IMG/VR virus record: IMGVR_UViG_2871105481_000001
Location: 8,249 to 72,248 of that record
Strand: one strand, 5' to 3'
Origin: a virus
Lineage: Duplodnaviria > Caudoviricetes
DNA length: 64,000 nucleotides
Part shown: piece after piece, positions 1 through 64,000 of the stretch
How the letters are laid out: every line of letters starts with the position of its first letter
How positions within the stretch are numbered: position 1 is the first letter of the stretch
Made by a program: the position numbers and the translations under genes
The notes under the pieces: generated by a model
The model's input: the letters and a program-made list of their open reading frames with translations, nothing else
The model's database searches: none
Told to the model about the DNA's origin: nothing

Positions 1-30
1 AATGATGACGATGATGATCTTCCATTCTGA
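1..30 (+). CDS. 3' end of an upstream gene ending in an acidic tail ...NDDDDDLPF* (SSB-type C-terminal tip; partial)
   Basis: aat gat gac gat gat gat ctt cca ttc tga read directly. DDDLPF tails are typical of SSB/recombination/helicase proteins. Confidence 0.6.
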   Translation, partial: NDDDDDLPF

Positions 31-69
31 TATAAATATGTAACCCTCCAATTTAGGAGGGTTTATTTG

Positions 70-1155
70 TTAAAAGAAATACTCGTGTATAGCTTTTCTA
101 TTCTCATAATAATTGAAGAATATAAACCCCCTTTGTCCTTTTTGAAAATTCGTCTGAACCCAATTAGAGCTAGGGCTTAATGCTGGGTAATTATAGTATT
201 TGAACAAATCACTGCTCGCAGAATCAAATAAGTATTGATGCGAATCTCCTTTCTCTACAATAATATCATAGCCTTTATTTAATAAATTATTAGCTGTTAG
301 ATAGCCTACTATTTTATTGATTTGATTAGGATCTATTTTTGGTTTAAATCCATGTTTCATATGTTGAGAGTCCTTACCATGAGTAGTAACAAAGTAATAA
401 TTACCAACAATACTATAATCAATGAATTTAAGCTGGTTTACTACAGTAACTTTACTAGGATAAGCCTTGTGCATTAAGACCTCAAATGCTTTGTTTAAAC
501 AGTATGCAAATGAGCCAGAGTGGTTGTCATTATTAATATTATGAAAGTGAATTTTATCGTAATATGGAAGTAGTGATTCAGTTAATTTTACTTTAAACTC
601 AAAACCAACATCAAAGGCTTCCTCATTCGTCATATTCTGAGGTAAATGATGACCACCTCTTGTTGTTTGTCCATTGAACCCATCTAACATATCACCCAGA
701 TCTTTAATGTAAAGTAGATTAGACTTTTGATTTTGAATTGTAAACGCAACAATTTGGTTTAATGTTTTGAAAATATCATCCTTTGTCCATGTATGGTTAT
801 ATAAACTTCTACCACTATCTGAAGCATCCATACCAATATGTACATCAGTAATTACTAATTTATCAAAATCGGCTTCTATGTTATTTTTTAAATTATTTTT
901 ATTAACAATTAATGGCTTTATATTTCTAAAAGCATATTCAAAGTCATAATCATCAATATTGAAACCTATATCATCATTAGGTCTAATTCTTAGAGAAAAA
1001 TCCTTGGTTTTATCCCAGTATTCAATGACTGACTTATCATCTATTCCTCTTTCTTTACAGTGTTCTTCAAATTTTGATTGATTTCGTTTTGATTCCCGGT
1101 ACTGAATCAGTAATTCTTCCTCGTCTTTCTTTAATCGGTATCTATTACTACCCAT
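70..1155 (-). CDS. Calcineurin-like metallophosphoesterase
   Basis: Motifs ITDVHIG, DLGDMLDG, NDNH, THG, GDSH in order. ATG at 1155 preferred over the track start at 1209. Confidence 0.8.
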   Translation of the reverse strand: MGSNRYRLKKDEEELLIQYRESKRNQSKFEEHCKERGIDDKSVIEYWDKTKDFSLRIRPNDDIGFNIDDYDFEYAFRNIKPLIVNKNNLKNNIEADFDKLVITDVHIGMDASDSGRSLYNHTWTKDDIFKTLNQIVAFTIQNQKSNLLYIKDLGDMLDGFNGQTTRGGHHLPQNMTNEEAFDVGFEFKVKLTESLLPYYDKIHFHNINNDNHSGSFAYCLNKAFEVLMHKAYPSKVTVVNQLKFIDYSIVGNYYFVTTHGKDSQHMKHGFKPKIDPNQINKIVGYLTANNLLNKGYDIIVEKGDSHQYLFDSASSDLFKYYNYPALSPSSNWVQTNFQKGQRGFIFFNYYENRKAIHEYFF

Positions 1156-1294
1156 GAGAAAAATAAATTTAGGTGTTATGTACGACCAATAAAGTATCAG
1201 TGAACGCAAAACATTGGTTTGCTAGAACCAAAAATCCCTGCCAAATTTATGACAAGGATTAAACACCTCATTTTATTTTTATGGTTAATAGATT

Positions 1295-1912
1295 TTATGC
1301 GGACTTAATTTTATTGTACCAGTTTAAAACTTCTTTAATGCCAAATGGATTTGCTGAATAATTACCTGCAATTACTTGACGTGTTGCCAATAAAGAAGGC
1401 TTTGCTGATAGGTTGTGCTTTTTCCAGTAGTACAAAGCTGAAATAAAGTTAAATGGAGGTTTTTCCAGCCATTCTGGATGTGAAATAAAGTCGATACCAG
1501 TATCTTTTGAAAGCTGAGTGTAATTGTTCCTGCCAGTGGTTTGAATAGCACCACGGCCAATGAATTTAGATCCATCTCCGTCATAGATATTACCTAAACC
1601 TTTAGGAAACTTTCGGTCATCATATACTAGGTTAGCAAGTTTTTCAGAATCTCGCAGATAATCGTTTGGTTTGTACTTTGATCTAAAAGCAGAAGGAAAT
1701 ACCGCAACCAATCTTGAAGGGGTAGTGTAAAATAGATTCTCTTTGAATACCTTAAATCCACCAGTTTCATTCAGACAGTTTGCAAGGAACCGAAATTTAT
1801 CTTCATCTGTTTTAAGTCCATATTTTTCCATTTGCTCATATAAATCATCTGGAATATTGGATAGTGTTACATTTAATTTATTGAATTTAGTGGTCAATTC
1901 TTGCTTAGACAT
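1295..1912 (-). CDS. GH19 (chitinase/lysozyme-like) endolysin
   Basis: FLANCLNETGGF..ENL and GDGSKFIGRGAIQTTGRNNY match the GH19 phage lysin motifs. Start ATG 1912 or GTG 1930. Confidence 0.85.
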   Translation of the reverse strand: MSKQELTTKFNKLNVTLSNIPDDLYEQMEKYGLKTDEDKFRFLANCLNETGGFKVFKENLFYTTPSRLVAVFPSAFRSKYKPNDYLRDSEKLANLVYDDRKFPKGLGNIYDGDGSKFIGRGAIQTTGRNNYTQLSKDTGIDFISHPEWLEKPPFNFISALYYWKKHNLSAKPSLLATRQVIAGNYSANPFGIKEVLNWYNKIKSA

Positions 1913-2025
1913 TACTTCTGTTTTGACCACAAAATAATAATAGAAGTAGGAAAATTTATTTTGCTAAATAAATTGTTTTTATTTTAAAATTTCTTATTTT
2001 AGTATATAAAGTTAATTCATTAAAA

Positions 2026-2658
2026 ATGAAAAAAATAGCCATAATAGGTTCAGGCCATTTAGGTCAACAAATAACTCATCATATACATTCAGATACTAGT
2101 AATATTGTGGTTGGATATTTCGATGAATATCAAACTAAAGGAACAATTATTAAAGATATACCTATAATTGGAGGAAATAATGATATTATTACTTGCTATA
2201 AAAATGGAGAGTTTGATGAGATATTAATTGCTATTGGTTATAAACATATGAATGTTAGAAAACTCTTTTATGATAAATTAAAAAACGATGTACCTTTTCA
2301 TACATTTATTCATTCAACAACATTTATTGATCCATCTGCAAATATTGGATCTGGAACTATTATTTATCCTGGTTGTATAATAGATCAAGATGTAATTATT
2401 GAAGAAAATGTATTAATAAACATATCAAATACTATTTCTCATGATTCTAGAATTGGTAAGCATTGTTTTTTATCCCCAAGTATTGCAATAGCAGGATTTG
2501 TGAGTATAGGAGAACAATGTAATATTGGTATAAATACAACAATAATTGATAATATTATTATTTCAGATAATATTCAAACTGGAGGAGGAACAGTCGTAAT
2601 AAAAAATTTAAATAACCAAGGTCTTTATGTTGGAAATCCAGCAAGGTTTATAAAATAA
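2026..2658 (+). CDS. PglD/NeuD-family sugar O/N-acetyltransferase (hexapeptide repeat)
   Basis: N-terminal IIGSGHLG Rossmann-like part, IAIGY, IHSTTFIDPSANIGSGT left-handed beta-helix, C-terminal VGNPARFIK. Confidence 0.9.
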   Translation: MKKIAIIGSGHLGQQITHHIHSDTSNIVVGYFDEYQTKGTIIKDIPIIGGNNDIITCYKNGEFDEILIAIGYKHMNVRKLFYDKLKNDVPFHTFIHSTTFIDPSANIGSGTIIYPGCIIDQDVIIEENVLINISNTISHDSRIGKHCFLSPSIAIAGFVSIGEQCNIGINTTIIDNIIISDNIQTGGGTVVIKNLNNQGLYVGNPARFIK

Positions 2659-2690
2659 AAAAATCTCGGAAACTGATTCCGAGATTTTTT
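2658..2690. terminator. Bidirectional intrinsic terminator
   Basis: AAAAAATCTCGGAA-actga-TTCCGAGATTTTTT between convergent genes. Confidence 0.85.
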
Positions 2691-2872
2691 CAAATTTCTA
2701 TTTTTTTTATTTCACAATACACGACAGTAAATATGATCGCAATAAGTATAGTAACTAGAAAAAACAAAAGTGTATAAGTAAGCGTTGTCAAATTATAATA
2801 TAATGAAGGCAAAAGTCCTGCTATAATTATTAGTAGAACCATGAATAATGGCGCTAAAATTCCTATTCTCAT
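2690..2872 (-). CDS. Small two-TM membrane protein at the end of the lysis operon
   Basis: 60 aa, two hydrophobic stretches, co-oriented with the lysis genes. Confidence 0.5.
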   Translation of the reverse strand: MRIGILAPLFMVLLIIIAGLLPSLYYNLTTLTYTLLFFLVTILIAIIFTVVYCEIKKIEI

Positions 2873-2877
2873 ATATA

Positions 2878-3307
2878 CTATTTAAGTTCAAAATGAGGGG
2901 GGGGCAAATGGGCTTTTCCAATATCCACCCCATGTTATTGCAATACCCAATTCTTTTGCAACTTTTTTAATGTGATCAGATATAAACTTCAGGTTCTTAA
3001 TGGTGTCTTTATGATTAACCTGAACCTGTCCCAAAAAGAATGGATATAAATCTACTGCATGTCCAAATCCGTCTAGTTTCGCTTGGTGATTAGATTTATT
3101 CCTAACTCCGTCTGCATTGGTTACTTTTATGCCGGGTTTTGTTCTTCCTTGTGCATACAGATCCTGTAGCCTTTTTAAAGCACGAACTCCTTCAGTGATT
3201 GTGAAGTCTACCGGAGAATTTACAATTGCAGCTTTCATTACTTTTACTAAGTTTGGATGAATACCTTCTAAGTTCTTAAGGCTTCTTTCTCCTAATTTAT
3301 ATGTCAT
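2878..3307 (-). pseudogene. M15-family (L-Ala-D-Glu peptidase-like) endolysin with a frameshifted C-terminus
   Basis: GVRALKRLQDLYAQGRT, SNH...GHAVDL and WGGYW motifs. The terminal PHFELK* (stop 2878-2880) is out of frame after a G8 run at 2897-2904; as written the ORF ends ..FAPPSF at 2888. Confidence 0.75.
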
Positions 3308-3909
3308 TACTTTCTTATTTTATCAATTATACTTTTTATGAATGTAGATTTCCGGAAATAGACTATTAATCCCATAATAATAATTATGGCTAATCCCCAC
3401 CAGAAAAACACCGCATAGGCTCCAAACTGAAGTCCAGTACTCTTTACTTTTTCTGCCAGATCTTTAACTTCATTGGCGGCTTTAGAAATTGTTTCCTGAG
3501 ATACAGCCTCCCGAGAAAGCTTCTGAAGCTCATTTAGATTTTCTTTTTTGTCTTCCTTACTATTACTCTTTTCAGTATTTATTGATTTAGCCCTATAAGT
3601 AACTTCTGCATTACCGGTAACTTTCACACTGGAAATAGTATCTCCGTTTTCTATTTGATGAAATTCTATAGGCTTTCCGGATTCAGCTTTACCTTTTATT
3701 TCAATTTCTGAATTCTTGATTTTATCTAATTGCGTATCTTGGTATTTTGATTCCGATTTTTCAACCTGCTTCACAACAGAATCCTTCTCATCTTCTTTAA
3801 CAACCTTTTCATAAGATTGTTTTATTTCAGAAGTAATTCGCCTATCTAACTTTCTGGATCTACACCCAAATATTAAAAAACAACTAAGTATTATCAGTAT
3901 TGGTTTCAT
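3307..3909 (-). CDS. Unimolecular-spanin-like lipoprotein
   Basis: N-terminal lipobox LIFG-C, coiled periplasmic part, C-terminal TM helix (VFFWWGLAIIIIMGLIVYF); sits between holin and endolysin. Confidence 0.65.
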   Translation of the reverse strand: MKPILIILSCFLIFGCRSRKLDRRITSEIKQSYEKVVKEDEKDSVVKQVEKSESKYQDTQLDKIKNSEIEIKGKAESGKPIEFHQIENGDTISSVKVTGNAEVTYRAKSINTEKSNSKEDKKENLNELQKLSREAVSQETISKAANEVKDLAEKVKSTGLQFGAYAVFFWWGLAIIIIMGLIVYFRKSTFIKSIIDKIRK

Positions 3910-4426
3910 TTGATTTGGTTTTAAGTGAATTTAAATCTGCTGTCTTCTGGAAATTATCAAGCTTACTCATCCACCCTATAGGGGGGAACTTTCCACGGGT
4001 AATTATTGAAAGGTTTCCAAGAGCAGAACCTCCTGGATAAAGGAATACCATAGTTTGTATTAGCATCTTCATATAGATGGCAATAAAGTCTGCATCTTTT
4101 ACGATCTCACGTAACATTTCAAGAACCACATAACCAGCAATACAGCCTCCTACTTTTGTTATTAATCCTAAATAGTTCTTTTTAAAGACAAAATCACGTT
4201 TATAAAAAAGATGTACAACTGTGCCAAGCGCATGATCTACCAGAATAGCAGCCATAACCATTATTATGAAAAATGAATTGTCCATATACCATCCGGTTAC
4301 CTTTTCATTAAATGCAAATGCAACAGCCGGAATCGTCCCCAGTTTAAATAATGCTGGTAGAATCACATGTAGATCCTTTCCCGAGTGCAAAACGTTTAGG
4401 TTTTTAATTAAGAATTTAAGTATCAT
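3884..4426 (-). CDS. Holin
   Basis: Several TM segments with ILVDHALG, basic-ish tail, first gene of the lysis cassette. ATG at 4426 follows the TAG of the upstream gene (4428-4430). Confidence 0.65.
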   Translation of the reverse strand: MILKFLIKNLNVLHSGKDLHVILPALFKLGTIPAVAFAFNEKVTGWYMDNSFFIIMVMAAILVDHALGTVVHLFYKRDFVFKKNYLGLITKVGGCIAGYVVLEMLREIVKDADFIAIYMKMLIQTMVFLYPGGSALGNLSIITRGKFPPIGWMSKLDNFQKTADLNSLKTKSNETNTDNT

Positions 4427-4427
4427 A

Positions 4428-6821
4428 CTATTGGCATTCATTAAATAAGAAATCATCAAGAAGCCCATCAGCATACATTAAAGATCCCATTGTACCCATA
4501 TGTACAACATCATTTACAGTATATTCAATTGTAGTACTTCGCGTATTCTGTGTATATTCATCATAAGAATATCCATTATCAACATCAAAAGAACTAGCAC
4601 AATCAACATATCTAACAAATGAGCTAAGCGCAACTCCTTTATATGACTCATTTTTAATCGCAGATTCGTATAAATTATAGTGTTTAGTCCACAATCTACG
4701 TTGTCTAGAACAACTGAATCCATCATCGAATGTATGACCTGAATTAAGAGGATAATATTGATGGTTTACCAATAAAATTTTGACATCAGAGCTTCCACCT
4801 GCTATCGTATCACAAGCTTGCTTAATTCTATATAATACACGCTTTAGTCTCTCTTTTATGGATGGTATATTGTTTTCATTCCATCCACCCGCAATTATAT
4901 CATTAACTCCACAAGCGAAATAAATGTATTTTGGATATTTACCGGTTCCACATACGCTTTGTATAAACCAAGGAAAATCCATTTGTTTGTTAATCCCATC
5001 ATCGTCTAATTCATTTGGCATGCCAGAATCTGGTCTGAAAAATGGATTCCCAGAAGTTCCATTATTATATGGGATAGTTGTCTCCATTATTATCTCTAGA
5101 CTATTTGCTATAGTATATTTGTTTGTTGAATCACCTTGCATACCAACTAATTCTATTCTACCAGCTCCCATATTATATGCAGGTTTATATAAAATATTAC
5201 CATCAGTAGATCCAGGACTATTTGTATTTAACATTCTTAGCCACTCTTTGCCAATCTTATTTTGATTATAATGCCATAATGAATCTCCTATAATCATAAC
5301 TTGCAAAGTTCCACTCCCTAATGGTAACTTTTTTATAGTAGTAGGCATAGTAGCTTTATATATTGTAGTAGTTTTACTTGCTATTTCAATCCTGTTTAAA
5401 TCAAACACTCTTATAGTTAAAGATCCATTATCATTCAATAATATAAAACGTCCTTTATTTCCATCTCCAGCCATAACTTGATTTCCAGTTGCTTCTATAT
5501 TATAATTTTTTCTGGGTTCAAATCCTGAAAATAAACTTTCTATATACAATCTCTTTTCAATAATATCAATTGAGTAAATTTTTTCCGAAAGCATTATTTC
5601 ACCACTATTATTAGTCTTAATTATAGTGTTCTGAAGACTTTGATCTCCAACTATTTTATTAATTTCATTGGTATTGAATAAAATAGAATCCGTTGAAAAA
5701 TTTACTTTATTAGTGTTTTTAGTCCTCGCATTGAAATATATTCTGGCTGCATTAGCAGGTATTTTAACATTTGTTAAGTTTGAACTTGTTCCAGAAATTC
5801 TAGCAGGAGTACTATCTGCAAATTGTAAATAAGTAAAACAAGAAAAATTACAACTACTTATATATTTAGCACCTATTGGTATGGAAATCCATCCTACTTT
5901 ATCTCCAGAAGAGTTAGGCACATATATACCTCCATCCATCACAGTCCCATTTTGTAAGTTAGGATCATCTAAGCCAGTATATTTACTTATAGGCACAGAA
6001 ATTATATTAGGATCAGGAGAGTCAAATGATATTTTAGAATCAACATATTTTTTTACAGAATCTTGTTGAACTTGTTCATATGAAGCTAACATATTTACAA
6101 TTGGAACTGATATTCCTACTTTTTGCCATACTACATATATAAATTGAGCGCCATCTGGAATAGAAACTGTTGTTTCAATTGGTTGTGTCGGATTTGGTAA
6201 AGTATTAATTGCTGAATCAAGTAAACCCGTCAAAACATTATTAATATCTCCTGACATTATAGTAGGATACTTTGATTGTACACCTAGTAGAGTTAATGGT
6301 ATTATTCCATTAAAATAAACATTTTTTTCTCCTGATTGAAGATTTATTTTTTGATATCTATAACCAGAATCAGAAATAATAGTACCAGTATTTACATCAA
6401 TAAGTCCTTCAGTTACAGAATTCATTTCAACATTTCTAATCAATGAAGGTCTTGTAAATGAATCTAAAACTTTAGCTAAAACAGTAGCTCTTTTATTTGC
6501 AATTGCATTTGATGAATTTGCATTAAAGTCTTGATCAACTTGTACCTTCGGTTTTTCGCTTAATTCTTTATAAGCTACACCATTCTTAACTAATACATAT
6601 ACATAGTTATTATCTAATTCAAGCTGGGTAACTGTAATATTTGGAGTGACATTTGTGTAAGTTCCTGCATTAAACACATCATACTTATAGTATCCATTTG
6701 TAGGTATATCTGAAGCTAAAACTTTACTTAAATCACCATTAATTCCTGTTACTGCAATTTTTCTTACATCATTAAGTTTAGCATCTGTTTCTACTTTTGT
6801 ATAGTGGATTGTATCTGCCAT
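4428..6821 (-). CDS. Tail spike/fibre with C-terminal SGNH/GDSL esterase domain
   Basis: IIGDSL (block I), FACGVNDII (block III), DVVH (block V); YTKVETDAKL fibre linker at the N-terminus; tail-module context. Confidence 0.7.
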   Translation of the reverse strand: MADTIHYTKVETDAKLNDVRKIAVTGINGDLSKVLASDIPTNGYYKYDVFNAGTYTNVTPNITVTQLELDNNYVYVLVKNGVAYKELSEKPKVQVDQDFNANSSNAIANKRATVLAKVLDSFTRPSLIRNVEMNSVTEGLIDVNTGTIISDSGYRYQKINLQSGEKNVYFNGIIPLTLLGVQSKYPTIMSGDINNVLTGLLDSAINTLPNPTQPIETTVSIPDGAQFIYVVWQKVGISVPIVNMLASYEQVQQDSVKKYVDSKISFDSPDPNIISVPISKYTGLDDPNLQNGTVMDGGIYVPNSSGDKVGWISIPIGAKYISSCNFSCFTYLQFADSTPARISGTSSNLTNVKIPANAARIYFNARTKNTNKVNFSTDSILFNTNEINKIVGDQSLQNTIIKTNNSGEIMLSEKIYSIDIIEKRLYIESLFSGFEPRKNYNIEATGNQVMAGDGNKGRFILLNDNGSLTIRVFDLNRIEIASKTTTIYKATMPTTIKKLPLGSGTLQVMIIGDSLWHYNQNKIGKEWLRMLNTNSPGSTDGNILYKPAYNMGAGRIELVGMQGDSTNKYTIANSLEIIMETTIPYNNGTSGNPFFRPDSGMPNELDDDGINKQMDFPWFIQSVCGTGKYPKYIYFACGVNDIIAGGWNENNIPSIKERLKRVLYRIKQACDTIAGGSSDVKILLVNHQYYPLNSGHTFDDGFSCSRQRRLWTKHYNLYESAIKNESYKGVALSSFVRYVDCASSFDVDNGYSYDEYTQNTRSTTIEYTVNDVVHMGTMGSLMYADGLLDDFLFNECQ

Positions 6822-7705
6822 TATATTATTCTATGGTTATATGTTATTATTATTTTATCATTAACTCCAACAATTGGAAGTATTTTTATTTTATTAGGTA
6901 ACTCAATATCATATTGAGATGTATCTAATCTTAATCCCTTATGAAATATTCCAATAAAACTAGTTGGTTCAAAATGTAATGTAATGTTGCTGATCCCTGT
7001 GAATTCTTCTGAATATGTAGATGTACCTAACATTATGTCATTATTATTTAGATATAATGTATCATCTGGGGAATTTGTTATTGAACCTATATCCGTTCTC
7101 CATTGTAGTTTCTCAACAGAAGATAATGAAGTAGGAGTTTTAATAAAAATTGTTTTAAATGATGCTTTTGAGATATCACCTTCATTATTTAAAACCATAA
7201 ATGCAGAATACGAAATATCTGATGACTTATCTTTAAGATTCTTAATTATATAGTCGTTTCCATTTGTATCCCAAATAAATTTAGCACCCTGTTTTAATCC
7301 GCTATTAACGGTTGTAGTTCCAGAATAATTGAAAATATTTCTACCTATATTACTTGATAGTATTTTTACTGAATTTCCTGTAGCATCTATTAATGGTAAA
7401 TATTTAAAGTCTGCATTTGGTTCTATTAATTCAGAATTTGGTTTTGATATCTTTTTATTTAATTCTAAATTAACTTGTGTTTTTGAATATACATTACCTT
7501 GAACTGTGGGTGAATCAATATATCCAATCCATTCTTTATCAAGACTATCTTTAATTATTTCATCAATATTAAAATTATCATCAATAATGTATTTCATGAA
7601 ATCATCATAGCGGATTCTTCTAACGCAACCATGAATAGTCAACATGATTTGATCATCATGTGCTAATTTTTTTACTAAATTTTTATTTGAATTTATATCA
7701 CCCAT
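6821..7705 (-). CDS. Tail fibre-associated protein
   Basis: YSKTQVNLEL linker; N-terminus similar to the 68-aa ORF at 9889-10095; tail context. Confidence 0.5.
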   Translation of the reverse strand: MGDINSNKNLVKKLAHDDQIMLTIHGCVRRIRYDDFMKYIIDDNFNIDEIIKDSLDKEWIGYIDSPTVQGNVYSKTQVNLELNKKISKPNSELIEPNADFKYLPLIDATGNSVKILSSNIGRNIFNYSGTTTVNSGLKQGAKFIWDTNGNDYIIKNLKDKSSDISYSAFMVLNNEGDISKASFKTIFIKTPTSLSSVEKLQWRTDIGSITNSPDDTLYLNNNDIMLGTSTYSEEFTGISNITLHFEPTSFIGIFHKGLRLDTSQYDIELPNKIKILPIVGVNDKIIITYNHRII

Positions 7706-7712
7706 CAGATTA

Positions 7713-9872
7713 TTATAAAGCCGATTTAAATACTTGATAAGAATTATTAATAAAATAAATGCTATATTTTCCTCTTGTATTTAAATTAACTGAAGTATTT
7801 GTTGTTGAATCAAAAGTTATATTCTTAGTTGAATTTAATGTAACTGTGTTACTGTCTAGTTTTAGTAATGTTATTTCCATACTATAAATAGAATCATTTA
7901 AACTCGGAAGAACTAATGTAGTATTTGCACTACTATGTGCTATTAAACCTGTATTAGGCTGTATATTAACTGTTCCTGAGTTTGTTATATTATTTCCTGA
8001 ATAGTATATTGAAGTAACTAATAACTTATCAATATACCCACCATACATCTTAGAGTCTAAATCTGTCTTACCTTCTATATTTTCACCTGCAATACCAACA
8101 AACTTATCTCTAAAACCTCCTGGATTACCTCCTGATTTATTATAATAACCATAAATTGCAGTATTACCAGTTTGAACACTACCTATATCTCCGCCTAAAT
8201 ATTTTGTTGCAAATCCTATATCGAAGGCACTAGAAATGATTCCATTAGTTCCAATGCCAGCAGATGATACAATCGTATTTGCCGATGTTCTACCAGTAAC
8301 ATTTATAAACGCACCATTCACATATTCAGTACTGCCTGAGTTTAGTGATGTAAGCCTAATTGCTGGACTTACTAAACTTCCAGAATAAAATGAAAGTGAA
8401 TTATCTGATTCATTTATTTCTAATCTTGTTCCTGAATCATTGGTTTTTAAGTTTCTAACACCTAGATTTTCAATATAAGCAGCTTCTGCTAAAAAAATTC
8501 CTGTAGCTATAAAATCAAAAGTTCTATCTGCTACATTCCAATATTGAGGATTTGTTGGTAAAGTGCCTATTGGAATAATTCCTGCATCTGTTCTTGATAC
8601 ATACCATACTCCATTATAAATTACAGCTTCAACTCTTTTAGAATCTCCTATATATTGCACTGTGTTTTTCCAAGAACCTCTTGGTGCTACAAACAAATCT
8701 GAAACTGGGCCTGTATCACCCTTATCGCCTTTCGGACCCACATCCCCTTTCGGACCCGGAACCCCTTGATCTCCTCTTTCTCCAGTTGACCTTACGGGTA
8801 CACTCCATGTTCCTATCAATGAATTATCACTACCTTTTTTAGTTGCAATAGTCATCCAAAGAATTTCTAATGAATTTAACGTTGGAGGTTTAATTGTCCA
8901 TCCACTAGGAACACTCTGATTTACATCTATTTCTGGTGGAGTTGTGTAAGAACCATTTTTCGCAAATCTTTGTTCTGGATAATTACCTTTTTCCCCTTCT
9001 TCTCCCTTCTCCCCTTTTATTTTACTAACACTCCAACTACCCCAATTACCATTAGAAAACTTTCTAATAGCCATCCATATAGAATCTTCTCTTGCATCAT
9101 TGTACCAATTCTCTGGATTTAAAGTTGGATCACTTGGATTTAATAATAATGAAGAAAATTCAAAATCAATATCTTTAGTATCTGATAATAATCTTGGTAT
9201 AGACCATAATGGCTGTTGAGGACTTTCACCATTCATTGTGAATATCCTAGTAGACATATAAATTGGTTTATTACCTGAAGGGATACCATCACTCCAGCCA
9301 TTTGTTGTAGGTATTGGACTATTCCAACTACCACCAGTAGGAATACTTGGTATACTATTACTTCTTATAAACGCAATTGATTTTAAAGCTCCATTACTAT
9401 TGTCTCCATTTTCGCCATTAGTTCCAGCTTTTACTTTAGTAATAATATATGAAGTATACAAAGGACTATTACCTCCCTTTTCAGCAATAATATCTACACT
9501 ACCATTATCTCCAGTCAATATTGATACATTTACATTCCCAGATAACGAATCTATACTACCAACACAATTATAAAAAGTAGCTTTAAATGTCCATTGAGAT
9601 TCTAGATTACCATCTTTATAAACATTAGCCTTAGTAGATGGAATTGGACTTGTAATATCTCCATTACTTTTTGATGGAATTAGAGAAAATTCTTTTGTTA
9701 ACTTTAAAGAATAATTATCTATTTCTCTATTTTTAACTTTTACTCTAGTTCTATTCTTATCAACAATAAATAATTCGCACTTTTCTGAATCAAGTGGCAA
9801 TATATATAGCGAATTTGGCTTTATAGCCTCATTCTCGTTTTTAATTATTTCAACATTTTTAAATTGTTTCAT
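7713..9872 (-). CDS. Tail fibre protein with collagen-like repeats
   Basis: GERGDQGVPGPKGDVGPKGDKGDTGP and GEKGEEGEKG Gly-X-Y runs, WSxP repeats, RGSW..YIGD motif. Confidence 0.75.
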   Translation of the reverse strand: MKQFKNVEIIKNENEAIKPNSLYILPLDSEKCELFIVDKNRTRVKVKNREIDNYSLKLTKEFSLIPSKSNGDITSPIPSTKANVYKDGNLESQWTFKATFYNCVGSIDSLSGNVNVSILTGDNGSVDIIAEKGGNSPLYTSYIITKVKAGTNGENGDNSNGALKSIAFIRSNSIPSIPTGGSWNSPIPTTNGWSDGIPSGNKPIYMSTRIFTMNGESPQQPLWSIPRLLSDTKDIDFEFSSLLLNPSDPTLNPENWYNDAREDSIWMAIRKFSNGNWGSWSVSKIKGEKGEEGEKGNYPEQRFAKNGSYTTPPEIDVNQSVPSGWTIKPPTLNSLEILWMTIATKKGSDNSLIGTWSVPVRSTGERGDQGVPGPKGDVGPKGDKGDTGPVSDLFVAPRGSWKNTVQYIGDSKRVEAVIYNGVWYVSRTDAGIIPIGTLPTNPQYWNVADRTFDFIATGIFLAEAAYIENLGVRNLKTNDSGTRLEINESDNSLSFYSGSLVSPAIRLTSLNSGSTEYVNGAFINVTGRTSANTIVSSAGIGTNGIISSAFDIGFATKYLGGDIGSVQTGNTAIYGYYNKSGGNPGGFRDKFVGIAGENIEGKTDLDSKMYGGYIDKLLVTSIYYSGNNITNSGTVNIQPNTGLIAHSSANTTLVLPSLNDSIYSMEITLLKLDSNTVTLNSTKNITFDSTTNTSVNLNTRGKYSIYFINNSYQVFKSAL

Positions 9873-9888
9873 CGTTTTGGATATCAGT

Positions 9889-10095
9889 TTATTCTGTTGT
9901 TAAGTTTTCTGGAGTAAAGCTTCCAATATCTTCAAATGATTGCTCTATAACCTCACCCAAATCAATATCACCAAACACTACATCTTTTAGTATGTCAAAC
10001 TTGGTTATTCTTCTCTGGCATCCATCTATTAGAATGACAACTTCATCTGTCATATACATTTCAGAAACTTGTTCAGCAGTTGATACACTTCCCAT
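9889..10095 (-). CDS. Small tail-module protein
   Basis: 68 aa, first gene of the leftward tail operon; shares IxGCxRRI..D..K with the protein at 6821-7705. Confidence 0.55.
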   Translation of the reverse strand: MGSVSTAEQVSEMYMTDEVVILIDGCQRRITKFDILKDVVFGDIDLGEVIEQSFEDIGSFTPENLTTE

Positions 10096-10124
10096 TTCAA
10101 TTATTATTTTACCTAAAAATAGTT

Positions 10125-10517
10125 ATGCAGATAAATGAAATAGAGTTTGCTAAGCCTTTACCGTTTTCTGTAAGATTCACTTTAGCACTTAAATTGACAA
10201 GACAAAAATTTTATAAAGGAAGAACATTAGAATCTGTGATAATGGACTTAATAACAGATGGTAAGCCTTCATATGAAGAAATACAGATACTTAATAGAGT
10301 TTTCAGGTTTGGGCATAGTGGAAATCAAAAACAGGATAACATAAGGAGGTTTTTTGTTGAAGTTTTTAATGATGAAGATTATTTACTTGATGTAATAAAT
10401 AAAAAAGCTACTTACAAAGCTTTTATCCCTTCTAAAACAGATACTGATTTAGTTTCAAATACTCTTAATTCTATATTCAATGAAACATTTAGCAAACTAG
10501 GTATTAATGGTGTATAA
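10125..10517 (+). CDS. Hypothetical protein upstream of terminase
   Basis: ORF track 10080-10517; ATG 10125 more plausible because it avoids overlap with the divergent gene. Confidence 0.55.
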   Translation: MQINEIEFAKPLPFSVRFTLALKLTRQKFYKGRTLESVIMDLITDGKPSYEEIQILNRVFRFGHSGNQKQDNIRRFFVEVFNDEDYLLDVINKKATYKAFIPSKTDTDLVSNTLNSIFNETFSKLGINGV

Positions 10518-10534
10518 GGCTATATTAGTCGTAC

Positions 10535-11104
10535 ATGGCAAAAAGACAATCTTTTACAGAACAAGCTAAAAGTGAAATGCCCTCTTTTATTAAGAAGGCA
10601 ATAGATGACTTATTGGATGTAATGGATAGTAATATTGTTTATCCTAAAAACAAAAATGGACAGGTTTTAGAAAACAAACTCCTAACTATTGTCAAAGCTA
10701 GGGAGGATGTTTACAATGAACTATGTGGATTAATGGATTTAATCAGTATTGACAAATCTTCTGACACAAAATACAAATCAAAAATTATACAGGGATTAAA
10801 AACAACTTGGCATGAATTAACAAGAATTACATGTAGGAGTATTGGTGGTGAAAGTACTGTTGACTTTACTAATTATACCCAATATGATGAGCCTGAAGAA
10901 GATTTAGAATGTTATGGTTCTCGACAATTCACATCTGACGATAATCTTTCATCTATTGCAAAATCAAAAGGGCTTTCTGCTAGAGTTGCAACAAAAATAA
11001 TTGAACGTATAGAATTACTAGAAGATAAGGAATCAGTACAGAGGCAAAAGATTGAAAATAAGAAAATAGGAGGAATACCAGAGCGTTTTGCAAAAGTTAG
11101 ATAA
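10535..11104 (+). CDS. Probable terminase small subunit
   Basis: 189 aa, helical, overlaps the start of TerL; assignment is positional only. Confidence 0.4.
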   Translation: MAKRQSFTEQAKSEMPSFIKKAIDDLLDVMDSNIVYPKNKNGQVLENKLLTIVKAREDVYNELCGLMDLISIDKSSDTKYKSKIIQGLKTTWHELTRITCRSIGGESTVDFTNYTQYDEPEEDLECYGSRQFTSDDNLSSIAKSKGLSARVATKIIERIELLEDKESVQRQKIENKKIGGIPERFAKVR

Positions 11105-13325
11105 ATCATATAGAAAAAGTATACATCGTATTGTCCATAACTATATTCCTGATGAAGTTATAAAAAAAAGGAATAAAGAAAAGTCATGGGATTATGGCTA
11201 CCATTCTATTGAAGATATGGTTGTCATTTCTAAAGATGGAACTATAGGACATGTTATTGAAATCAATGATTTATTAATTGCATTACCATCTCAAGTTAAT
11301 AATATTAGAAATGAACTTGTTAAATCACAAAACCAAAAATGGGAACGATATGAAGTACCAACTGATTTAAAAGATTTTGATACTTTATATAATGAAGATA
11401 GTGCATCTTATGAACAAGCTTTAGAAGATATTTACAATATCCATGAAGATTTTATAATTAATGATTACAAACGAATTAGTGATGGTGATTGGGTTTATAT
11501 AGATGGTGAAGCTGTATACATACCAGGAGGTTATTACTTCTTCTTACAACACTATTTGTTGGTATCAGAAAAATATCCAGATTATAGGGAACCTCAAAGA
11601 GATTATTTTATATGGTTAGAAGCTTGTTATGCAGATAATAGATGTCTAGGAAGTCTTTTTCTTAAATCAAGACGTTTTTCTTTTTCAACATCTGCTGGTA
11701 GTGAATTACTAAGAGATGCTATAATTACTGTAAACGGTTTTTATCCAATTGTATCAAAAAAGGATGATGATGCAAATACTTTATTTTCTCAACATATTGT
11801 AAGACCATTAATAAAACTCCCAAAACATTTACAACCTAAGAGAAGTGGAGAGGCTAATCCTAAGAAGGAATTATACTTTGGTACCGTTCAAAGGAAAATG
11901 ACTGTTAATAATAAAGGAGTTAATAGTGATACTGGTCTTAATACAAAGATTAAACCTTATGCTACTACAGTCGATGCTTATGATGGTACACAGGTTACCA
12001 AATCTATCAATGATGAAATAGGTAAAATGAAGGGGAATCTTGATATTAATGAATATTGGGATCAAGCTCATAAAATGTGCCATATTATTGGTAGTAGAGT
12101 TGTTGGAAAAGCAATATGTGGTTCAACAGCTAACCCACCTAATAAAGGTGGAAAGAACTATGAAATATTCTATAACAATTCTAAATTATCAACTAGAGAT
12201 AAAACCGGAAAAACTTTAACTGGTCTTTATGCAATATTTATTGCTGCTGATTATTCTTTAATGGGATTCTTTGACGAATATGGTTATGTTATATATAATG
12301 ACCCAAAGGAACCAATAAAAAATGAATTAGGTGAAATAGTAGCAATTGGATCAAAAACATACTTAGACGCACAAGAAAACTCATGTGGCGATGATATACA
12401 AAAACTAAATTCACAAAAACGTAATAACCCAAGAGTTGATACTGATGCTTTTCTGGATGAAGATGCTTCTTCTATGTATGGAACTCCAGGTGTTATAGAT
12501 AGAATTCATGTCATAAGAGACTTTAAGAAAACAGAAGCTTATAAAGAACAGTACTTCAACTTTAATCTAGTTTGGAGAAATGGTATTAAAGATACAGAAG
12601 TTGATATTGTTAGATGCGATGAAGGGAGATTTACAGCGTGTTGGCTTCCTCCAGTTAGTGAACGCAACAAGTTTAAATTAGTAAATGGTAGAAAAGAACC
12701 TATCAATAGTCATTATGGTTCATGGTCTTGTGACCCTTATCAAGTTTCAAAGGTTGTTTTTGGTAAAGGATCAAAACAGGCTTTGGGGTTATTAACTAAA
12801 GAAGGAAATGAAGGTGTTCCAGAAAACACATTAGCTGTTTATTATAACTACCGTCCAGAAAGTGTTGATACTGCTGAAGAAGATGTGATAAAAGCAATTG
12901 TATTTTTCAGTATTCCAATTCTAGTAGAAATAAATAAAGATTCTTTAGTAAAGAAATTATATGACAGAGGATATAGAGGTTATTCTCTAGAAAATCCATT
13001 AAAGAAAAGAAGTGAGTTATCAGATACTGAAAAAAAATATGGAGGTATTCATGCAGTTGAAAAGAATATAAAAGAAATGGAAACTTTTCTTGAAACATAT
13101 TTAGTCAATAATCTTACTATTGATATAGATGAAAAGGATCTTAAAATTGGAATATTAGAGGTTCTTGAAAGCCTTACAACTTATTCTACTGATACTCGTA
13201 AAAAACATGATATAGTTGCCATGCTTCAAATGGCTGTAATAGCTAACTCTAAGGTTAATAAAAAGAAGGAAATACCTAAGCAAACTCAACATGAAGACAT
13301 CTATGGTTATTTTAAAGTAGGTTAA
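11088..13325 (+). CDS. terL: Terminase large subunit
   Basis: LKSRRFSFS Walker-A-like, INDEIGK Walker-B, GSTAN motif III, SCDPY and HDIV nuclease acidic residues. Confidence 0.85.
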   Translation: MQKLDKSYRKSIHRIVHNYIPDEVIKKRNKEKSWDYGYHSIEDMVVISKDGTIGHVIEINDLLIALPSQVNNIRNELVKSQNQKWERYEVPTDLKDFDTLYNEDSASYEQALEDIYNIHEDFIINDYKRISDGDWVYIDGEAVYIPGGYYFFLQHYLLVSEKYPDYREPQRDYFIWLEACYADNRCLGSLFLKSRRFSFSTSAGSELLRDAIITVNGFYPIVSKKDDDANTLFSQHIVRPLIKLPKHLQPKRSGEANPKKELYFGTVQRKMTVNNKGVNSDTGLNTKIKPYATTVDAYDGTQVTKSINDEIGKMKGNLDINEYWDQAHKMCHIIGSRVVGKAICGSTANPPNKGGKNYEIFYNNSKLSTRDKTGKTLTGLYAIFIAADYSLMGFFDEYGYVIYNDPKEPIKNELGEIVAIGSKTYLDAQENSCGDDIQKLNSQKRNNPRVDTDAFLDEDASSMYGTPGVIDRIHVIRDFKKTEAYKEQYFNFNLVWRNGIKDTEVDIVRCDEGRFTACWLPPVSERNKFKLVNGRKEPINSHYGSWSCDPYQVSKVVFGKGSKQALGLLTKEGNEGVPENTLAVYYNYRPESVDTAEEDVIKAIVFFSIPILVEINKDSLVKKLYDRGYRGYSLENPLKKRSELSDTEKKYGGIHAVEKNIKEMETFLETYLVNNLTIDIDEKDLKIGILEVLESLTTYSTDTRKKHDIVAMLQMAVIANSKVNKKKEIPKQTQHEDIYGYFKVG

Positions 13326-13330
13326 AAGTC

Positions 13331-15673
13331 ATGAATAATACACAACATTCATTTATAAATAATTTCCCACCAGAATTTGTTCCTAATTCTGAGAAAAAAA
13401 CTATTGAATATGGGAAGAAATATGCTATGGCTATGTGGCAAGAATGGACAGCTACTTATAGCTCTAGAGCTTTAAAATTTGAAAAACTTCGTAAATATGC
13501 CAATGGTAAACAGGATTTAGAAGATTGTAAGAAGAGATTATATTCAATGGATTTTGTTAATCAAGATATGTTAAATGTTGATTTTAACAAAAGAATTCCA
13601 ATACTTCCACGACAGCTTAGAAAAGCATATAATGGAATTAATATGGATGAATTTTCTATTAATGTATTTGCACTTGATCCAACGGCTTTAGAAGAAAAGC
13701 AAAATAGAAAAAAAGAAAAAGAAAAATTATTAAACGCTAAAGATTTCATTAATGATCTAACTCAATTAACTGGGCAAGAAATTGTTCCACAAGAAGCTAT
13801 TCCGCAAAGCCAAGAGCAGATAGATCTTGAAGAAGAAACAGCAGAACCATTGAAGATAGAACGTTCTGAACAATTAGGTATAAAAGCTGTTTTAATGGAT
13901 AATAACTTCAGTAATATTCAAGAGCAGTTAAAGAAAGATTTATTAATTGTTGACCTAGGTATTGTTTCTGTATGCACAGATAAAAATTCAGGCATTAAAA
14001 TTAATTATGAAAAACCAGAATCATATATTTATGAACCTGGATGCTTAGCTGATTTATCAAAATCAAATTATCATGGAGTTAGGAAGAGTATTACTGTTAG
14101 GGAATTAAGAAGAATAGCAATTAATAATGGAATAGAATTAGATGATGATATAGTTAACAAAATATGTAGAACCGATAAAATTCATGATGACAGGTATGTA
14201 GATGTTTTATTCTTTTCATTTAAAACTTCACATAATGATATTTTCAAGAAAAAGATAAACCGTAAAACCAGAAAGGTTTCATTTATTGAAAGAGAAAATT
14301 ATGATCCTAAACAACCTTCTGATATATCACAGAAAATTACTCAAAGTTACGATGTTTGGTATGAAGGTGTAGTTACATTAGATTCTACATATACAGTAAT
14401 AAAATATAACTTAATTGAAAATTTACCAGAATATAAAGGCGAAATACTACCACCATTTATTGGATGTTCTCCTAGATTAGGAAATTCAATTATTGAAGAA
14501 TGTATCGGTTTTATAGATGAAATACAAGCATTAGATTTTAAACGTCAGCACCTGGAATATGAATTAAGGGGCAATATTACAGAAATCGATTCAGACACAA
14601 TTGCAGATATATCGCTTGGTGAACAGGCATTAAAACCAAAAGAAGTATTAGCATTATATTTTACCCGGGGACTTTCTTTTAGAAAAACTAGAGATAAAGA
14701 TGGTGAAGATTTAAATTATAGTACAACTGCAATTAGAGAACAACCATCAGCAATACCATACGCATTAAGAGAAACTGTAGATCAGCTAACTCTACAAATA
14801 AATTTCTTAAAAGAACAGTTTGGGTTTGCAACAAATGATGAAACAAAACCAGCAGACCAAACATTACTAGATGGTGAACCTTATCGTTTATCTGATAATT
14901 TATCAATGAAAGATATTGTAGACGCAAACTTTAAATTAAGTCTAGATGTTTGTAGAACTGTAAGTGCAAGATTAAATGATATATTTAAATACTCTGATAT
15001 TAAAAATAAGTATATCAATATGATTGGAAGTGATGATATTGATACTATTGAGAAATATAAAAAGAATAGATCTTCTCATTACTTTGGTTTAGATATGGAT
15101 TATATACCTACTAGGAAAGAAAGAATGCAGTTAATTACTGATTTGAATTTCTATGTACAACAGGGTATGTTAGATCCTATTGACGCACAGGAATTACGTT
15201 GGACTAAAGATATAAAACTAGCTTATAAAATTGCTAGACTTCGTATTAATGAAAGACAGAAAAAGGCTCAACAGTTCGAAATGGATAAGCAATCTCAAGC
15301 AACAAATGGCAATGTTGAAGCTTCTAGGATTTCTAATGAGGAGAATCGCAAAACTTTACAACTTGAACATGATTTAGCACTTGTAAGAGATCGATTAAAA
15401 TTTGAAGACCAAGCTAAACTTACAGAGATTGATGGTAATTATAAACTAGAAATTGCAAATGTTGGAGCCGAAAACAAAATAAACCTAGATAAATTCAGAA
15501 AACAAATTGAAGTAAATCTAACTGAATATAAAAAAGATAGAGATGCCGAATTAAATAAATATAAACAAGATACTTCCTTTAAGAACCAAGCTGATTTAAT
15601 AAAACTAAGACGTGGAGAAATTCAAGATATAGGAAATAATCAGTTCCAAGAAGTAAACCTAAATAAAAATTAA
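13331..15673 (+). CDS. Portal protein
   Basis: 780 aa directly after TerL; LRKYANGKQD and FALDP..LEEK segments, long C-terminal coiled coil typical of large podoviral portals. Confidence 0.75.
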   Translation: MNNTQHSFINNFPPEFVPNSEKKTIEYGKKYAMAMWQEWTATYSSRALKFEKLRKYANGKQDLEDCKKRLYSMDFVNQDMLNVDFNKRIPILPRQLRKAYNGINMDEFSINVFALDPTALEEKQNRKKEKEKLLNAKDFINDLTQLTGQEIVPQEAIPQSQEQIDLEEETAEPLKIERSEQLGIKAVLMDNNFSNIQEQLKKDLLIVDLGIVSVCTDKNSGIKINYEKPESYIYEPGCLADLSKSNYHGVRKSITVRELRRIAINNGIELDDDIVNKICRTDKIHDDRYVDVLFFSFKTSHNDIFKKKINRKTRKVSFIERENYDPKQPSDISQKITQSYDVWYEGVVTLDSTYTVIKYNLIENLPEYKGEILPPFIGCSPRLGNSIIEECIGFIDEIQALDFKRQHLEYELRGNITEIDSDTIADISLGEQALKPKEVLALYFTRGLSFRKTRDKDGEDLNYSTTAIREQPSAIPYALRETVDQLTLQINFLKEQFGFATNDETKPADQTLLDGEPYRLSDNLSMKDIVDANFKLSLDVCRTVSARLNDIFKYSDIKNKYINMIGSDDIDTIEKYKKNRSSHYFGLDMDYIPTRKERMQLITDLNFYVQQGMLDPIDAQELRWTKDIKLAYKIARLRINERQKKAQQFEMDKQSQATNGNVEASRISNEENRKTLQLEHDLALVRDRLKFEDQAKLTEIDGNYKLEIANVGAENKINLDKFRKQIEVNLTEYKKDRDAELNKYKQDTSFKNQADLIKLRRGEIQDIGNNQFQEVNLNKN

Positions 15674-15899
15674 AAAACATTACCATGAAAAAAGTATTAA
15701 ATCTAAAAGTATTAAGAGATATTCCTAAAAATATTAAAATGGAGATCCAACAAACTGTTCGAAATAAAGTTAAAAGTTGTAAAACATGTAATAAAAGATG
15801 ATAACTAAAATTCAATTTTTATTGAATATTTAGGTTTATGGGGGTGTGGGCAGAAATGTCTGCACTTTTTTGTCAGATAAATATTAACTAATTCAGATA

Positions 15900-15937
15900 A
15901 AAATAGGCATCTATTATGTAGTATAGATGCCTATTTT
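15900..15937 (-). terminator. Intrinsic terminator after the giant gene
   Basis: 15-bp perfect stem AAAATAGGCATCTAT / ATAGATGCCTATTTT with an 8-nt loop, 2 nt past the stop at 15939. Confidence 0.8.
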
Positions 15938-15938
15938 A

Positions 15939-18900
15939 CTACTTTTTATTCTGCTTTATAACATTTTCGTACTCAGAAAATACTGCTTTTGATAATATCT
16001 TTTGAGATTGTAGTTGTTCAAAAAATCTTCTTTTTTCTGTTGATGACATACCTTCTGAGTATGTATAAATAAGCAATGCTTTATTCTTAACATTATTATT
16101 TGTTCCATATTTCACATCAAATACCATAGATGAAATACCATCTTTTTTGACAAGTGATTTAATTCGGTTAACTAAATCTTTTTGTATAACTGGATCTTTA
16201 GAATATCCTTCTATATCTGCAATTAAAGATTTTTCGTTTTTCAACAATTCATTTACTGAACCATATTTACTTAATATCTGTTTAGCTTTATTACGAGTTT
16301 CACCATATTCATCAGTATTTTTATCTAACTGTTCTTGAACCAATGCTTTTTTATTTAGTTGTCTATTAAAATCTGAAGTTTCACTTAAGATCCTTTTTAT
16401 AAATGAATCATAAATTACTCCTGCCCTTTTCTTAGCATCTACATCTGTTACTATAGCATCTGCTCCACCATACATTATACCAACAAATGGATTGGTCTGG
16501 GGGGATGTTATGATACTTTCAACTAATGCTTTCAATCTTACTGGTGAATCATCTAATGCTTTTCCTAATTCCTTATAGAACTCTTCTACATTTGCTTTAT
16601 CAGCACCTTCATATTTCCGGCTAACCTTACCAATATCAAAAGATAATGGTTGTTCTCTAAATGTATCATACCCAGTGTAATATTGTGTTAAACCTTTACT
16701 TGCAGGATTACTACCAATTAATTTAAATGCAGCATCAAAGTAACTTTGTGATTTACTAGGATCTTCTAATGCTGATGCTAAATGTGTTGGATCAATATTA
16801 TCACCTAATGCTTTTGTAAAATTCTTCCAGGTATTTTTTATACTTCCTCTTTTAGTCATCCCAACTGAACTACGGATATGATCTTCATAAGCCCCTTCAA
16901 ATAGAATTGATATTGGTGTTAATTGTTGGGCTTTTGCAATTCTTAAAACTTTCCATTGTTTTTCTTCTTTATCCCATCCTACAGGAATATTCCAATAATT
17001 CATTTTTTGAGAAGGAGAAATTCCATCAAGGAAATCTGCATATGATTTATTTACAGGTTCATCTTCTTTTTCTGGAGGTCTAATTAATCCCATAATGAAA
17101 TTAATCATTAAATGCATTCCTAATACAGGTAATCCAGCTGCTTGGATTATTCTCACTGAGGTATCAAGTGGATTTCTTTTTATAGCCTCCACCATTACTC
17201 TTGTACCTTGCGTTGCAGCGTTTAGATATGGAATAACAGCTTCAGCAGATTTTGTAAATGTTCCACCCTGGTTGAAATCTAATAACCCTCTTGATGAGGC
17301 AACAGCTTCATAATACATATTATTTTTGTCTTCATTAGATAATTCTTCAACAGATTTGTAAGATGTATTATTTAGCTTATTATATACTTTCAGTTGGTTT
17401 TGAAGTGATCTATCAAATACTGCAACTCTAAACATTGTTTCACTATAATTTGATAAAGACTTTAATCTTGCGAAATTGAATAAAGTACTTAATGTTTTTT
17501 TAGATTTTGGATCAATTCTACTATCAAAATAATTCCCAATAGTTTTATTAAGAGATGTTAAATCTTTAATTTCACCTTGTTGATTAAGCCACTCCATTCC
17601 TCCACCATACTCTAAATATTTAGTTAATAAAGTTGTTTTATTACTATTACGATGTTTATAAATCTCACCAATAGCTTTTATTGAATCTTTAGTTAACTGT
17701 GCTCCTGCCCTCAATAAAAAACTATTATATTCAGGCGAGAATAATAATGCATGAACAAAGTCTCGTGGTGTATTTGTAAATACAAAACCTGGGTTGTTTC
17801 CAGTTGCAAATGCTTTAACAAGTCTACTTCCAGACCATGTAGAAATAGTCTTAGCTAAATCTGAATTAACTAACTTGTCCATAGTGTCATGCCACATTTT
17901 ATGAAATTCTTCTTTCATGAATACCTGTTGACGAACACCATTCTCATAATAGTAAGCAATTTTATAACCTTCTGGTGTTGTAGATTCATACTTAGGCTTA
18001 CCACTTTCAGTAAATCCAATTATTCTATTTTCTTTAATATTACTTTGTAATTGTTTGAAATATTTATAGAACTTCTTATCACTCTCTGCAATATTATCCG
18101 AATTAATAGATTCATACTTTGCTTTAGCGTCTGGGTAATACTTAGTAAAGAATGTTCTATTTATTTCATTCATCCCAATAGCCTTATATCTACTGGCTAA
18201 TGTTGATTGAATTAACCATTTAGAATCCATTAACATATCAGATGCATCTCCTTCTGATAAACCTATAATTTGCTCTTTAGATAAATTTCCATTTTCATTT
18301 CTAAACATGGTTCTATCTGATGACATTAATTCTCCATCAGCATCTAATATATAACGTAGGAATTTTCTTGGTTGGTAGTCTACATCTTTTAATTCTTTAT
18401 ATACTTCATTACTTATAAGCCCACTTTCTTGCATATCAGATAAGATGGTTTTAAAAGCATCAAAATAAGCATCAGCCCTTTTATTAAGTTTTGTAAACGC
18501 ATCTTCTCCAATTTCAGATTTATATGCATCCAATGCTTTCTGTGCTGTACTTGCATCTTGGTATCCTGGATGATCTATAACTGGTAATCCCTTTTCTTCA
18601 CGATTTTTATCAATTGCAAGAAATCTTTTTGCAGCTATTATTTTATCTAGTAATTCTAATTCTGATCTGTTAAGTCCATCATATACACTTTTTTGAACTT
18701 TATCAAATTTTTCTTTGGCAATTGTAGAAGATCCTGCATAAGCAATCATTCTATTTGAAACTGCTTTTGCACCAATGTTTTCTAAAATTCTCTTTGGTAT
18801 AAATTGTCTATCAACACCAGATACTATTCCACGTTCTACTTTATTTTTCAACCAGGCTCTAAACTTTTGATTAAATGACATAACGTTACCATTTTCATCT

Positions 18901-21900
18901 TTAAACCTTTTAGTTAAAACTTCTTTCGAAGATTTATAAGAATCATCTAGTTTTTTTCTTGCTTCTTCAGGCGAAATAGTTTTATTAACTAATCTATTAT
19001 AAGCTGACTCTACCATTCTTTGTTCATCAATAGAATTAAAAGAATCTTTAATTTCCTGTAATGATTTACCAGAATTAAATTGTTGTTCAACAGTTTGGCT
19101 TACTTCATTATATTTATCAGTCGTTCTCTCTATTTGAGTTTTATTTCGTTCTTCTGCTTTCGTATTAATTTTATTAAATAATTCTGTAAACTTGTTGAAG
19201 TTTGAAATTGAATTACGGGTGCTTAGAATTCCAGTTGCAGCTTTTAGTAAACGCGAAACTTCAGTTGGAGTTATCTTCCCACTAATCATATTTTGATTAA
19301 GGAAAATTACAGTGTTATCATATGCTTCTTTTGCTTGCCTTTTTCTTTCTGCGACCTTTTCTCTATATGATTTATTAGATTTCCTTAATTCTTCAATTTT
19401 ATTTTTATAATTCTCATGTATCTTCTCAATTTTATTGAAGGCAATTTCTTTTTCTTTTTTAGAAGTTTGTTCTTTTACTTTTTCAACAGCAGTTTTTTTC
19501 TTATTAATCTGATCTTCACGATGAAGAATAACTTGCTCTTGCATAAGTTTTGTTATTCCTTCACTGTCAATTAAAGCTTTCTGTTTATCAGATAAACTTT
19601 TATAAAATGCAGACTCTTTAAATTTAGCTAACCCAGCCTCAATACCATTTGTTTCAGTTTCATTTAATACTTCTTGAATAGTTGATACTGGCATAAGTTT
19701 TTTAATCATAAATCTTACACCAGAATATGCTTGAAGATTAATTGAACCATCAGCTTCCTTTAATCTATTTATATGTTCATCAATAGACTTCTGTAATTGA
19801 AACTCTTGTTTTAATTCTGTGTTGTTTTTAAAACCAAACAATCCTTTTATATATTCTACAATTCTTGTTAATAAAGGTTTTGGTTCAGGATTATTCAAAT
19901 AGTCTAAATAATTATCAACTTCTGATTTAAAGTTGTCATTGGCAATATATTCAGCTATGAATTCATAATTATTAGAATAGCCATAAGCATTTGTTTTATT
20001 CGGATTCTTTAATGCTTCTTCGTAAGCTGAACGTGCTTCATTTCTAAATGTAAGTTCTTGTTCATTTAATTGTGAAGAGTCTATATTATCAGCTAGGTAG
20101 TATGAAGTGAAAACATGTGCTAATTCATGTTGTACTAATTTTGTTTTAAGAAAATTATTTAAATCTGTAGCTCCTTCTTTGATATAAATTGAATTTCCTT
20201 TCGCCTCACCTATTGCATCATTAAAAACTTGGGTAACAATGCCATCTAAAAGCTCTTGTCTTAAATATGATTCTTGATAAGTACCATTATCTATTAGAAC
20301 TTGATAATCCTTCAATAAGCCATCAACATATGAGTTTATTTCTTTTTCTGATTTATTGAATAAATTTTCATTTATAACATAAATTTTAGTATCAAATTTT
20401 CTTGCAAGATTCGCTATATCGTCTGAAATATTATATCCTTTTGCAATTAATTCATCTATACTAGTAGTATTATCTCCAAAGAAATTTGATAATTCAACAT
20501 CATCTTTTATCTTTAGCTTATTTGTATTATCTGTCCTAATAGAGAAATTAACATTATTTATACTAGGATTTTTAAATCCATTAATTAGGTCTATAGTTTC
20601 TTTTAAGAATTTAACATTGTTTGAATTTATATCTTCAGTTAATAATTTGATAGAATCTGTATTTTTATCATATCTAATTTTAACAATAGAATCACCAATA
20701 TTTATATTATCTCTTAGTACTTCAATTATTCCCTGCTTATTTATATATTTAATACCATCATAATTATTTAGTAATCTCGCTCTTAATCTATTAATATTAT
20801 TTAATGCAAATCCTGTTTTTATTGTATTTATTTTATCAGATGAGTTCTCTTCATTTAATGAAAGTATTAAAGCAATATTTTTATTATTAGAATTCTTTAA
20901 AGCAGTTAAAAATTCTAACCTATCCTTAGTTTTTTTACCGTCTTCATAATTATCAAAAACGGCAACTGGATCTTGAATATTATCTACTATATTTCTTAAA
21001 TTCTGAATATCTGAAATTTCATGTTTACTTTGTTTAATGATTTTATTAAATAAATATGATAAATTAACATTCATTTCATTATCAGAAACCCCTATTGATT
21101 TAAGTAAAGTACTTGGTCGCCCTAAATCAATTGTATAATTCTCATCATTAAATCTGCTTTCTTTTACAATTCTAATTGTATTTTCATTAGTTAGTTCTCC
21201 ATTTTTTAACTTCTCCTTATTTTTAAGGAATGTACTGTATTCTTTAATATGTCTTTTAGTAGATTCTGCAATATTATTAAGCTCATTACTCCCTAAACTA
21301 TAATTAATATTAGATGATTTTGAATTTTCAGAACTTAATATTTTTTCATTCATTAAGTCACCTAAAACTTTATTTGTAAAGTTATTTAAAGATATATTTG
21401 GATTTAAATTACCAATACCTAATACATCACCTATCTTATTGAAAAAGGCTCTAAACCACTGTACAAATTCAGCCATTTTCCCCCTAGCCTGACGTTCTTG
21501 AAATTGCCATTCTCCATAGTTACCTATATGAGTATTTAATGCTTCATTCCATAATTCGTTATCAGATAAATTATTATAATTACCTTCATATTTTAATCTA
21601 TTGAATATTTCTTTTCCGGTTTTAGTCTGTTTTAATAGTTCAACTCCATTTTTAAATCTACTTGGCATTAACTGTTCCCATAAATGGGAAAACTCATGTA
21701 TTGGAGTATTAGCATTTAGATATTCAGGGTTAATATAAATAGTACCATCTGGTAACTTTGCTCCATAAATAGTACCATTATTTTGCATGAATTTTATATC
21801 ATTATCACTTACAACTACATTGTTTGAACTTAGTTCATCTAAATTATTAATACCATCCAAAGTATTTTTATTTTTAATAAACTCATTCCAATCAGTAGTT

Positions 21901-24900
21901 ATTTTTAAATTCTTAAATGTTTTTGAAAATGGTTTTTTAAGCTTTTCAATTAATGAATCAAATTCTTCTTGAGATATAGGAGTAAAGTTTTCTGATGATT
22001 TTTGTAATTGAATTGGATTACCTGATTCATCTTTTAAGTTCTGAACTAATGGAGATCCTGTGAAATATGTTTTACCATCATCACCTTTAATAGTTAATCT
22101 ACCTTTATTTTCTGATTCAACAACTCCACTTCTAGTATCACCAAATTGATTGAATGAAACTCTTTTGCCTATATAATTGGAGGATGATGTACTTTCTGTA
22201 ACCGGAACTTCAGTTTTAATTTTAGATTGTTTAGATAAACTAAACCCTCTTTGCTTCTGATTTATGAACTTGTCAACTTCAGTTTGATCAGAAAAATCAA
22301 ATTCACTGTCTCCATTTCTATCTTCTATTAAATTTCCATTATTATCAGTTACAGTTACTCTATAGCCATTATCTCCATCTGGCAATCTAATTTCTTTAGT
22401 TGTAGCTATTACATTTTCTGATAATCTAGTTTTATTTGGATTTAGCTCATTTGATACGGATGTTTCTTGTGAACGCAAATCATTCGGATTTACTTCAACT
22501 TGGTTAGTACTTCCTGGTAATTCATTGGCTTGTACTGTTTCACTATTTGAAGTTTGTTGTTCCTGATTGATATCAGGTGCATATTGAACTCTTTCATTAG
22601 AGTTAGTACTACTTCTCGTTTGGTCATCAGATATTTTATTTATTCTAGCTAATAAATCATCAAAATTTACTTCTTCGGAAATGTTGGAAGTTTGGGTATT
22701 TTCATTTTGCCTAATGGCTTCAGTGGGTGAATTTGTAGATTCGACAGATGCGTTTTCATTGATAGAAGACTGTTGTTCCGGTTGTTGTGTATTTTGTCGA
22801 ATATCGTTTTGTGGGTTACCTTGTTTTTCATTTTTATTTTTAGTTGTTTGAGCGTTTTTTTCATCTATTTCATTTGCAACTTTTAATCCTTCAGAAAATT
22901 TATTTATTGAAAGGTTTGGAAATCTATTTTGAAGATCATTTAATAATTCAGGATATTCTTCAACCAATCCATCATTAACTAAAATACCTTGTACTTGATT
23001 AATATCTTTTATTTCTGGATCTGTAGATATAAGCATAAAACTTCCATTTGAATATGCTGCCCCTGCACCAATTCCAGATGAAGCAGCACCAGACCCTTCT
23101 AGAGGAGCTGTATATAAAAATCCATTACCTCTATTCTTATCAATACCATTATCAAAAAGATTTAAAAGTTCCTTAAGGCTTCCTCCTAATCCTGATTTAC
23201 CCATTCCATGAGCAAAAAATCGGTTCTGAAGTCCTGCATTTAAAATATCTTTCATAGTCTTTGGAAACATTCCATATCCTAATGTTAGAATACTTCCATC
23301 TCTATTTTGAAAATATATTTTTCTCCAAAGAGCTTCTAATGCTGATTCACTTATTTTTGTTTTATTATTTTCATCGGGGTTAACTGTATTGTTTTCTGTT
23401 TCTTGTCCTTGTGTTCTTTCTGATGTTTGTTCTGTTGATGTGGTATTCTCATTAGTAGGTTTTTGATTTAATATTTGGTCAACTTGTGATTCTAGTGATG
23501 AAATTTCAGATTCTATTCTAGGTTTGAATGCAGCATCTGCTTGATTTAAATCATTACGTTTCGTCTCTAATTGTTGAAGTACTTTTATTGCACTATCTAA
23601 ATAATCAGTAGAATAATTCTGTGAATCTGGAATCTTATTGATATATTTTTGCCTTGTTAATACTTCATTTTTAACATCATCTAATGTATTTGAAAAACTA
23701 TCAAAACTAGAATCATTTGACATTACTTTTAACATATTATTAGCCCCATCAAATCGAGACAATTCTGTAAGTAATTGGCTTCTATTATAGTTAGATAAGT
23801 TTATTTCATTATTACCTAATTTAATATTTCTAGAACCTGAACCTCCCATTAAAGATGCTATTGCGGAAGGAACAATTGTTCCAACAACTACATCTTTATA
23901 TCCTTCACTATCTGTTAATTTAAAATCTGATCCATAAATAATATTAGTAACATAATTAGTCATGTCACCAACAACTTGCTGAATTAATTCTTCTTTAGTT
24001 TCTCCAACTACATTATCTCCTATTTTTGAAAACAATGATTTTGCATTAGCTAAAATTCGCTCTCCATTACTAGTGCTTAATGAAGAAAGTAGTTGTTTGT
24101 ATTCATTATTAAACCCGGAAAGAAATTTACTGTCTGGATTAATTCTTTGAATTAATGATTGAATAAATGAATTTACAGTAGCATATACTGTTTTGCCTGC
24201 TGTGGATGAAATTCCTGAGTCTTCAGCACTTTTATAACTATCATTATACATTTGAACAAACCAGCCTGATACTGATTTGTTTTCAATTGAATTAGCACCT
24301 TGAGCATATCTTGCAAAATTTCTAGCTTGTTTTGCAATTTCACTTTCTGCACCAAAAGCTTGAGTTGTTTTTGAAGCAAGGCTTATTGCGTTATTAGTTA
24401 TTGTATTATTTATTAATCCACCAACTTCATTTGTTATTAAGATATCTCCAGCCATCTTACCTGTTAAGAAAGCCATACCTGAAGGATTATATTCTGAATC
24501 TTTTCCAGTTTCTTTTAAACCGGATATATTACTAACAGGTTTATAAATTCCATTTTCAATCTGGAATAATTTACCATTTCTTTCTTCAAAAACTCTACCT
24601 GAATTATCACTATATTTTGTAACATTTGTTCTTAATGGTGATATCTCAATATTACCAAGCTTTAAAGGTTCACTTAATTGATCAGCTGAATCTTTTACAT
24701 CTTGACTAAAGGGTGTAGTAAGTATTCTTAAAATACCTGAACTAGCATCTATTGCTGATTGCCCTAATCCTAAAACTACTTGGCCTAAAATATTCTGTGT
24801 TCTTGCAATACCATCACCATTTAATACTCTTGCTTGGAAATCTTGTGCTTCGGAGTCTTCTTTATTTACTCTTGTAAATATTTTATTTACATCAGATGTA

Positions 24901-26483
24901 ATACTATCATTTTGTTGTACATTTTTTATATTATTCTGAATACTATTCTGAACAGTATTTATTTGATTTACATACTGATTTACTAAATTAAAATCACCAG
25001 TTTCTGCTGCTGACTGGACATTATATTTTAGATTATATATATTATTTTGTTTAGCTTCAATATCTAATAATTCTTTCTGATTAGTCCAGTTAGAAAATGC
25101 ATTCCAAATATTCTTTCTATTTCTCTGTCCATTTGTATTATTTCTAATACTCTGATCTGTTCTAGTGTACAACTGGCCTTCTTCACTATCTAAAAATTCC
25201 CCAAATAGTTTTTTAAGATCATAGTTCTTTTCAACTTCTAAATAGAATTTATTCTCCGCAACATCATCTGGCATGATTTCATTATCTGAACCCAATCTAT
25301 TACTAAAGTCATCAAAGGCGGTTTGTTTTTGATTATCCATCATCGAAGACAATACACTTTGAGCTTTATCTAAATAAAATTCATCTGGCTTATTATAACG
25401 TCTACTTACCATATCATATACTTGTTGGTAAGTTGCATTTGGATAAGATCCTAATTCTTGTTGTGTTTCAAGCGTAATTTGAAGTTCTTTTCTTCCTTCT
25501 GGTGTTTGAAGATAATTTGATCTATCTTCTTCTGTTACTAGATATCCGTATTTATCAAAAAGTGAATTTGTGTATTTTTCAAGATCAGTTAATTCCGGTT
25601 TATCAGGTGATAACTTTTGTTTAGCAGCTTCATAGTTATTTCCTTCAACATATTTTTCAGATTCTTTTGTGAAATATTCTGCACCATTCTTAGTTATTTC
25701 AAAAGCAGGCAAACCATTTTCTAAAGTAGCTCTTGTACCATCTTTGAGATATGAAGGCTTTATGTATCCTTTCGATTCTAGATCTTTTGCATATGATTCT
25801 GGATCATTAATATTAGCTCCTGTAAAATCCTGATAAGAATAATCTAATAGTTCTCCAGGTTTATATTGTCTTGGAGATAAATAATTTTTTGGTAATTGAG
25901 TAAAATCTACTTTAGATTCATATGGTAAATAAATATTAGGAACAGTTACACCACTATTAAAAGTAGTTGTATTATTATTTGGATTATCATTTGGAAAACT
26001 AATCGTACCTACTTTACTTTTAGCATTACCATTTTCATCCAAAACTAGATTATCCATATTACCTTTATAGGATAATGGATTCTGAGTATTTATAGGTAAA
26101 TTAGTTGTAAACGGAGTGCCATTATTTCCAGACGTTAAAGCTGATTCTGAATTTGAATTTACCAAGTTGGAAACTCCATTCTGTTGATCTAATTGATTCT
26201 GATTTAGGTCTAATTGTGAATCTATTGGAACACTTAATGTTTCTTGTTGTGTATTTTGCCCTATTGAAATAGGATTTATATTTTCTCTGTTGTTGGATGT
26301 TGACAAGCCTTGTGAGCTTAATAAGCCTGTATTTGTATCGTCTTTTTTTTTTAATGAAGTTGTATCTTGAATTAAAGCTGAGAAATCATTAGGCTCAAGA
26401 TAGGACTGCATGTTTAAAAAGTCTTCTAATGATAAGTTACCACCATTACTTTGGTATTGTAGATAAAGTTCTTCTGGATTCAT
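15939..26483 (-). CDS. Giant (3514 aa) polyvalent/DNA-ejection protein: two zincin-like HExxH modules, MuF-C-like segment, C-terminal LPD38-like region
   Basis: NTPIHEFSH (21684-21698), HELAH...EFIAE (20115-20129), QDPVAVF segment, DFNQGGTFTK..IPYLNAATQG near the C-terminus; last of three ejection-type genes. Confidence 0.65.
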   Translation of the reverse strand: MNPEELYLQYQSNGGNLSLEDFLNMQSYLEPNDFSALIQDTTSLKKKDDTNTGLLSSQGLSTSNNRENINPISIGQNTQQETLSVPIDSQLDLNQNQLDQQNGVSNLVNSNSESALTSGNNGTPFTTNLPINTQNPLSYKGNMDNLVLDENGNAKSKVGTISFPNDNPNNNTTTFNSGVTVPNIYLPYESKVDFTQLPKNYLSPRQYKPGELLDYSYQDFTGANINDPESYAKDLESKGYIKPSYLKDGTRATLENGLPAFEITKNGAEYFTKESEKYVEGNNYEAAKQKLSPDKPELTDLEKYTNSLFDKYGYLVTEEDRSNYLQTPEGRKELQITLETQQELGSYPNATYQQVYDMVSRRYNKPDEFYLDKAQSVLSSMMDNQKQTAFDDFSNRLGSDNEIMPDDVAENKFYLEVEKNYDLKKLFGEFLDSEEGQLYTRTDQSIRNNTNGQRNRKNIWNAFSNWTNQKELLDIEAKQNNIYNLKYNVQSAAETGDFNLVNQYVNQINTVQNSIQNNIKNVQQNDSITSDVNKIFTRVNKEDSEAQDFQARVLNGDGIARTQNILGQVVLGLGQSAIDASSGILRILTTPFSQDVKDSADQLSEPLKLGNIEISPLRTNVTKYSDNSGRVFEERNGKLFQIENGIYKPVSNISGLKETGKDSEYNPSGMAFLTGKMAGDILITNEVGGLINNTITNNAISLASKTTQAFGAESEIAKQARNFARYAQGANSIENKSVSGWFVQMYNDSYKSAEDSGISSTAGKTVYATVNSFIQSLIQRINPDSKFLSGFNNEYKQLLSSLSTSNGERILANAKSLFSKIGDNVVGETKEELIQQVVGDMTNYVTNIIYGSDFKLTDSEGYKDVVVGTIVPSAIASLMGGSGSRNIKLGNNEINLSNYNRSQLLTELSRFDGANNMLKVMSNDSSFDSFSNTLDDVKNEVLTRQKYINKIPDSQNYSTDYLDSAIKVLQQLETKRNDLNQADAAFKPRIESEISSLESQVDQILNQKPTNENTTSTEQTSERTQGQETENNTVNPDENNKTKISESALEALWRKIYFQNRDGSILTLGYGMFPKTMKDILNAGLQNRFFAHGMGKSGLGGSLKELLNLFDNGIDKNRGNGFLYTAPLEGSGAASSGIGAGAAYSNGSFMLISTDPEIKDINQVQGILVNDGLVEEYPELLNDLQNRFPNLSINKFSEGLKVANEIDEKNAQTTKNKNEKQGNPQNDIRQNTQQPEQQSSINENASVESTNSPTEAIRQNENTQTSNISEEVNFDDLLARINKISDDQTRSSTNSNERVQYAPDINQEQQTSNSETVQANELPGSTNQVEVNPNDLRSQETSVSNELNPNKTRLSENVIATTKEIRLPDGDNGYRVTVTDNNGNLIEDRNGDSEFDFSDQTEVDKFINQKQRGFSLSKQSKIKTEVPVTESTSSSNYIGKRVSFNQFGDTRSGVVESENKGRLTIKGDDGKTYFTGSPLVQNLKDESGNPIQLQKSSENFTPISQEEFDSLIEKLKKPFSKTFKNLKITTDWNEFIKNKNTLDGINNLDELSSNNVVVSDNDIKFMQNNGTIYGAKLPDGTIYINPEYLNANTPIHEFSHLWEQLMPSRFKNGVELLKQTKTGKEIFNRLKYEGNYNNLSDNELWNEALNTHIGNYGEWQFQERQARGKMAEFVQWFRAFFNKIGDVLGIGNLNPNISLNNFTNKVLGDLMNEKILSSENSKSSNINYSLGSNELNNIAESTKRHIKEYSTFLKNKEKLKNGELTNENTIRIVKESRFNDENYTIDLGRPSTLLKSIGVSDNEMNVNLSYLFNKIIKQSKHEISDIQNLRNIVDNIQDPVAVFDNYEDGKKTKDRLEFLTALKNSNNKNIALILSLNEENSSDKINTIKTGFALNNINRLRARLLNNYDGIKYINKQGIIEVLRDNINIGDSIVKIRYDKNTDSIKLLTEDINSNNVKFLKETIDLINGFKNPSINNVNFSIRTDNTNKLKIKDDVELSNFFGDNTTSIDELIAKGYNISDDIANLARKFDTKIYVINENLFNKSEKEINSYVDGLLKDYQVLIDNGTYQESYLRQELLDGIVTQVFNDAIGEAKGNSIYIKEGATDLNNFLKTKLVQHELAHVFTSYYLADNIDSSQLNEQELTFRNEARSAYEEALKNPNKTNAYGYSNNYEFIAEYIANDNFKSEVDNYLDYLNNPEPKPLLTRIVEYIKGLFGFKNNTELKQEFQLQKSIDEHINRLKEADGSINLQAYSGVRFMIKKLMPVSTIQEVLNETETNGIEAGLAKFKESAFYKSLSDKQKALIDSEGITKLMQEQVILHREDQINKKKTAVEKVKEQTSKKEKEIAFNKIEKIHENYKNKIEELRKSNKSYREKVAERKRQAKEAYDNTVIFLNQNMISGKITPTEVSRLLKAATGILSTRNSISNFNKFTELFNKINTKAEERNKTQIERTTDKYNEVSQTVEQQFNSGKSLQEIKDSFNSIDEQRMVESAYNRLVNKTISPEEARKKLDDSYKSSKEVLTKRFKDENGNVMSFNQKFRAWLKNKVERGIVSGVDRQFIPKRILENIGAKAVSNRMIAYAGSSTIAKEKFDKVQKSVYDGLNRSELELLDKIIAAKRFLAIDKNREEKGLPVIDHPGYQDASTAQKALDAYKSEIGEDAFTKLNKRADAYFDAFKTILSDMQESGLISNEVYKELKDVDYQPRKFLRYILDADGELMSSDRTMFRNENGNLSKEQIIGLSEGDASDMLMDSKWLIQSTLASRYKAIGMNEINRTFFTKYYPDAKAKYESINSDNIAESDKKFYKYFKQLQSNIKENRIIGFTESGKPKYESTTPEGYKIAYYYENGVRQQVFMKEEFHKMWHDTMDKLVNSDLAKTISTWSGSRLVKAFATGNNPGFVFTNTPRDFVHALLFSPEYNSFLLRAGAQLTKDSIKAIGEIYKHRNSNKTTLLTKYLEYGGGMEWLNQQGEIKDLTSLNKTIGNYFDSRIDPKSKKTLSTLFNFARLKSLSNYSETMFRVAVFDRSLQNQLKVYNKLNNTSYKSVEELSNEDKNNMYYEAVASSRGLLDFNQGGTFTKSAEAVIPYLNAATQGTRVMVEAIKRNPLDTSVRIIQAAGLPVLGMHLMINFIMGLIRPPEKEDEPVNKSYADFLDGISPSQKMNYWNIPVGWDKEEKQWKVLRIAKAQQLTPISILFEGAYEDHIRSSVGMTKRGSIKNTWKNFTKALGDNIDPTHLASALEDPSKSQSYFDAAFKLIGSNPASKGLTQYYTGYDTFREQPLSFDIGKVSRKYEGADKANVEEFYKELGKALDDSPVRLKALVESIITSPQTNPFVGIMYGGADAIVTDVDAKKRAGVIYDSFIKRILSETSDFNRQLNKKALVQEQLDKNTDEYGETRNKAKQILSKYGSVNELLKNEKSLIADIEGYSKDPVIQKDLVNRIKSLVKKDGISSMVFDVKYGTNNNVKNKALLIYTYSEGMSSTEKRRFFEQLQSQKILSKAVFSEYENVIKQNKK

Positions 26484-26545
26484 TTAACAGATGTTATGTA
26501 TATAAAAATAAGATCTGAGTATACTTTTAGTGGTATTGCTACAAT

Positions 26546-26573
26546 AATAAAGCTCCAATTAAGGAGCTTTATT
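26546..26573 (-). terminator. Intrinsic terminator/hairpin
   Basis: AATAAAGCTCC-aattaa-GGAGCTTTATT immediately after the stop at 26574. Confidence 0.7.
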
Positions 26574-28124
26574 TTATTTTTGTAATTCTTTTAATAAGCC
26601 TCCACTCAAATTATAATTATATGTATAATTACTTTTAGGTTTTATAGGTGAGAAGTCTACATTGAAGTTATCATTGAACTGTATAAACTTATTATTTTCA
26701 CTTTTCAAATTCGGATCATTTATAATAGCTGATGACATACTTGATAGTATTGATTGGGGATTTTTAACTTTATTAGATGAAAGTATTTGTATTACTCTTG
26801 ATAAGTCAGCTTTTTCCATTACTACCCTTTTCCCATCTTTTGTTGGTAAATTAACACCAAAATTTACAGCACCTGTACCTTGACTTCCTCCTACTGGATT
26901 CCAAAAAGCTGTAACACCAACCCTAGATTGTTTACCGGCATTTGAATTTCCATTTACGAAATAATTCACTGCTTGCATTTCATAACTTCGCTTTCCATCT
27001 TTTTGTTGTGTATTCCAAATTACTGGACTCACAGATAAAGTTCCATTACCTAATTGTTGTGATCCTCCACTTCCTCCACTTGGAGTATTTAAAGATTTTA
27101 TCTTTTGTTGAGTAGTTAATTTTGCGTTTACTAATCTCTGATTATCTAATGCTAATTGTGTATCTGTTTTACTACGTTTTACACTATCTACTTCTTTTGC
27201 TCCAGATTCCATAATATTAGCTGCTAAATTTATCGCAGTATCTAAATCTGAACTATTTTCAATATTACGTTTATTAGTTCTAAAAAATAATTGATTGAAA
27301 TTTTGTGGAACAGAGTTTATATTGAAATCTTCAGGTGAAGAATATCCAATAGATGATTTTAAATAGTTTATAGCTCTATCACGATCAAATTTAATTGTTT
27401 TATATGTTGTAACACCATTTGTATTTCGCTCTTGTTGTACAACCATATCTTTCCCTGACTTATTTAAACTTGTAATTAATCCCTTATCACCATCTAATAA
27501 ATTGTTTTCTAATCCAGATGTTAGTAAATTTTTTGCTTCACTAAGTTTCATTATTACAGCTTGATCTCCCATTTTTGAATCTGGTGATCCTGCAAACGCA
27601 ACTGCTATATCTCCATCCTTATCTCTAATTAATTGCGCATTTGATGTTGCTAATGATTGCATTAACCCAACTCGGTTATCTCCTTCAAAATAATCTCCAC
27701 TATTTAGCCTATCGATATTTTTTCTAAATGCTTCCTGGTCATCTTTAGAAGTCATAAATGTTCCTAACATCTTAACATCATTACTAAACTTCTGAGCCTT
27801 TTGTAATTCTGCTACTCTTTGTTCATATGGAATTGAATAATCTAAGGCTCTTGATTTAGCTGTAGAAACCATGTCTATACCTTGTCCAACAAAATCATTA
27901 TAAGCATTCTGAAATGGTGCAACTGTCTGTAAAGGATCTAACTTTATATCCTTATACATATCATATAGGTTCTTACCTTGCTCTTGTTGCATCTTTAATT
28001 TTGCAGCTTTCTGAGCTTCTCCTCTTTGAATCATATAATTAATAGATTGAGAAACTAAATCCCCAACTTTTAATTCTGTTGGCTTTAAAGGCTGATAAGC
28101 AATAAACGTCCCTTGTCCTGCCAT
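26574..28124 (-). CDS. Internal virion/ejection protein
   Basis: 516 aa, helical/Q-rich, between the Gly/Ala-rich ejection protein and the giant protein. Confidence 0.5.
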   Translation of the reverse strand: MAGQGTFIAYQPLKPTELKVGDLVSQSINYMIQRGEAQKAAKLKMQQEQGKNLYDMYKDIKLDPLQTVAPFQNAYNDFVGQGIDMVSTAKSRALDYSIPYEQRVAELQKAQKFSNDVKMLGTFMTSKDDQEAFRKNIDRLNSGDYFEGDNRVGLMQSLATSNAQLIRDKDGDIAVAFAGSPDSKMGDQAVIMKLSEAKNLLTSGLENNLLDGDKGLITSLNKSGKDMVVQQERNTNGVTTYKTIKFDRDRAINYLKSSIGYSSPEDFNINSVPQNFNQLFFRTNKRNIENSSDLDTAINLAANIMESGAKEVDSVKRSKTDTQLALDNQRLVNAKLTTQQKIKSLNTPSGGSGGSQQLGNGTLSVSPVIWNTQQKDGKRSYEMQAVNYFVNGNSNAGKQSRVGVTAFWNPVGGSQGTGAVNFGVNLPTKDGKRVVMEKADLSRVIQILSSNKVKNPQSILSSMSSAIINDPNLKSENNKFIQFNDNFNVDFSPIKPKSNYTYNYNLSGGLLKELQK

Positions 28125-28125
28125 T

Positions 28126-28866
28126 TTATCCTATTCTTCTTGGGTTAAATATAGATGCATTATCAATTATTCCAGGATTATAATAGAATAAAGGTGAGTT
28201 TGGAAATAATGTATTTTGATTCACATTATAATTGGGTAACATTGGATTTGGAATATTATTAATTCTCTGTACTTCTGCTCCTGGCAAAACTGTTGTTAAC
28301 CCCAGAGGATTATTTGAATTGATATTTGAATTATTTCCCGTAACACCACTAAATACACCACTTGCTGCTGCATTTGCAAGTCCTAACCCTGATTGAACCA
28401 TAGTATTAATACCATTTGTTCTTTCCTGTATTGCATTGTTTAGCTCATTTCCAAGGCCTAACAAATCAGATTGTTCACGTTGTTCTTGCATTTGTTGAAC
28501 CATAGCATTCCCTTGAGCTTTCATATTCTGGTTTTGAATATATTGCTGATCTAGATTAGCTGCTATTTGTTGTTCTGCTGCAACTTGTTGAGCCATTAAA
28601 TTTGGTAAACCTCCAACTAATCCTCTGCTACCACCCATTGAAAGTAAATTAGCATTTGTTGCCATTGACCTTGCTAAATCTTCACGCTGAAGATCAGACC
28701 CTAATGTTGAAACCTGTAATGTGTTATATGGATTTTGTAATGTTTGACGTTGGTAATTATCAATTTGCTCCTGGATTCTTTTTGCTCGTCTGCCTGCTCC
28801 AATACTTTGTGCTAATCCGGAACCTATTCCTACTACCCCTCCGACTACGGCTGCTGCTGCTGGCAT
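28126..28866 (-). CDS. Gly/Ala/Gln-rich ejection (pilot) protein
   Basis: MPAAAAVVGGVVGIGSGLAQ hydrophobic Gly/Ala N-terminus and Q-rich helices typical of P22-gp7-like pilot proteins. Confidence 0.65.
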   Translation of the reverse strand: MPAAAAVVGGVVGIGSGLAQSIGAGRRAKRIQEQIDNYQRQTLQNPYNTLQVSTLGSDLQREDLARSMATNANLLSMGGSRGLVGGLPNLMAQQVAAEQQIAANLDQQYIQNQNMKAQGNAMVQQMQEQREQSDLLGLGNELNNAIQERTNGINTMVQSGLGLANAAASGVFSGVTGNNSNINSNNPLGLTTVLPGAEVQRINNIPNPMLPNYNVNQNTLFPNSPLFYYNPGIIDNASIFNPRRIG

Positions 28867-28869
28867 ATG

Positions 28870-29274
28870 TTATATGAATTTGGTTATTAGTTCTGATACT
28901 TTGTTTGAGGTTTCGGAATATCCTAAATTTTTGAAATCATCTATCAAAAACTTATTATCTGTCCATGTAATAACATGTGTAAAACCTAATCCTCTACTAT
29001 ACGAAGATAAATCTGCAATGAATTTTTCTCTTGTTTGCTTAGGTAACTTATTTTTGTAATTTGGGTTCCTGGTAATAAAACCTATCATTGCCATTTTAGA
29101 ATTACTGCACCATACAAAACCCATGTATATACCTTCTTTTGTAAACGCATCTTGAAGTACTAAGCCAGTATCAGGATACATACCTTCATCTAACTTATTT
29201 AGTTTCCACTGTTCTAACCAATTATTTACAATTGGAATATCAACAGATTCAATTTCTCTTAGTTCTAATTCCAT
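28870..29274 (-). CDS. GNAT-fold protein preceding the ejection genes
   Basis: 134 aa, GFVW..SKMAMIGFITRNP and GLGF..LGY pattern; position where podoviruses often carry an acetyltransferase-like gene. Confidence 0.5.
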   Translation of the reverse strand: MELELREIESVDIPIVNNWLEQWKLNKLDEGMYPDTGLVLQDAFTKEGIYMGFVWCSNSKMAMIGFITRNPNYKNKLPKQTREKFIADLSSYSRGLGFTHVITWTDNKFLIDDFKNLGYSETSNKVSELITKFI

Positions 29275-32200
29275 TATAAATATGATTTTTTGACTTCGGT
29301 GGTTGTTGATGCTATATAAACATATTCATTAGAAGTTTTTGAAAGTTCCACTTCTAACCATTTACCTCTCATAGGACTTCCATTAGGATTATATTCCAAA
29401 GTTCTTTGTGGGGTTGTAAACGCAAATTGCCCAATAATAAATCCAGTATTATTTGATACTGTTATAGTATTGCCATTTATATTTGTTATTGCCGAACTTA
29501 TATTACCTTCAATATTTAAATCATCACCAACATTAATACCATCAGGCATATAATTAAAAGTAACTTCATTGCCATTTACATGTGATATTTCTCCAACGCC
29601 TTGTGCATTATTGATCCCTATTGTATCTCGATATATTTCAGTGTAATAAAAGCTTTCTTTGTATTTATAATTTGATTCGGGTATATTGGATTCTGTAAGA
29701 TTTGTTTTAAATGAAGTATTCCACGAAACATTAGATTGTAATGAATGAGCTTGATAAATAATATCAGTATTCATCTCAACATTCACATAGTATTTTAATT
29801 TACCAGTTTTAGTCCCCTGGTTTGCGAATAAACTATAATCATTTCCTTTTTCAGCTTCATATAAAACACCTTTGTAAGATTGGAATAACTTACCATTGGT
29901 TCCATGTAAATAATCGAAATTATAAGTCATAATGTGACTAAAGCCTTTATAATTCTGATTAAAACTATAAGTTAATTTGTTATTAAAACCTAAAACATAT
30001 TCATCATGAGCCTCATCATAAGTACCAATGAATGTTGAATTTGATTTTAATAGATCAATAGTTTCTTTAAATACTCCACAATTCTGTCCATTTACTTCTA
30101 CAATTTGATTCCCGGATAATGCTAAAATTCTGGTTTTATTTTTATCTGTAAAATATAATATATTACTATTAACAGCTATTGATTCAGGATTATATGAAAT
30201 TCCATAATCATAATCTAATTCAATTATATCTCCAAGTACATCATTTGTTGTAGCCAAACTTTCATTTCCACGTAAATCAAGTATAACTGACTTACCAAAT
30301 AATACTCTAAATATTTTATTCGGATTAAATACAACTAAATCTGAATCAGTAGAAATAATTCTCTGTCCTTCTCCATATTTTATGGGTAAAGTTTTCCAAT
30401 TGGCTAATGTTGAATTGAAAACTGGTAAATTATTTATTCCTAATTCATAATTGAAAATTCCTCCATATGAAATATCATTCTTCCGGTGGACTTCTTTGTA
30501 ACCTCTTAATAATACTGAATTTGGATGGAAACTATTTTCTAGTTTTTTCCCATTGAATTGATCTTTAATTTTATAAGATTCTATTCCATTACCCCAACAA
30601 TAACCATTATAAAATTCAATATCAAATGTTGGCATTCCTGCTTCTATTCTATCAGGAATAATATTACCATTTTCAACTTTATAAGTTTTATATGTTGGAT
30701 AATATATATTGTTTAATTCTTCTTTATTTTTAGTTCTAAAGCTAATTGGGATAATACCTCTTTGTAGTTTAACTTCTGATCTAACTTTAACTTCTGCATA
30801 TTCAGGTGGAACTGCTGTCGAATTTACAGCCCAATTGTACATTCTTGGGATCTGTTCTTTTACATAATCTGGAAAATTACTATTAGTAAATAATGATACT
30901 TCATTTAATGTATTATTACCAACAACATTTAAGAAAGGTGTTTTTAAGTTATCTTTTAATAATTCATAAATGCTTGGATATTCTTTCGTTGCAAATATTT
31001 GTTCTGAAATATTAATTGATCCATATTCATCACCAGTTCTACCATAGTGAAAGTCTACACTAAAACTAAATAAGTCGCCTTCTTTTATGACTCCATAATC
31101 ACTTTTTAAAAAGTCAGCTCTGTTATTTGTAGAATTATAAATTATACTTCCTATTTGTCCAGAATAAAAGCTAGTAGCATCATATCGTTTAGGATTTGTA
31201 CTTTGTTGCACTGCATCTATTGTCCTCCAACCACTTTCATTTACCTTAGAAGGTATATCAACTCCATTAGCTGTTAGAATAAAACTATCATCAACTTCAA
31301 TAACCGCATATACTCCATCTCTTACAACTCCATCTTTTATACCATATTGTTGAACTTCTGAAACCTTATATTCTTTGTAAACGGAACTGTCACTACGAAT
31401 AATAACATCATCTTTCCGGATTCTGTTAATATTATCACCAGTGATACTTAGGAAAATTTTATTCCCTACTTTCCGGGCATAAGTAATATAAATGTTTTCA
31501 TAGTTTAGCTTTTGTGATAAAACTGCGAACTTTGCTTTCGTTGCCCAACTTGGAGCATTAGAAACCATTTTAACAAATAAACTATTTATGGTATTCTTGT
31601 CTTCAAAACCTATTGTAGCTTCAGATACATTTTCATTTTGTGGAAGTAATATTGAGGTTCTTTCATTGTAATCATTATAGAAAATAACTCCAATTTTATA
31701 TTTGAATAATGATACAGCAGTATTGTTTTTAATGCTTGATGAATATGGAGTATTTTTAACTCCTACATAATAATAAACATCAATATCATCACCATTAATA
31801 TCTTTTAAATCCCTATCTTCTTTGTAATTGTAATACACTAATCTGTTTCCAACTAACTCCTGAGACTTAGGGAATCTTGGCATGTTTGAATAAATATATT
31901 TAGTTTCATCATCTGTTAAAACTTCATAGTTAGAAGAATAGCTATAATCAACTAATATTTCTGAATCATCATTAATACTAGCTTTTTTCTTATTAACATT
32001 ATAAATTCTATAAGCTGTATTACTTAATTGTTCCCTGGCATAAACTTCTACATCAGTAACATTATGACCTCCTGAATTAATAGATAACTGAAGCTTATTA
32101 AATTTGTTAACCATTGCTTTATTCAGCCTATCTTCATCAACTTCAAAAGTACCATCAGTCTCAAATGAGCAATCAGAATAAAAAGATAGTGGTGTATAAT

Positions 32201-32828
32201 CTCCATCTTTGTATTTATATCTGTAAGCAAACGCAACGAATCGGTCTTTGTCAACATCACTTACAGTATTACTATTTTTACTCTTATTTTTTATTATAGG
32301 AGCATCATATGGAGGTTTCTTGATTAAGGTAATATCATCAATTGTAAAACCATTATAATAATCTTCTAATCGGCTTAAATTAATTACTCTTGGGTATTCC
32401 CAAACTTCATTACTAAAAATAAGTAAGTCGCCAATTTGATTAATACTTAATAAAAATTTTAAAGGGAAAATTTCAGCTCCTTCTTTCCAACGAATTAGAT
32501 CAAATCTTAGAACTTGAGTATCTTCAATAATTAATCTACTGTTACCTGAAATAATATCATATTCAATAATCTTACTCAATCCGGTTTTAGCTGCTAAGAA
32601 ATAAAATAATTTATCATTAAAGCCTTTATAAGATCCAATCAAAACCATTTCTTCATTAGAAAAATCACTAATTTTTAATGATGATTTTATTGACTTAAAA
32701 GCTCCGTTATCTCCTTCGCCTGATAAACGCAAATTCTCCGCTCTTACATAGCCTTTATTATCAGTAAAAGTAGGATGAACATCACTATCCATCCTACCTT
32801 GTGTAAAAATATTTTGTATTGTTGGCAT
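29274..32828 (-). CDS. Tail muzzle/stabilisation protein
   Basis: 1184 aa; IFTQGRMDSD..GYVRAEN N-terminus, FAYRYKYKDG, SQELVGNRLVYYNY, GGIFN, YGISYNPES as in crAss-type muzzle proteins. Confidence 0.7.
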   Translation of the reverse strand: MPTIQNIFTQGRMDSDVHPTFTDNKGYVRAENLRLSGEGDNGAFKSIKSSLKISDFSNEEMVLIGSYKGFNDKLFYFLAAKTGLSKIIEYDIISGNSRLIIEDTQVLRFDLIRWKEGAEIFPLKFLLSINQIGDLLIFSNEVWEYPRVINLSRLEDYYNGFTIDDITLIKKPPYDAPIIKNKSKNSNTVSDVDKDRFVAFAYRYKYKDGDYTPLSFYSDCSFETDGTFEVDEDRLNKAMVNKFNKLQLSINSGGHNVTDVEVYAREQLSNTAYRIYNVNKKKASINDDSEILVDYSYSSNYEVLTDDETKYIYSNMPRFPKSQELVGNRLVYYNYKEDRDLKDINGDDIDVYYYVGVKNTPYSSSIKNNTAVSLFKYKIGVIFYNDYNERTSILLPQNENVSEATIGFEDKNTINSLFVKMVSNAPSWATKAKFAVLSQKLNYENIYITYARKVGNKIFLSITGDNINRIRKDDVIIRSDSSVYKEYKVSEVQQYGIKDGVVRDGVYAVIEVDDSFILTANGVDIPSKVNESGWRTIDAVQQSTNPKRYDATSFYSGQIGSIIYNSTNNRADFLKSDYGVIKEGDLFSFSVDFHYGRTGDEYGSINISEQIFATKEYPSIYELLKDNLKTPFLNVVGNNTLNEVSLFTNSNFPDYVKEQIPRMYNWAVNSTAVPPEYAEVKVRSEVKLQRGIIPISFRTKNKEELNNIYYPTYKTYKVENGNIIPDRIEAGMPTFDIEFYNGYCWGNGIESYKIKDQFNGKKLENSFHPNSVLLRGYKEVHRKNDISYGGIFNYELGINNLPVFNSTLANWKTLPIKYGEGQRIISTDSDLVVFNPNKIFRVLFGKSVILDLRGNESLATTNDVLGDIIELDYDYGISYNPESIAVNSNILYFTDKNKTRILALSGNQIVEVNGQNCGVFKETIDLLKSNSTFIGTYDEAHDEYVLGFNNKLTYSFNQNYKGFSHIMTYNFDYLHGTNGKLFQSYKGVLYEAEKGNDYSLFANQGTKTGKLKYYVNVEMNTDIIYQAHSLQSNVSWNTSFKTNLTESNIPESNYKYKESFYYTEIYRDTIGINNAQGVGEISHVNGNEVTFNYMPDGINVGDDLNIEGNISSAITNINGNTITVSNNTGFIIGQFAFTTPQRTLEYNPNGSPMRGKWLEVELSKTSNEYVYIASTTTEVKKSYL

Positions 32829-33619
32829 TATCGTGATTTCATTAGAAGTATAGAATCAATATCTGCCATAGAAAGTCCATTTTGACTTTTGCTTAAAACA
32901 TTCCTAGCACTTTTGAATTCTTTCTTAAATGCTTGAGAAATACTTAATGTATCCTGTCCTCCTTCTAATAATTTATATTTTGTGTAATAAACCAATGCAT
33001 CTTCATATTCATCCGGAATATTGATTGCACATTCATCAATATCATTAATTTTATTGCTTACATATTCTATGATCACATTTTGCTCTTCAAGATCAGCACT
33101 AAATTCAAAGTATTCATCTCTAACTGAAATCGTACTATTAGAATATTTAACTAAATCATCTAATAAAGATCTTAATGGTTCTGGTACATATTTACCTTTA
33201 CCACAGCATACTTCACATGATATATCTTTAATTTTATTATCAACAGAATTACAACTAATACATTCCTGGTATAAGTCTGTTCCATCGCAATCTGTTAAAA
33301 TTGATCCGTCACAGTCAATTAGGAAATTGAAAATGGTTTCTGGTAATGTTAAATCTTTAGCTAATTCAATAGTTTTACCATCACAATTAATGATATAAGC
33401 ACGAATAAATCTAAGATAATCTTGTGGTTTATATAATTTACAAGAAGATGGTACTGTACCATTCATCCCTACTATACTCCTACCAAATGTCAGATTTAAT
33501 TTCTTAAGTGCTTCTTTAAAGTACTTTGTCATCATGAATCTAGTCTTAACTCTAAATAAGCTATCTGGAGTTTGGGATTCTAATTCAAGTTCATCAATTA
33601 AATCTTTCAGTGTAGGCAT
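32828..33619 (-). CDS. Tail ring/adaptor protein
   Basis: 263 aa; KPQDYLRFIR and EDALVYY motifs; directly upstream of the muzzle gene. Confidence 0.55.
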   Translation of the reverse strand: MPTLKDLIDELELESQTPDSLFRVKTRFMMTKYFKEALKKLNLTFGRSIVGMNGTVPSSCKLYKPQDYLRFIRAYIINCDGKTIELAKDLTLPETIFNFLIDCDGSILTDCDGTDLYQECISCNSVDNKIKDISCEVCCGKGKYVPEPLRSLLDDLVKYSNSTISVRDEYFEFSADLEEQNVIIEYVSNKINDIDECAINIPDEYEDALVYYTKYKLLEGGQDTLSISQAFKKEFKSARNVLSKSQNGLSMADIDSILLMKSR

Positions 33620-33621
33620 AG

Positions 33622-33822
33622 TTATTTTTTCATTTTATCCATCCAGTTACAATAATCTGCATGTGTTACTTCACGTTTTCTATCTTCATAACATGGAATG
33701 TTTTCATTATCTTTATTAGTTTGTTTTATAGAATTTTCTCTTTCTTCAGAAAGCAAGTAGTTACCAAATGAAACTAAGTCTTTCTTATTAAAATTAATTA
33801 CCATTATTCTTGAATTTTTCAA
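33622..33822 (-). CDS. Small hypothetical phage protein
   Basis: 66 aa (KDLVSFGNYLLSEER...VTHADYCNW); co-oriented and tightly packed. Confidence 0.55.
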   Translation of the reverse strand: MKNSRIMVINFNKKDLVSFGNYLLSEERENSIKQTNKDNENIPCYEDRKREVTHADYCNWMDKMKK

Positions 33823-33867
33823 TGGTTTATTCCTACTCTATAAGCTTTTCGGATTCCGCTATATTTG

Positions 33868-33938
33868 CACGCCTGAAAAGATTCGAACTCTTACTAAATG
33901 GTTTGGAATCATTTGTGCTACCATTACACTACAGACGC
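33868..33938 (-). tRNA. trnW: tRNA-Trp (CCA), no encoded CCA end
   Basis: Reverse complement folds: acceptor GCGTCTG/CAGGCGT, D stem GTGT/GCAC, loop TT-CCA-AA, T arm AAGAG-TTCGAAT-CTTTT, G73. One A31-C39 mismatch. Confidence 0.8.
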
Positions 33939-33939
33939 A

Positions 33940-34623
33940 TTATTGATTATTATACATTTCTTCTTGCTTTAATCCATTAGCATAAGCTTCTACCTCTTGC
34001 TCTCTAACATTCAATCCAGCCATTGATAAAACTTCAGTAAGTAACTGTGTAAATAATGCTTCTGGAATATCAATATCCTGGAAGTCTGTTGCAGAAGGAT
34101 TAAACATTTCAATGCCTTGAACAATATGAAATGTGTATTTTGGTGTTTTAGTTTTTCGAATGTAATCTAACTCTACACTTGTTTTATTAGAAGATATTCT
34201 AACTTCATTATTATTGAGTGTGAATACAGGTAAACATTGGCTTGGGCGCATTCTTTTAGTCCTACTCAAACTATTGAATGTTTTAAGCTCAACCTTTTCA
34301 TACTCATTATCACTATCGAAAACTGACTCAACATATAAAACATCTGGTGGTAATTGCGCCTTACCACCATTAATGTTTATTTCTTTACTGGTTACATAGA
34401 ACTCTATTAATTGTTTTTGTGTAAACGCATCATTACCATAATTGTTAGCCAACTGCATTCTCATTTCTCTGTAACTTGTTTTCTTAAATACAGAGAATAA
34501 TTCTGAAACAACTTTTAACTGAGCATTTCCAACAATGCTGTTAAACTCCATTACAGTTATTTTACCACGCTGGTCTTTGTTTAACAAAACATTTATTAGA
34601 GTATATAACCGATCTATGTACAT
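33940..34623 (-). CDS. Head-tail connector/ring protein
   Basis: LINVLLNKDQRGKIT.MEFN...NAQL N-terminus, YIRKTKTPKYTF and LSMAGLNVRE as in crAss-type ring proteins. Confidence 0.65.
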   Translation of the reverse strand: MYIDRLYTLINVLLNKDQRGKITVMEFNSIVGNAQLKVVSELFSVFKKTSYREMRMQLANNYGNDAFTQKQLIEFYVTSKEININGGKAQLPPDVLYVESVFDSDNEYEKVELKTFNSLSRTKRMRPSQCLPVFTLNNNEVRISSNKTSVELDYIRKTKTPKYTFHIVQGIEMFNPSATDFQDIDIPEALFTQLLTEVLSMAGLNVREQEVEAYANGLKQEEMYNNQ

Positions 34624-35363
34624 TACTTATCAGCCTTGTCTGTAGCTGTTGTTTTTTTAGTAGTTACTTTTTCAATAGTATCTTCGCGCATCTGTTCAGC
34701 TAGAACTGTAGCTACTTTTTTACCTTCAGTCGTTTTTAAGAAATCTACCATTTCTTCAACAGGAGTTTTACCTCTTGGAATTGTAGTTATTAACTCATTA
34801 TTAGATTTCCATCTAACTTCAGATCCGGCAACATCTTGAATAATGATTTCTTTTGCAAACGCAACTGTTACAAAAAGTTTTTCCTTATTTTCAGATTCAT
34901 CTAACATCTTGTTGATTTTATCTGGATCTTCTTGTACTTCATTTACAATATTCAATCTTAATACAGGAATACCTTGTTGCAGAGCTGAGAAGCCAAATAA
35001 CTCAATACCTAAAGCTCTAAGATTTACTTCATCAAGCTTAAACACTTTATCAAGTACTTGGCTTGCATTTTCAACTGCTTCAAGATGTGCAACTGCATTA
35101 GCTTCTGGATCATAAACTTTAATTAAATCACCAAATCTAGGGTGACCTTCAAGCCATTTTTGTTCAACAGGATTACTGAATGACATGATTTGAGAATTCA
35201 CATAGATTCTTTGTCCTTTTGCTTCCTTTTCCTGTTTTTTATATTCGAGTTCTGAATCATCTTCAACAAGCCTGATCTTCACTCTCTCTTTATTTACATA
35301 AACTGGATTTAAATGAGCTTTCCAATATTCACTATCGAAAATGTATGTTTTAGTTTCTGACAT
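34623..35363 (-). CDS. Conserved structural protein following the capsid gene
   Basis: 246 aa, LEGHP...YDPEANA motif, position directly after MCP. Confidence 0.5.
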   Translation of the reverse strand: MSETKTYIFDSEYWKAHLNPVYVNKERVKIRLVEDDSELEYKKQEKEAKGQRIYVNSQIMSFSNPVEQKWLEGHPRFGDLIKVYDPEANAVAHLEAVENASQVLDKVFKLDEVNLRALGIELFGFSALQQGIPVLRLNIVNEVQEDPDKINKMLDESENKEKLFVTVAFAKEIIIQDVAGSEVRWKSNNELITTIPRGKTPVEEMVDFLKTTEGKKVATVLAEQMREDTIEKVTTKKTTATDKADK

Positions 35364-35383
35364 ATTTAGGTTATGTGTTTAAA

Positions 35384-35410
35384 ATCAAGCAGGGATTTCT
35401 CCCTACTTGA
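35384..35410 (-). terminator. Imperfect hairpin after the capsid gene
   Basis: TCAAG(c)AGGGA-ttt-(c)TCCCT(a)CTTGA in the 65-nt gap after the MCP stop. Confidence 0.5.
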
Positions 35411-35428
35411 CTGTATTTAAAATGATTA

Positions 35429-36799
35429 TTAGTTAATACCTACGATGAATTTCTCAGGGAAGAAGATAACTGGTGCAAACTTGTTCACATATTCAATTTT
35501 GAACTTGTCACAATTTGCAATTCCATTATCAACTCTTAGGTTTTTATAAACCTTTCTTTCGTTTCCGAACCATGCAATGTTAGCATAACCAACTTCAAAT
35601 GATTGACCTCCTACTGTTCTTTTTAATTTACCCATTGGAGTAATTAAGAAGTTGTATTTTTTAGCAAGATTTTGTGATGCATGTTTACCTGTAAATGCAT
35701 TCCATTTAGTGAAAATCAACTTAACTCCATTAACATCAATTCCTTTGTATCCTAGATACATAAGATCATTTTGATGATTTACAAATGGATCCCACTGATA
35801 ATTAGTTCTTGGAAGCAAATCCATTAATGCCGTATACTGTTCCGGAGTACAGTGAAGTGCTGCTTCATATACACCTTCTTTTTCAAGCAATGCTGCGATA
35901 TCAGATAGATCAGAAATTGCAGTAATTTTACCCTGGAATTTAGTTGCTCTGTTATCTAAGATTTGGAAGATACCCATTGTTCCTCTTGGTGAACCTTTTG
36001 CAGTAGCCTGAGCTGCTGTAAGTCTTCTTGCAAAGGCAAGTGCATTATCAGTCATATCAGATAGTTCAGTCATTTTTCTATCAAGATTTGTATCTAACCA
36101 ATATTCACCATCTTTGGTTTTATATGGCTCATAAGATCCACCTCCTGTTGCAATAACTTCTTCATCACACCATTCAAGACAAACTCCTGTTTTGAAGAAA
36201 GATTGTTCTCTTGCAGGAGAATAATCTTTATATCCAATACATGGAGGACATTCACAATGATCTAAGTTGTAACCTGTAAAGATGATTTCAAGATCAACTA
36301 AAGCAATGTCCCAATCTGTATCTGTATCAACTCTATCGGCTGTAATTACAGTACTGTCAGCATTAATTGCAGTAATTTTTCCATAGTTCATTTTTCCAGT
36401 GGCATCGATTGCCATAAACTCCATTCCTACTTCTACAATAAATTGAAGTTTTGTAGGTCTACTGGAATCAAAATCATATGGATCAGTAGGAATTTTAGTA
36501 GCATCGATTGAAAAATCTTTTGCTGTTCTTTTTACTACCTTTCCTGTGATTGATAAAGGAATATTAGTTCCTTCAGATTCGTTATATCTGAACTGATCAA
36601 TTGCTACAGTGATTTCATTTCCTTGTGCTAATAAGAAACCTAAATAGGTGTTCTTAGCTATTTCTGGCAACACTACTTCACCAATAAATTCTGGTGCGGT
36701 AGCTGCTGCAATTTCCATAGAAGATACTAGAGGTTTTCTTCCTCCTGTACTCTTCTGTAAAAGATATTGTTTATCTACTGTTGGATTTACGATTGGCAT
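35429..36799 (-). CDS. Major capsid protein
   Basis: 456 aa, follows an acidic scaffold-like gene and is followed by a hairpin; RGTMGIF segment. Positional and size inference. Confidence 0.7.
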   Translation of the reverse strand: MPIVNPTVDKQYLLQKSTGGRKPLVSSMEIAAATAPEFIGEVVLPEIAKNTYLGFLLAQGNEITVAIDQFRYNESEGTNIPLSITGKVVKRTAKDFSIDATKIPTDPYDFDSSRPTKLQFIVEVGMEFMAIDATGKMNYGKITAINADSTVITADRVDTDTDWDIALVDLEIIFTGYNLDHCECPPCIGYKDYSPAREQSFFKTGVCLEWCDEEVIATGGGSYEPYKTKDGEYWLDTNLDRKMTELSDMTDNALAFARRLTAAQATAKGSPRGTMGIFQILDNRATKFQGKITAISDLSDIAALLEKEGVYEAALHCTPEQYTALMDLLPRTNYQWDPFVNHQNDLMYLGYKGIDVNGVKLIFTKWNAFTGKHASQNLAKKYNFLITPMGKLKRTVGGQSFEVGYANIAWFGNERKVYKNLRVDNGIANCDKFKIEYVNKFAPVIFFPEKFIVGIN

Positions 36800-36829
36800 T
36801 TTTAATTTGTGTTTTTGGTTTTTAGTTTT

Positions 36830-37918
36830 CTATTTTAGAATCGACTTATGAGCGCCATGTCGTAGACCTTCAAGTTCTTCTCTTGGATTTGAATTTTGAG
36901 TAGTAACCTCACGATTATTGAATGAAATATTTCTTTGTGCTTTATCACGTTGTTCCATTCCAGCAGCAACTCCTTGTTCATAAATGAAATCAAATACTTG
37001 TTGCTTAAACTGTGGACTTCTCCATGCTGCAAAGTCTTCGTATAACGATTTTGCATTTGTTACTTGAGTATAGTCAGCATTGAAATAGTCCTTAACTGTT
37101 TCGCTGATATTCTCAACAAATGGTCTTATACTTGATTTAACTTCATCTTCCATCGTGAAAAAAACTGTCTTACCTCCAATATTCAATGGAATATCAGACA
37201 CTTCTTTTTCTACTTTATAAATTTCATTGAGATAGTTTGCACGAACTTCTTGTGCATATACTTGTTGTTGTTTAATCAAATCATCATTTGATAAATTATT
37301 ATCTGATTGTGAATTTGATTCAAACGATAATTCTGAATTAACTTTTTCAGTATGAAAAGCTTTTGCTTTGGCTAATAGTTCCTCACGTTTAGCCTGCTTC
37401 TCTAAGTTTCGTTCATTAATCTGATCGATGTCTTTCTGCGAAACTTCTCCAAAGTCATCATCAAAATCTTCATCAGACATTTCAGGGACTTGTTCTAAAG
37501 TCATCCTCTTCATTTCCAATTCGATCCCAGCCTTTTGTTTTCCTTCTTTTTCAGAAAGATATTGGCGAATTAAATCGTCTTCAGGAATTGAATTAATGTC
37601 TTTTGTAAGTTCGTAAAAGTCGTTAACGTTTTTAGACGGGTTTTTTTTAAGAAAATTATTAATCTTTGCAACTTCTTCAGAAGCAAATACATCTTCGTTT
37701 TTTGACCCGTTTCTGTTATCGACAGGAGCAATATTAACTTGAGAGTCTACTTCTTGTGTAGAATTAATTTGAGGAGCTACCTCATTGTCTACATTTGAAG
37801 GCTCAATATTTTGTTCAACTGTTTGTTCTGTTTGATTATCAACTGAAGTAACTTGCGAATCAACCTCTGAATGCTGACTTGCTTGTTCTTGCAATAATGT
37901 TTTTAATCGTTCACTCAT
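36830..37918 (-). CDS. Scaffolding-like protein
   Basis: Acidic low-complexity N-terminus, helical C-terminus (YEQGVAAG..QRDK), immediately upstream of MCP. Confidence 0.6.
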   Translation of the reverse strand: MSERLKTLLQEQASQHSEVDSQVTSVDNQTEQTVEQNIEPSNVDNEVAPQINSTQEVDSQVNIAPVDNRNGSKNEDVFASEEVAKINNFLKKNPSKNVNDFYELTKDINSIPEDDLIRQYLSEKEGKQKAGIELEMKRMTLEQVPEMSDEDFDDDFGEVSQKDIDQINERNLEKQAKREELLAKAKAFHTEKVNSELSFESNSQSDNNLSNDDLIKQQQVYAQEVRANYLNEIYKVEKEVSDIPLNIGGKTVFFTMEDEVKSSIRPFVENISETVKDYFNADYTQVTNAKSLYEDFAAWRSPQFKQQVFDFIYEQGVAAGMEQRDKAQRNISFNNREVTTQNSNPREELEGLRHGAHKSILK

Positions 37919-38449
37919 AATTTAGGTTTATGGATTTACCCCAAAATACAAGCACACATTCCCTAAACAGGATTTGCTAAAACGATTTACTTGAGCCTAC
38001 ATGTTTTTACTTTAAATGTTAATATTTACGTTAAATGCAAATTTTTATTTTGATATTAATTTTTTTTTATTTATTTTTTCTAATATGAACTATATACTCG
38101 TATATCTAAAGATATACTCGTACCTACTGCGTACGTTTCTCTACCGCAATATTTCCCCATTTTATTTCGCTCGCTACGCTCACTCATAAAATAGAAAAAT
38201 ATTGCTCGTTCGATCAAAAAATAAAAATCTTATTTAGAATAAGTATTATTGATTATCAGCTAGTTATGAAAACTAGTAAATAAATGTTCATTACAGAATT
38301 ATTTGTGAAAAACGCAAAAACAACATTCTAACTCCCTATCGACCGAATTTACCATTAAGTAAAATGCAATCCGCAACTTTATAAAAAACAATGAAGACGA
38401 GACTAAATAACGTTTAATGTAATTTAATTTGCTTTTTGAGTATTTTTAA

Positions 38450-38481
38450 TTTGCTTTTAAAGTAATTTTATCGTAAATTTG
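38450..38481 (+). promoter_or_regulatory. Bacteroidota sigma-70-type promoter (-33 TTTG, -7 TAAATTTG)
   Basis: TTTG 38450-38453, 20-nt spacer, TAAATTTG 38474-38481, 20 nt before the start at 38502. Confidence 0.7.
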
Positions 38482-38501
38482 TGTATATCAAACGATGAAA
38501 A

Positions 38502-38957
38502 TTGGCAACACACGAAGAAATAGAAAAAATACTTTATGAACCTGTAAGAGAAATGACTTTTGGTTCTTATTCAGAAATGCGCAAAGCAGGGTGGAATAAA
38601 AAAGAATTAGTCTCTTTTATCAAAAATGTAATGTCAGCATTTGAAGAAGCAGTTTTAGAAGGGCACTCAATTTCTTTTAAAGAATATGCAGTAATTGAAA
38701 GGCGACCAAAATATGCAGGTGGATATAGAATTGGAAACTGGTTTAAGAAAGATACATACAGACTAGGATTATATGCCACCAAAGTTGCAAAAGTTCGTTC
38801 TGAAATGAGAAAGTTGTTTGAACGTGATATGCAAGCCGGAATTCAGCCAGACAACATGCCATTATACATTGCTAAATGGAAAGAAAGAGAAGCTCTTAGA
38901 AAACTAGAAAAAGAAAAATTGGAAAGTGATGATTCCAAGAAAGAAGAAGATCTGTAA
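38502..38957 (+). CDS. Hypothetical protein, weakly HU/IHF-like
   Basis: TTG start; EAVLEGHSISFKEYAVIERRPK loosely resembles the HU beta-arm entry. Confidence 0.35.
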   Translation: MATHEEIEKILYEPVREMTFGSYSEMRKAGWNKKELVSFIKNVMSAFEEAVLEGHSISFKEYAVIERRPKYAGGYRIGNWFKKDTYRLGLYATKVAKVRSEMRKLFERDMQAGIQPDNMPLYIAKWKEREALRKLEKEKLESDDSKKEEDL

Positions 38958-39312
38958 AAGTTGTGAAACTGAAAAATATCTTTTTGGAAAAGGATTATGT
39001 AAACCGTGTTACTTACGTATAAATAACAAGCCGATAAATAAAATATCCCAAAAACACAAAGAACTATTAAGTGAGTACACGGTTATACGTAAAGAGTTTT
39101 TAGAAAGCTGTAATTATATATGTAAACCTAATCTAGAAAACTGCACAAGAAAAGCAACCGAAGTACATCACATGAAAGGAAAAGTATCTAAAGAACTTTA
39201 TTTAAATCCAAAATACTTTCTTCCAACTTGTTCATCATGTCATAAATATATAGAGGAACATCCAGAATTTGCTTATGAAAATGGATTCTCAATTAAAAGA
39301 AACATAAAATAA
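38929..39312 (+). CDS. HNH endonuclease with N-terminal Zn finger
   Basis: CxxC...CxxC, then ATEVHHMKGK...LPTCSSCH. Confidence 0.8.
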   Translation: MIPRKKKICKSCETEKYLFGKGLCKPCYLRINNKPINKISQKHKELLSEYTVIRKEFLESCNYICKPNLENCTRKATEVHHMKGKVSKELYLNPKYFLPTCSSCHKYIEEHPEFAYENGFSIKRNIK

Positions 39313-39313
39313 A

Positions 39314-39387
39314 GGCTATTTAACTCAGTTGGTAAGAGTGCTGTTCTCATAAAACAGAGGTCATAGGTTCGAATCCTATAATAGCCA
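39314..39387 (+). tRNA. trnM: tRNA-Met (CAT; elongator type, Ile2 not excluded)
   Basis: GGCTATT/AATAGCC acceptor, CTGTT-CT CAT AA-AACAG anticodon arm, ATAGG-TTCGAAT-CCTAT T arm, A73. Confidence 0.85.
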
Positions 39388-39650
39388 CATAAATTAACCA
39401 CCACACGTATAGTTGTTTAGTTATAAGCCAGTCTTACAAAGTTGTTTTCATAGTTTTTTCATATTTATTATTTGGTTTTTAAAGTGTGGTGGTATTTTTT
39501 TTTAATCAATTATCCATTATTATTCTCTTCGTGCAAGAGTGAGTTAATTTAAAAACAATATAGGGTGCTAAATGCTGCACAAGGGTGAACTTACCATATG
39601 TCACATCCTATTTACCAAGCTGATAATAATGGATTTTAAAATAACACCTT

Positions 39651-39944
39651 ATGAAAAAAGTAGTAGAAATTATTACAGCATATTATCGCCTACTTATATT
39701 AAAACTGTTTGGTGGAATAACTGTAGAAGAAAAATTAGAACAACAAAGAAGACTTGAAATTTGTGAAACATGCCTTTTAAGAAGTAAAAATTGGTGTGAC
39801 AGCAAAAAGACAATTGTCATGATTGATGAAGAAAAGTCAAAGAATAATATTAGACATCTGAAAAATGTAACTGGATGTGGATGTTACTTACCTGCAAAAG
39901 CTTTAGTAGAATCAAAAGAAGAATGTCCGTTAAATAAATGGTAA
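39651..39944 (+). CDS. Cys-rich hypothetical protein
   Basis: RLEICETC...C...CGC...K...CPLNKW metal-binding pattern. Confidence 0.6.
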   Translation: MKKVVEIITAYYRLLILKLFGGITVEEKLEQQRRLEICETCLLRSKNWCDSKKTIVMIDEEKSKNNIRHLKNVTGCGCYLPAKALVESKEECPLNKW

Positions 39945-39945
39945 T

Positions 39946-40464
39946 ATGAACTTTGTAGAAAATGTATATCAATATTTATTCTATTCTCCAGAAGAAATAA
40001 AATTCAACTGGTATCAAGATGATGTACTTTACTTTAATGGTTTCAAATTCCATAGTGATAAAGTTGAATATATGAATATTTACACTTTTGATACTAAGGA
40101 CTATTACAACCCTGAGTACTTAGATGTAACCTTTGCGTTCACAAAGTATAAGAAAAAAGTAAACCCATACCACTTAACCCATATAATTAATGATTGCTTG
40201 AAAAAGTATCATAGAGAATCTGAATTTACTGAAAACCACACCCCAATCCTGAATAACTTCAATGAACAATTCAAACCAAAACGTCATTACCAAATCAATA
40301 AACACAGAGGAAGACACCTCAAGTTTATTACAAGCGACAGGGATTTCATTCACAGATGGTGGAATAATATACTTTGTAGAGCCATTGAAGAAAGATTGTA
40401 TTCTTCGCCCTTTGTCGGACATTTTAATGAAAGACCTAATTCTATGTTTTTCCCATTTTCGTAA
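39946..40464 (+). CDS. Hypothetical protein
   Basis: 172-aa ORF, ATG 1 nt after the upstream stop. Confidence 0.55.
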   Translation: MNFVENVYQYLFYSPEEIKFNWYQDDVLYFNGFKFHSDKVEYMNIYTFDTKDYYNPEYLDVTFAFTKYKKKVNPYHLTHIINDCLKKYHRESEFTENHTPILNNFNEQFKPKRHYQINKHRGRHLKFITSDRDFIHRWWNNILCRAIEERLYSSPFVGHFNERPNSMFFPFS

Positions 40465-40601
40465 AGGCGAAACTCAAATAAAGTTTAAAACTAATGATTT
40501 CGCAACAAGAACATACAAAGATCTTATTGATCATGATATAAATAACGAACAGTTACAAAATAGCATTTATAAACCAGGAGAATTTATAGCAGAAATTTAC
40601 C

Positions 40602-41246
40602 ATGAATTCTAACTTCAGTCGTAAAATATGGTGGAAAATACAACGTCATAATAACGGCATTGAGAAAAAGAAATTTGAAGTTGTAAATAAAAATGGTGTT
40701 AAGAAATATAATTTTCTTATTGGTGAAAGCGAACAAGTTAAAAATATCATTAATGAAAGGCTTAATGAACTTGGATGGACGTTTCCTTACTTTCAAAGTC
40801 AGATGTACAAAAAATACCGGACACTTAAAAAAGATAGTGAAAGGTACTTAAAAGGAGAAATGTCAATTCCATTATTTGAATTCTTTAATATGATGGAAGT
40901 TTTAAACATTGAAATTTCTTTAAAACCAAAAGATAACTTATTCACTTCATCCTATGAAAGAGGTATAGTTATTATTAACCGCAATTATTTTCCAAGATTC
41001 TACTTATCATTTCCATTAAAAAAAGTAACTGACTTTCATGTACACTTTCAAGATAATTTAGAAGAAAACATTAAGAATAAATCTCTTGAATACTATACAG
41101 TAATGCATGAAGCTATACGCTGGTATTTCACTGGTAAAAAGAATGTATACAAGCCTATGGAACTTAAAAGAGAATTTATGAAACAATATTTCAAGAATGA
41201 TCAAAATATATTATTTGATACAAAAGAAATTGACAGAACAAAATAA
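40602..41246 (+). CDS. Hypothetical protein (possible HTH)
   Basis: 214 aa; INERLNELGWTF..FQSQM...YLKGEMSIPL resembles an XRE-like helix pattern. Confidence 0.45.
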   Translation: MNSNFSRKIWWKIQRHNNGIEKKKFEVVNKNGVKKYNFLIGESEQVKNIINERLNELGWTFPYFQSQMYKKYRTLKKDSERYLKGEMSIPLFEFFNMMEVLNIEISLKPKDNLFTSSYERGIVIINRNYFPRFYLSFPLKKVTDFHVHFQDNLEENIKNKSLEYYTVMHEAIRWYFTGKKNVYKPMELKREFMKQYFKNDQNILFDTKEIDRTK

Positions 41247-41257
41247 AATATTACAAA

Positions 41258-41713
41258 ATGAAACAACTAAAGATTGAAATTCCTGAAGGATTTAAAGTAG
41301 ATGAATTTAATCCAGAATCAGGTATTATTAAATTCAAACCTATACCACAGAATATTAAAGATATAATTAAAACACTAGATGATGTTTATAACTATCATGA
41401 TATAGATAAAGATGAATTTAACAGAAGGTTCAAATCATGTACTGAAGATGAAATTGCCTATAAACATCTAAAGTTAATAACTTCTGCTTTAAACGAAGGT
41501 TGGGAACCAGATTGGGGGAATGGACAATGGGATAAGTGGTTCAACTGGTTCAACATGCCATCAAAAAATGGCCGGTTCTCGTTCTGCGACTCCTTTAATC
41601 GGTACTCGTTTTCGCATTGCTCTGCCCGCCTTTGCTTTAAATCCAAAGACCTTGCTCAGTACGCTGCAAAGCAATTCTTAGAGGTGTATGAGAAATATAT
41701 GGTTATTAAGTAA
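41258..41713 (+). CDS. DGR target protein 1 (distal)
   Basis: Carries VR1; paralog of 55335-55820 and 55832-56203 (ALNEGWxPDW...GRFSF...RLC). Confidence 0.9.
   Translation: MKQLKIEIPEGFKVDEFNPESGIIKFKPIPQNIKDIIKTLDDVYNYHDIDKDEFNRRFKSCTEDEIAYKHLKLITSALNEGWEPDWGNGQWDKWFNWFNMPSKNGRFSFCDSFNRYSFSHCSARLCFKSKDLAQYAAKQFLEVYEKYMVIK
41569..41634 (+). repeat. DGR variable repeat VR1
   Basis: Ungapped to TR 56243-56308; 16 mismatches in 66 nt, all opposite TR adenines. Confidence 0.92.
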
Positions 41714-41725
41714 ACTCTTAGTTTT

Positions 41726-41950
41726 ATGAAGCATATATTATACATAGTAATTTGTTTAGCAGGTATAATTTCATTAATATTTTTTTTGGAATCAAAATCT
41801 AATAAAGTAAAAAGTGCAAAACTTCAATGTGAATTAGGAATGAATCTATACAAACTATAAATAACTAAATATAAAGGAAATTTTAAAAAGTCAGATTCAG
41901 CATATAATTCAGATATAGATAGAATACTAAATGATATTTATAAAAAATAA
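41726..41950 (+). pseudogene. Small N-terminally anchored protein with an internal TAA
   Basis: ATG 41726, in-frame TAA at 41858-41860; the frame stays open to a TAA at 41950 that abuts the next ATG. Confidence 0.5.
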
Positions 41951-42358
41951 ATGAATCCAATAGTAACATTTGACTTCGACAAGACTTTATCCAGAACTGA
42001 TGTTCAACAATATGCTAAACAACTTATTAAAAGAAATATAACTGTTTGGGTTGTTACTGCAAGATATGATGAACTACAAAAACATAGATGGGTCGCAAAT
42101 CCATGCAATGAAGATCTTTATAAAGTAATTGAAGAAGTTGGAATACCAAGACATAAAGTTAGATTCCAATGTATGACACCAAAGTATGATTACTTAAAAC
42201 ATACAAAAGTACTTTGGCACTTAGATGATAATGAAGATGAACTTTATAGTATTAAAATGAATAGTGACGTAAATCCGATTGATGTTAATTTTTCAACATG
42301 GAAAGAAGAGTGCGAAGCTTTATTGGAAAAACACATGAAACAAAATAAAAAATTATGA
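41951..42358 (+). CDS. HAD-superfamily phosphatase-like protein
   Basis: FDFDKTL (DxD motif I), VVTAR (motif II), HLDD (motif IV). Confidence 0.75.
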   Translation: MNPIVTFDFDKTLSRTDVQQYAKQLIKRNITVWVVTARYDELQKHRWVANPCNEDLYKVIEEVGIPRHKVRFQCMTPKYDYLKHTKVLWHLDDNEDELYSIKMNSDVNPIDVNFSTWKEECEALLEKHMKQNKKL

Positions 42359-42978
42359 CTTTTCTTGAACAATTAAAATATATAAAATCAATTCTTGAAA
42401 ATCCAGATCAAGAAAGTTTAAATATGTCATTAGCTGATACTCATCATACAAATATATTTTCATTAGTAATAAAAGGAAATAGTCTAGGTGAGTTAACTAG
42501 AGTTTTTATTTCTTCAAAAAAATTAAAACCATTTGAAGTTCAATTACATTCGCACAGGTATCCCATTAAATTAACTGTTATAAAAGGTAATATTAAACAT
42601 TTTATTGCTGAAGAAGCATTATCATATGATGAAAAAAGTATTCAATTATCACAGTTTGAATATAAAAGTCCATTAAATGGTGGGTCAGGATTAAAATATA
42701 TTAATGATTTTAATTTTAACATAAAAGAATACCCAATTCCTATTGGATCTATAATAAAAATGAGCCAAAATGATATTCATACTATGTCATGTTCAAAAGG
42801 GTCTATATGGATAGTAGAGGAACAAGGCTTCAAAACAGATAGCAGTATAGTTTTAGGAGTGCCATTTATTACTGAAGGACTTTATAATACCCCTAAGCAA
42901 TTTCAAATTAATGATAATTATCAACTACTAAAAAAAGAAGTAAATAATTTAATTAACAATTATGAAAAAGTAATTTAA
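42355..42978 (+). CDS. Hypothetical protein (possibly cupin-like)
   Basis: 207 aa with LHSHRY and DIHTMSC His motifs in a beta-rich sequence. Confidence 0.45.
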   Translation: MTFLEQLKYIKSILENPDQESLNMSLADTHHTNIFSLVIKGNSLGELTRVFISSKKLKPFEVQLHSHRYPIKLTVIKGNIKHFIAEEALSYDEKSIQLSQFEYKSPLNGGSGLKYINDFNFNIKEYPIPIGSIIKMSQNDIHTMSCSKGSIWIVEEQGFKTDSSIVLGVPFITEGLYNTPKQFQINDNYQLLKKEVNNLINNYEKVI

Positions 42979-42979
42979 T

Positions 42980-43375
42980 ATGAGAATAATTATAGCAGGA
43001 TCAAGGGATTTTAATGACTATGAATTTCTTAAAAATAAGTTGGATGAAATTGTAGCAACTAAAAATAATGTAGAGATAGTTTGTGGTATGGCAAAAGGCG
43101 CAGATTTATTAGGTAAACGATATGGAGAAGAAAGAAACTTTTGCGTTCACGAATATCCTGCCGAATGGAATAATATAGAAGATAAACATCCAGGAGAAAT
43201 TAAATCAAATCAAAATGGAAGATACTGGATAAGAGCCGGAATAGTTAGAAATGAAACTATGGCACAGAATGCAGATATGTTAGTAGCATTTATAGTTAAC
43301 AAATCTTCTGGAACTTCTAACATGATTGAATTAGCTAAAAAGTATAAGTTGAAAACAATTGTAATAGATATTTAA
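42980..43375 (+). CDS. SLOG/YspA-like (DUF2493-type) protein
   Basis: MRIIIAGSRDFNDY, IVCGMAKGAD, AGIVRN..M, SSGT.NMI. Confidence 0.8.
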   Translation: MRIIIAGSRDFNDYEFLKNKLDEIVATKNNVEIVCGMAKGADLLGKRYGEERNFCVHEYPAEWNNIEDKHPGEIKSNQNGRYWIRAGIVRNETMAQNADMLVAFIVNKSSGTSNMIELAKKYKLKTIVIDI

Positions 43376-43378
43376 GAT

Positions 43379-43822
43379 ATGAAAATATTAGCATTAGATA
43401 TTGCCACAACTTCGGGTTATTCATCATCATCAGGAGAATCAGGAACTTTTAATTGTTCTTTCAAAAAAGGAGAATCAGGATCTATTAGATTACTCCGTTT
43501 CAGAAATAAAGTGAATGAACTATTAGATTTAATAAAACCAGAAGTTGTTGCCTATGAAAGATCAGCAGGAAGAAATACACACTCAATAAAAACACAATCT
43601 GAAATGATAGGAGTATTAACTTTAATGTTGGAAGATAAAAATATACAATATGCATCCTACTCCCCTTCTGAGGTTAAGAAATTTTTTACAGGAAAAGGAA
43701 ATGCTTCAAAAGAATTAATGGTTGAAACTGCTAAAAAAAAATATCCTGAAATTGAGATATTAGATGATAACCACGCCGATTCATTAGCTATTTTAGAACT
43801 AGCTCAGTCTGATTTATTGTAG
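43379..43822 (+). CDS. RuvC-like Holliday junction resolvase
   Basis: ILALDIAT, VAYE, VKKFFTGKGNASKE, DDNHADSLAI catalytic acidic pattern. Confidence 0.85.
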   Translation: MKILALDIATTSGYSSSSGESGTFNCSFKKGESGSIRLLRFRNKVNELLDLIKPEVVAYERSAGRNTHSIKTQSEMIGVLTLMLEDKNIQYASYSPSEVKKFFTGKGNASKELMVETAKKKYPEIEILDDNHADSLAILELAQSDLL

Positions 43823-43878
43823 CTAACCATCAGTTGCGTTCACCAACCATATCTTAGTAAAACAAAAAAGCCCATGAT

Positions 43879-44232
43879 ATGGTAATTGAAAAAGGCATTA
43901 TTATTCCAGCCTTCTTATTAGAAGAAGAGTATGAACTAGATAATATCAATGAAGAAGATGATGAATTTGAAGATGATATTGAAAGGCTAGTTAAAAACTC
44001 ACTAAATGAAAAACCGGAAGAAAAAATTCCATTCTTCCAATCAGAATTAATCAATATTCTTTTCTACGATATTTCAAATATAACACCGGCTTCAGATAAA
44101 TTCTATGGTGATAATTGCAGCATTATTTTATCAGGAGGAAAAGAATACTTCACAAACTTACCAATAGAAAGTATTCAAAATAAAATATATAACCTAAAAA
44201 GAGAAGAAAATCTTTTATACATATCTAATTAA
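43879..44232 (+). CDS. Hypothetical protein with acidic N-terminus
   Basis: ORF track; co-oriented in the operon. Confidence 0.5.
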   Translation: MVIEKGIIIPAFLLEEEYELDNINEEDDEFEDDIERLVKNSLNEKPEEKIPFFQSELINILFYDISNITPASDKFYGDNCSIILSGGKEYFTNLPIESIQNKIYNLKREENLLYISN

Positions 44233-44233
44233 G

Positions 44234-44443
44234 ATGACAGATAAAAAAGCGAAAAAACTGGGATTCACTCATAAAGGTAGAATGTACGGTGTACCAGTTT
44301 ATTTTTTCAATAATGGAAATTATCACATACATTCTAAAAACTTTTTTTGGAGAGTTTATTTAGATATGCTAATATTTTTAGATATAAAAGTATTCAAAAT
44401 AAATTATTCATTTGAGATTGATTATGTACATGAATTAGATTAA
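44234..44443 (+). CDS. Hypothetical protein
   Basis: 69 aa, tightly packed; GFTHKGRMYGVPVY. Confidence 0.5.
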   Translation: MTDKKAKKLGFTHKGRMYGVPVYFFNNGNYHIHSKNFFWRVYLDMLIFLDIKVFKINYSFEIDYVHELD

Positions 44444-44470
44444 TAATTACCATTTACAATATAAAACCAC

Positions 44471-44965
44471 ATGAAAATTTTCTTAATAAATACAGATCTT
44501 GAACATGAAACATTAAGAGACTTTATAAACTTCTATAACTCTACTGATGAATCTGAATATGTACAAATAATTATTAAATCCGGAGGTGGTTATTGTTATG
44601 TTGCTGATGAAATACTTGATATAATCAATAGTGATCCTGAAAGATTCACTCTAATAGCTACCAGATGGATTTATTCTTCCGCATTCGATTTATTCATGAA
44701 GGCAAAATGTAAAAGAATATTAAAGCCTAATACAGTCGGAATGATACATGAAGCATTACATGACATAACTTTTTCATTGAACGGTAGATCACACCCGGAA
44801 ACTAAAGTCTTACAAGAAACATATAAATCAAATCTTAAAGAATACATGGATTATCTAACTAACTTTCTAAAATTAAGTAAGCAAGAAATAAAAGACTATA
44901 ATAATCAAAAAGATGTTTACTTCAATTACACCAGACTTTTAGAAATACTAAACAACACAATCTAA
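44471..44965 (+). CDS. ClpP/crotonase-like serine protease
   Basis: IKSGGG oxyanion loop, YSSAF nucleophile elbow, MIHE His motif. Confidence 0.65.
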   Translation: MKIFLINTDLEHETLRDFINFYNSTDESEYVQIIIKSGGGYCYVADEILDIINSDPERFTLIATRWIYSSAFDLFMKAKCKRILKPNTVGMIHEALHDITFSLNGRSHPETKVLQETYKSNLKEYMDYLTNFLKLSKQEIKDYNNQKDVYFNYTRLLEILNNTI

Positions 44966-44969
44966 TAAA

Positions 44970-45359
44970 ATGAAACACCTCCTATCAATCCCAAAAGAAT
45001 TCAAACAAATGCATATCGATAAATTCAAACAATTCCTAGATGAAGGTTATGAAATTATCGAAGAAACACAAGTGAATGATTTTAAATGTTATGTGTTTGA
45101 AAAGAAATTTGAATCTGTTGTTGACCAACTTAAAAATGATATGATGTCAAAACGAATTGAAGAAGTTAACAAAGTTTATCAAGATGCGTTTACTGAAGGA
45201 ATTAATTATAGGACTATATTCCAAACTACACCAAGTATTTCAACTAAAAATTATCATGTTTTAACAGATGAAGAATTAGGCCAGAGTAATGCTTGTAAAA
45301 TAAAATTAAGTGAAATAATGAGCAAGTTAATAAATGATAGAAAAGAAAATGGAAGATAA
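44970..45359 (+). CDS. Hypothetical protein
   Basis: 129-aa ORF in the operon. Confidence 0.5.
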   Translation: MKHLLSIPKEFKQMHIDKFKQFLDEGYEIIEETQVNDFKCYVFEKKFESVVDQLKNDMMSKRIEEVNKVYQDAFTEGINYRTIFQTTPSISTKNYHVLTDEELGQSNACKIKLSEIMSKLINDRKENGR

Positions 45360-45759
45360 ATTCACTTTACCTGAATTTGATTCACCAAAGAATTATCCAG
45401 AAGATTATGTTGATGGCCATAATCAATATGTATGTAAGTGCTATAAATGCAAAGAACATTTCTACGGATATAAGCGTAGAATCATCTGTAAAGAATGTTT
45501 AAATACTGAAGATAAAACATTAGATAATTTTGATTTTCTTCATAACAAAGTTGCTGATATTGTAAATAATAACAATACTGGTAATAATGAATTAATAGAA
45601 CTTCTTAAATCTTATGACAATCAGTTCAGTGACAGGGGTACATTAAGAACATTACTTATGAGTATAAAACCTATACTTAAAGATAATGAAGAGTTAAAAT
45701 ATTACTATAATAAGTTAGCTGAAAGACTAAGAGAAGGAAGTAACAGTAAGAAAATTTAA
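45349..45759 (+). CDS. Hypothetical protein with CxxC..CxxC
   Basis: NQYVCKCYKCKEHFYGYKRRIICKEC. Confidence 0.5.
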   Translation: MEDKFTLPEFDSPKNYPEDYVDGHNQYVCKCYKCKEHFYGYKRRIICKECLNTEDKTLDNFDFLHNKVADIVNNNNTGNNELIELLKSYDNQFSDRGTLRTLLMSIKPILKDNEELKYYYNKLAERLREGSNSKKI

Positions 45760-45891
45760 ATAAAAAAATATAATATGAATCAAGACATTATTATTGGAAG
45801 TGAGTATGATGGTATTTAATGACCTTATCTTATCACAATTTAATCAATTCCCACATCTTTTCGGTGTGGGTTTATTTAACAAATAATAATT

Positions 45892-46221
45892 ATGAATATA
45901 TTTAAAAAATACAGAATTAAACTTTGGGCAATTTCCATTTGGTGCTATATCTGGTATAAACCTCACTATGTACTTCATGTAGAAAAATATGAAGATGATG
46001 ACGAAGAATATGAGGAACATAGATACTACGTTAAAAAACGAGTCATTCCGTGGATTTTACTTTTCCCTATAGTAGCTATACCACTATTTATTTATGGAGG
46101 TTTGAAATCTCTATTTGATTATTTTGCCTTTATATTCACGTGGTATCAGAACTGGATAACAGTACAAAAAAAAGAAATTGATTTTAAAACCAAATTAGAT
46201 ATTGCAAGAAGACTATTGTAA
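45892..46221 (+). CDS. Hypothetical membrane protein
   Basis: 109 aa with a central hydrophobic segment. Confidence 0.5.
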   Translation: MNIFKKYRIKLWAISIWCYIWYKPHYVLHVEKYEDDDEEYEEHRYYVKKRVIPWILLFPIVAIPLFIYGGLKSLFDYFAFIFTWYQNWITVQKKEIDFKTKLDIARRLL

Positions 46222-46314
46222 TAATATAAATCCTATATTTGCATTGAAATGATACTCCATTTCTAACAACTGTTTCCATAGTAATGACATTTGGTTCTAT
46301 GGTTAACAAAAATT

Positions 46315-46344
46315 AAAGTTCTTGAATTGCAATTCAAGAACTTT
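46315..46344. terminator. Perfect 30-bp palindrome followed by a T run
   Basis: AAAGTTCTTGAATTG|CAATTCAAGAACTTT then TTTT. Confidence 0.7.
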
Positions 46345-46493
46345 TTTTATTTAACACAAAAACAATCGTAAAATCTACTCAATTTAATTTCACAAACACT
46401 TATACCAAAAATAATTTTAAATACAAATATCGCACATTAAAATACGTAATTAGGTATATTTGCTATATTAATTATTATTACAATGTTATTAAA

Positions 46494-46691
46494 TTGAATT
46501 TATACCCAAAAACTAAACCCTATTACTCAGGATACTTTCTTATAATTATTAAAAAAGAAGATTATAAATTTAACTATGTAGCTCAATATAATCACAGAAC
46601 AAATAAATGGTTTAGATTTAACCCATTTAATCATCAAGAAAATATAATTGAAATTGATATGGAAATAAAACAATGGAGCGAAATTGAATAG
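46494..46691 (+). CDS. Small hypothetical protein
   Basis: 65 aa with TTG start; plausible but weak. Confidence 0.35.
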   Translation: MNLYPKTKPYYSGYFLIIIKKEDYKFNYVAQYNHRTNKWFRFNPFNHQENIIEIDMEIKQWSEIE

Positions 46692-47803
46692 AACTAACAA
46701 TAGGTTGTGAATTTATAAATGAAAATTAGAAAGTGATATAGTTGAATGTCCAGTATATTTTGAGAGGGGGCGAAAAAAAATTGCAATAAAACTCAAAAAA
46801 AAATGACCTGGCACTCTAGAAATAGGCAAATGATTTTCTGATTTCAAACTCGATTTTATATAGATCATAATACTATTGGATAAGTATTTCAATTAAACAT
46901 ATTGCCATACACAAGGATATCTAAAATCATTTATAATAAAAGGTTGGTATACGTAGGTAGTAAGGGGTATATAAAAATATTTTCTATGGTAAATATTAGT
47001 TGCGTCTTCTTTATGGAGACGGCACACTAAATATAGTTACAAAGGGTATATAAATTATTAATACTGTAATACAGTACCCACAAAAACAAAGACACCATTC
47101 AATAAATACCAATAAATACACTAACTATTGATAATAAAAACTTATTTTATTTATTGATTTAATAATACAAGAGTAATATATTATAAGGTGTAAATATATT
47201 CTTCAGCTTATTCTTGTATATTAATCTAATTCACTCCTAATACATAATGTAAATAATTCAATAAAATAATATATATATTAATGAATACATAGTGAAAACC
47301 ATATAAAATACTAAAAAGGCAGTCTCCACCCTATTACACTTGTTGCATTATTCGTAAAAGTGAATGAAAAAGTATCAGTTCAAAAACTAGAATAAATACT
47401 ATATTTTTAGAATATTCACTATTTTAAATAGAATATAAGGTTAAATAAAGGTTATATATATAATATACTGAATAAACAGCTTTAATTCAGGTTAAAATGA
47501 TTGGGTAATATAGTAAGATGAAAATTAAGTATTATTGTCTGTATGGTGATAAAATAAGCTTGCAAGTTTATAATAGTCTTACATAATACTAATCTTTATT
47601 CATTGCTTTAATAGTTGTTTATAGTGAATATCTGTTTTACTGTTAGATATATCTATTTAGCTTCTTATATACTACTTATGCCCTTCGGGCTTCTTAACTC
47701 TTCCTCCTTATTATCTCTTACTCTTTATGTAGTTATTCTCTTAGTGTGGTGTTCTTCTGTTAGTAAACGCAAAAGATTATAATTTACTATCTTTAAAACA
47801 AAA

Positions 47804-48058
47804 ATGACTTTATATTTATGTATTAAAGATTTGGATACTTTGATAATAGATTGGAACCTTATAAGAATACCACAAATAGGAGAACAAATTTATATTAAAG
47901 ACTTTCTTTCAGATCCTGATAAAGATAAAATCCTTCAAGATATCATGACTGTAAAATATATACAATGGATAAAGTTAAATGATATTATTTATCCTGTATT
48001 ATTCTTAGAATATGGCGAAAGCAATTTACCCGAAATAGATATGCCGAGTATTAACTAA
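47804..48058 (+). CDS. Hypothetical protein
   Basis: 84 aa, A-rich start context, followed by a hairpin at about 48062-48090. Confidence 0.5.
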   Translation: MTLYLCIKDLDTLIIDWNLIRIPQIGEQIYIKDFLSDPDKDKILQDIMTVKYIQWIKLNDIIYPVLFLEYGESNLPEIDMPSIN

Positions 48059-48325
48059 ATAAAAAATCCCTAACATTTAAGCTGGGGATTTCTTTTGGTA
48101 TTTACTTACAACTTGTAATATCATGGCCGAAAACCAAAAAGCTGTAATAATTAATTAGGCTGCAACTAGGAGTTAATTCTTCTGGTTGTTTTGTTGTATA
48201 CAAATATAGTGTATTTAGTATTATAGTTTTGTCTGCTGGTGTTGGCTTTTATTTGTAAACGCGAATTATTCTATTTGGCACATCATTTGAAAAATAATTA
48301 TATATTTACTACATAAATCAAAATC

Positions 48326-48733
48326 ATGAAATATTATAAACATTTACTCATTCTTTCATTTGTATTTTTTGCGTTTACTGCCTTATTTTCTTGCAGTAGT
48401 AATAGAGATGATAATAATATAAACAATAGATCTGTTGACATAGTTACATATACTGAGTTACCAGATAAACCCTATTTACTTATAGGGAAAGATTTTTCTA
48501 TTGAAACAAAAGGAAAATGGGAGAAGAAGGGCATTCATTTAGGCAATAATGTAGACCCATTTAACTTACAGGTCCGTTATCCTAATGGTAATTTAAATGC
48601 TGATTATGTTATTATATTAGAGATGTACGAAAATGGTAAACAGATTTATAGAATTGGCGGAAAAGGAAAAATAGATCTAGAATTAAAAGAAGGTAATATT
48701 AGTCTTAAGTCTAATTATATTTTACCAAAATAG
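48326..48733 (+). CDS. Lipoprotein
   Basis: Signal peptide with lipobox LFS-C followed by SSNRDD. Confidence 0.65.
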   Translation: MKYYKHLLILSFVFFAFTALFSCSSNRDDNNINNRSVDIVTYTELPDKPYLLIGKDFSIETKGKWEKKGIHLGNNVDPFNLQVRYPNGNLNADYVIILEMYENGKQIYRIGGKGKIDLELKEGNISLKSNYILPK

Positions 48734-48750
48734 ATTAACACTATTAAACC

Positions 48751-49089
48751 CTATTCTTTGTCTTCCTTGATATCATCTATCTGATTTTTAATGTTCTCAT
48801 TTTCGTATTCTAAATCATCTATTCTATCAGAATTGTCATCATATTTATAATTAGGTATGTTAGGTTGAGTATTATTATCCTCTAAATCTAAAATTTTATT
48901 TTCCAACTCTTCAACACGATAATTTAGATCATCCACTTGATCATTTAGTTGAATAGTATTTTTTATTAGCTTCTTAATAATATCTTCATCTCTAATATGT
49001 TTCTTTGGAAATATTAATTTTGTTGATCCATAATAAGCAAATGAAATATAAGCTATAAAAACTAATGATATAAAAATACTCTTTTTCAT
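48751..49089 (-). CDS. Membrane-anchored coiled-coil protein
   Basis: N-terminal TM helix, heptad repeats. Confidence 0.55.
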   Translation of the reverse strand: MKKSIFISLVFIAYISFAYYGSTKLIFPKKHIRDEDIIKKLIKNTIQLNDQVDDLNYRVEELENKILDLEDNNTQPNIPNYKYDDNSDRIDDLEYENENIKNQIDDIKEDKE

Positions 49090-49286
49090 CTTCTTGGAGC
49101 TCTTCTAGTATAAGGTTGAACATAAGTTCCATTTTTTCTATAATACCCTTTAACATGAACTGTTCCAGAGCTATATCCACTAGAATACCCAGAACTAGGA
49201 TAACTTGAATTATAATATACATCATTATTATAGCTGCCACATGAAGCAAAAACAATAAATACGATAAAAAGTAAAAGTTTTTTCAT
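49086..49286 (-). CDS. Small lipoprotein with HVKGYYRKNGTYV motif
   Basis: FAS-C lipobox, Ser/Gly/Tyr linker, basic C-terminal beta-hairpin motif. Start uncertain (49292 in track). Confidence 0.6.
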   Translation of the reverse strand: MKKLLLFIVFIVFASCGSYNNDVYYNSSYPSSGYSSGYSSGTVHVKGYYRKNGTYVQPYTRRAPRR

Positions 49287-49291
49287 AAACA

Positions 49292-49846
49292 TTATTTTAC
49301 ATAATCTTTAGCAAGATAATTTAAAAATTCCCTAAACTCTTTAAATGTGCTTTGTTTTTTAAACATTTCTGTTATCCTTTTTTCAGAATACAAAGTATTA
49401 TTTACTAAAAAATTCATTAAATCGTCAAAAGCTACAAACTTGTAATTTTCTTTTGTAATATATATTTTGTTTTCCTCTATATCATCTAATAATAATTTAT
49501 AATAACGTGAAAGATTTTCTTCATATTCATTCATAGTATTTTCAATTTTTCCACACCATATTATACGTTTACTTTCTTCTTCAATCCTTGGAATCATTTC
49601 TATATTACTCTCAATAGCTTTAAGTTCAATTTTATTATTATCATTTATGAAATTCTTCCTATAGATCCACTTATTAGATAAATTAATAGTATTAATAGAA
49701 TTGACTTTTGCTTCAATTTTTCTAGTTTCCTGCTTAAGGATATTTAATCTTGAATATAAAGTTTCCATTTTTTTTGTCCCCTCCAATGTTTGACTATATA
49801 ATATTGAATTAAACAATAAAAAAACTACCTTAATAAGCTTGATCAT
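49292..49846 (-). CDS. Exported/hypothetical protein
   Basis: Signal-like N-terminus (LLFNSILYSQ). Confidence 0.5.
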   Translation of the reverse strand: MIKLIKVVFLLFNSILYSQTLEGTKKMETLYSRLNILKQETRKIEAKVNSINTINLSNKWIYRKNFINDNNKIELKAIESNIEMIPRIEEESKRIIWCGKIENTMNEYEENLSRYYKLLLDDIEENKIYITKENYKFVAFDDLMNFLVNNTLYSEKRITEMFKKQSTFKEFREFLNYLAKDYVK

Positions 49847-49923
49847 AAAATTTATTTTAGCTAAAATTAACTTTAAACTCTTTATGCAGCTTAAAATTTA
49901 ACAAACTTTAACGCTTCCATGTA

Positions 49924-49953
49924 TTGTGCAAATAAAAAACATGCGTAAATTTG
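49924..49953 (+). promoter_or_regulatory. Bacteroidota promoter of the antirepressor operon
   Basis: TTG 49924-49926, 19-nt spacer, TAAATTTG 49946-49953. Confidence 0.7.
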
Positions 49954-49956
49954 AAT

Positions 49957-50145
49957 TGTTCAAATCAGTGCATTAAGTGTTTATACTTATTGCAATAAAT
50001 TTAAAGTATAAAAATATTAAGCCCTGGAGGTGTCGTATGGTCGTAATACTATACAATCTTTTGCGTAAGCACTGATTTGAACAGCACCCACCCAGGGCGT
50101 TTTATGTTTAAATAATTTTAAATTTAAATATTATGTTCAAATCAG
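49957..50145 (+). promoter_or_regulatory. Structured leader with complementary boxes A/B'/C
   Basis: TGTTCAAATCAGTGC (49957-49971) is the exact reverse complement of 50069-50083; a 12-nt copy lies at 50134-50145 over the ATG; GCCCTGG/CCAGGGC stem 50021-50098. Confidence 0.7.
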
Positions 50146-50499
50146 ATTCAAGCACTAACAGTGCGCAACAAAAAAATGTAGAAATTGATGACGGTTCAAT
50201 CAGTCATATTTTTGAAGATCCTACACCTATAAAATCAGGATATTCAGATAACTACTTGAAAAAAACACGCAACAATAGGCGTAATTAAAGACCTTTTACT
50301 AATCACCCGATTAGAAGAACTCCTAAAACAGACAATTGAATTCAACTGCTTTAACACCCTTTTCTTTATTATTGGTGTTACTCCATTTTCTGAAGAAGCG
50401 AATAAAATTGTAGATGTATTCCTGAAATACAAATACGATAAAGTTCAAGACTGTTTAGCCGAATATGTGTACACTAAAATTAGTGATGCACTAGTATAG
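50133..50499 (+). pseudogene. First ORF of the antirepressor operon, split at an A7 run
   Basis: ATG 50133 frame stops at 50288. Removing one A from 50259-50265 gives a continuous 121-aa ORF to TAG 50499. Confidence 0.5.
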
Positions 50500-50529
50500 T
50501 TATAGTATAACGTTATAAAATTTACAATC

Positions 50530-51297
50530 ATGTTAGAACAATTCAACTATAACGGAAATAACGTGTCTTTTCTTGTAGAAAACGACATTGTGATGGTAAA
50601 CGCAACGCAAATGGCTAAACCGTTCAGTAAACAACCTTATGAATATTTACGCTTACCTACTACAAATGAGTTAATTAGAGCCATTACGGGAAAATCCCGT
50701 ATTGCTGAAAATCAAGTAGTTAAGACAATACGCGGAGGATTAAATCCGGGAACCTGGTTAAATGAAGATCTTGCGATTGATTTTGCACAATGGTTGTCTG
50801 TTGATTTCAAACTTTGGGTATCTGACCGGATCAAAGAATTAATGAAATACGGATTTACAGCAGACAATAAAACATTAGACGCTTTAGTTTCAAATCCAGA
50901 TCTTTTAATTTCATTGGCAACACAACTTAAACGGGAGCGAGAAGAGAAAGACGTTTTGAAGCGCGAGAATGAAAGAATGAAACCCCGTGATAAATTCGTG
51001 AACATTGTTTTTGATTCCAGTAGTTTACTTACTTTATCACAAGCTGCAAAAGCATTACAACTACCCTATGGACGTAATAAGATGTGCCAGAAGTTAAGAG
51101 AAAAAGGTGTATTTATGAAACGAGGTACAGAGCCTAAACAGATATATGTTAATAATGGTTATTTTGTAGTAAAAGAAGCTTCGTTTGTAAACGCAACTAA
51201 TACCTATTTACGACCCCAGACTTTTGTATCACAAAAAGGATTAGGATTTATTGCTCGTACATTAGGAGTAATTGAAGTCCCTAAACTATTACAATAA
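50530..51297 (+). CDS. Phage antirepressor (KilA-N + KilAC/ANT domain)
   Basis: MVNATQMAKPF, GTW..EDLAIDFAQWLS (KilA-N); NPDLLISLA..LK.ER; AAKAL...GRNK....LREKG...TFVSQKGL (KilAC). Confidence 0.9.
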   Translation: MLEQFNYNGNNVSFLVENDIVMVNATQMAKPFSKQPYEYLRLPTTNELIRAITGKSRIAENQVVKTIRGGLNPGTWLNEDLAIDFAQWLSVDFKLWVSDRIKELMKYGFTADNKTLDALVSNPDLLISLATQLKREREEKDVLKRENERMKPRDKFVNIVFDSSSLLTLSQAAKALQLPYGRNKMCQKLREKGVFMKRGTEPKQIYVNNGYFVVKEASFVNATNTYLRPQTFVSQKGLGFIARTLGVIEVPKLLQ

Positions 51298-51319
51298 GCT
51301 TATTACATAACAACTACTA

Positions 51320-51348
51320 AGAGTTTCCAAAACGGAGACTCTTTTTTT
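51320..51348 (+). terminator. Intrinsic terminator
   Basis: AAGAGTTTCC-aaaac-GGAGACTCTT followed by a T run. Confidence 0.7.
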
Positions 51349-51464
51349 TGCTTTAAAAGTAAATTAAATTACTTTTTATGACAATATACAAACGTAAAAT
51401 GATAAACTTTTATGATTGATTTTCTGATACTTACATAATTTATATACTTTTTACGCATCTTTTA

Positions 51465-51495
51465 TTTGCGTATTATGTAACTTTTTGTAAATTTG
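51465..51495 (+). promoter_or_regulatory. Bacteroidota promoter heading the long rightward early operon that contains the DGR
   Basis: TTTG 51465-51468, 19-nt spacer, TAAATTTG 51488-51495. Confidence 0.75.
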
Positions 51496-51603
51496 TAACA
51501 GATAAGAGAAGACGAAACAAACACAACTTTAAATATTAAGATTTGAACCAACCTGAGCAAGTTGTTAAAAGGCTTTCTTTAAGATAACTAAATAATAAAA
51601 GCT

Positions 51604-51840
51604 ATGAATTATTTCGGTCAAACATTTAATGAAAAAGCGAGTATAGAAATTAAGGCACAATGGTATGTAGATAACTATGGAACTAATCCAAAATTTAAAG
51701 AATCTGTTTCTACTGGTTTAGAAGATATTTCTAAAAGGATTGAGTTAGTAAATGAAAATAAAATCTGGTTAAGTAATGAATTAATACAGAGTTTAAATGA
51801 AGCTAAAAGAATACATGAAATAATCTTAACAATTATATAA
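51604..51840 (+). CDS. Hypothetical protein
   Basis: 78 aa, first ORF after the promoter. Confidence 0.55.
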   Translation: MNYFGQTFNEKASIEIKAQWYVDNYGTNPKFKESVSTGLEDISKRIELVNENKIWLSNELIQSLNEAKRIHEIILTII

Positions 51841-51841
51841 A

Positions 51842-52078
51842 ATGAAAACAACTACACTAACAGAAGAACAAAAGGCAGATATAGTAACGATTACTTTTTT
51901 ATCTATTGGAGTAATACTATTAATATCCTTCGTTGCTTTTATACTGCCTAATATAACATTAGATCAACAGGTTGAAGCTTATAAACGCAACATGCAGCAA
52001 AAAGAAATAAAAGAAGCTCATGAATTTCATGAAAAAATGATGTTGGAGGAAAATAAAAAATACATTTCAAATCATTGA
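51842..52078 (+). CDS. Small single-TM protein
   Basis: 78 aa with one hydrophobic helix. Confidence 0.55.
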   Translation: MKTTTLTEEQKADIVTITFLSIGVILLISFVAFILPNITLDQQVEAYKRNMQQKEIKEAHEFHEKMMLEENKKYISNH

Positions 52079-52177
52079 TTTATTAACTCGACTAAGCGAG
52101 TATAAAAAGGTTTTAAGCTTAGAGCGTTGATAGTTATAAAAACCTATCAGGTAACAACAACTAAAAAATATTACAAA

Positions 52178-52837
52178 ATGAAAACAACATTTTCTTTCAC
52201 AGACAAAAACAAAAACCTTATAACTATTAAAGCAGAAATAACATTTAGGAATAGTTATGCTGAATTTACAATTTAAGGTGATAAAGGTAATAGTTGCGGA
52301 CAAATTGATTTTTCCCCAAAGAATGAACAACAACAAGAGCTTAAAAATATTTGGGATAAGTACCACCTACAAAAAATTGATGATCAAGAAAAATTTTGGA
52401 ACAAGTTTTTAAAATTAACAAAAGAAATAGAAGCTTTTGAATTAGAAGAAAAAGAAAGAAAAGTAACTGAAGAAGATATAGAATTGTTTGAAGATTTCGA
52501 CGAACCTGAAAAAGCATTAGTAATAGCATTGATGCTTGATTTATCAATTAACGAAATTGAAGACATTTCAAATACATATGATAATTGCTGGGAAGTACAA
52601 GGTATATCATATTTATTTGGGACTGATGATGAAATGGATGAAGAATGGGATACTGATTTAGATAATTATATAGATGATTGCTTAGAAATACCTAAAGACT
52701 TAGAAAGATATTTTGACAGGGAGTTGTGGAAATCGGACGCTAGAACAGACGGCAGACCGCATTCTCTTGGTAGATACGACGGAAGAGAAATAGAGTTTAA
52801 ATATGAGAGTACATGGTACTATGCATATAGACAATAA
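52178..52837 (+). pseudogene. Acidic hypothetical protein interrupted by one in-frame TAA
   Basis: ATG 52178 has a strong A-rich context; TAA at 52274-52276; the same frame continues into the track ORF 52484-52837. Confidence 0.65.
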
Positions 52838-52923
52838 TTAATAGTAAACCTTCCTTTGAACGTGTAGGCGTTATTTGGAGCAATACCAACAAAGGAACAA
52901 ACAAAACAACTAAAATTTACAAA

Positions 52924-53382
52924 ATGAGAACTAACAAATACACTTACTTAAAAGTAATTCAACAAAATTACAGTGGCAAATGGAAGGATATAGAAGAAGT
53001 GGAAGCTAATAGTATTTATGTACCTAAATGCGGAGATAGTATTTTTAAAACTCTTGTTTCTGGTTATAAATTATTGGGAGTAAGCACTAAAACTATTAAC
53101 AGAAGGATTATAAACGCAAAACCTTCATTAAGACAAAATTTTAAAGACTGTGATGATTTTGCAAACTATGTTTTTGACAGTGTTTTAGATTATGGCGAAA
53201 TCATAACTAATGAATTTAATCAATTAACCGGATTAAACATAAAAGTCGGTTCAGACATTAAAACAATTGAATCATTGCCATGCCTGGGTATTAATTACAT
53301 TGAATTCGGATCTTTAAAGTCAATGCTTTATGATTTATATTACTTCCTAATCAAAGAAAATAAAATAAACACACTTAACTAA
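52924..53382 (+). CDS. Hypothetical protein
   Basis: 152 aa; YLKVIQQNYSGKWKDI. Confidence 0.55.
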   Translation: MRTNKYTYLKVIQQNYSGKWKDIEEVEANSIYVPKCGDSIFKTLVSGYKLLGVSTKTINRRIINAKPSLRQNFKDCDDFANYVFDSVLDYGEIITNEFNQLTGLNIKVGSDIKTIESLPCLGINYIEFGSLKSMLYDLYYFLIKENKINTLN

Positions 53383-53394
53383 AAATCACAAATC

Positions 53395-53586
53395 ATGTTT
53401 GAAGAAAAAATTATAGCATGCGCAACGTATGTTACAGGGATTGCATTGCTTTTTAACCCAGCTCCTGAGCTTAAATATATAGGTGGAATTATTACGGTTA
53501 CTTTAATGGTAGTAGGTATTCCAGTAGTATATCAACTCGCTAAAGCCTTTGTTAGTAAACGCAAAAGATTGAAAAATGCAAAATAA
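53395..53586 (+). CDS. Small two-TM protein
   Basis: 63 aa, two hydrophobic segments, basic tail. Confidence 0.5.
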   Translation: MFEEKIIACATYVTGIALLFNPAPELKYIGGIITVTLMVVGIPVVYQLAKAFVSKRKRLKNAK

Positions 53587-54290
53587 CATTTCACTAATAG
53601 CATATTTCAATGGAGACATTGACAAAATGATAAAAATATTAATTCACTTAAAATAAAGTATTATGAAATAAAAGATTGACAACGAAAAAATATTTAAAGA
53701 ATTTAATCCTTTACCTACTTTAAGTCCAAAAGGACATTGGACTATTAAATCCGGAAAAATAGGTACACCAGTAGCAATGTTACCAATACCGCAAGGAGGT
53801 ATTAATGGAAAAGAAAGAATAGAACTTTATACAGATTTACTTGTACAAAGCAAAGTAATAGCAAAAACACTAATAGAAGTAAATGATTTTCTGTATAACT
53901 ACAAATATAAAAGTATAGAAGATGCTTATAAATTACAAAGTAAGGTTTTAACATTATTAAAAAAGCTAACTACAGAATGAAAACTATTTTACTCCTGTCA
54001 ATTTTTGCTGTCTTAGCGATAATATCAATTTTTATAGTTAAGCCTTACAATTTTATAATAAGAATGTTAAATAAATAATATCAATATGATCACCTTATTA
54101 AAAATATTCAGAAAGAAAATACAGGAAGAAATACAACCCTGTGGAGTAATTCAAATCGGAAAATATCCGGAAAATTACAATGATCTAGGCACAAAATTTA
54201 TGTCTCATCAAAGAAACATTCGTGCAAGGGCATAGAGAAAAAATATAACTATTAAAAAAACAAAGCTCCCCGAAGGAAGCTTATTACAAA

Positions 54291-55328
54291 ATGAAAACAA
54301 CCATTTATGGAAGTCTTCAAAACAACTATAACAAAGATATGAATTATTTAGAATTAAAACAAGACACTACCCTTTCTCATAATTCGGAAATGCAATATTT
54401 CAATTCATTTTTCCAGGATCTTTTAAAAGGGTTACAGAGTGGTAAATACATTACGGACAAGGGTACTAAATATTCTCTTACCACAATAAGACATTATAAA
54501 AATGCTTACGACTGGTTTGTTTTTTGGGAAGCTCACATTGGTATTCAATTACAAATGAATGAGGTAATATACAATACTGTTGAAATGTTTAAAACGTTTC
54601 TTAGCCATTATCACCTAACATTAAATAGTGTATCAGTTATTATCTCTAAAATTAAATCTGTCCTAAACTTTGCTTTTAAGTCGGGTAAGCATTTTTGGAA
54701 TGGAACAGGAATAAAGATTGTAAAGGAAAAAAATCCAAAAACGTATTTAACAATTGAAGAATTAAAGCAAATGCGTTCATGTAAATCTTTAACTGCTGCT
54801 GAAGAAATGGTTTTAGACAATTTTACAATTCAGTTTTATATTGGTCAAAGGTATGAAACAACACAAAGATTCTTAAAGCAACCTTTTGCGTTTACAAGAC
54901 AACATGGAGAATTTTCATATATAGAAATTGAAGCATATAAAACTGGAACCGTTTCATATATCCCATTAGGAGAGATAGTTAAGGGTATTATACAGAAATA
55001 TAATGGTTTAGTGCCTGTTTATTCTAGGACTTACATTAATCGGATAATTAAAGTGGTTGCGTTTAAAGCAGGATTAATTCAATTAATTGCAACTCGTGAA
55101 ACGCGTAATCAAAAAGTTGTTAGAGAGTTTATTCCAAAATATTCTCTTATATCTACACACACTGCAAGAAGATCCTTAGTATCAAATCTTAAACAATTAA
55201 ATTTTTCAAATCAATCAATAATGGGAATTACATCTCATGGTACAGAAGTACAGTTAAATGACTATAACAGGTCACAAGTAGAAAAAATAAAATCAATATT
55301 AGGTCACGAATTTTTCCTGAAAATATAA
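54291..55328 (+). CDS. Tyrosine recombinase with SAM-like N-terminal domain (second integrase)
   Basis: Catalytic set R (IGQRY), K (YKTG), HxxR (HTARR), H (TSHG), Y (LNDY). Confidence 0.85.
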   Translation: MKTTIYGSLQNNYNKDMNYLELKQDTTLSHNSEMQYFNSFFQDLLKGLQSGKYITDKGTKYSLTTIRHYKNAYDWFVFWEAHIGIQLQMNEVIYNTVEMFKTFLSHYHLTLNSVSVIISKIKSVLNFAFKSGKHFWNGTGIKIVKEKNPKTYLTIEELKQMRSCKSLTAAEEMVLDNFTIQFYIGQRYETTQRFLKQPFAFTRQHGEFSYIEIEAYKTGTVSYIPLGEIVKGIIQKYNGLVPVYSRTYINRIIKVVAFKAGLIQLIATRETRNQKVVREFIPKYSLISTHTARRSLVSNLKQLNFSNQSIMGITSHGTEVQLNDYNRSQVEKIKSILGHEFFLKI

Positions 55329-55334
55329 AATCTC

Positions 55335-55820
55335 ATGAAGAATTTAGAAATCACTCAAGAAGCAGCAGTAAAAGCATACTCTGAAGCTTCAAAAAATGGA
55401 AAACTATTACTAGAAAATCTTTTTGGAAAAAATGTATTTCTTGTAGATATTAAAGAAAGAATTAAATCTATTGAAGATGCAATTAATGAACTTGGAGAAA
55501 ATGATGATGAAGTAATTGTATTAAGAGCCTTAGAAGTAGCTGGTATAAGTAATCATATTTTATATACACAATGGTTAGTAGTTATTACCAAAGCTCTAAA
55601 CGAAGGTTGGGAACCAGATTGGGGGAATGGACAATGGGATAAGTGGTTCAACTGGTTCAATATGCCATCAAAAAATGGCCGGTTCTCGTTCTACTGCTCC
55701 AATTATCAGTACTCGGTTTCGGTTTGCGCTTCCCGCCTTTGCTTTAAATCAAAAGACCTTGCTCAGTATGCTGCTAAGCAATTCATAAACACTTATGAAA
55801 AATCTTATACTAATCAATAA
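55335..55820 (+). CDS. DGR target protein 2
   Basis: Contains VR2; C-terminal 188 nt near-identical to target 1 outside the VR. Confidence 0.9.
   Translation: MKNLEITQEAAVKAYSEASKNGKLLLENLFGKNVFLVDIKERIKSIEDAINELGENDDEVIVLRALEVAGISNHILYTQWLVVITKALNEGWEPDWGNGQWDKWFNWFNMPSKNGRFSFYCSNYQYSVSVCASRLCFKSKDLAQYAAKQFINTYEKSYTNQ
55676..55741 (+). repeat. DGR variable repeat VR2
   Basis: Ungapped to TR 56243-56308; 15 mismatches in 66 nt, all at TR adenines. Confidence 0.92.
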
Positions 55821-55831
55821 AACTAATTTAA

Positions 55832-56203
55832 ATGAATATAACAGATAAAGTAAAAAGTTTTGAGGATGCTTGTCAATTATTAGGAATAAAACCTGATGTT
55901 CCAAAAGTATCATTATTGCCAGAAAAACATCAAAAAGCAATAGTAGCACATTATAAATTGATAATTATTACTGAAGCATTAAATGAAGGATGGACACCTG
56001 ATTGGAGTAATTGGAATGAAAGAAAATATTATCCTTGGTTTGAAATGAGTGATTCTTCTGGCCGGTTCTCGTTCGACGGCTCCGATCATCGGTGCTCGAC
56101 TTCGACTTGCGCTTCCCGCCTTTGTCTAAAAACATGGGAATTAGCAAATTACATAGGAGAATCGTTCATTGATTTATATAAAGATTATTTCATAATAGAT
56201 TAA
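55832..56203 (+). CDS. DGR target protein 3 (minimal core domain)
   Basis: Contains VR3; VKSFEDAC..LG...ALNEGWTPDW..RLC. Confidence 0.9.
   Translation: MNITDKVKSFEDACQLLGIKPDVPKVSLLPEKHQKAIVAHYKLIIITEALNEGWTPDWSNWNERKYYPWFEMSDSSGRFSFDGSDHRCSTSTCASRLCLKTWELANYIGESFIDLYKDYFIID
56052..56125 (+). repeat. DGR variable repeat VR3
   Basis: Ungapped to TR 56236-56309; 16 mismatches in 74 nt, all at TR adenines. Confidence 0.93.
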
Positions 56204-56235
56204 ATTCTTAAGGTTATACAGTTTATGTTGCTCCT

Positions 56236-56309
56236 ATTCTTCTAGCCAGTTCTCGTTCAACAACTCCAATAATCAGAACTCGAATTCGAATTGCACTACC
56301 CACCTATGT
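56236..56309 (+). ncRNA. DGR template repeat (TR)
   Basis: Non-coding, between target 3 and RT; 7 AAC/AAT triplets in frame with the VR codons. Confidence 0.93.
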
Positions 56310-56413
56310 TTTTAATATAAAAACTGTAAACCTTACCTCTTGGTAAAAAATAACTCACTTTCATAAAGGCGTTGGTAAGTTTTACTGAAAACGACTTTTC
56401 TAAAGCAAAGATT

Positions 56414-57376
56414 ATGAAAAGAATAAACAATTTATTTGAAAAAATAATTTGCATTGACAATCTAAAACAAGCAGATATAAATGCTCAAAAAGGAAAAAGC
56501 AAACAATATGGAGTAAAACTACACAATAAAAATAATGAGTTAAATATTATTGAGTTATATAACACACTTAAATATAAACAATACAAAACCTCACAATATG
56601 ACGTATTCAAAATAACCGAACCTAAAGAAAGGGAAATATACAGACTTCCATATTTTCCTGATAGAATAATGCATCATGCTATTATGAATATATTAGAACC
56701 AATATTTGTTTCAACTTTTACTAGTGATACCTATAGTTGTATAAAGAAAAGAGGTATACATAAAGCTTCATATAATTTAAGAAAAGCTCTTAAACATAAA
56801 ACTGAAACTTTATTTTGTTTAAAGCTTGATATTAAGAAGTTCTACCCAAATATTAACCATGATATTTTAAAAACCTTACTAACAAAAAAGTTTAAAGATA
56901 AAGACCTATTATGGCTTCTATATGAGATAATTGATAGTGCTCCAGGTTTACCAATTGGTAATTATTTAAGCCAATATCTAGCGAACTTTTACCTAACATA
57001 TTTTGATCATTGGGTAAAAGAAGAATTAAAAGTTAAGTACTACTTCAGATATGCAGATGATATAGTAATACTTAATAGTTCAAAAGAAAACCTTCACATA
57101 ATATTAAATCAAATTAAATACTATTTAAACACTAAACTAAAATTACAAGTAAAAGAAGATTGGCAAATATTTCCGGTAGAAAAAAGAGGTATTGACTTCG
57201 TTGGATATGTTCATTATCATAGTCATGTTAAACTTAGGAAATCAATTAAGAAGAAATTTGCAAAAATATTAAAAAGAAGTCCTAATAAAGCTTCAATTGC
57301 ATCTTACTCTGGATGGACAAAACACTGTAACTCTCAAAATCTTATGAAAAAACTTTTAAATAATGTTCCACTTTAG
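56414..57376 (+). CDS. DGR reverse transcriptase
   Basis: PKEREI..LPYFPDRIMHHA, LKLDIKKFYPNI, GLPIGNYLSQ, YFRYADD, GIDFVGY; about 320 aa with no maturase/endonuclease tail. ATG 56414. Confidence 0.95.
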   Translation: MKRINNLFEKIICIDNLKQADINAQKGKSKQYGVKLHNKNNELNIIELYNTLKYKQYKTSQYDVFKITEPKEREIYRLPYFPDRIMHHAIMNILEPIFVSTFTSDTYSCIKKRGIHKASYNLRKALKHKTETLFCLKLDIKKFYPNINHDILKTLLTKKFKDKDLLWLLYEIIDSAPGLPIGNYLSQYLANFYLTYFDHWVKEELKVKYYFRYADDIVILNSSKENLHIILNQIKYYLNTKLKLQVKEDWQIFPVEKRGIDFVGYVHYHSHVKLRKSIKKKFAKILKRSPNKASIASYSGWTKHCNSQNLMKKLLNNVPL

Positions 57377-57659
57377 TGATTTTAACATCAAACCTAAAGA
57401 AAACACATTTACAGGGAAAAAAATAGATATAGATGATATTTTAAATATTGAAATTATCATTAACAAATATCAAATAAAAGATTCAATAAAAAAATCAAAT
57501 TCAAAATATCTCACATTACAAATTGAGATAAATAAAACTCATAGAATTGTCTTCACTGGATCTAAAAACCTAATTGATTTAATAAGTCAAGTACCAGAAG
57601 ACAAATTTCCATTTTCTACGACAATAAAAAAGAATGATCGTAGACTAGAATTCACTTAA
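57363..57659 (+). CDS. Small unknown protein overlapping the RT stop (candidate DGR accessory factor)
   Basis: 98 aa, 14-nt overlap with RT; FTGKKIDIDDILN...LQI...VFTGS..LI...FPFSTTI, beta-rich. Confidence 0.7.
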   Translation: MFHFSDFNIKPKENTFTGKKIDIDDILNIEIIINKYQIKDSIKKSNSKYLTLQIEINKTHRIVFTGSKNLIDLISQVPEDKFPFSTTIKKNDRRLEFT

Positions 57660-57676
57660 CAAATAAAAATATTATT

Positions 57677-58189
57677 ATGAAAAACATTTTAGTAGTAACA
57701 CTATTAGTTGTTACAACTGCATTACATGCACAATTTACAAAAGGAACCAAATTTATTGAAGTTGGTTCTTCATCAAATGACTTAAGAGTTTCTCCAACTG
57801 GATTCATGTTTTATATTTCTGATGAAAAAGAAAGGTCTATTGTTATTGGACTGTCTGGAGGATATTTTATATCTGATGGTTTAGCTTTAAAATTAGGTAC
57901 TGGATTTTCTTATTCAAAACTTAGAGATTTAGATGCTCTAAAATCATATGGAGTTTCAGGTGGAATTGAATATTATATTTCAAATAAATTTCCTGTTGAA
58001 ATTAGATACTCAGCTTCATTTAGAGATCAATATAAAGATTCTCATTTCTTAACATTAAAAGTTGGTTATGCAAAAGTATTTGATAAGAAGTTTGTTTTAA
58101 AACCTTTTGCGTTTATCGAAAAATCTTTAAACAATTATTATGCAAATGGTGCTGGTATAGGTGTTTCATTTTCCTACAATTTCAAGTAA
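57677..58189 (+). CDS. Small outer-membrane beta-barrel protein
   Basis: Signal peptide (..ALHA|QF), alternating amphipathic strands (GLSGGYFISDGLALKLG), terminal GVSFSYNF. Confidence 0.75.
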   Translation: MKNILVVTLLVVTTALHAQFTKGTKFIEVGSSSNDLRVSPTGFMFYISDEKERSIVIGLSGGYFISDGLALKLGTGFSYSKLRDLDALKSYGVSGGIEYYISNKFPVEIRYSASFRDQYKDSHFLTLKVGYAKVFDKKFVLKPFAFIEKSLNNYYANGAGIGVSFSYNFK

Positions 58190-58213
58190 CACATAGCAAA
58201 TTTAAAATTTGCG

Positions 58214-58246
58214 CCCCGGCAGAGTCCTAGCAAAGCCGGGGTTTTA
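58214..58246 (+). terminator. Intrinsic terminator-like hairpin
   Basis: CCCCGGC-14 nt-GCCGGGG followed by TTTT. Confidence 0.6.
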
Positions 58247-58267
58247 AAACAAAATCAATAACTAAAC

Positions 58268-58378
58268 AAGCAGGTGGCGGAATGGTAGACGCAATGAGGG
58301 TTATAAGTTGAAACGCCCGTGACGTGTGAATAGTATCCAAATAGCACGCAAATACATGTTCGAATCATGCCCTGCTTA
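58268..58378 (+). ncRNA. tRNA-like RNA with no canonical anticodon arm
   Basis: Acceptor AAGCAGG/CCTGCTT, Leu-type D arm GCGGAATGGTAGACGC, T arm CATG-TTCGAAT-CATG, with about 60 nt in the middle. Confidence 0.6.
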
Positions 58379-58394
58379 TTTAAAATAAAATAAA

Positions 58395-58793
58395 ATGAAA
58401 AGAAATGAATTACTAAAACTTCCAGCAGGTGAATACTTATTAACTGATGAGATATGCAATTTTAAGTACAGACTAATAAAGTTCGATAGAGATGATAGTT
58501 TAGTATGCTTTATATATGATTATCATACAGGAATAATTCCGTATGGTCCTTGTATGGCACTAAGCTATAGTCAATATATTTTCAGCGGGAACGATTATAG
58601 CACCTGTAAAAGAAGATTAGAATGCAGCGTATTTATTGGAGGAATATCAATAAGGGAGCACTTTAGCAAGTTACATCAAGTTAAAATGATAGGTAAGTAT
58701 AATAAAAACGCAATTAAACAGGATTTTGAAAGATTCAAAATGCATTATAAAATTAGTTGTAGTAGATGCTATAAAAATAGAATTGTAGGCTAA
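58395..58793 (+). CDS. Hypothetical protein
   Basis: 132-aa ORF. Confidence 0.5.
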   Translation: MKRNELLKLPAGEYLLTDEICNFKYRLIKFDRDDSLVCFIYDYHTGIIPYGPCMALSYSQYIFSGNDYSTCKRRLECSVFIGGISIREHFSKLHQVKMIGKYNKNAIKQDFERFKMHYKISCSRCYKNRIVG

Positions 58794-58832
58794 CCCACTC
58801 CTCTGTAATAAGAGGGGACTAAAACAGAAGAT

Positions 58833-59072
58833 ATGGAACGTGAAATTTGGTATGATTTAGACCCTGATAATAATAAGAAAGACCCTGATACCAGCTTATT
58901 CTGTTGTCGGTGTAAGCGCAAATTAAAAGAAATTCAATCTTTTATATCAGTTGAGCTGCATCCTGATCATTACTGGGTTAGAAAAAATCCAATAGGTAAA
59001 CATTTATTAGGTAGTGAATGCGCAAAAAAATTAGAAAAAGTTCCAATAGAAATTATTGCAAAATATGGCTAA
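58833..59072 (+). CDS. Small Cys-containing hypothetical protein
   Basis: FCCRCKRKL...LGSECAKK. Confidence 0.55.
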   Translation: MEREIWYDLDPDNNKKDPDTSLFCCRCKRKLKEIQSFISVELHPDHYWVRKNPIGKHLLGSECAKKLEKVPIEIIAKYG

Positions 59073-59280
59073 TCATAGATGGGACGCACCAAATAGTAAA
59101 GTATCAGCTACATGTGTAAGATGTGGAATTTTAAGAATTTGCGTTTCAAAAAGATATACCTATTCTGGGTGGGAATATATCCTAATCGATGGTACTAATA
59201 AAACACTTTCAAGACCTGACTGTGTAATTAAAAATAAAACAACCAAAATAAAACGATATGAAAAGAGAGATAATTTTTAG
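59056..59280 (+). CDS. Small hypothetical protein
   Basis: HRW...CVRCG...RPDC. Confidence 0.45.
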   Translation: MQNMANHRWDAPNSKVSATCVRCGILRICVSKRYTYSGWEYILIDGTNKTLSRPDCVIKNKTTKIKRYEKRDNF

Positions 59281-59632
59281 AGGACTTACACTTGATGGGA
59301 AATGGAAATATGGATATTATTTTCGTCAAGGTGCTTTTAGTTTCATTCAAAATGAGAAAGGAGGAAATGAAGCTGTACTTCCTGAATCAGTAGGGCAGTT
59401 TACCGGTATTTTAGACTGCAAAGGCAATAGAATATTTGAAGGCGACATTTTGAAAGGAAAATATTTGGTTTACCATCAAGATCCTGAATTACTTCCAATA
59501 GAGCATGACATTTCAGGTGAAGTAAAATTTATAGAAGGATTTTTCGCCTGTGAAAACTTCTCATTTGTTTATCCAGAATACGAAGTTGAAATCACTGGCA
59601 ACATCCACGAAAGTTTAACCCCAAACAAATAA
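59258..59632 (+). CDS. YopX-family phage protein
   Basis: REIIFRG, VGQFTGILDCKGNRIFEGDIL, EITGNIHE. Confidence 0.85.
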   Translation: MKREIIFRGLTLDGKWKYGYYFRQGAFSFIQNEKGGNEAVLPESVGQFTGILDCKGNRIFEGDILKGKYLVYHQDPELLPIEHDISGEVKFIEGFFACENFSFVYPEYEVEITGNIHESLTPNK

Positions 59633-59634
59633 TA

Positions 59635-59943
59635 ATGAAAACCCTTGAACAAATAAAAGAAGAATTTGCTATAAGTCAACAATTTGATACTTGGAAGCGA
59701 TTAAAATATTTTTATAAGGATGATCAATGCGCTTTTGAAAATGTATTAGATGATATCTCACAACGTTACGCCCGCGAAGTAGCTCAGGCTTCTTTGCAGA
59801 AGGCAGCGGAGGAAGCTAATATGAAATATCATGATGGGCTTATAAAGCTTAATACACCTAAAAAATACATTCAATTAGGCGCTGACAATGTTCAGATAGA
59901 CAAAGAATCAATAACCAACGAATATAATATAGTAATGTTATGA
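59635..59943 (+). CDS. Hypothetical phage protein
   Basis: 102 aa, tightly packed. Confidence 0.55.
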   Translation: MKTLEQIKEEFAISQQFDTWKRLKYFYKDDQCAFENVLDDISQRYAREVAQASLQKAAEEANMKYHDGLIKLNTPKKYIQLGADNVQIDKESITNEYNIVML

Positions 59944-60221
59944 GCAAATTTAAAGGAACATCAGGAGACTGGGAGATAATAGAACATAACTGGTCAGATA
60001 CATCAATAATGTCAGGAGATAAAACTATTTGCACTGTTTCAATTTATGATGAAGCGACTGAGGAAACGCAAGATGAATTGGAAACAGAAGTTTCGGCAAA
60101 TTTCAAATTGATGAAACTAGCTCCAAGGATGTTAGAATTCATCACATCAATTGAAAGTAGTGAAGCACCTCCTTTTTATAGAAAAATGGCAAAACAAATT
60201 ATTAAAGAAGCAACAGAATGA
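59940..60221 (+). CDS. Hypothetical phage protein
   Basis: MSKFKGTSGDW...ANFKLMKLAPRML pattern. Confidence 0.6.
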   Translation: MSKFKGTSGDWEIIEHNWSDTSIMSGDKTICTVSIYDEATEETQDELETEVSANFKLMKLAPRMLEFITSIESSEAPPFYRKMAKQIIKEATE

Positions 60222-60508
60222 ACCTAACTGAATTAAATAAAGAAGCCCAGTCTCTTAAAGTATTTGCAGAAGATATGGGATGCAATGATTATGTAGCTGA
60301 GATTGTTAATGATTTTGCTGATAATATTGAAAATATAATTGAAAATCTTAATGATGACTATATTGATGAAATGGAAGCGTTTGATAATGCCAATAGTATA
60401 TTGGAAGATAGTAAAGACCACGCACAAAGCATTTTAGATTTAATAGATCCTTCCTTCGTTGTGGAAAAAGCATTACTTGAAAAAATAACATCATATGAAT
60501 TCATATAA
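60218..60508 (+). CDS. Acidic helical hypothetical protein
   Basis: 96 aa, ATGA overlap with the upstream gene. Confidence 0.55.
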   Translation: MNLTELNKEAQSLKVFAEDMGCNDYVAEIVNDFADNIENIIENLNDDYIDEMEAFDNANSILEDSKDHAQSILDLIDPSFVVEKALLEKITSYEFI

Positions 60509-60564
60509 TAAAGAAAAAGCAATTAAGGCTGCCTACGGGGAGCATTGGGACAAAGTGAAAGACT

Positions 60565-60810
60565 ATGTTGAGGATAATGGTCAACAATAATAAAATGTTA
60601 TTGAATTCATTGACTATTGAGTGGCTAGACAGTGAAAGCATTTATATTTCAATTTCAACATTAGGGCTTCAAAGCTGGTTTAAATATGAAATACAAGCGT
60701 TTTATCCATTAAGTAGAATGGAGAGTTTTGCAATGTACAGAACCCGCCAAGAAGCCACCGAAGCAGCAATTAAAAAGGCTGTGGAGATTTATAACGATAA
60801 ATACAAGTAA
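60565..60810 (+). CDS. Hypothetical protein (possibly N-terminally truncated)
   Basis: IEWLDS...TRQEATEAAIKKAVEIYN; start context poor. Confidence 0.45.
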   Translation: MLRIMVNNNKMLLNSLTIEWLDSESIYISISTLGLQSWFKYEIQAFYPLSRMESFAMYRTRQEATEAAIKKAVEIYNDKYK

Positions 60811-60811
60811 A

Positions 60812-61176
60812 ATGAGTAAAAAACAGCTTTACAGGAGCTACAGGATAAGATTAGTAATTTAGAAAAGCTTTCAAATAATATATCTCCGGATTATCCAAAT
60901 GATGTAAGGTATCTTACTGGTTATAAGGATGCGTTAAATTCCGTTAGAAAAATAATTGATGAGTCAAATTTAATTGAAAAGGAAAAACAGCAGATCATAA
61001 AGGCATACCATGATGGTCAAGTTATAGTTTTCAATTTACTAAAGAAAGCTTTTCCTAATTATAAATTCCCTTTAACCCAAGATGAAATTGATAAAATTGA
61101 ATGTGGATTAGATGTAAATGAGGATGCCGAAGACTATTTCAATTCTAAATACGGAAACAATGGTACTACGAATTAG
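60812..61176 (+). pseudogene. Hypothetical gene frameshifted in an A6 run after the start
   Basis: ATG 60812; adding one A at 60818-60823 gives MSKKTALQEL...EKEKQQIIKAYHDG... 121 aa ending at TAG 61176. Confidence 0.55.
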
Positions 61177-61396
61177 AATAACAGGCGAAATACTTTGTGC
61201 AGCTCATACAAAGCCGGAAGAAGGCGATACTTACCTTGATGATAATATTCACTACTTCCTGTCAGTATTAACCGGAGCTATTAAAGCAAGTGATAACCAC
61301 TTTGAAGATAATCTTTGGTTCTGGAATATTTTACCAGATCAACAAAAGCATTATGAAGAAATTTTAAAATACGGAAACCCGCAAGGAGAAGTATGA
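61118..61396 (+). CDS. Hypothetical protein
   Basis: Probable true start at MVLRIR; GEILCAAH..YLDDNIHYFL. Confidence 0.5.
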   Translation: MRMPKTISILNTETMVLRIRITGEILCAAHTKPEEGDTYLDDNIHYFLSVLTGAIKASDNHFEDNLWFWNILPDQQKHYEEILKYGNPQGEV

Positions 61397-61398
61397 TG

Positions 61399-61755
61399 TT
61401 ATCTATAATTTGGCTCATCTGAAAGATCTATATTATCAGTATCTTCAGAAGATAACTCATCAATAATATAATTTTTGATAATTTCAAACCTTTCTTTATC
61501 ATGAACTTTTAATGAGTCCATATATTTATATACTTTATCCTCCTTTAAATCATATTCTTTGTTTTTTCGAATCTGTTCTTTAGTAAGTACTTTTTTCTTA
61601 GGAGTTTCTGAACATGAATTAAACATCATAATCAGAATAAAAGTGTAGATATAATACCTCATAAAAATAATTTTTAACAAATATACCAAAACGAACAAAT
61701 CAATATTTACGGTTAGCCGTAAACTTTTATACATCACTAAGTTTAAATTTCTCAC
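61399..61755 (-). CDS. Opposite-strand membrane/lipoprotein-like moron
   Basis: ILIMMFNS-C lipobox-like segment; start probably internal (MRYY). Confidence 0.45.
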   Translation of the reverse strand: MRNLNLVMYKSLRLTVNIDLFVLVYLLKIIFMRYYIYTFILIMMFNSCSETPKKKVLTKEQIRKNKEYDLKEDKVYKYMDSLKVHDKERFEIIKNYIIDELSSEDTDNIDLSDEPNYR

Positions 61756-61918
61756 ATGAAAATATTCAAAAATCTGTCGCTTGAAGATAAACTGGAACTG
61801 GGGTTTGTAATTATTCTTTGCGTCATCGGAATTGTCATGCTCGTCGCCTGGTGGGATGATATATTTAACTTTTCATAAACCTCATTTATCCCTATATTAG
61901 TAACTTAAATTAAACTAC

Positions 61919-62107
61919 ATGAAAATACAACTAGACAGAAATAAAGAGACTTTAGAAGTGAATAAAGTAACTATCATAATGGATGATAAAGAGTTCGAAA
62001 TATCTATAAATAAATTCGGACAATTAGAAATCAATAAGGGATATTCCGAAGGTGATGGCGCTATTAAGATAACTCCATATATGTCAAATGAAATACGGAT
62101 AGAATAA
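61919..62107 (+). CDS. Small hypothetical protein
   Basis: 62 aa. Confidence 0.5.
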   Translation: MKIQLDRNKETLEVNKVTIIMDDKEFEISINKFGQLEINKGYSEGDGAIKITPYMSNEIRIE

Positions 62108-62127
62108 TTTATCCGTATTTTAGCTTC

Positions 62128-62331
62128 ATGGAACTCGAAGAAACTATTTGCGAAATTTTTAAGGCTAAGAAAATCAAAACTGGAGGGAACTGCGGAACCT
62201 ATGCAGCACAAATGTGCTATGATTTGGACATTTCTTTTCAGGATGTAAAACCAATTCTTGAAAAGTTAGAAGCTGAAGGAAAAATATTTTACCGTATAGG
62301 TGTTGCCGGAAGACTTATTTTCTGGAAATAA
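62128..62331 (+). CDS. Small winged-helix-like protein
   Basis: QMCYDLDISFQDVKPILEKLEAEGKIFYRIG wHTH-like pattern. Confidence 0.5.
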   Translation: MELEETICEIFKAKKIKTGGNCGTYAAQMCYDLDISFQDVKPILEKLEAEGKIFYRIGVAGRLIFWK

Positions 62332-62359
62332 ATTTATAATTTTAATTAATAATTAACCC

Positions 62360-62743
62360 ATGAACCCACAAGAATTACGCATAGGTAATTATGTATTATA
62401 TGCAGATGTACTATGTAAAGTAGATGGTTATAATAATGATGGTTTTTTAGAAACTAATGGTGTCATTGCTCCTATATCAGCATATGAACCAGTTATTATT
62501 ACAGAGAAAATATTAATAGATTTTGGTTTTACAAAAAAGTCTTTGAAGACAGAAAAACTTGTTACTGAATGCTTTTTTTATATTAAAAATCATGTAATTG
62601 TCTATCTATTAAATAATTCATTTGAAATTGAAGTAATAACATCAAGTGGACAGTTTAATCTTCATAAACAATGGAGATTCGTTCACCAACTCCAAAATAT
62701 ATACTATTATTTTAATAAAGAAGAATTAATATTAAATAAATAA
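62360..62743 (+). CDS. Hypothetical phage protein
   Basis: MNPQELRIGNYV...FVHQLQNIYY, a recurring Bacteroidota-phage pattern. Confidence 0.6.
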   Translation: MNPQELRIGNYVLYADVLCKVDGYNNDGFLETNGVIAPISAYEPVIITEKILIDFGFTKKSLKTEKLVTECFFYIKNHVIVYLLNNSFEIEVITSSGQFNLHKQWRFVHQLQNIYYYFNKEELILNK

Positions 62744-62766
62744 GGGGCAACTAAGCCCCTATTTTT
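62741..62766. terminator. Bidirectional terminator between the early operon and the integrase
   Basis: AGGGGC-aactaa-GCCCCT flanked by A and T runs. Confidence 0.65.
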
Positions 62767-62770
62767 ATTA

Positions 62771-64000
62771 TTAAATTTTTCTACTGTGATTATTCACCTG
62801 GTTTTTATAAACATTCCTTTTTTCTGTAATATAAATATTAGTCATCATTGTTGAGCTATGGCCAAATAAATGTCTTAATGCATCTTCAGACATTCCATCT
62901 TCTATTTTATGATTAGCACTTAGTTTTTTACCACTATAAAAAGTTCTATTTATACCTAATTCATCTTTAATTAAAACTTTCCATAGATTTGATAATGTTT
63001 TTCTTTTTATAGAATATTTATTAGGTTTAAAAGTCCTATCTTTTGGTAGTTTTGCTCCATATGGCACTGGAGTACCAAATAAGTAATATTCATTATCATA
63101 CCGTTGAATTCCAATATTAATTAATAAATCGTACAGATAACCGTTCATTGGTACATATCTAATTTTTGTACGTGATTTGTTGTTTTCGGGTACAATAATA
63201 ATAATTCGTTGTTCTAAATCAATGTGCTTTAATTGTAAATCAAGAATTTCACCAGGTCTAATTCCTGTATGATATTGAAAACAGAAGGCATTCCATAAAT
63301 TTGGATGATTTGTGATTAATTGATTTTTAATACGTTTAAATTCTTTTTCAGATGGAGGATCATGAAGTGATGATTGTTCTTGTTTTAATGTCGGAGCTTT
63401 CATCATAGGATTAATTTTAATCATTTCCATGTCGACACACTCTTGTAAAATGGTTTTTATATAACCTAAATTATTATTATAAGTTCTGTTACTCCATTTT
63501 CTTTTTTCTTTGACAATTTCTAAACATTGTCTAAAATGCATTTTAGATGAATCTTTTAATTTTAATTCATCCCATTTTTTTGCTTTAATTTCTTCAACTA
63601 AAAAATCAACTGCACCTTTATAGTCTGATTGGCTTTTAGGAGAAAGTTTTTTTGATCTTTCAGATAATGCTTTATACAAAGCTTCAATTAATGAAATATT
63701 AGATTCTTCAAAAACCGGAATAGTATTTAGTTTTTTTGACTTTTCAATCTCTTCAAAAATTTCATTTGGAATCAAGCCATTAGTTAAATTATTAATCAAC
63801 TCTTTCTTTAATTTATTGGCTTCTTTTAATCTTAATTCAAATGTATCATGGTCATTTATACCATGTGAATATCTTCGTATATATCTTTTACCTTCAATAG
63901 TAATTCGAAAATATACATACCATCTTTTAGGATTTTTTACTTCTTCTACAGGATAGGATACAATCTTAGGAGTTGTACAGTGAAGTTCTCTTTTTTTCAT
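62771..64000 (-). CDS. int: Phage integrase (tyrosine recombinase)
   Basis: N-terminal arm-binding-like WYVYF, SAM-like middle, HTGIRPGE, GHSS..MT.IY; start codon at the last base of the window. Confidence 0.9.
   Translation of the reverse strand: MKKRELHCTTPKIVSYPVEEVKNPKRWYVYFRITIEGKRYIRRYSHGINDHDTFELRLKEANKLKKELINNLTNGLIPNEIFEEIEKSKKLNTIPVFEESNISLIEALYKALSERSKKLSPKSQSDYKGAVDFLVEEIKAKKWDELKLKDSSKMHFRQCLEIVKEKRKWSNRTYNNNLGYIKTILQECVDMEMIKINPMMKAPTLKQEQSSLHDPPSEKEFKRIKNQLITNHPNLWNAFCFQYHTGIRPGEILDLQLKHIDLEQRIIIIVPENNKSRTKIRYVPMNGYLYDLLINIGIQRYDNEYYLFGTPVPYGAKLPKDRTFKPNKYSIKRKTLSNLWKVLIKDELGINRTFYSGKKLSANHKIEDGMSEDALRHLFGHSSTMMTNIYITEKRNVYKNQVNNHSRKI

Follow-up and report, generated by a model that had tools for sequence, protein, structure and literature searches.

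The prototype DGR is that of Bordetella phage BPP-1 (mtd-avd-TR-brt), in which adenine-specific TR-to-VR mutagenesis diversifies one target, a tail-fibre C-type lectin, from a TR of 134 nt. In this phage the helical Avd is encoded upstream of TR and the spacer RNA is RT-10; the BPP-1 enzyme needs Avd. The survey of Wu et al. 2018 (PMC5758913) covers DGRs with multiple or remote targets, among others in Treponema denticola, Legionella, and Stenotrophomonas. Here a single TR and RT act on several paralogous genes, some of which lie apart, the 5' limit of homology is not the same in every target, and gene-internal VRs occur. The same survey describes Avd-less architectures (Architecture A, Lineage 3, CH1 class) and the CH1 "accessory" proteins, which are acidic, 160-169 aa long, devoid of motifs, and exclusive to Avd-less DGRs. 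Among Bacteroidota, the host phylum of the element considered here, the DGRs of Hankyphage, crAss-like phage LMMB, and Bacteroides prophages/ICE act on proteins of tail fibres, tail collars, or pilus tips, and an Avd gene is part of those characterised in Bacteroides.

In the window (the whole analysed stretch of 64,000 nt) three small related genes, T1, T2, and T3, are each rewritten in one short segment from a single TR (Table 1). The core of the cassette has the order T2-T3-TR-RT-orf98, the third target T1 lying 14 kb off, and the whole is very probably a bona fide, recently active DGR in the early/accessory region of an Elizabethkingia prophage. As multiple and remote targets have already been described, they are an ordinary trait of this DGR, although more than one target was found in only about 15% of the DGRs surveyed by Wu et al. 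while 2-4 VRs per TR are the rule in the present RT clade. Less ordinary are the OB-fold gene in place of Avd, the type of target, and the TR-enclosing stem with its RT-17 spacer; neither the target family nor the accessory gene is that of the multi-target DGRs in the survey.

Table 1. Features of the DGR and its targets, in window coordinates
Feature	Coordinates	Strand	Description and basis
T1, remote target	41258..41713	+	151 aa; ORF list, phrog_11581
VR-bearing 188-bp block shared by T1 and T2	41490..41677 (T1); 55597-55784 (T2)	+	sequence comparison
VR1 (in T1)	41569..41638	+	16 mismatches to TR, all at adenines
T2, target	55335..55820	+	161 aa; phrog_11581
VR2 (in T2)	55676..55745	+	15 mismatches to TR, all at adenines
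T3, target	55832..56203	+	123 aa; phrog_11581, E = 1.8e-27; minimal core of the family
VR3 (in T3)	56052..56127	+	16 mismatches to TR, all at adenines
Long-range stem, 5' strand	56212..56224	+	12 bp, A56216 bulged; RNAalifold and pair counts
TR	56236..56312	+	non-coding, 77 nt; aligned to VRs
Long-range stem, 3' strand	56321..56332	+	RNAalifold and pair counts
Structured spacer, Rfam RF03020 RT-17 RNA	56329..56412	+	Rfam match
4-bp stem-loop and A-run	56334..56350	+	56334-56337 with 56342-56345; unpaired A-run 56346-56350
DGR RT	56414..57376	+	320 aa; RVT_1; phrog_1423, E = 3.5e-118
orf98	57363..57659	+	98 aa, basic, pI 9.4; phrog_19665; overlaps RT stop by 14 nt

The assignment of the RT to the DGR type, made earlier from the sequence alone, was borne out by structural comparison, in which the best solved relative is 8ub7 (bRT of the Bordetella phage; E = 1.5e-42, full length), while group II intron RTs reach only E = 5e-18. 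The residues I181-G182...S186-Q187, Y213-A-D215-D216, and D139 are shared without exception by 40 relatives, and these intact IGxxxSQ and YADD motifs, together with D139, match the active-site residues named for bRT (bioRxiv 10.1101/2023.10.23.563531). The nearest DNA matches in the phage collection are RTs of crAss-like phages (63-70% identity), with no similarity to these phages outside the RT in that search.

Like the Avd-less architectures of the survey, this DGR has no avd, HRDC, or MSL gene; whereas BPP-1 has a helical Avd upstream of TR, an OB-fold gene is found here downstream of RT. The orf98 product is confidently predicted as an OB-fold (AF2 pLDDT 92), and its model resembles the OB domains of SSB, PriB, and RuvBL (Z 5-6.3, rmsd 2.2-3.0 A). 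Translationally coupled to the RT, it is a candidate nucleic-acid-binding accessory factor that would replace Avd. An OB-fold accessory after a DGR RT is not mentioned in PMC5758913, and a full-text search returned no paper describing one. It is unlikely that the orf98 product is just one of the usual SSBs of phage replication, encoded beside the RT by chance, and that the DGR works without an accessory protein. In favour of this reading, the matched folds are generic SSB/PriB OB domains with modest Z and 29% of the surveyed DGRs are devoid of an accessory gene (PMC5758913). However, in 47 of 80 related loci, from several Bacteroidota families, a homologue of orf98 comes immediately after the RT, mostly overlapping or abutting its stop, and the linkage is kept in three unrelated phage backbones (the phage of the window, a Mu-like phage, and a primase-encoding prophage) whose replication modules differ. 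Moreover, where the RT is deleted in two sister prophages (L086 and L087) orf98 is also lost, and a length of 98 aa would leave no space for the acidic tail with which replicative SSBs typically end.

The candidate accessory factor is accompanied by a structured RNA around TR. A 12-bp stem encloses TR, with 97.6% of cells paired and compensatory changes in 10 of 12 pairs among 35 loci, and it is followed by a stem-loop in which 4/4 pairs covary and by an invariant A-run. Overall, 96.3% of cells are paired, compared with 40-47% when the partners are slid, and the covariation score of 0.673 (0.10-0.15 with slid partners) was reached in 0 of 500 shuffles. The arrangement of a long-range duplex flanking the TR RNA, then a stem-loop and adenosines, has the order of the BPP-1 cPRT Stop, while the spacer is not RT-10 but RT-17 (41.4 bits against a gathering score of 40.4, E = 8e-6), which is present at the equivalent place in four related loci (L027, L085, L090, and L091). 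When RT-17 was described, it was an orphan motif found near RT genes, RT-10 being the only such motif tied to DGR (Weinberg et al. 2017, PMC5737381); differently from the published model, its unpaired 5' end is here one strand of the 12-bp stem, the partner lying about 100 nt upstream across TR. The spacer also holds a two-part hairpin with covariation (56366-56373 with 56390-56397 and 56378-56379 with 56385-56386), and no consistently conserved template:primer hairpin was found between the TR 3' end and the stem.

The TR is shorter than that of BPP-1 (77 nt versus 134 nt); it is uncovered by any ORF and an in-frame stop follows it. The gap-free alignments of the original prediction were reproduced exactly: TR 56243-56308 differs from VR1 (41569-41634) at 16 and from VR2 (55676-55741) at 15 positions, and TR 56236-56309 differs from VR3 (56052-56125) at 16, the VR3 homology extending at its 5' end 7-8 nt beyond the homology of VR1 and VR2. 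All 47 mismatches fall on TR adenines (24 A>G, 19 A>T, and 4 A>C), for which the chance is about 0.32^47 = 1e-23 with adenine making up about 32% of TR; the nearest non-adenine differences are T>C at 56309 (VR1 and VR2), just beyond the aligned range. With its adenines masked by N, TR has exactly four 0-mismatch sites over 61 nt, in the window and in the 72,248-bp record alike, and none in 100 shuffles; therefore, there are three VRs and no more.

As claimed, and as in BPP-1, the AAC/AAT triplets of TR are in frame with the VR codons: there are 7 AAY codons with adenines at positions 1 and 2, and the 21 core adenines are distributed as 10:10:1 over codon positions 1:2:3. Together with the RT type, these in-frame adenine-specific mismatches support, at the level of sequence, adenine-specific mutagenic retrohoming by a DGR RT. 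The statement that about 17 of the 21 adenines vary between copies holds only when 11 VR copies of related prophages are pooled, while in the three VRs of the window 15/21 differ between copies; 20/21 differ from TR in at least one of these VRs, and the remaining 4/21 sites have a constant non-A base in the pooled copies. The corresponding repertoire is 4^17, about 1.7e10 DNA variants, or about 1e10 protein variants per target when counted from a per-codon table.

At the 3' end TR and VRs have fixed differences of IMH* type, again as in BPP-1: TR differs from every VR at 56302 and 56306 (VR ...CGCCTTTG versus TR ...CACCTATG), and the final three TR adenines are G, G, and T in all VRs of 13 of 16 clade loci (the 13 that cover the TR 3' end), which is the expectation for an IMH/IMH* pair. 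A hairpin downstream of the VR is present at VR1 and VR2 and absent at VR3.

Comparison with sister prophages allows the history of the element to be estimated. The TR is identical (77/77) in four sister Elizabethkingia prophages (L085-L088), whose VR2 and VR3 differ from those of the window at 21-26 of 43 TR-adenine sites against 12-41 of 815 sites elsewhere (p = 1e-14 to 3e-29); in the more diverged L089 the counts are 20/43 and 115/815 (p = 9e-7). Thus sister VRs differ at 47-60% of TR-adenine sites, with 1.5-5% of other sites differing in the closest three. Non-adenine VR positions differ from the window at 0-1 of 97, or at 5/97 in L089, where TR itself is changed, and two non-adenine changes of the L089 TR recur in both of its VRs. 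The VRs of near-identical prophages are therefore neither monomorphic nor as variable at other bases as at adenines, the two outcomes that the original prediction had named against itself, adenine sites varying most (20-26/43). In addition, all three targets are found again, with an identical 61-nt TR core, in a related provirus of 75 kb.

Because only 1.5% of other T2 and T3 positions differ when 60% of adenine sites already do, the last mutagenesis was very recent relative to strain divergence, and present-day activity in this particular genome appears probable. It is rather improbable that the DGR is a fossil which diversified three genes in the past and is now silent, its VRs being frozen alleles. 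Decay does occur among the relatives, as the RT is cut to a 136-aa remnant in L086 and L087, whose VRs are mutually identical, and has an in-frame stop in L020, so that a lineage of this DGR evidently can decay, and published Bacteroides DGRs span high to very low activity (bioRxiv 10.1101/2024.11.15.621889). In the window, by contrast, RT is full length with all catalytic and DGR-signature residues, TR, stem, RT-17, and orf98 are all intact, and the adenine-site divergence at so small a background also argues against long silence.

Activity extends to T1, which sits 14.1 kb upstream of T2 amid small early-region ORFs. Within the 188-bp block T1 and T2 are identical at 163/167 positions outside TR-adenine sites and at 9/21 of those sites (Fisher p = 1.5e-10), i.e., they differ at 4/167 and 12/21, respectively, while the gene halves upstream of the block are unrelated (about 38% identity). 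The shared block marks the event, either a recombination or a duplication, by which T1 became a target. It could be supposed that only T2 and T3 are serviced and that T1, a passive paralogue, received its VR-like block as a copy from T2 and has not itself been rewritten; the 14-kb distance and the near-exact copy outside adenine sites would agree with this, and the T1/T2 differences alone could stem from changes in T2 only. This is very improbable, since VR1 and the VR1 of sister provirus L092 differ at 12/21 TR-adenine sites against 28/435 sites elsewhere in T1 (p = 7e-9), and therefore VR1 changed independently; besides, the IMH-like 3' end and downstream flank of T1 are identical to those of T2, and remote targets are documented in other DGRs (PMC5758913). 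The proposal that the element has been active on all three genes is thus upheld, because VR2 with VR3 and the remote VR1 each vary at TR-adenine sites between strains and, in L089, TR changes were copied into both VRs. That no DGR exists and ordinary gene conversion has homogenised four diverging segments of paralogues can be practically dismissed: the T1/T2 block and the L093 N-terminal shuffling do indicate recombination in the target genes, but gene conversion is refuted by the base-specific asymmetry, as it cannot confine 47/47 differences to adenines of a single copy that is non-coding, and it leaves a DGR-type RT and a conserved structured RNA beside TR unexplained.

By analogy with BPP-1, the DGR would work as follows. 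TR would be transcribed together with its flanks, and the 12-bp stem followed by the hairpin and A-run would loop it out as the counterpart of cPRT Stop, while the RT may be held by the RT-17 spacer RNA. Random bases would be placed opposite TR adenines during cDNA synthesis, and the cDNA would replace the homologous stretch in any of T1, T2, and T3, its direction presumably being set by the invariant 3'-end differences. The 17 adenine positions, mostly within the 7 AAY codons, would be free to vary and 4 held constant, T1 having gained its VR-bearing C-terminal block by recombination.

The targets differ from the BPP-1 lectin as well, being early-region proteins of 123-161 aa with an internal VR. 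No signal peptide or known fold was found in T1-T3, no Pfam match in T1, and no C-type lectin match in the target, the VR segment of the model having pLDDT 43-50. Temperate phages that are unrelated to one another carry the family in their early region, and it might be supposed, very tentatively, that its members are intracellular diversified binders rather than tail receptor-binding proteins. T2 has homologues in Elizabethkingia, Chryseobacterium, and Soonwooa, and with its 161 aa and pI of 5.5 it resembles the published description of the CH1 proteins. As a separate observation, the N-terminal modules are shuffled in L093.

The template repeat (TR) of the diversity-generating retroelement (DGR) was aligned without gaps to the variable repeats VR1, VR2, and VR3 of the target genes T1, T2, and T3, which gave 16, 15, and 16 mismatches, respectively, and reproduced exactly the counts of the original prediction; all 47 of the 47 mismatches fall on TR adenines and comprise 24 A>G, 19 A>T, and 4 A>C changes. 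With the adenines of the TR masked (A to N), four zero-mismatch sites over 61 nt and no further copies were found, both in the window and throughout the 72,248-bp IMG/VR provirus record, and none of 100 shuffles contained a match. The TR is read in the same frame in all three VRs, its 21 core adenines standing at first, second, and third codon positions in a ratio of 10:10:1, and seven AAY codons stand in frame within the core, which agrees with the earlier statement that the AAC/AAT triplets of the TR are in frame with the VR codons. No ORF of the ORF list covers the TR, which is non-coding, lies on the same strand as the reverse transcriptase (RT) gene, and has its end 102 nt upstream of the RT start codon. 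The features that define a DGR, namely the RT clade, TR/VR differences at adenines, and a non-coding TR by the RT, are all present.

The RT (320 aa) is an RVT_1 protein that matches phrog_1423 at E = 3.5e-118. Its best solved relative is chain 8ub7_A, matched over the full length at E = 1.5e-42, whereas group II intron and retron RTs are matched more weakly (about 1e-17). The numbering of 8ub7_A (D215/D216, I181, G182, and Q187) is that of the residues of bRT, the RT of Bordetella phage BPP-1, named in the BPP-1 cryo-EM preprint (bioRxiv 10.1101/2023.10.23.563531), and 8ub7 was therefore taken as bRT. In an alignment of 40 relatives the IGxxxSQ motif (I181-G182-x-x-x-S186-Q187), the YADD motif (Y213-A214-D215-D216), and D139 are invariant, which is in accordance with the assignment of the enzyme as a DGR RT of the BPP-1 kind.

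Coordinates of the DGR cassette and of other features of the prophage in the window
Feature	Coordinates	Strand	Remarks
3514-aa ORF	15939-26483	-	structural region
tRNA-Trp(CCA)	33867-33938	-	
tRNA-Met(CAT)	39314-39388	+	
T1	41258-41713		target gene
188-bp block in T1	41490-41677		common to T1 and T2
VR1	41569-41634		aligned with TR 56243-56308
Integrase-like gene	54291-55328	+	345 aa; Phage_int_SAM_5, phrog_1; ends 7 nt before T2
T2	55335-55820		target gene
188-bp block in T2	55597-55784		common to T1 and T2
VR2	55676-55741		aligned with TR 56243-56308
T3	55832-56203		target gene
VR3	56052-56125		aligned with TR 56236-56309
12-bp stem	56212-56224 with 56321-56332	+	encloses whole TR; consensus structure
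TR	56236-56312		template repeat
Spacer	56304-56412	+	sub-threshold RT-14 and RT-18 matches
4-bp hairpin	56334-56345	+	followed by invariant A-run
Two-part hairpin	56366-56397	+	consensus structure
RT	56414-57376		reverse transcriptase
orf98	57363-57659		98-aa ORF
Main prophage integrase	62771-64000	-	

That the element has been active on all three genes, as originally proposed, was examined in the targets themselves and in their relatives. T1 and T2 share a 188-bp block which is identical at 163 of the 167 positions outside TR-adenine sites and at 9 of the 21 TR-adenine sites (Fisher p = 1.5e-10 versus other sites), and upstream of this block the DNA of the two genes is unrelated. Four sister prophages were retrieved via the exact target proteins; in three of them the TR is identical to that of the window (77/77), and in L085 the flanks of T3 are identical as well (220/220 and 76/76). 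Of the 43 TR-adenine sites in VR2 and VR3 taken together, 20-26 differ from those of the window, versus 12-41 of the 815 other T2 and T3 positions in the three closest sisters and 115 of 815 in the more diverged L089, while the non-adenine VR positions differ at 0-1 of 97 (5/97 in L089); the excess at TR-adenine sites has p = 9e-7 to 3e-29. Thus the VRs are neither monomorphic among related genomes nor equally variable at other sites. Between the window and L085, with the eight always-fixed sites set aside, about 74% of the free sites differ by our own arithmetic, which is close to the 75% that the same arithmetic expects of two independently randomised copies; the published mutagenesis density of about 50% per event (bioRxiv 10.1101/2024.11.15.621889) is compatible with several mutagenesis rounds. 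Direct evidence of TR-to-VR copying is provided by L089, since its TR carries two non-adenine substitutions, both of which are also found in both of its VRs.

The remote target is covered by a related 75-kb provirus (L092/L095), in which all three targets recur and an identical 61-nt TR core is found about 13 kb from T1. When its VR1 is compared with that of the window, 12 of 21 adenine sites differ, versus 28 of 435 positions elsewhere, which indicates that T1 has been rewritten in its own right; together with the turnover of VR2 and VR3 in the sister prophages this bears out activity on all three genes. In the locus L093 (IMGVR_UViG_2814123097_000002, 10001-10940) the T2 position, which immediately precedes T3 and TR, is taken by a gene whose N-terminus is of the T1 type. 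Evidently, N-terminal modules have been shuffled onto a common VR-bearing C-terminal block, and this explains the recruitment of T1 as a target. The TR-to-VR flow, the near-saturating turnover of adenine sites among prophages that are otherwise nearly identical, and the recruitment of a remote gene through the 188-bp block are made clear by sequence comparison alone.

Some related loci have altered RT genes. In L086 and L087 (about 11080-11490; a prophage of E. bruuniana and a copy from a metagenome) T2, T3, and TR have been retained, the RT is a 136-aa remnant, orf98 is lost, and the VRs of the one record are identical to those of the other, which looks like a DGR frozen by RT loss. In L020 (10001-10951), in which only a single VR pair was detected, codon 154 of the RT is an in-frame TAA, and in L016 (6300-7256) the RT frame runs into a TGA two codons short of the match end.

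Among 11 VR copies pooled from relatives 17 of the 21 core adenines are variable, and the other four are always replaced by one same non-A base (AGC>GGC, CAG>CGG, CAC>CGC, and CTA>CTT). The predicted number of about 17 variable adenines holds for these pooled copies but not within the window, where 15 of the 21 sites differ between its own VRs; with 17 free sites the predicted maximum of 4^17, or about 1.7e10, DNA variants per target is retained, and the per-codon table gives, by our own count, about 1e10 protein variants per target. Because the CTA>CTT change is silent, protein selection cannot account for the fixed T. All 11 VR copies carry G at position 56302 and T at 56306, and 13 of the 16 clade loci listed show G, G, and T in place of the last three TR adenines in each of their VRs; these fixed 3'-end bases are read as putative IMH/IMH*-type differences that would give the process its direction. 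BPP-1 requires a hairpin or cruciform immediately after the VR. Downstream of VR1 and VR2 lies a bulged hairpin of 8 bp whose loop has 4 nt, with fold energies not clearly more favourable than those of shuffles, and no equivalent was found downstream of VR3.

The TR and its flanks were aligned from 35 loci, and a consensus RNA structure was derived, in which compensatory changes were found in 21 of 24 pairs. Paired cells amount to 96.3% versus 40-47% with the partners slid, and the covariation score is 0.673 versus 0.10-0.15, with none of 500 shuffles as high; the MFE z-score of the whole spacer (-0.61) is not significant, so that the support for the RNA structure comes from covariation and not from folding energy. 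The order of the elements (stem, hairpin, and A-run) is the same as in the “cPRT Stop” of BPP-1, which consists of a duplex formed by the TR flanks, followed by a stem-loop and then adenosines, and similar elements were predicted in 207 other DGRs (bioRxiv 10.1101/2023.10.23.563531). In the stretch from the TR 3' end to the stem, no template:primer hairpin was found to be consistently conserved.

In Rfam the region is recognized as the RT-17 RNA (RF03020) at 41.4 bits versus a gathering score of 40.4, with the full model (1-95) matched, and RT-17 also stands directly before the RT in L027, L085, L090, and L091. The motifs RT-1 to RT-19 were described as orphan motifs near RT genes, only RT-10 being tied to a DGR (Weinberg et al. 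2017, PMC5737381). The clade to which the window belongs would give RT-17 a function. The spacer also scores below threshold with two further Rfam motifs, RT-14 (24 bits) and RT-18 (21 bits), so that several orphan “RT” motifs may be related DGR spacers. No terminator was found on the + strand in 53800-58500, an interval spanning 54291 to 58189, and the sigma-70 promoter scan was uninformative for a Bacteroidota host.

The accessory protein Avd is present in most DGRs, not in all. Avd as the accessory of the window DGR was ruled out, as PF05635 gave no match in a six-frame search of the record, and Pfam/NCBIfam searches of the ORFs neighbouring the RT, orf98 among them, gave no hit; the absence of Avd is not disqualifying, since 29% of surveyed DGRs are without accessory genes (Wu et al. 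2018, PMC5758913). The orf98 product is basic (pI 9.4), and its gene overlaps the RT stop by 14 nt. Among 80 loci retrieved with the RT from species genomes, orf98 homologues stand directly after the RT in 47, usually overlapping or abutting its stop, and co-occur with T-family targets; the window cassette is a member of this large clade without Avd and with a predicted OB-fold gene after the RT. The model of orf98 is a small β-barrel (pLDDT 92), and OB domains make up nearly all of the top 50 VIA-align rows, a consistent list with moderate scores that includes SSB, PriB, Rim1, PRD1 P12, and RuvBL DII (Z 5-6.3, rmsd 2.2-3.0 Å over 63-70 residues), while Foldseek gave E-values of 0.01 or higher and the Atlas a weak lead to the phi29 SSB family. 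A full-text literature search found no description of an OB-fold DGR accessory.

The targets T1 (151 aa), T2 (161 aa, pI 5.5), and T3 (123 aa) range from slightly acidic to nearly neutral (pI 5.3-6.8) and share phrog_11581; they have no Pfam/NCBIfam hit, no signal peptide on reading of the translated N-termini, and about 25 constant residues after each VR. The profile search with this T family found 4,075 cluster representatives at E <= 0.001, and among the 150 matches listed nearly all are 150-165 aa long, with a few tandem doubles. The latter (P0121, P0125, P0134, P0137, and others; 250-350 aa, two tandem T units) may reflect fused genes or read-through from one target into the next; a Pfam scan of longer members revealed no known domain, and a search of longer forms found no fused forms of the target, which is weak evidence. 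The AF2 model of the target has a mean pLDDT of 79.6 and is confidently helical outside the VR, and no significant match to the fold was found by Foldseek against PDB, by VIA-align wide (best Z 3.9), or by a profile search of PDB sequences. A C-type lectin for VR display likewise obtained no significant Foldseek or VIA-align match and no Pfam hit, the VR segment being modelled only at pLDDT 43-50. The CH1 accessory class was described as acidic proteins of 160-169 aa without motifs, found only in Avd-less DGRs (Wu et al. 2018, PMC5758913), a description that T2 with its 161 aa and pI of 5.5 resembles, and CH1 may be an unrecognised member of the T family.

Homologues of the targets are found in Elizabethkingia anophelis, E. 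bruuniana, E. miricola, Chryseobacterium, Soonwooa, and Cloacibacterium, and the window encodes terminase, portal protein, tail fibre, two tRNAs, and an integrase at the right end; according to these data it is an integrated temperate phage of Weeksellaceae. A crAss-like phage, suggested by the nearest DNA hits of the RT in the phage collection and by the presence of the 3514-aa ORF in the window, was rejected, since the target homologues and sister loci are integrated Elizabethkingia/Chryseobacterium prophages. Most of the loci with an RT at least 58% identical (of 80) have 2-4 VRs per TR, and VR spacings in the clade are like those of the window (about 190 and 580 nt). The cassette occupies the early/accessory region in three unrelated temperate phage backbones: that of the window's phage, where ArdA, KilA-N/ANT, and Dam are nearby in the sister prophages; that of a Chryseobacterium prophage, between repressor and primase; and that of a Mu-like prophage, between transposition genes and late genes. 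In none of the three does it lie in the tail module, and this position points to targets that would be early, cytoplasmic, diversified binders. Only in Elizabethkingia prophages is the cassette accompanied by the integrase-like gene that lies upstream of T2; in the 80 other RT loci it is not.

Non-adjacent targets, VRs internal to the gene, 5' boundaries that differ between targets, and lineages without Avd were all reported previously (Wu et al. 2018, PMC5758913), and thus one DGR with three targets is real but ordinary. Phage DGR targets were described as mainly tail proteins, the residue being “unknown” (Roux et al. 2021), and the characterised Bacteroides DGRs encode Avd (bioRxiv 10.1101/2024.11.15.621889), in contrast to the DGR of the window. 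We did not find a description of the combination of Avd absence, an RT-coupled predicted OB-fold gene, an RT-17 spacer, and small early-region target arrays. A broader proposal, put forward tentatively and rather doubtful as a whole, is that of a distinct and widespread DGR subclass of Bacteroidota temperate phages, in which an SSB-like OB protein of the orf98 type, translationally coupled to the RT, would replace Avd, RT-17 would be the RT-binding spacer, and the products would be arrays of 2-4 small cytoplasmic early proteins (more than 4,000 clusters) instead of tail fibres, serving as hypervariable intracellular binders in conflicts between phage and host or between phages (anti-defence or superinfection exclusion) and not in receptor recognition. 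The targets of the clade form a very large family of small phage proteins from the early region, and if these are intracellular binders, the role of phage DGRs would extend beyond host-range switching. Since Elizabethkingia lysogens are culturable, the idea of intracellular binders is testable at the bench.

In the structural region of the same prophage the 3514-aa ORF has no PHROG hit at E <= 0.001, and its neighbours match virion structural families.

What the first reader, a model, noticed from the sequence alone, without database searches (positions are those of the whole stretch)
55335..56203. DGR targets are small non-tail, early-operon proteins with an internal VR - an uncharacterised hypervariable protein family
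Seen: the targets are 123-161 aa with no signal peptide, share a core (IKSxEDA..ALNEGWxPDW..W(F/Y)..GRFSF-[VR]-RLC.K...A.Y....F..Y) and sit among early/auxiliary genes. The VR is followed by about 25 constant residues. I found no TR match in the tail fibre/spike genes. Established: classic phage DGR targets are tail-fibre receptor-binding proteins with a C-terminal CLec or Ig-like VR. Inference: these are intracellular adaptive binders, e.g. inhibitors of variable host defence proteins or host-takeover factors. Target 3 is the bare domain; targets 1 and 2 add different N-terminal extensions.
Basis: partly seen in the sequence, partly recalled or inferred. Interest (0 to 1): 0.82.

Follow-up and report, generated by a model that had tools for sequence, protein, structure and literature searches.

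The report
Small hypervariable phage proteins, DGR-diversified
A prophage of Elizabethkingia uses a mutagenic reverse transcriptase to diversify three small soluble proteins rather than a tail fibre; the protein family is real and widespread in Bacteroidota phages, it is already listed in public catalogues, and its function is still unknown.

Summary
One template repeat (56236-56309), next to a DGR-type reverse transcriptase, matches variable repeats in three paralogous ORFs of 151, 161 and 123 aa. Every mismatch lies at a template adenine. No other target exists in the 72-kb provirus record.

The proteins have no Pfam family, signal peptide or membrane segment. They belong to phrog_11581, which is cluster PC_00007 ('Phage_other') of Roux et al. 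2021, so the family is catalogued but undescribed.

In 77 of 80 related viral loci, 2-3 tandem copies sit directly before TR and RT. A conserved 98-aa ORF follows in 68 of the 80. The cassette lies in early, non-structural regions, often of Mu-like phages.

A confident AlphaFold model (pLDDT 90) matched no solved fold, C-type lectin included. However, the variable repeat itself is of the lectin type. In cultured Bacteroides phage BI-TP1 (a LoVEphage relative), one template diversifies both an Mtd-like tail protein and a member of this family.

The idea that such distal targets serve the phage-host arms race was already published for that phage group, and it remains untested. I judge this a new member of a known kind, of moderate interest. 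The scan's other notes on this window agree with it.

The parts
41258..41713 (+). Remote DGR target, 151 aa, with an 'LKIEIPxGF'-type N-terminal extension plus the family core domain
   Evidence: ORF; phrog_11581 E 1.7e-16; carries a VR
41569..41634 (+). Variable repeat of the remote target
   Evidence: 16 mismatches to the TR, all at TR adenines
55335..55820 (+). DGR target, 161 aa, with a helical N-terminal extension plus the core domain
   Evidence: ORF; phrog_11581 E 2e-25; this extension type recurs in many loci
55676..55741 (+). Variable repeat of the 161-aa target
   Evidence: 15 A-only mismatches to the TR
55832..56203 (+). DGR target, 123 aa, bare core domain
   Evidence: ORF; phrog_11581 E 1.8e-27; AF2 model pLDDT 90.1, pTM 0.84
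56052..56125 (+). Variable repeat of the 123-aa target
   Evidence: 16 A-only mismatches to the TR
56236..56309 (+). Template repeat: non-coding, 7 in-frame AAY codons, 21 adenines in the diversified stretch
56372..57376 (+). DGR reverse transcriptase. The ORF is listed from TTG 56372; the in-frame ATG at 56414 is a likelier start. It carries IGNYLSQ and YADD motifs.
   Evidence: Pfam RVT_1 E 2.6e-20; phrog_1423 E 3.5e-118; nearest phage RTs are DGR RTs of crAss-like phages; motifs read from the translation
57363..57659 (+). 98-aa ORF overlapping the RT stop. It is conserved with the cassette and is a candidate accessory factor. No Avd-like gene is present.
   Evidence: phrog_19665 E 1.2e-9; present right after the RT in 68 of 80 viral loci; no Pfam, NCBIfam or PADLOC match

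Best explanation
The three ORFs are variable proteins of one diversity-generating retroelement.

Shown:
- The TR lies between the last target and the RT. The VRs differ from it only at TR adenines, the signature of adenine-mutagenic copying.
- About 10 codons per protein vary, 7 of them AAY codons. That allows roughly 7e11 protein variants per target, and no stop codon can arise.
- The proteins belong to a Bacteroidota-phage family (phrog_11581 = PC_00007). Its ~120-aa core has N-terminal helices, a Trp-rich segment (LNEGWxPDW...KYYPWF), the VR, then 'RLCFKS' and a C-terminal helical hairpin.
- The VR is of the same sequence type as the C-type-lectin VR of Mtd-like tail proteins. The scaffold around it has no detectable similarity to lectin domains.

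Inferred:
- The cDNA is made by the adjacent RT, probably helped by the 98-aa downstream ORF, and it replaces the VRs.
- The proteins are soluble, non-virion, variable ligand binders made from the early/accessory operon.
- They act inside the infected or lysogenic cell in phage-host conflict, for example by capturing variable host defence or host factors.
- The two or three paralogs possibly act together.

My confidence is about 0.95 that they are DGR-diversified binding modules of this family. It is about 0.5 that they are non-structural and act intracellularly. The confidence value given for this explanation is the second, lower figure.
For: DGR anatomy:
- A-only TR/VR mismatches at three sites and nowhere else in the record.
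- RVT_1/phrog_1423 RT with the IGNYLSQ motif.
- AAY-rich TR read in frame with the VRs.

Family and activity in nature:
- 2,994 cluster representatives at E<=1e-3.
- 77 of 80 IMG/VR loci have 2-3 tandem family genes about 200 nt upstream of an RT.
- A-only TR/VR pairs are seen in nearly all of these loci.
- 67 near-identical metagenome variants differ almost only at about 9 VR codons.
- Family members are listed as PC_00007 'Phage_other', DGR clade 1, in Roux et al. 2021.

Non-structural context:
- The only genes conserved with the targets are the RT and the 98-aa ORF.
- Recurrent neighbours are a CI-like repressor, a transposase, a MuB-like ATPase, DUF3164 and a YqaJ exonuclease. All except the repressor, which is divergently oriented, lie upstream on the same strand. 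Morphogenesis genes lie on the other strand.
- In BI-TP1 the family member sits among DNA methyltransferases, radical-SAM and PAPS-reductase genes.
- There is no signal peptide or membrane segment, and the family is mildly acidic with median pI 5.3.
- No tail PHROG matches.

Fold:
- AF2 pLDDT 90.1, pTM 0.84.
- Only uncharacterised phage proteins match in BFVD.

VR type:
- One TR serves the Mtd_N-like tail protein gp12 and the family member gp84 in BI-TP1.
- The family profile aligns its VR to the end of the gp12 VR.

Pairing hint:
- Natural two-domain fusions exist.
Against: No experiment or expression data bear on localisation or timing. Gene position is only suggestive, and virion proteins also lack signal peptides. 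The VR is interchangeable with that of a receptor-binding tail protein, which would equally fit a surface-ligand binder. The 'Phage_other' label in Roux et al. rests on machine-learning predictors that may miss small virion proteins. No partner, effector domain or defence or anti-defence family was detected. The VR part of the model has lower confidence (pLDDT 63-79). The two-domain fusion model was poor (pTM 0.51), so cooperation between the paralogs is unsupported.
Confidence: 0.5

Rival explanations
1. The small proteins are virion-associated adhesins or adaptors. They dock on a tail fibre or baseplate, perhaps through the N-terminal extensions, and present the variable loop to the cell surface, so the DGR still serves host-range switching.
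For: In BI-TP1 the same TR diversifies an Mtd-like tail protein and a family member, so both carry the same kind of binding surface. Most phage DGR targets are receptor-binding proteins (PMC8144416). Two recurrent N-terminal extension types could be docking modules. The tandem paralogs could be alternative tips.
Against: The family genes are never adjacent to tail genes in 80 viral loci. They are co-directional with early genes. They are classed 'Phage_other', not structural, in Roux et al.. They give no tail PHROG hit. The bare 123-aa form has no spare domain for attachment.
Confidence: 0.25
2. They are lysogen-expressed variable sensors or blockers that protect the host cell against superinfecting phages or other mobile elements. 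This would be a prophage-encoded defence rather than a counter-defence.
For: The carriers are temperate: this provirus has an integrase at 62771-64000, and many relatives are Mu-like transposable phages. Bacterial DGRs have been linked to putative antigen sensors (cited in PMC12629997). One homologue, P0148, carries a C-terminal helix-turn-helix-like tail.
Against: No effector or signalling domain is fused or conserved nearby. There are no PADLOC hits. The genes sit inside the lytic early operon, downstream of the transposase and MuB genes, not in a typical moron with its own signals.
Confidence: 0.15
3. The ORFs have little function of their own. They are carriers or remnants of a lectin-type VR cassette that persists because the DGR homes into it, or they are a reservoir of VR variants for recombination into a tail gene.
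For: The VR with its flanks moves between genes. A roughly 190-nt near-identical block is shared by two otherwise unrelated 5' halves in this window. The VR is shared with a tail gene in BI-TP1.
Against: The whole ~120-aa domain is conserved outside the VR across all orders of Bacteroidota, with nearly invariant residues. Reading frames are intact in nearly all loci. This record has no tail gene with a matching VR to receive variants. Positions that must be Gly or Arg are fixed in all three VRs despite TR adenines, which indicates selection on the protein.
Confidence: 0.05

Closest known systems
PC_00007 ('Phage_other') DGR target cluster of Roux et al. 2021 (PMC8144416), equal to PHROG phrog_11581
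   Same: It is the same protein family. Catalogue sequences carry the same LNEGWxPDW, KYYPWF and GSRLCFKS motifs. They occur as adjacent primary/secondary targets of one RT, with the VR at 0.7-0.8 of the protein length, in DGR clade 1 and FCB-group phages.
   Different: Nothing differs in kind. The paper gives no description, fold or function for this cluster. This window adds a third, remote copy.
Distal DGR target of Quimbyvirus/LoVEphage (ORF84; BI-TP1 gp84), Benler et al. 2021 (PMC8008677) and the Nature 2025 study on temperate gut phages (PMC12629997)
   Same: gp84 is a member of the family (hhalign probability 99.5%, E 2.4e-22). Its location is non-structural, among counter-defence-type genes.
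   Different: There it is a single copy, far from the RT. It has a longer VR (about 38 residues) and shares its TR with an Mtd-like tail protein. Here 2+1 copies are the only targets, the VR is short (about 22 residues), and the genes abut the TR and RT.
Mtd of Bordetella phage BPP-1 and other C-type-lectin DGR variable proteins (TvpA, crAss-like tail-collar fibre)
   Same: Adenine-directed diversification of AAY codons. The VR ends in a motif of the [IV]G[SF]R type. An RT sits beside a TR.
   Different: The proteins here are not tail fibres. They give no FGE-sulfatase, DUF1566 or lectin Pfam hit in 64 members. No lectin fold was found with the model. The VR is internal, followed by a helical hairpin. 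No Avd gene is present.

Membership tests
Diversity-generating retroelement (system) | TR/VR pair whose differences fall at TR adenines | tested here: met
   47 of 47 mismatches lie at adenines over three VRs. A pattern degenerate at the A positions matches with 0 mismatches.
Diversity-generating retroelement (system) | Adjacent reverse transcriptase of the DGR clade (I/LGxxxSQ motif, YxDD) | tested here: met
   RVT_1 and phrog_1423 hits. IGNYLSQ and YADD are read in the translation. The closest phage relatives are DGR RTs of crAss-like phages.
Diversity-generating retroelement (system) | Accessory protein Avd (or an HRDC-type protein) | tested here: not met
   No Avd-like ORF or Pfam hit was found near the cassette. 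Instead, a conserved 98-aa ORF of unknown family follows the RT. Many phage DGRs are reported without Avd (PMC12386605).
Diversity-generating retroelement (system) | Target-site signals (GC-rich IMH, downstream hairpin) | tested here: inconclusive
   A GC-rich CCCGCCTTTG is shared by all three VR 3' ends, against CCCACCTATG in the TR. Folding the DNA downstream of the VRs showed no stem-loop common to all three.
phrog_11581 / PC_00007 small DGR variable proteins | Profile match over the core domain with conserved motifs | tested here: met
   E values of 2e-25, 1.8e-27 and 1.7e-16 to phrog_11581. The motifs are found in sequences labelled PC_00007.
phrog_11581 / PC_00007 small DGR variable proteins | Tandem copies directly upstream of TR-RT | tested here: met
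   Seen in the window, in 77 of 80 viral loci and in 30 of 45 genome loci.
C-type-lectin-fold DGR variable proteins | Sequence-profile match to lectin-type families (FGE-sulfatase, DUF1566, Lectin_C) | tested here: not met
   None of 64 family members matches at E<=0.1. There is no PDB sequence relative.
C-type-lectin-fold DGR variable proteins | Three-dimensional C-type-lectin fold | tested here: inconclusive
C-type-lectin-fold DGR variable proteins | VR of the lectin type, interchangeable with that of a known lectin-fold target | tested here: met
   In BI-TP1, one TR serves the Mtd_N-like tail protein gp12 and the family member gp84. The family profile aligns to the end of the gp12 VR.
Phage tail fibre / receptor-binding protein | Location in the tail module, or similarity to tail families | tested here: not met
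   No tail PHROG matches. Neighbours are early, recombination or transposition genes. The tail-fibre-like ORF at 7713-9872 carries no VR.

The most novel reading that the evidence does not exclude
The core domain is a scaffold unrelated to the C-type-lectin fold that has captured a lectin-type VR. That would make it the first non-lectin display scaffold for DGR variation. The tandem or fused paralogs would pair to form a two-loop binding site, acting as phage-encoded intracellular 'antibodies' that neutralise variable host defence proteins.
Probability: 0.15. Interest if true: 0.85.

Novelty: new member of a known kind. Interest (0 to 1): 0.45.

Why it matters
DGRs are nature's targeted protein-diversification machines, and nearly all studied phage examples retune tail fibres. 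This family is a large, phylum-wide class of phage DGRs whose only targets are small soluble proteins encoded among early genes. That points to a use of hypervariation after entry, whether counter-defence, host takeover or exclusion, and no such use has been demonstrated. The family has a compact ~120-aa domain, a short VR of about 10 variable codons, a confident structural model and cultured carriers (BI-TP1/LoVEphage, Elizabethkingia prophages). This makes the question directly testable. It is also a candidate minimal scaffold for engineered DGR-based binder evolution.

Tried and rejected
- An AF2 model of a natural two-domain fusion (P0126) was poor: pLDDT 75, pTM 0.51, VR loops below 50. 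I draw nothing from it.
- The search for related loci with the 64-sequence alignment failed for lack of a conserved stretch. I used the single protein instead.
- The 'longer' homologue search gave one hit. Pfam on the extended or fused forms gave nothing.
- ESM Atlas returned only unnamed viral clusters.
- PADLOC and NCBIfam gave no hits for the targets or the 98-aa ORF.
- The sigma-70 promoter and terminator scan was uninformative in this AT-rich DNA.
- Folding the DNA downstream of the three VRs showed no shared hairpin.
- The 93-aa ORF after the crAssphage LMMB RT has no similarity to the 98-aa ORF here.
- I considered a DNA-mimic anti-restriction role. The family is only mildly acidic (median pI 5.3), so this is not supported.

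Full report
WHAT IS THERE

The window is bases 8249-72248 of a 72,248-nt IMG/VR provirus record. Close relatives of its proteins come from Elizabethkingia and other Weeksellaceae such as Chryseobacterium.

Structural genes occupy the left part: terminase, portal, a 3,514-aa ORF, virion proteins and a tail-fibre-like ORF at 7713-9872. A long run of small + strand genes fills 38.5-62.7 kb, and an integrase lies at the right end.

Within that run lie two adjacent ORFs, 55335-55820 (161 aa) and 55832-56203 (123 aa). They are followed by a non-coding repeat, a reverse transcriptase (56372-57376; Pfam RVT_1, phrog_1423) and an overlapping 98-aa ORF. A third paralog (41258-41713, 151 aa) lies 14 kb upstream.

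CHECK OF THE OBSERVATION

- Scanning the window with the repeat core found exactly four copies.
- The copy at 56236-56309 is the template. The other three (41569-41634, 55676-55741, 56052-56125) differ from it at 16, 15 and 16 positions, every one a template adenine.
- A pattern with N at each adenine matched the same four sites with no mismatch, and nowhere else in the whole record. No tail gene is a target.
- Read in the frame of the targets, the template has seven AAY codons and 21 adenines. About 10 codons really vary between the three copies. The theoretical repertoire is about 7e11 proteins, and no stop codon can arise.
- Four template adenines are changed to the same base in all three VRs. 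Three of these changes give Gly77, Arg78 and Arg96, and the fourth, in codon 97, is synonymous. Arg96 is nearly invariant in the family. This looks like selection on the protein, or like part of the homing signal.
- The RT carries the IGNYLSQ and YADD motifs. Its nearest relatives in the phage collection are DGR RTs of crAss-like phages.

The DGR and its three small targets are therefore real.

THE FAMILY

- None of the three proteins matches Pfam, NCBIfam or PADLOC, and neither do 64 homologues. All three match phrog_11581, a family of unknown function, at E 1e-16 to 1e-27.
- An exhaustive search found 2,994 cluster representatives at E<=1e-3.
- Genome hits cover Flavobacteriales, Chitinophagales, Cytophagales, Sphingobacteriales and Bacteroidales.
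- In IMG/VR, 77 of 80 loci have two or three tandem family genes about 200 nt upstream of an RT. Nearly all of these have A-only TR/VR pairs. In 68 of 80 loci the 98-aa ORF follows directly after the RT.
- Nothing else is conserved with the cassette, so it behaves as a module that moves between phage backbones.
- Sixty-seven near-identical metagenome variants differ almost only at about nine VR codons, interleaved with fixed serines. This is the expected footprint of ongoing diversification.
- The upstream paralog usually carries one of two N-terminal extensions, and both types occur in this window.
- Natural fusions of two domains exist.

ALREADY CATALOGUED

Motif searches in the supplementary target list of Roux et al. 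2021 (PMC8144416) found family members. They are labelled PC_00007 with the class 'Phage_other', in DGR clade 1 and FCB-group phages, with the VR at 0.7-0.8 of the protein length. They typically appear as adjacent primary and secondary targets of one RT.

The main text does not discuss this cluster. It only suggests that uncharacterised VR domains are probably new lectin-fold variants.

CONTEXT

In other phages the recurrent neighbours are as follows.
- Upstream on the same strand: a Mu-type transposase, a MuB-like ATPase, DUF3164 and a YqaJ exonuclease.
- Upstream on the opposite strand: a CI-like repressor.
- Downstream on the opposite strand: a Mu-type portal and a neck protein.

The cassette thus closes the early operon of Mu-like Bacteroidota phages. 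In this window it lies in the accessory region, behind a tyrosine recombinase that only one relative shares.

The proteins have no hydrophobic segment and are mildly acidic.

FOLD

With a 64-sequence alignment, AlphaFold2 gave a confident model of the 123-aa protein (pLDDT 90.1, pTM 0.84). It has helices at residues 3-6, 10-17, 31-51, 102-111 and 113-120. An irregular Trp-rich stretch and the VR lie between them, and the VR has pLDDT 63-79.

- Foldseek found nothing in the PDB (best E 1.3).
- The second look at Foldseek's own hits gave nothing.
- BFVD returned only uncharacterised phage proteins, crAss-like ones among them.

So I found no C-type-lectin similarity, but a missing match does not prove a new fold.

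THE VR IS OF THE LECTIN TYPE

The family also occurs in cultured Bacteroides phages of the LoVEphage group.
- BI-TP1 gp84 is a clear member (hhalign probability 99.5%, E 2.4e-22), with a longer VR.
- Its VR has two further copies in the genome.
- One copy is the TR beside the RT gp11. The other is the C-terminal VR of gp12, a tail protein annotated as Mtd_N-like.
- The TR differs from the gp12 VR at 18 adenines plus one other base, and from the gp84 VR at 12 adenines only.
- Similarity between gp84 and gp12 stops at the VR borders.
- The family profile from this window aligns its VR with the end of the gp12 VR and, weakly, with the VR of the crAssphage LMMB tail-collar fibre.

The short VR here therefore corresponds to the 3' part of a canonical lectin-type VR, placed in a scaffold with no detectable lectin similarity.

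PRECEDENT FOR THE INTERPRETATION

gp84 lies among DNA methyltransferases, radical-SAM and PAPS-reductase genes and an HNH nuclease. Benler et al. 2021 described this distal, non-structural target in Quimbyvirus and inferred a role in phage-host conflict. The Nature 2025 study cites that paper for LoVEphage. It repeats the point for four prophage species with a second VR next to counter-defence genes.

No experiment supports it yet.

VERDICT

The small, non-tail, early-operon, family-wide character is right. 'Uncharacterised' is right, but the family is catalogued. The VR is of the lectin type.
- My preferred mechanism is a soluble variable binder acting inside the cell (about 0.5). A virion-associated adhesin (0.25), a lysogen-protective sensor (0.15) and a near-functionless VR carrier (0.05) remain open.

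What is particular to this window:
- The DGR's only targets are this family.
- It has a remote third copy created by a roughly 190-nt shared block.
- It has a non-Avd 98-aa companion ORF.

Noticed in passing
41485-41675 and 55592-55785: A block of about 190 nt, comprising the VR and its flanks, is nearly identical in the 151-aa and 161-aa targets, while their 5' halves are unrelated. Relative L001 has the upstream neighbour of the remote target directly before its cassette. L002 has the recombinase plus the 161-aa form. The window therefore looks like a mosaic of both arrangements.
   Followed up: partly
57363-57659: A 98-aa ORF overlaps the RT stop. It is conserved right after the RT in 68 of 80 viral loci (phrog_19665) and has no Pfam, NCBIfam or PADLOC match. 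There is no Avd gene nearby, so it is a candidate novel DGR accessory factor. crAssphage LMMB has a 93-aa ORF in the same position with no sequence similarity.
   Followed up: partly
54291-55328: A tyrosine recombinase (Phage_int_SAM_5, phrog_1) ends 6 nt before the 161-aa target. Only one of 80 related loci (L002) shares it, so it is not part of the conserved cassette.
   Followed up: partly
L090 (PQ571265.1 6544-6648, 6831-6935) and L086 (62600-62704): In cultured Bacteroides phage BI-TP1, one TR diversifies both the Mtd_N-like tail protein gp12 and the distal family member gp84, which lies about 56 kb away among DNA-modification genes.
   Followed up: yes
P0124, P0126, P0128, P0130; P0148: Some homologues are natural fusions of two family domains. 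One (P0148) has a C-terminal helix-turn-helix-like tail.
   Followed up: partly
57677-58189: A 170-aa ORF with a signal-peptide-like N-terminus and a weak outer-membrane beta-barrel match (PF13505, E 0.012) lies directly after the cassette. It is shared only with the two closest relatives (L001, L002), so it is probably a moron.
   Followed up: no
15939-26483 (- strand): A single 3,514-aa ORF sits in the structural region of a provirus whose RT is closest to those of crAss-like phages. I did not examine its nature.
   Followed up: no
L102: One family and RT locus sits on a contig binned as Candidatus Methylacidiphilales, outside Bacteroidota. This may be a binning error or a rare cross-phylum occurrence.
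   Followed up: no
L127, L129-L132: The Bacteroidales forms of the family (Muribaculaceae, Prevotella, Porphyromonadaceae) are single-copy, have a long VR and have no RT within 2.5 kb. They match the distal-target architecture of LoVEphage rather than the tandem cassette.
   Followed up: partly

Follow-up and report, generated by a model that had tools for sequence, protein, structure and literature searches.

How does a DGR reverse transcriptase (RT) manage when its phage encodes no Avd? The DGR of BPP-1 requires Avd, which docks on the N-terminal extension of the RT and clamps a spacer stem-loop, and a long single-stranded RNA "thumb ring" wraps the RT thumb (10.1101/2023.10.23.563531). The avd gene is missing from about a quarter to a third of the DGRs catalogued so far. 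Wu et al. 2017 described four accessory classes, namely avd, HRDC, MSL, and CH1, together with four tenuous candidates, PAG1-4, and reported that 29% of DGRs carry no accessory gene and that avd does not occur in Lineage 3 (PMC5758913). From this survey it was concluded that an Avd-independent mechanism must exist, and no factor was named for most Avd-less DGRs (PMC5758913). The question is raised again by a stretch of 64,000 nt (hereafter the window), which covers positions 8,249 to 72,248 of an AT-rich provirus record of 72,248 nt. Here we analyzed the ORF that overlaps the 3' end of the RT gene in this window, and we named its product X98. Our results suggest that X98 is probably a new kind of DGR accessory (helper) subunit.

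A DGR locus without Avd

The coordinates of the DGR and of the related loci discussed below are collected in Table 1. The RT product matched the Pfam family RVT_1 with an E-value of 2.6e-20 and phrog_1423 with an E-value of 3.5e-118. Its gene has an alternative in-frame TTG start at 56372, upstream of the ATG, and ends with a TAG stop codon at 57374-57376. When the template repeat (TR) was compared with the variable repeats (VRs), all mismatches in the repeat core were located at TR adenines. With a DGR-type RT and a TR/VR pair that differs at TR adenines, the element in the window is a genuine DGR.

The initial annotation had described a 98-aa ORF whose start is placed 14 nt within the RT gene, at its 3' end, which we confirmed on the sequence, and it had stated that the last target and the RT have no ORF between them and that no Avd is found nearby. 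The interval from the end of the last target at 56203 to the RT indeed contains only the TR and the spacer, with no intervening sense-strand ORF, and the sole frame of at least 50 aa in it is a 54-aa minus-strand TTG frame that overlaps the TR. The statement on Avd can be extended to the entire provirus, since the Avd family PF05635 gave no match in any of its 72,248 nt while the positive control genome was matched. PF05635 was also absent from all 79 X-bearing related phage records, including the 25 records with a completeness of at least 90%. The same profile matched 322 of 401 Bacteroidota genomes, often with about 10 copies, which serves as a control of sensitivity; because the family is so common there, a PF05635 match in Bacteroidota is no evidence of a DGR.

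Several other features of the prophage were noted. The gene located 3' of X98 (57677-58189) encodes 170 aa with a signal peptide and a weak match to an outer-membrane beta-barrel family (PF13505, E = 0.012); the product looks like lysogenic-conversion-type cargo, and the gene is not kept beside the DGR in other phages. A gap of 6 nt separates the end of a tyrosine-recombinase-like ORF at 54291-55328 (Phage_int_SAM_5, phrog_1 integrase) from the first adjacent DGR target, and an integrase is also present at the end of the window. In the structural-gene region, one ORF of 3,514 aa occupies positions 15939-26483 of the minus strand.

Table 1. Positions of the DGR features in the window and of selected features in related loci
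Record	Feature	Position	Strand	Remarks
Window	X98 gene	57363-57659	+	98 aa, ATG start; candidate DGR accessory subunit
Window	DGR reverse transcriptase (RT)	56414-57376	+	320 aa, ATG start; RVT_1, phrog_1423
Window	Overlap of X98 start and RT 3' end	57363-57376	+	14 nt; X98 in +1 frame
Window	TR-RT spacer	56319-56413	+	about 95 nt, ORF-free; position as Sp RNA segment of BPP-1
Window	Template repeat (TR)	about 56236-56318	+	repeat family; adenine-specific mismatches to VRs
Window	Variable repeat (VR) in target ORF 55832-56203	56059-56134	+	match to TR
Window	VR in target ORF 55335-55820	55676-55751	+	match to TR
Window	Remote third VR, in ORF 41258-41713	41570-41645	+	from 14-nt seed match at 41570 only
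L229	VR	2181-2296		order VR-X-TR-RT
L229	X gene	2366-2722
L229	TR	2748-2863
L229	RT	3001-4017
L113	ORF122-type ORF	4636-5004
L194	ORF122-type ORF	3968-4330
L200	ORF122-type ORF	3962-4372
L229	ORF122-type ORF	3980-4417
L279 (hankyphage BK010646.1)	ORF122-type ORF	3785-4270
L046	Small ORF inserted between RT and X	4729-5001
L049	Small ORF inserted between RT and X	4471-4731
L079	Small ORF inserted between RT and X	4460-5005
L099	Small ORF inserted between RT and X	4766-5005

X98 belongs to a conserved family linked to the RT

The closest homologues of X98 were from Elizabethkingia. We obtained 127 close homologues, nearly all with exactly 98 residues and aligned without gaps, and when the profile was run against 1.84 billion cluster representatives, 894 matched at E <= 1e-3, of which 441 reached E <= 1e-10. 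The near-constant length of the 127 homologues and the 894 representatives indicate that the X98 ORF is not a chance frame. When we searched Pfam, no family was assigned to X98, and 38 diverse members of the X family gave nothing consistent, with no SSB, tRNA_anti, or related family among the results. X98 matched phrog_19665 of the PHROGs collection (E = 1.2e-9), with residues 3-91 aligned to profile positions 4-94 of 105; this PHROG corresponds to X98 over the full length and itself carries no function or stated link to DGRs.

We then examined how closely the gene is associated with the RT. When loci were chosen by similarity to X98 in IMG/VR and GTDB genomes, an RT homologue with 50-95% identity was located directly upstream on the same strand in 102 of 102 loci. 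When loci were chosen by similarity to the RT, two IMG/VR scans provided 420 and 562 confirmed RT relatives, and 80 loci were kept from each. In one scan, the X module was found downstream of the RT in 74 of the 78 loci with enough downstream sequence; in the other, which represents a sister clade, 77 of the 80 loci carried it. X98 was absent from the RT loci L167, L180, L189, and L194, suggesting that some contexts may not require it or that the X98-less elements may be decaying. In a sample of 401 Bacteroidota genomes, X98 matched four besides the seed genome, and three of these four carried the RT. The fourth, at L111 and without an RT, was weak and partial (E = 4.6e-4) and lay within a 461-aa ORF, and we discarded it as a probable false positive.

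Distant members of the family, with 24-45% identity, keep the RT beside them wherever the context is readable. Elizabethkingia bruuniana and Sphingobacterium carry such members in Mu-like prophages, and others are located in gut phages of the integrase type, where the X member has a different, 469-aa neighbour. The linkage therefore holds across phage backbones and differing target types, and homologues were not encountered away from DGR RTs, in agreement with the earlier proposal that this ORF serves the DGR. The genes that follow X98 in 103 loci were assigned to 63 unrelated clusters, of which the largest has 9 members, and this shows that conservation ends exactly at X98. Among 134 distinct loci, 133 have an X start that overlaps the end of the RT gene, with 14 nt as the commonest length of the overlap (72 loci). 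Here, we need to consider that the loci all belong to a single broad RT lineage, and that shared descent thus accounts for part of the co-occurrence of X and the RT.

A few loci depart from this arrangement. In a few lineages, unrelated small ORFs of 80-182 aa lie between the RT and X with X kept (Table 1), and the junction seems to tolerate small insertions. The X match of Chryseobacterium sp. YIM B08800 (L103:5001-5197) is short and split and looks like a decaying copy. The locus of E. bruuniana CP035811 (L115) also has a decaying look; its RT gene is uncalled in the source annotation and the RT match is shortened, with X98 intact.

The X module is fused to the RT in several phages, including hankyphage

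At least six single in-frame RT-X ORFs were found (P0247, P0262, P0269 on two contigs, L185, L196, and L102), and the mutual identity of these six fusions was only 42-57%. In a FastTree phylogeny of the RTs, the fused state required five changes, at least three of which were forced by well-supported branches. The X module joins the RT at the RT C-terminus, on the thumb side. The p00 RT of hankyphage (BK010646.1, 434 aa) is also an RT-X fusion, with the module at residues 327-422. This module matched the X profile with an E-value of 1.5e-16 in hmmsearch and with a probability of 97.7% in hhalign, and the RT part is 33% identical to the RT of the window. The DGR of hankyphage is active in culture and diversifies a tail fibre (PMC12135933). 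A tblastn search of the INPHARED phage collection with X98 gave no match, and hankyphage was reached only when more divergent members of the X family were used as queries.

We next modelled a natural RT-X fusion. The model showed a pLDDT of 95.3, with 93-97 in the OB part, and a pTM of 0.79, a value that does not establish a fixed interface between the RT and the OB part. The RT part was superposed on the BPP-1 bRT (8ub7_A) with a TM-score of 0.92, an rmsd of 2.1 Å, and 30% identity. This close match over the whole length indicates that the basic chemistry of the RT is likely as in BPP-1. The natural fusions give indirect support for an association of X98 with the RT.

The best matches of the X98 model in the BFVD structure database were likewise domains inside phage RT proteins (E = 9e-6, TM-score 0.73). 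A domain that can be superposed on X98 is present in the entries A0A8S5RXI3, A0A8S5MQF5, and A0A7M1RSL3, phage proteins whose annotation reads RT, group II intron protein, or retron-type RT; one of the three is from the crAss-like phage cr7_1. Judging from these predicted structures, the X module may extend to further phage RT lineages.

The X gene moves within the cassette of a sister clade

The 80 loci of the sister RT clade are mostly human-gut records. In roughly half of them X is placed after the RT gene and a further, acidic ORF (ORF122, about 122 aa), and in 34-36 loci X sits between the VR and the TR. In L229, which has the latter order, the slot of X is the avd position of BPP-1. The X gene thus shifts its place within the DGR cassette but remains there, and three forms of the family exist, namely a free gene, a gene moved into the avd slot, and an RT fusion of the hankyphage type.

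ORF122 is small and acidic (pI about 4.9), and it lies directly 3' of the RT gene and overlaps it in 79 of the 80 sister-clade loci. Some basal loci in the clade of the window likewise have it, with the RT on one side and X on the other; the window itself has no ORF of this type. The counterpart of ORF122 in hankyphage, identified by position, encodes 161 aa with a pI of 4.99 and matches DUF4376 (PF14301, 29.7 bits). Since most sister-clade elements carry this second small acidic gene, either ORF122 or DUF4376, X is not the sole candidate helper.

X98 is predicted to adopt an OB fold

In order to examine the fold of X98, we generated an AlphaFold2 model from an alignment of 99 sequences, and the mean pLDDT was 85.9. 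The model contains strands at residues 30-40, 48-56, and 59-65, a helix at residues 68-75, and two further strands at residues 84-91 and 94-97. This order, β1-β2-β3-α-β4-β5, suggests with moderate confidence that X98 has a canonical OB fold. The guess from the sequence that the product is beta-rich and OB-like was thus borne out, and the possibility that its structure would turn out to be Avd-like was not. When we searched for similar structures with VIA, the top rows were nearly all OB domains. The best match was domain II of RuvBL2 (2cqa) with a Z-score of 7.0 over 69 residues at 2.8 Å, and several SSBs, PriB, RPA, and Teb1 were matched with Z-scores of about 4-6, those of several SSBs being 5-6. 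The alignments to OB domains covered 63-69 residues at 2.2-2.8 Å. A Foldseek search of the PDB returned weak OB matches only (E >= 0.01). Our confidence in the fold is limited to a moderate level because of the middling Z-scores and the weak Foldseek E-values. A profile search of the PDB sequences with X98 yielded only spurious matches to the beta-sheet of OspA.

X98 is basic, with a pI of 9.36, and the X family has a pI of 8.97 ± 0.63 (n = 325), with 90% of the members above 8. The fold and the charge together suggest that X98 may bind nucleic acid, although a shared fold alone is no proof of this. A 17-residue N-terminal tail (F4, D6, I9, K10, and F16) is conserved past the 14 overlapped nt, and this tail forms the linker in the RT-X fusions. 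It is a plausible docking segment. The conserved residues of X also include FT-x-S and FPF motifs.

Proposed role of X98 and alternative explanations

We suggest, with a probability of roughly 0.6, that X98 is a dedicated RT-bound OB-fold subunit that binds nucleic acid in an Avd-less DGR lineage of Bacteroidota phages and supplies help of the Avd type. Since the start codon of X98 lies inside the last codons of the RT gene, X98 would be made with the RT from one transcript. As a small basic subunit with an OB fold, X98 would then sit on the RT next to the thumb, where it could grip single-stranded DGR RNA (the TR flanks or the spacer) and/or the nascent adenine-mutagenised cDNA. In this manner it would provide, by different means, the scaffolding and nucleic-acid-binding help that the pentameric Avd gives to the BPP-1 RT. 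We infer that X98 binds physically to the RT and to nucleic acid, that it is needed in cDNA synthesis or retrohoming, and that it has taken over the role of Avd.

A related explanation places X98 after reverse transcription, as a small SSB-like protein that coats and shields the single-stranded mutagenised cDNA and aids its annealing at the VR during integration, in place of a cofactor role in cDNA synthesis. The fold matches of X98 were dominated by OB domains of SSB, PriB, RPA, and Teb1, and an ESM Atlas lead pointed to a cluster in which 44% of the members carry the phi29 SSB family PF17427. In addition, phage ssDNA-binding proteins were among the BFVD matches, the basic charge of X98 would suit such a role, and the literature offers no explanation of how DGRs carry out integration (PMC12135933). 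However, no sequence-level relation to any SSB family was found, and the recurrent fusion to the RT is more easily understood for a subunit of the RT particle than for a stoichiometric coat on ssDNA. We consider a post-synthetic role less likely, but it is a live alternative. A cDNA-binding domain tethered to the RT is possible, and to this extent the explanation overlaps with that of an RT-bound subunit and the same data fit both. It is improbable, in our estimation, that X98 is a negative regulator or specificity factor, that is, an RT-bound brake or a VR-targeting protein. Nothing specific speaks for it, beyond the fact that the data show association only and that small RT-associated proteins can be regulatory, and an inhibitor would be hard to square with the permanent RT fusion that active elements such as hankyphage possess (PMC12135933).

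Two further explanations concern the close spacing of the genes. X98 might be an unrelated phage gene that stands beside the RT by phage kinship, with synteny but no DGR function. All loci derive from one broad Bacteroidota-phage lineage, and Wu et al. 2017 cautioned against small sets of shared flanking genes (PMC5758913), but the linkage persists across Mu-like and integrase-type backbones and across target types, conservation stops right after X98, the gene relocates but remains in the cassette, and it has been fused to the RT at least three times. These observations make mere synteny very hard to credit. We give equally little credence to the idea that an RT-X98 fusion is also, or mainly, produced in the window by a programmed +1 frameshift at the RT stop. 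Positions 57371-57377 read CTT TAG T, which resembles the CUU-U-stop context of prfB; a slip at this site would enter the X98 frame at residue 5, and that an RT-X polypeptide is functional is shown by the natural in-frame fusions. Nevertheless, the last sense codon varies within the class with a 14-nt overlap (CTT in 35, TTT in 15, GTT in 11, and ATT in 6 of 67 loci), GAA, GCA, or CAG stands at the end in other overlap classes, the upstream sequence has no Shine-Dalgarno-like stimulator, and X98 keeps its own ATG in 133 of 134 loci. Since the slippery codon is not conserved across the 67 loci, we rejected frameshifting at CTT-TAG as unsupported.

Significance for Avd-less DGRs

Comparative genomics and predicted structure support the view that this DGR lineage has a new accessory module of wide distribution. 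X is found in hundreds of Bacteroidota phages without Avd, and it represents a concrete, testable, and common candidate factor for Avd-less DGRs. Hankyphage, which is among the most widespread human-gut phages, has a DGR that can already be assayed in Bacteroides thetaiotaomicron. If X proves to be an RT subunit that makes retrohoming independent of Avd, the RNP architecture of X-bearing DGRs differs from the BPP-1 paradigm. Current DGR mutagenesis tools depend on the bRT-Avd pair, and a compact RT with a 98-aa helper, or one fused polypeptide, would be of interest for targeted mutagenesis based on DGRs.

Comparison with known systems

We compared X98 with the accessory classes described so far. 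X98 lacks the defining features of the avd, HRDC, MSL, and CH1 classes, the four that this comparison covers. Pfam matched no HRDC or MutS-like domain in X98, and the predicted fold is OB. CH1 proteins are of 160-169 aa with an acidic pI of 4.7 and occur in Avd-less Lineage 3a DGRs of Bacteroides (PMC5758913). CH1 resembles X98 in that it is found only in DGRs without avd, HRDC, and MSL, in Bacteroidota, and beside the RT, but its size and charge, as described, set it apart from X98 (98 aa, pI 9.4). Compared by description only, the size, charge, position, and host of CH1 fit the DUF4376 ORF of hankyphage and perhaps ORF122. A small ORF with an Avd-like pI and mass near the hankyphage RT has been mentioned before (Benler et al. 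2018). Our literature search found no OB-fold or other non-Avd DGR accessory factor and no C-terminal RT extension, with most subscription journals outside its coverage, so that a prior description is possible. We put at even odds the broader proposal that the X family is a fifth, so far undescribed class of DGR accessory, an OB-fold RT subunit that would make mutagenic retrohoming independent of Avd across a large lineage of Bacteroidota phages.

The OB-fold ssDNA-binding domains of SSB, PriB, RPA, and Teb1, as well as domain II of RuvBL2, share the predicted β1-β2-β3-α-β4-β5 barrel of X98. X98 differs from them in that it has no detectable sequence relation to them, carries the conserved 17-residue N-terminal tail, and is dedicated to the RT. 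The C-terminal D domain of group II intron RTs (GsI-IIC RT, 6ar1) is a nucleic-acid-binding module that follows the thumb of a closely related RT, the place that X takes in the fusions, but the analogy is one of position only. The model of the fused RT-X protein aligned to group II intron RTs over the RT part, with no alignment of the OB part to the D domain. The D domain is not known to be an OB fold.

The closest functional parallel would be Avd of BPP-1. Like Avd, X is small (about 100-130 aa), basic, and encoded within the DGR cassette, in a part of the sister clade even in the slot of avd, and the pI of Avd (9.5 ± 0.7; PMC5758913) is near that of the X family. As is presumed for this parallel, X would work with the RT on the DGR RNA. 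In contrast to the all-helical four-helix bundle of Avd, X98 is predicted to be an OB beta-barrel, with no match to PF05635 or other sequence similarity to Avd, and in the window its gene is downstream of the RT gene and overlaps it. Furthermore, X is fused to the C-terminus of the RT, whereas the Avd pentamer contacts the N-terminal extension of the RT in BPP-1 (10.1101/2023.10.23.563531), indicating that X and Avd are not structurally equivalent. Based on this comparison, we suggest that X98 may be a functional substitute for Avd without being a structural one.
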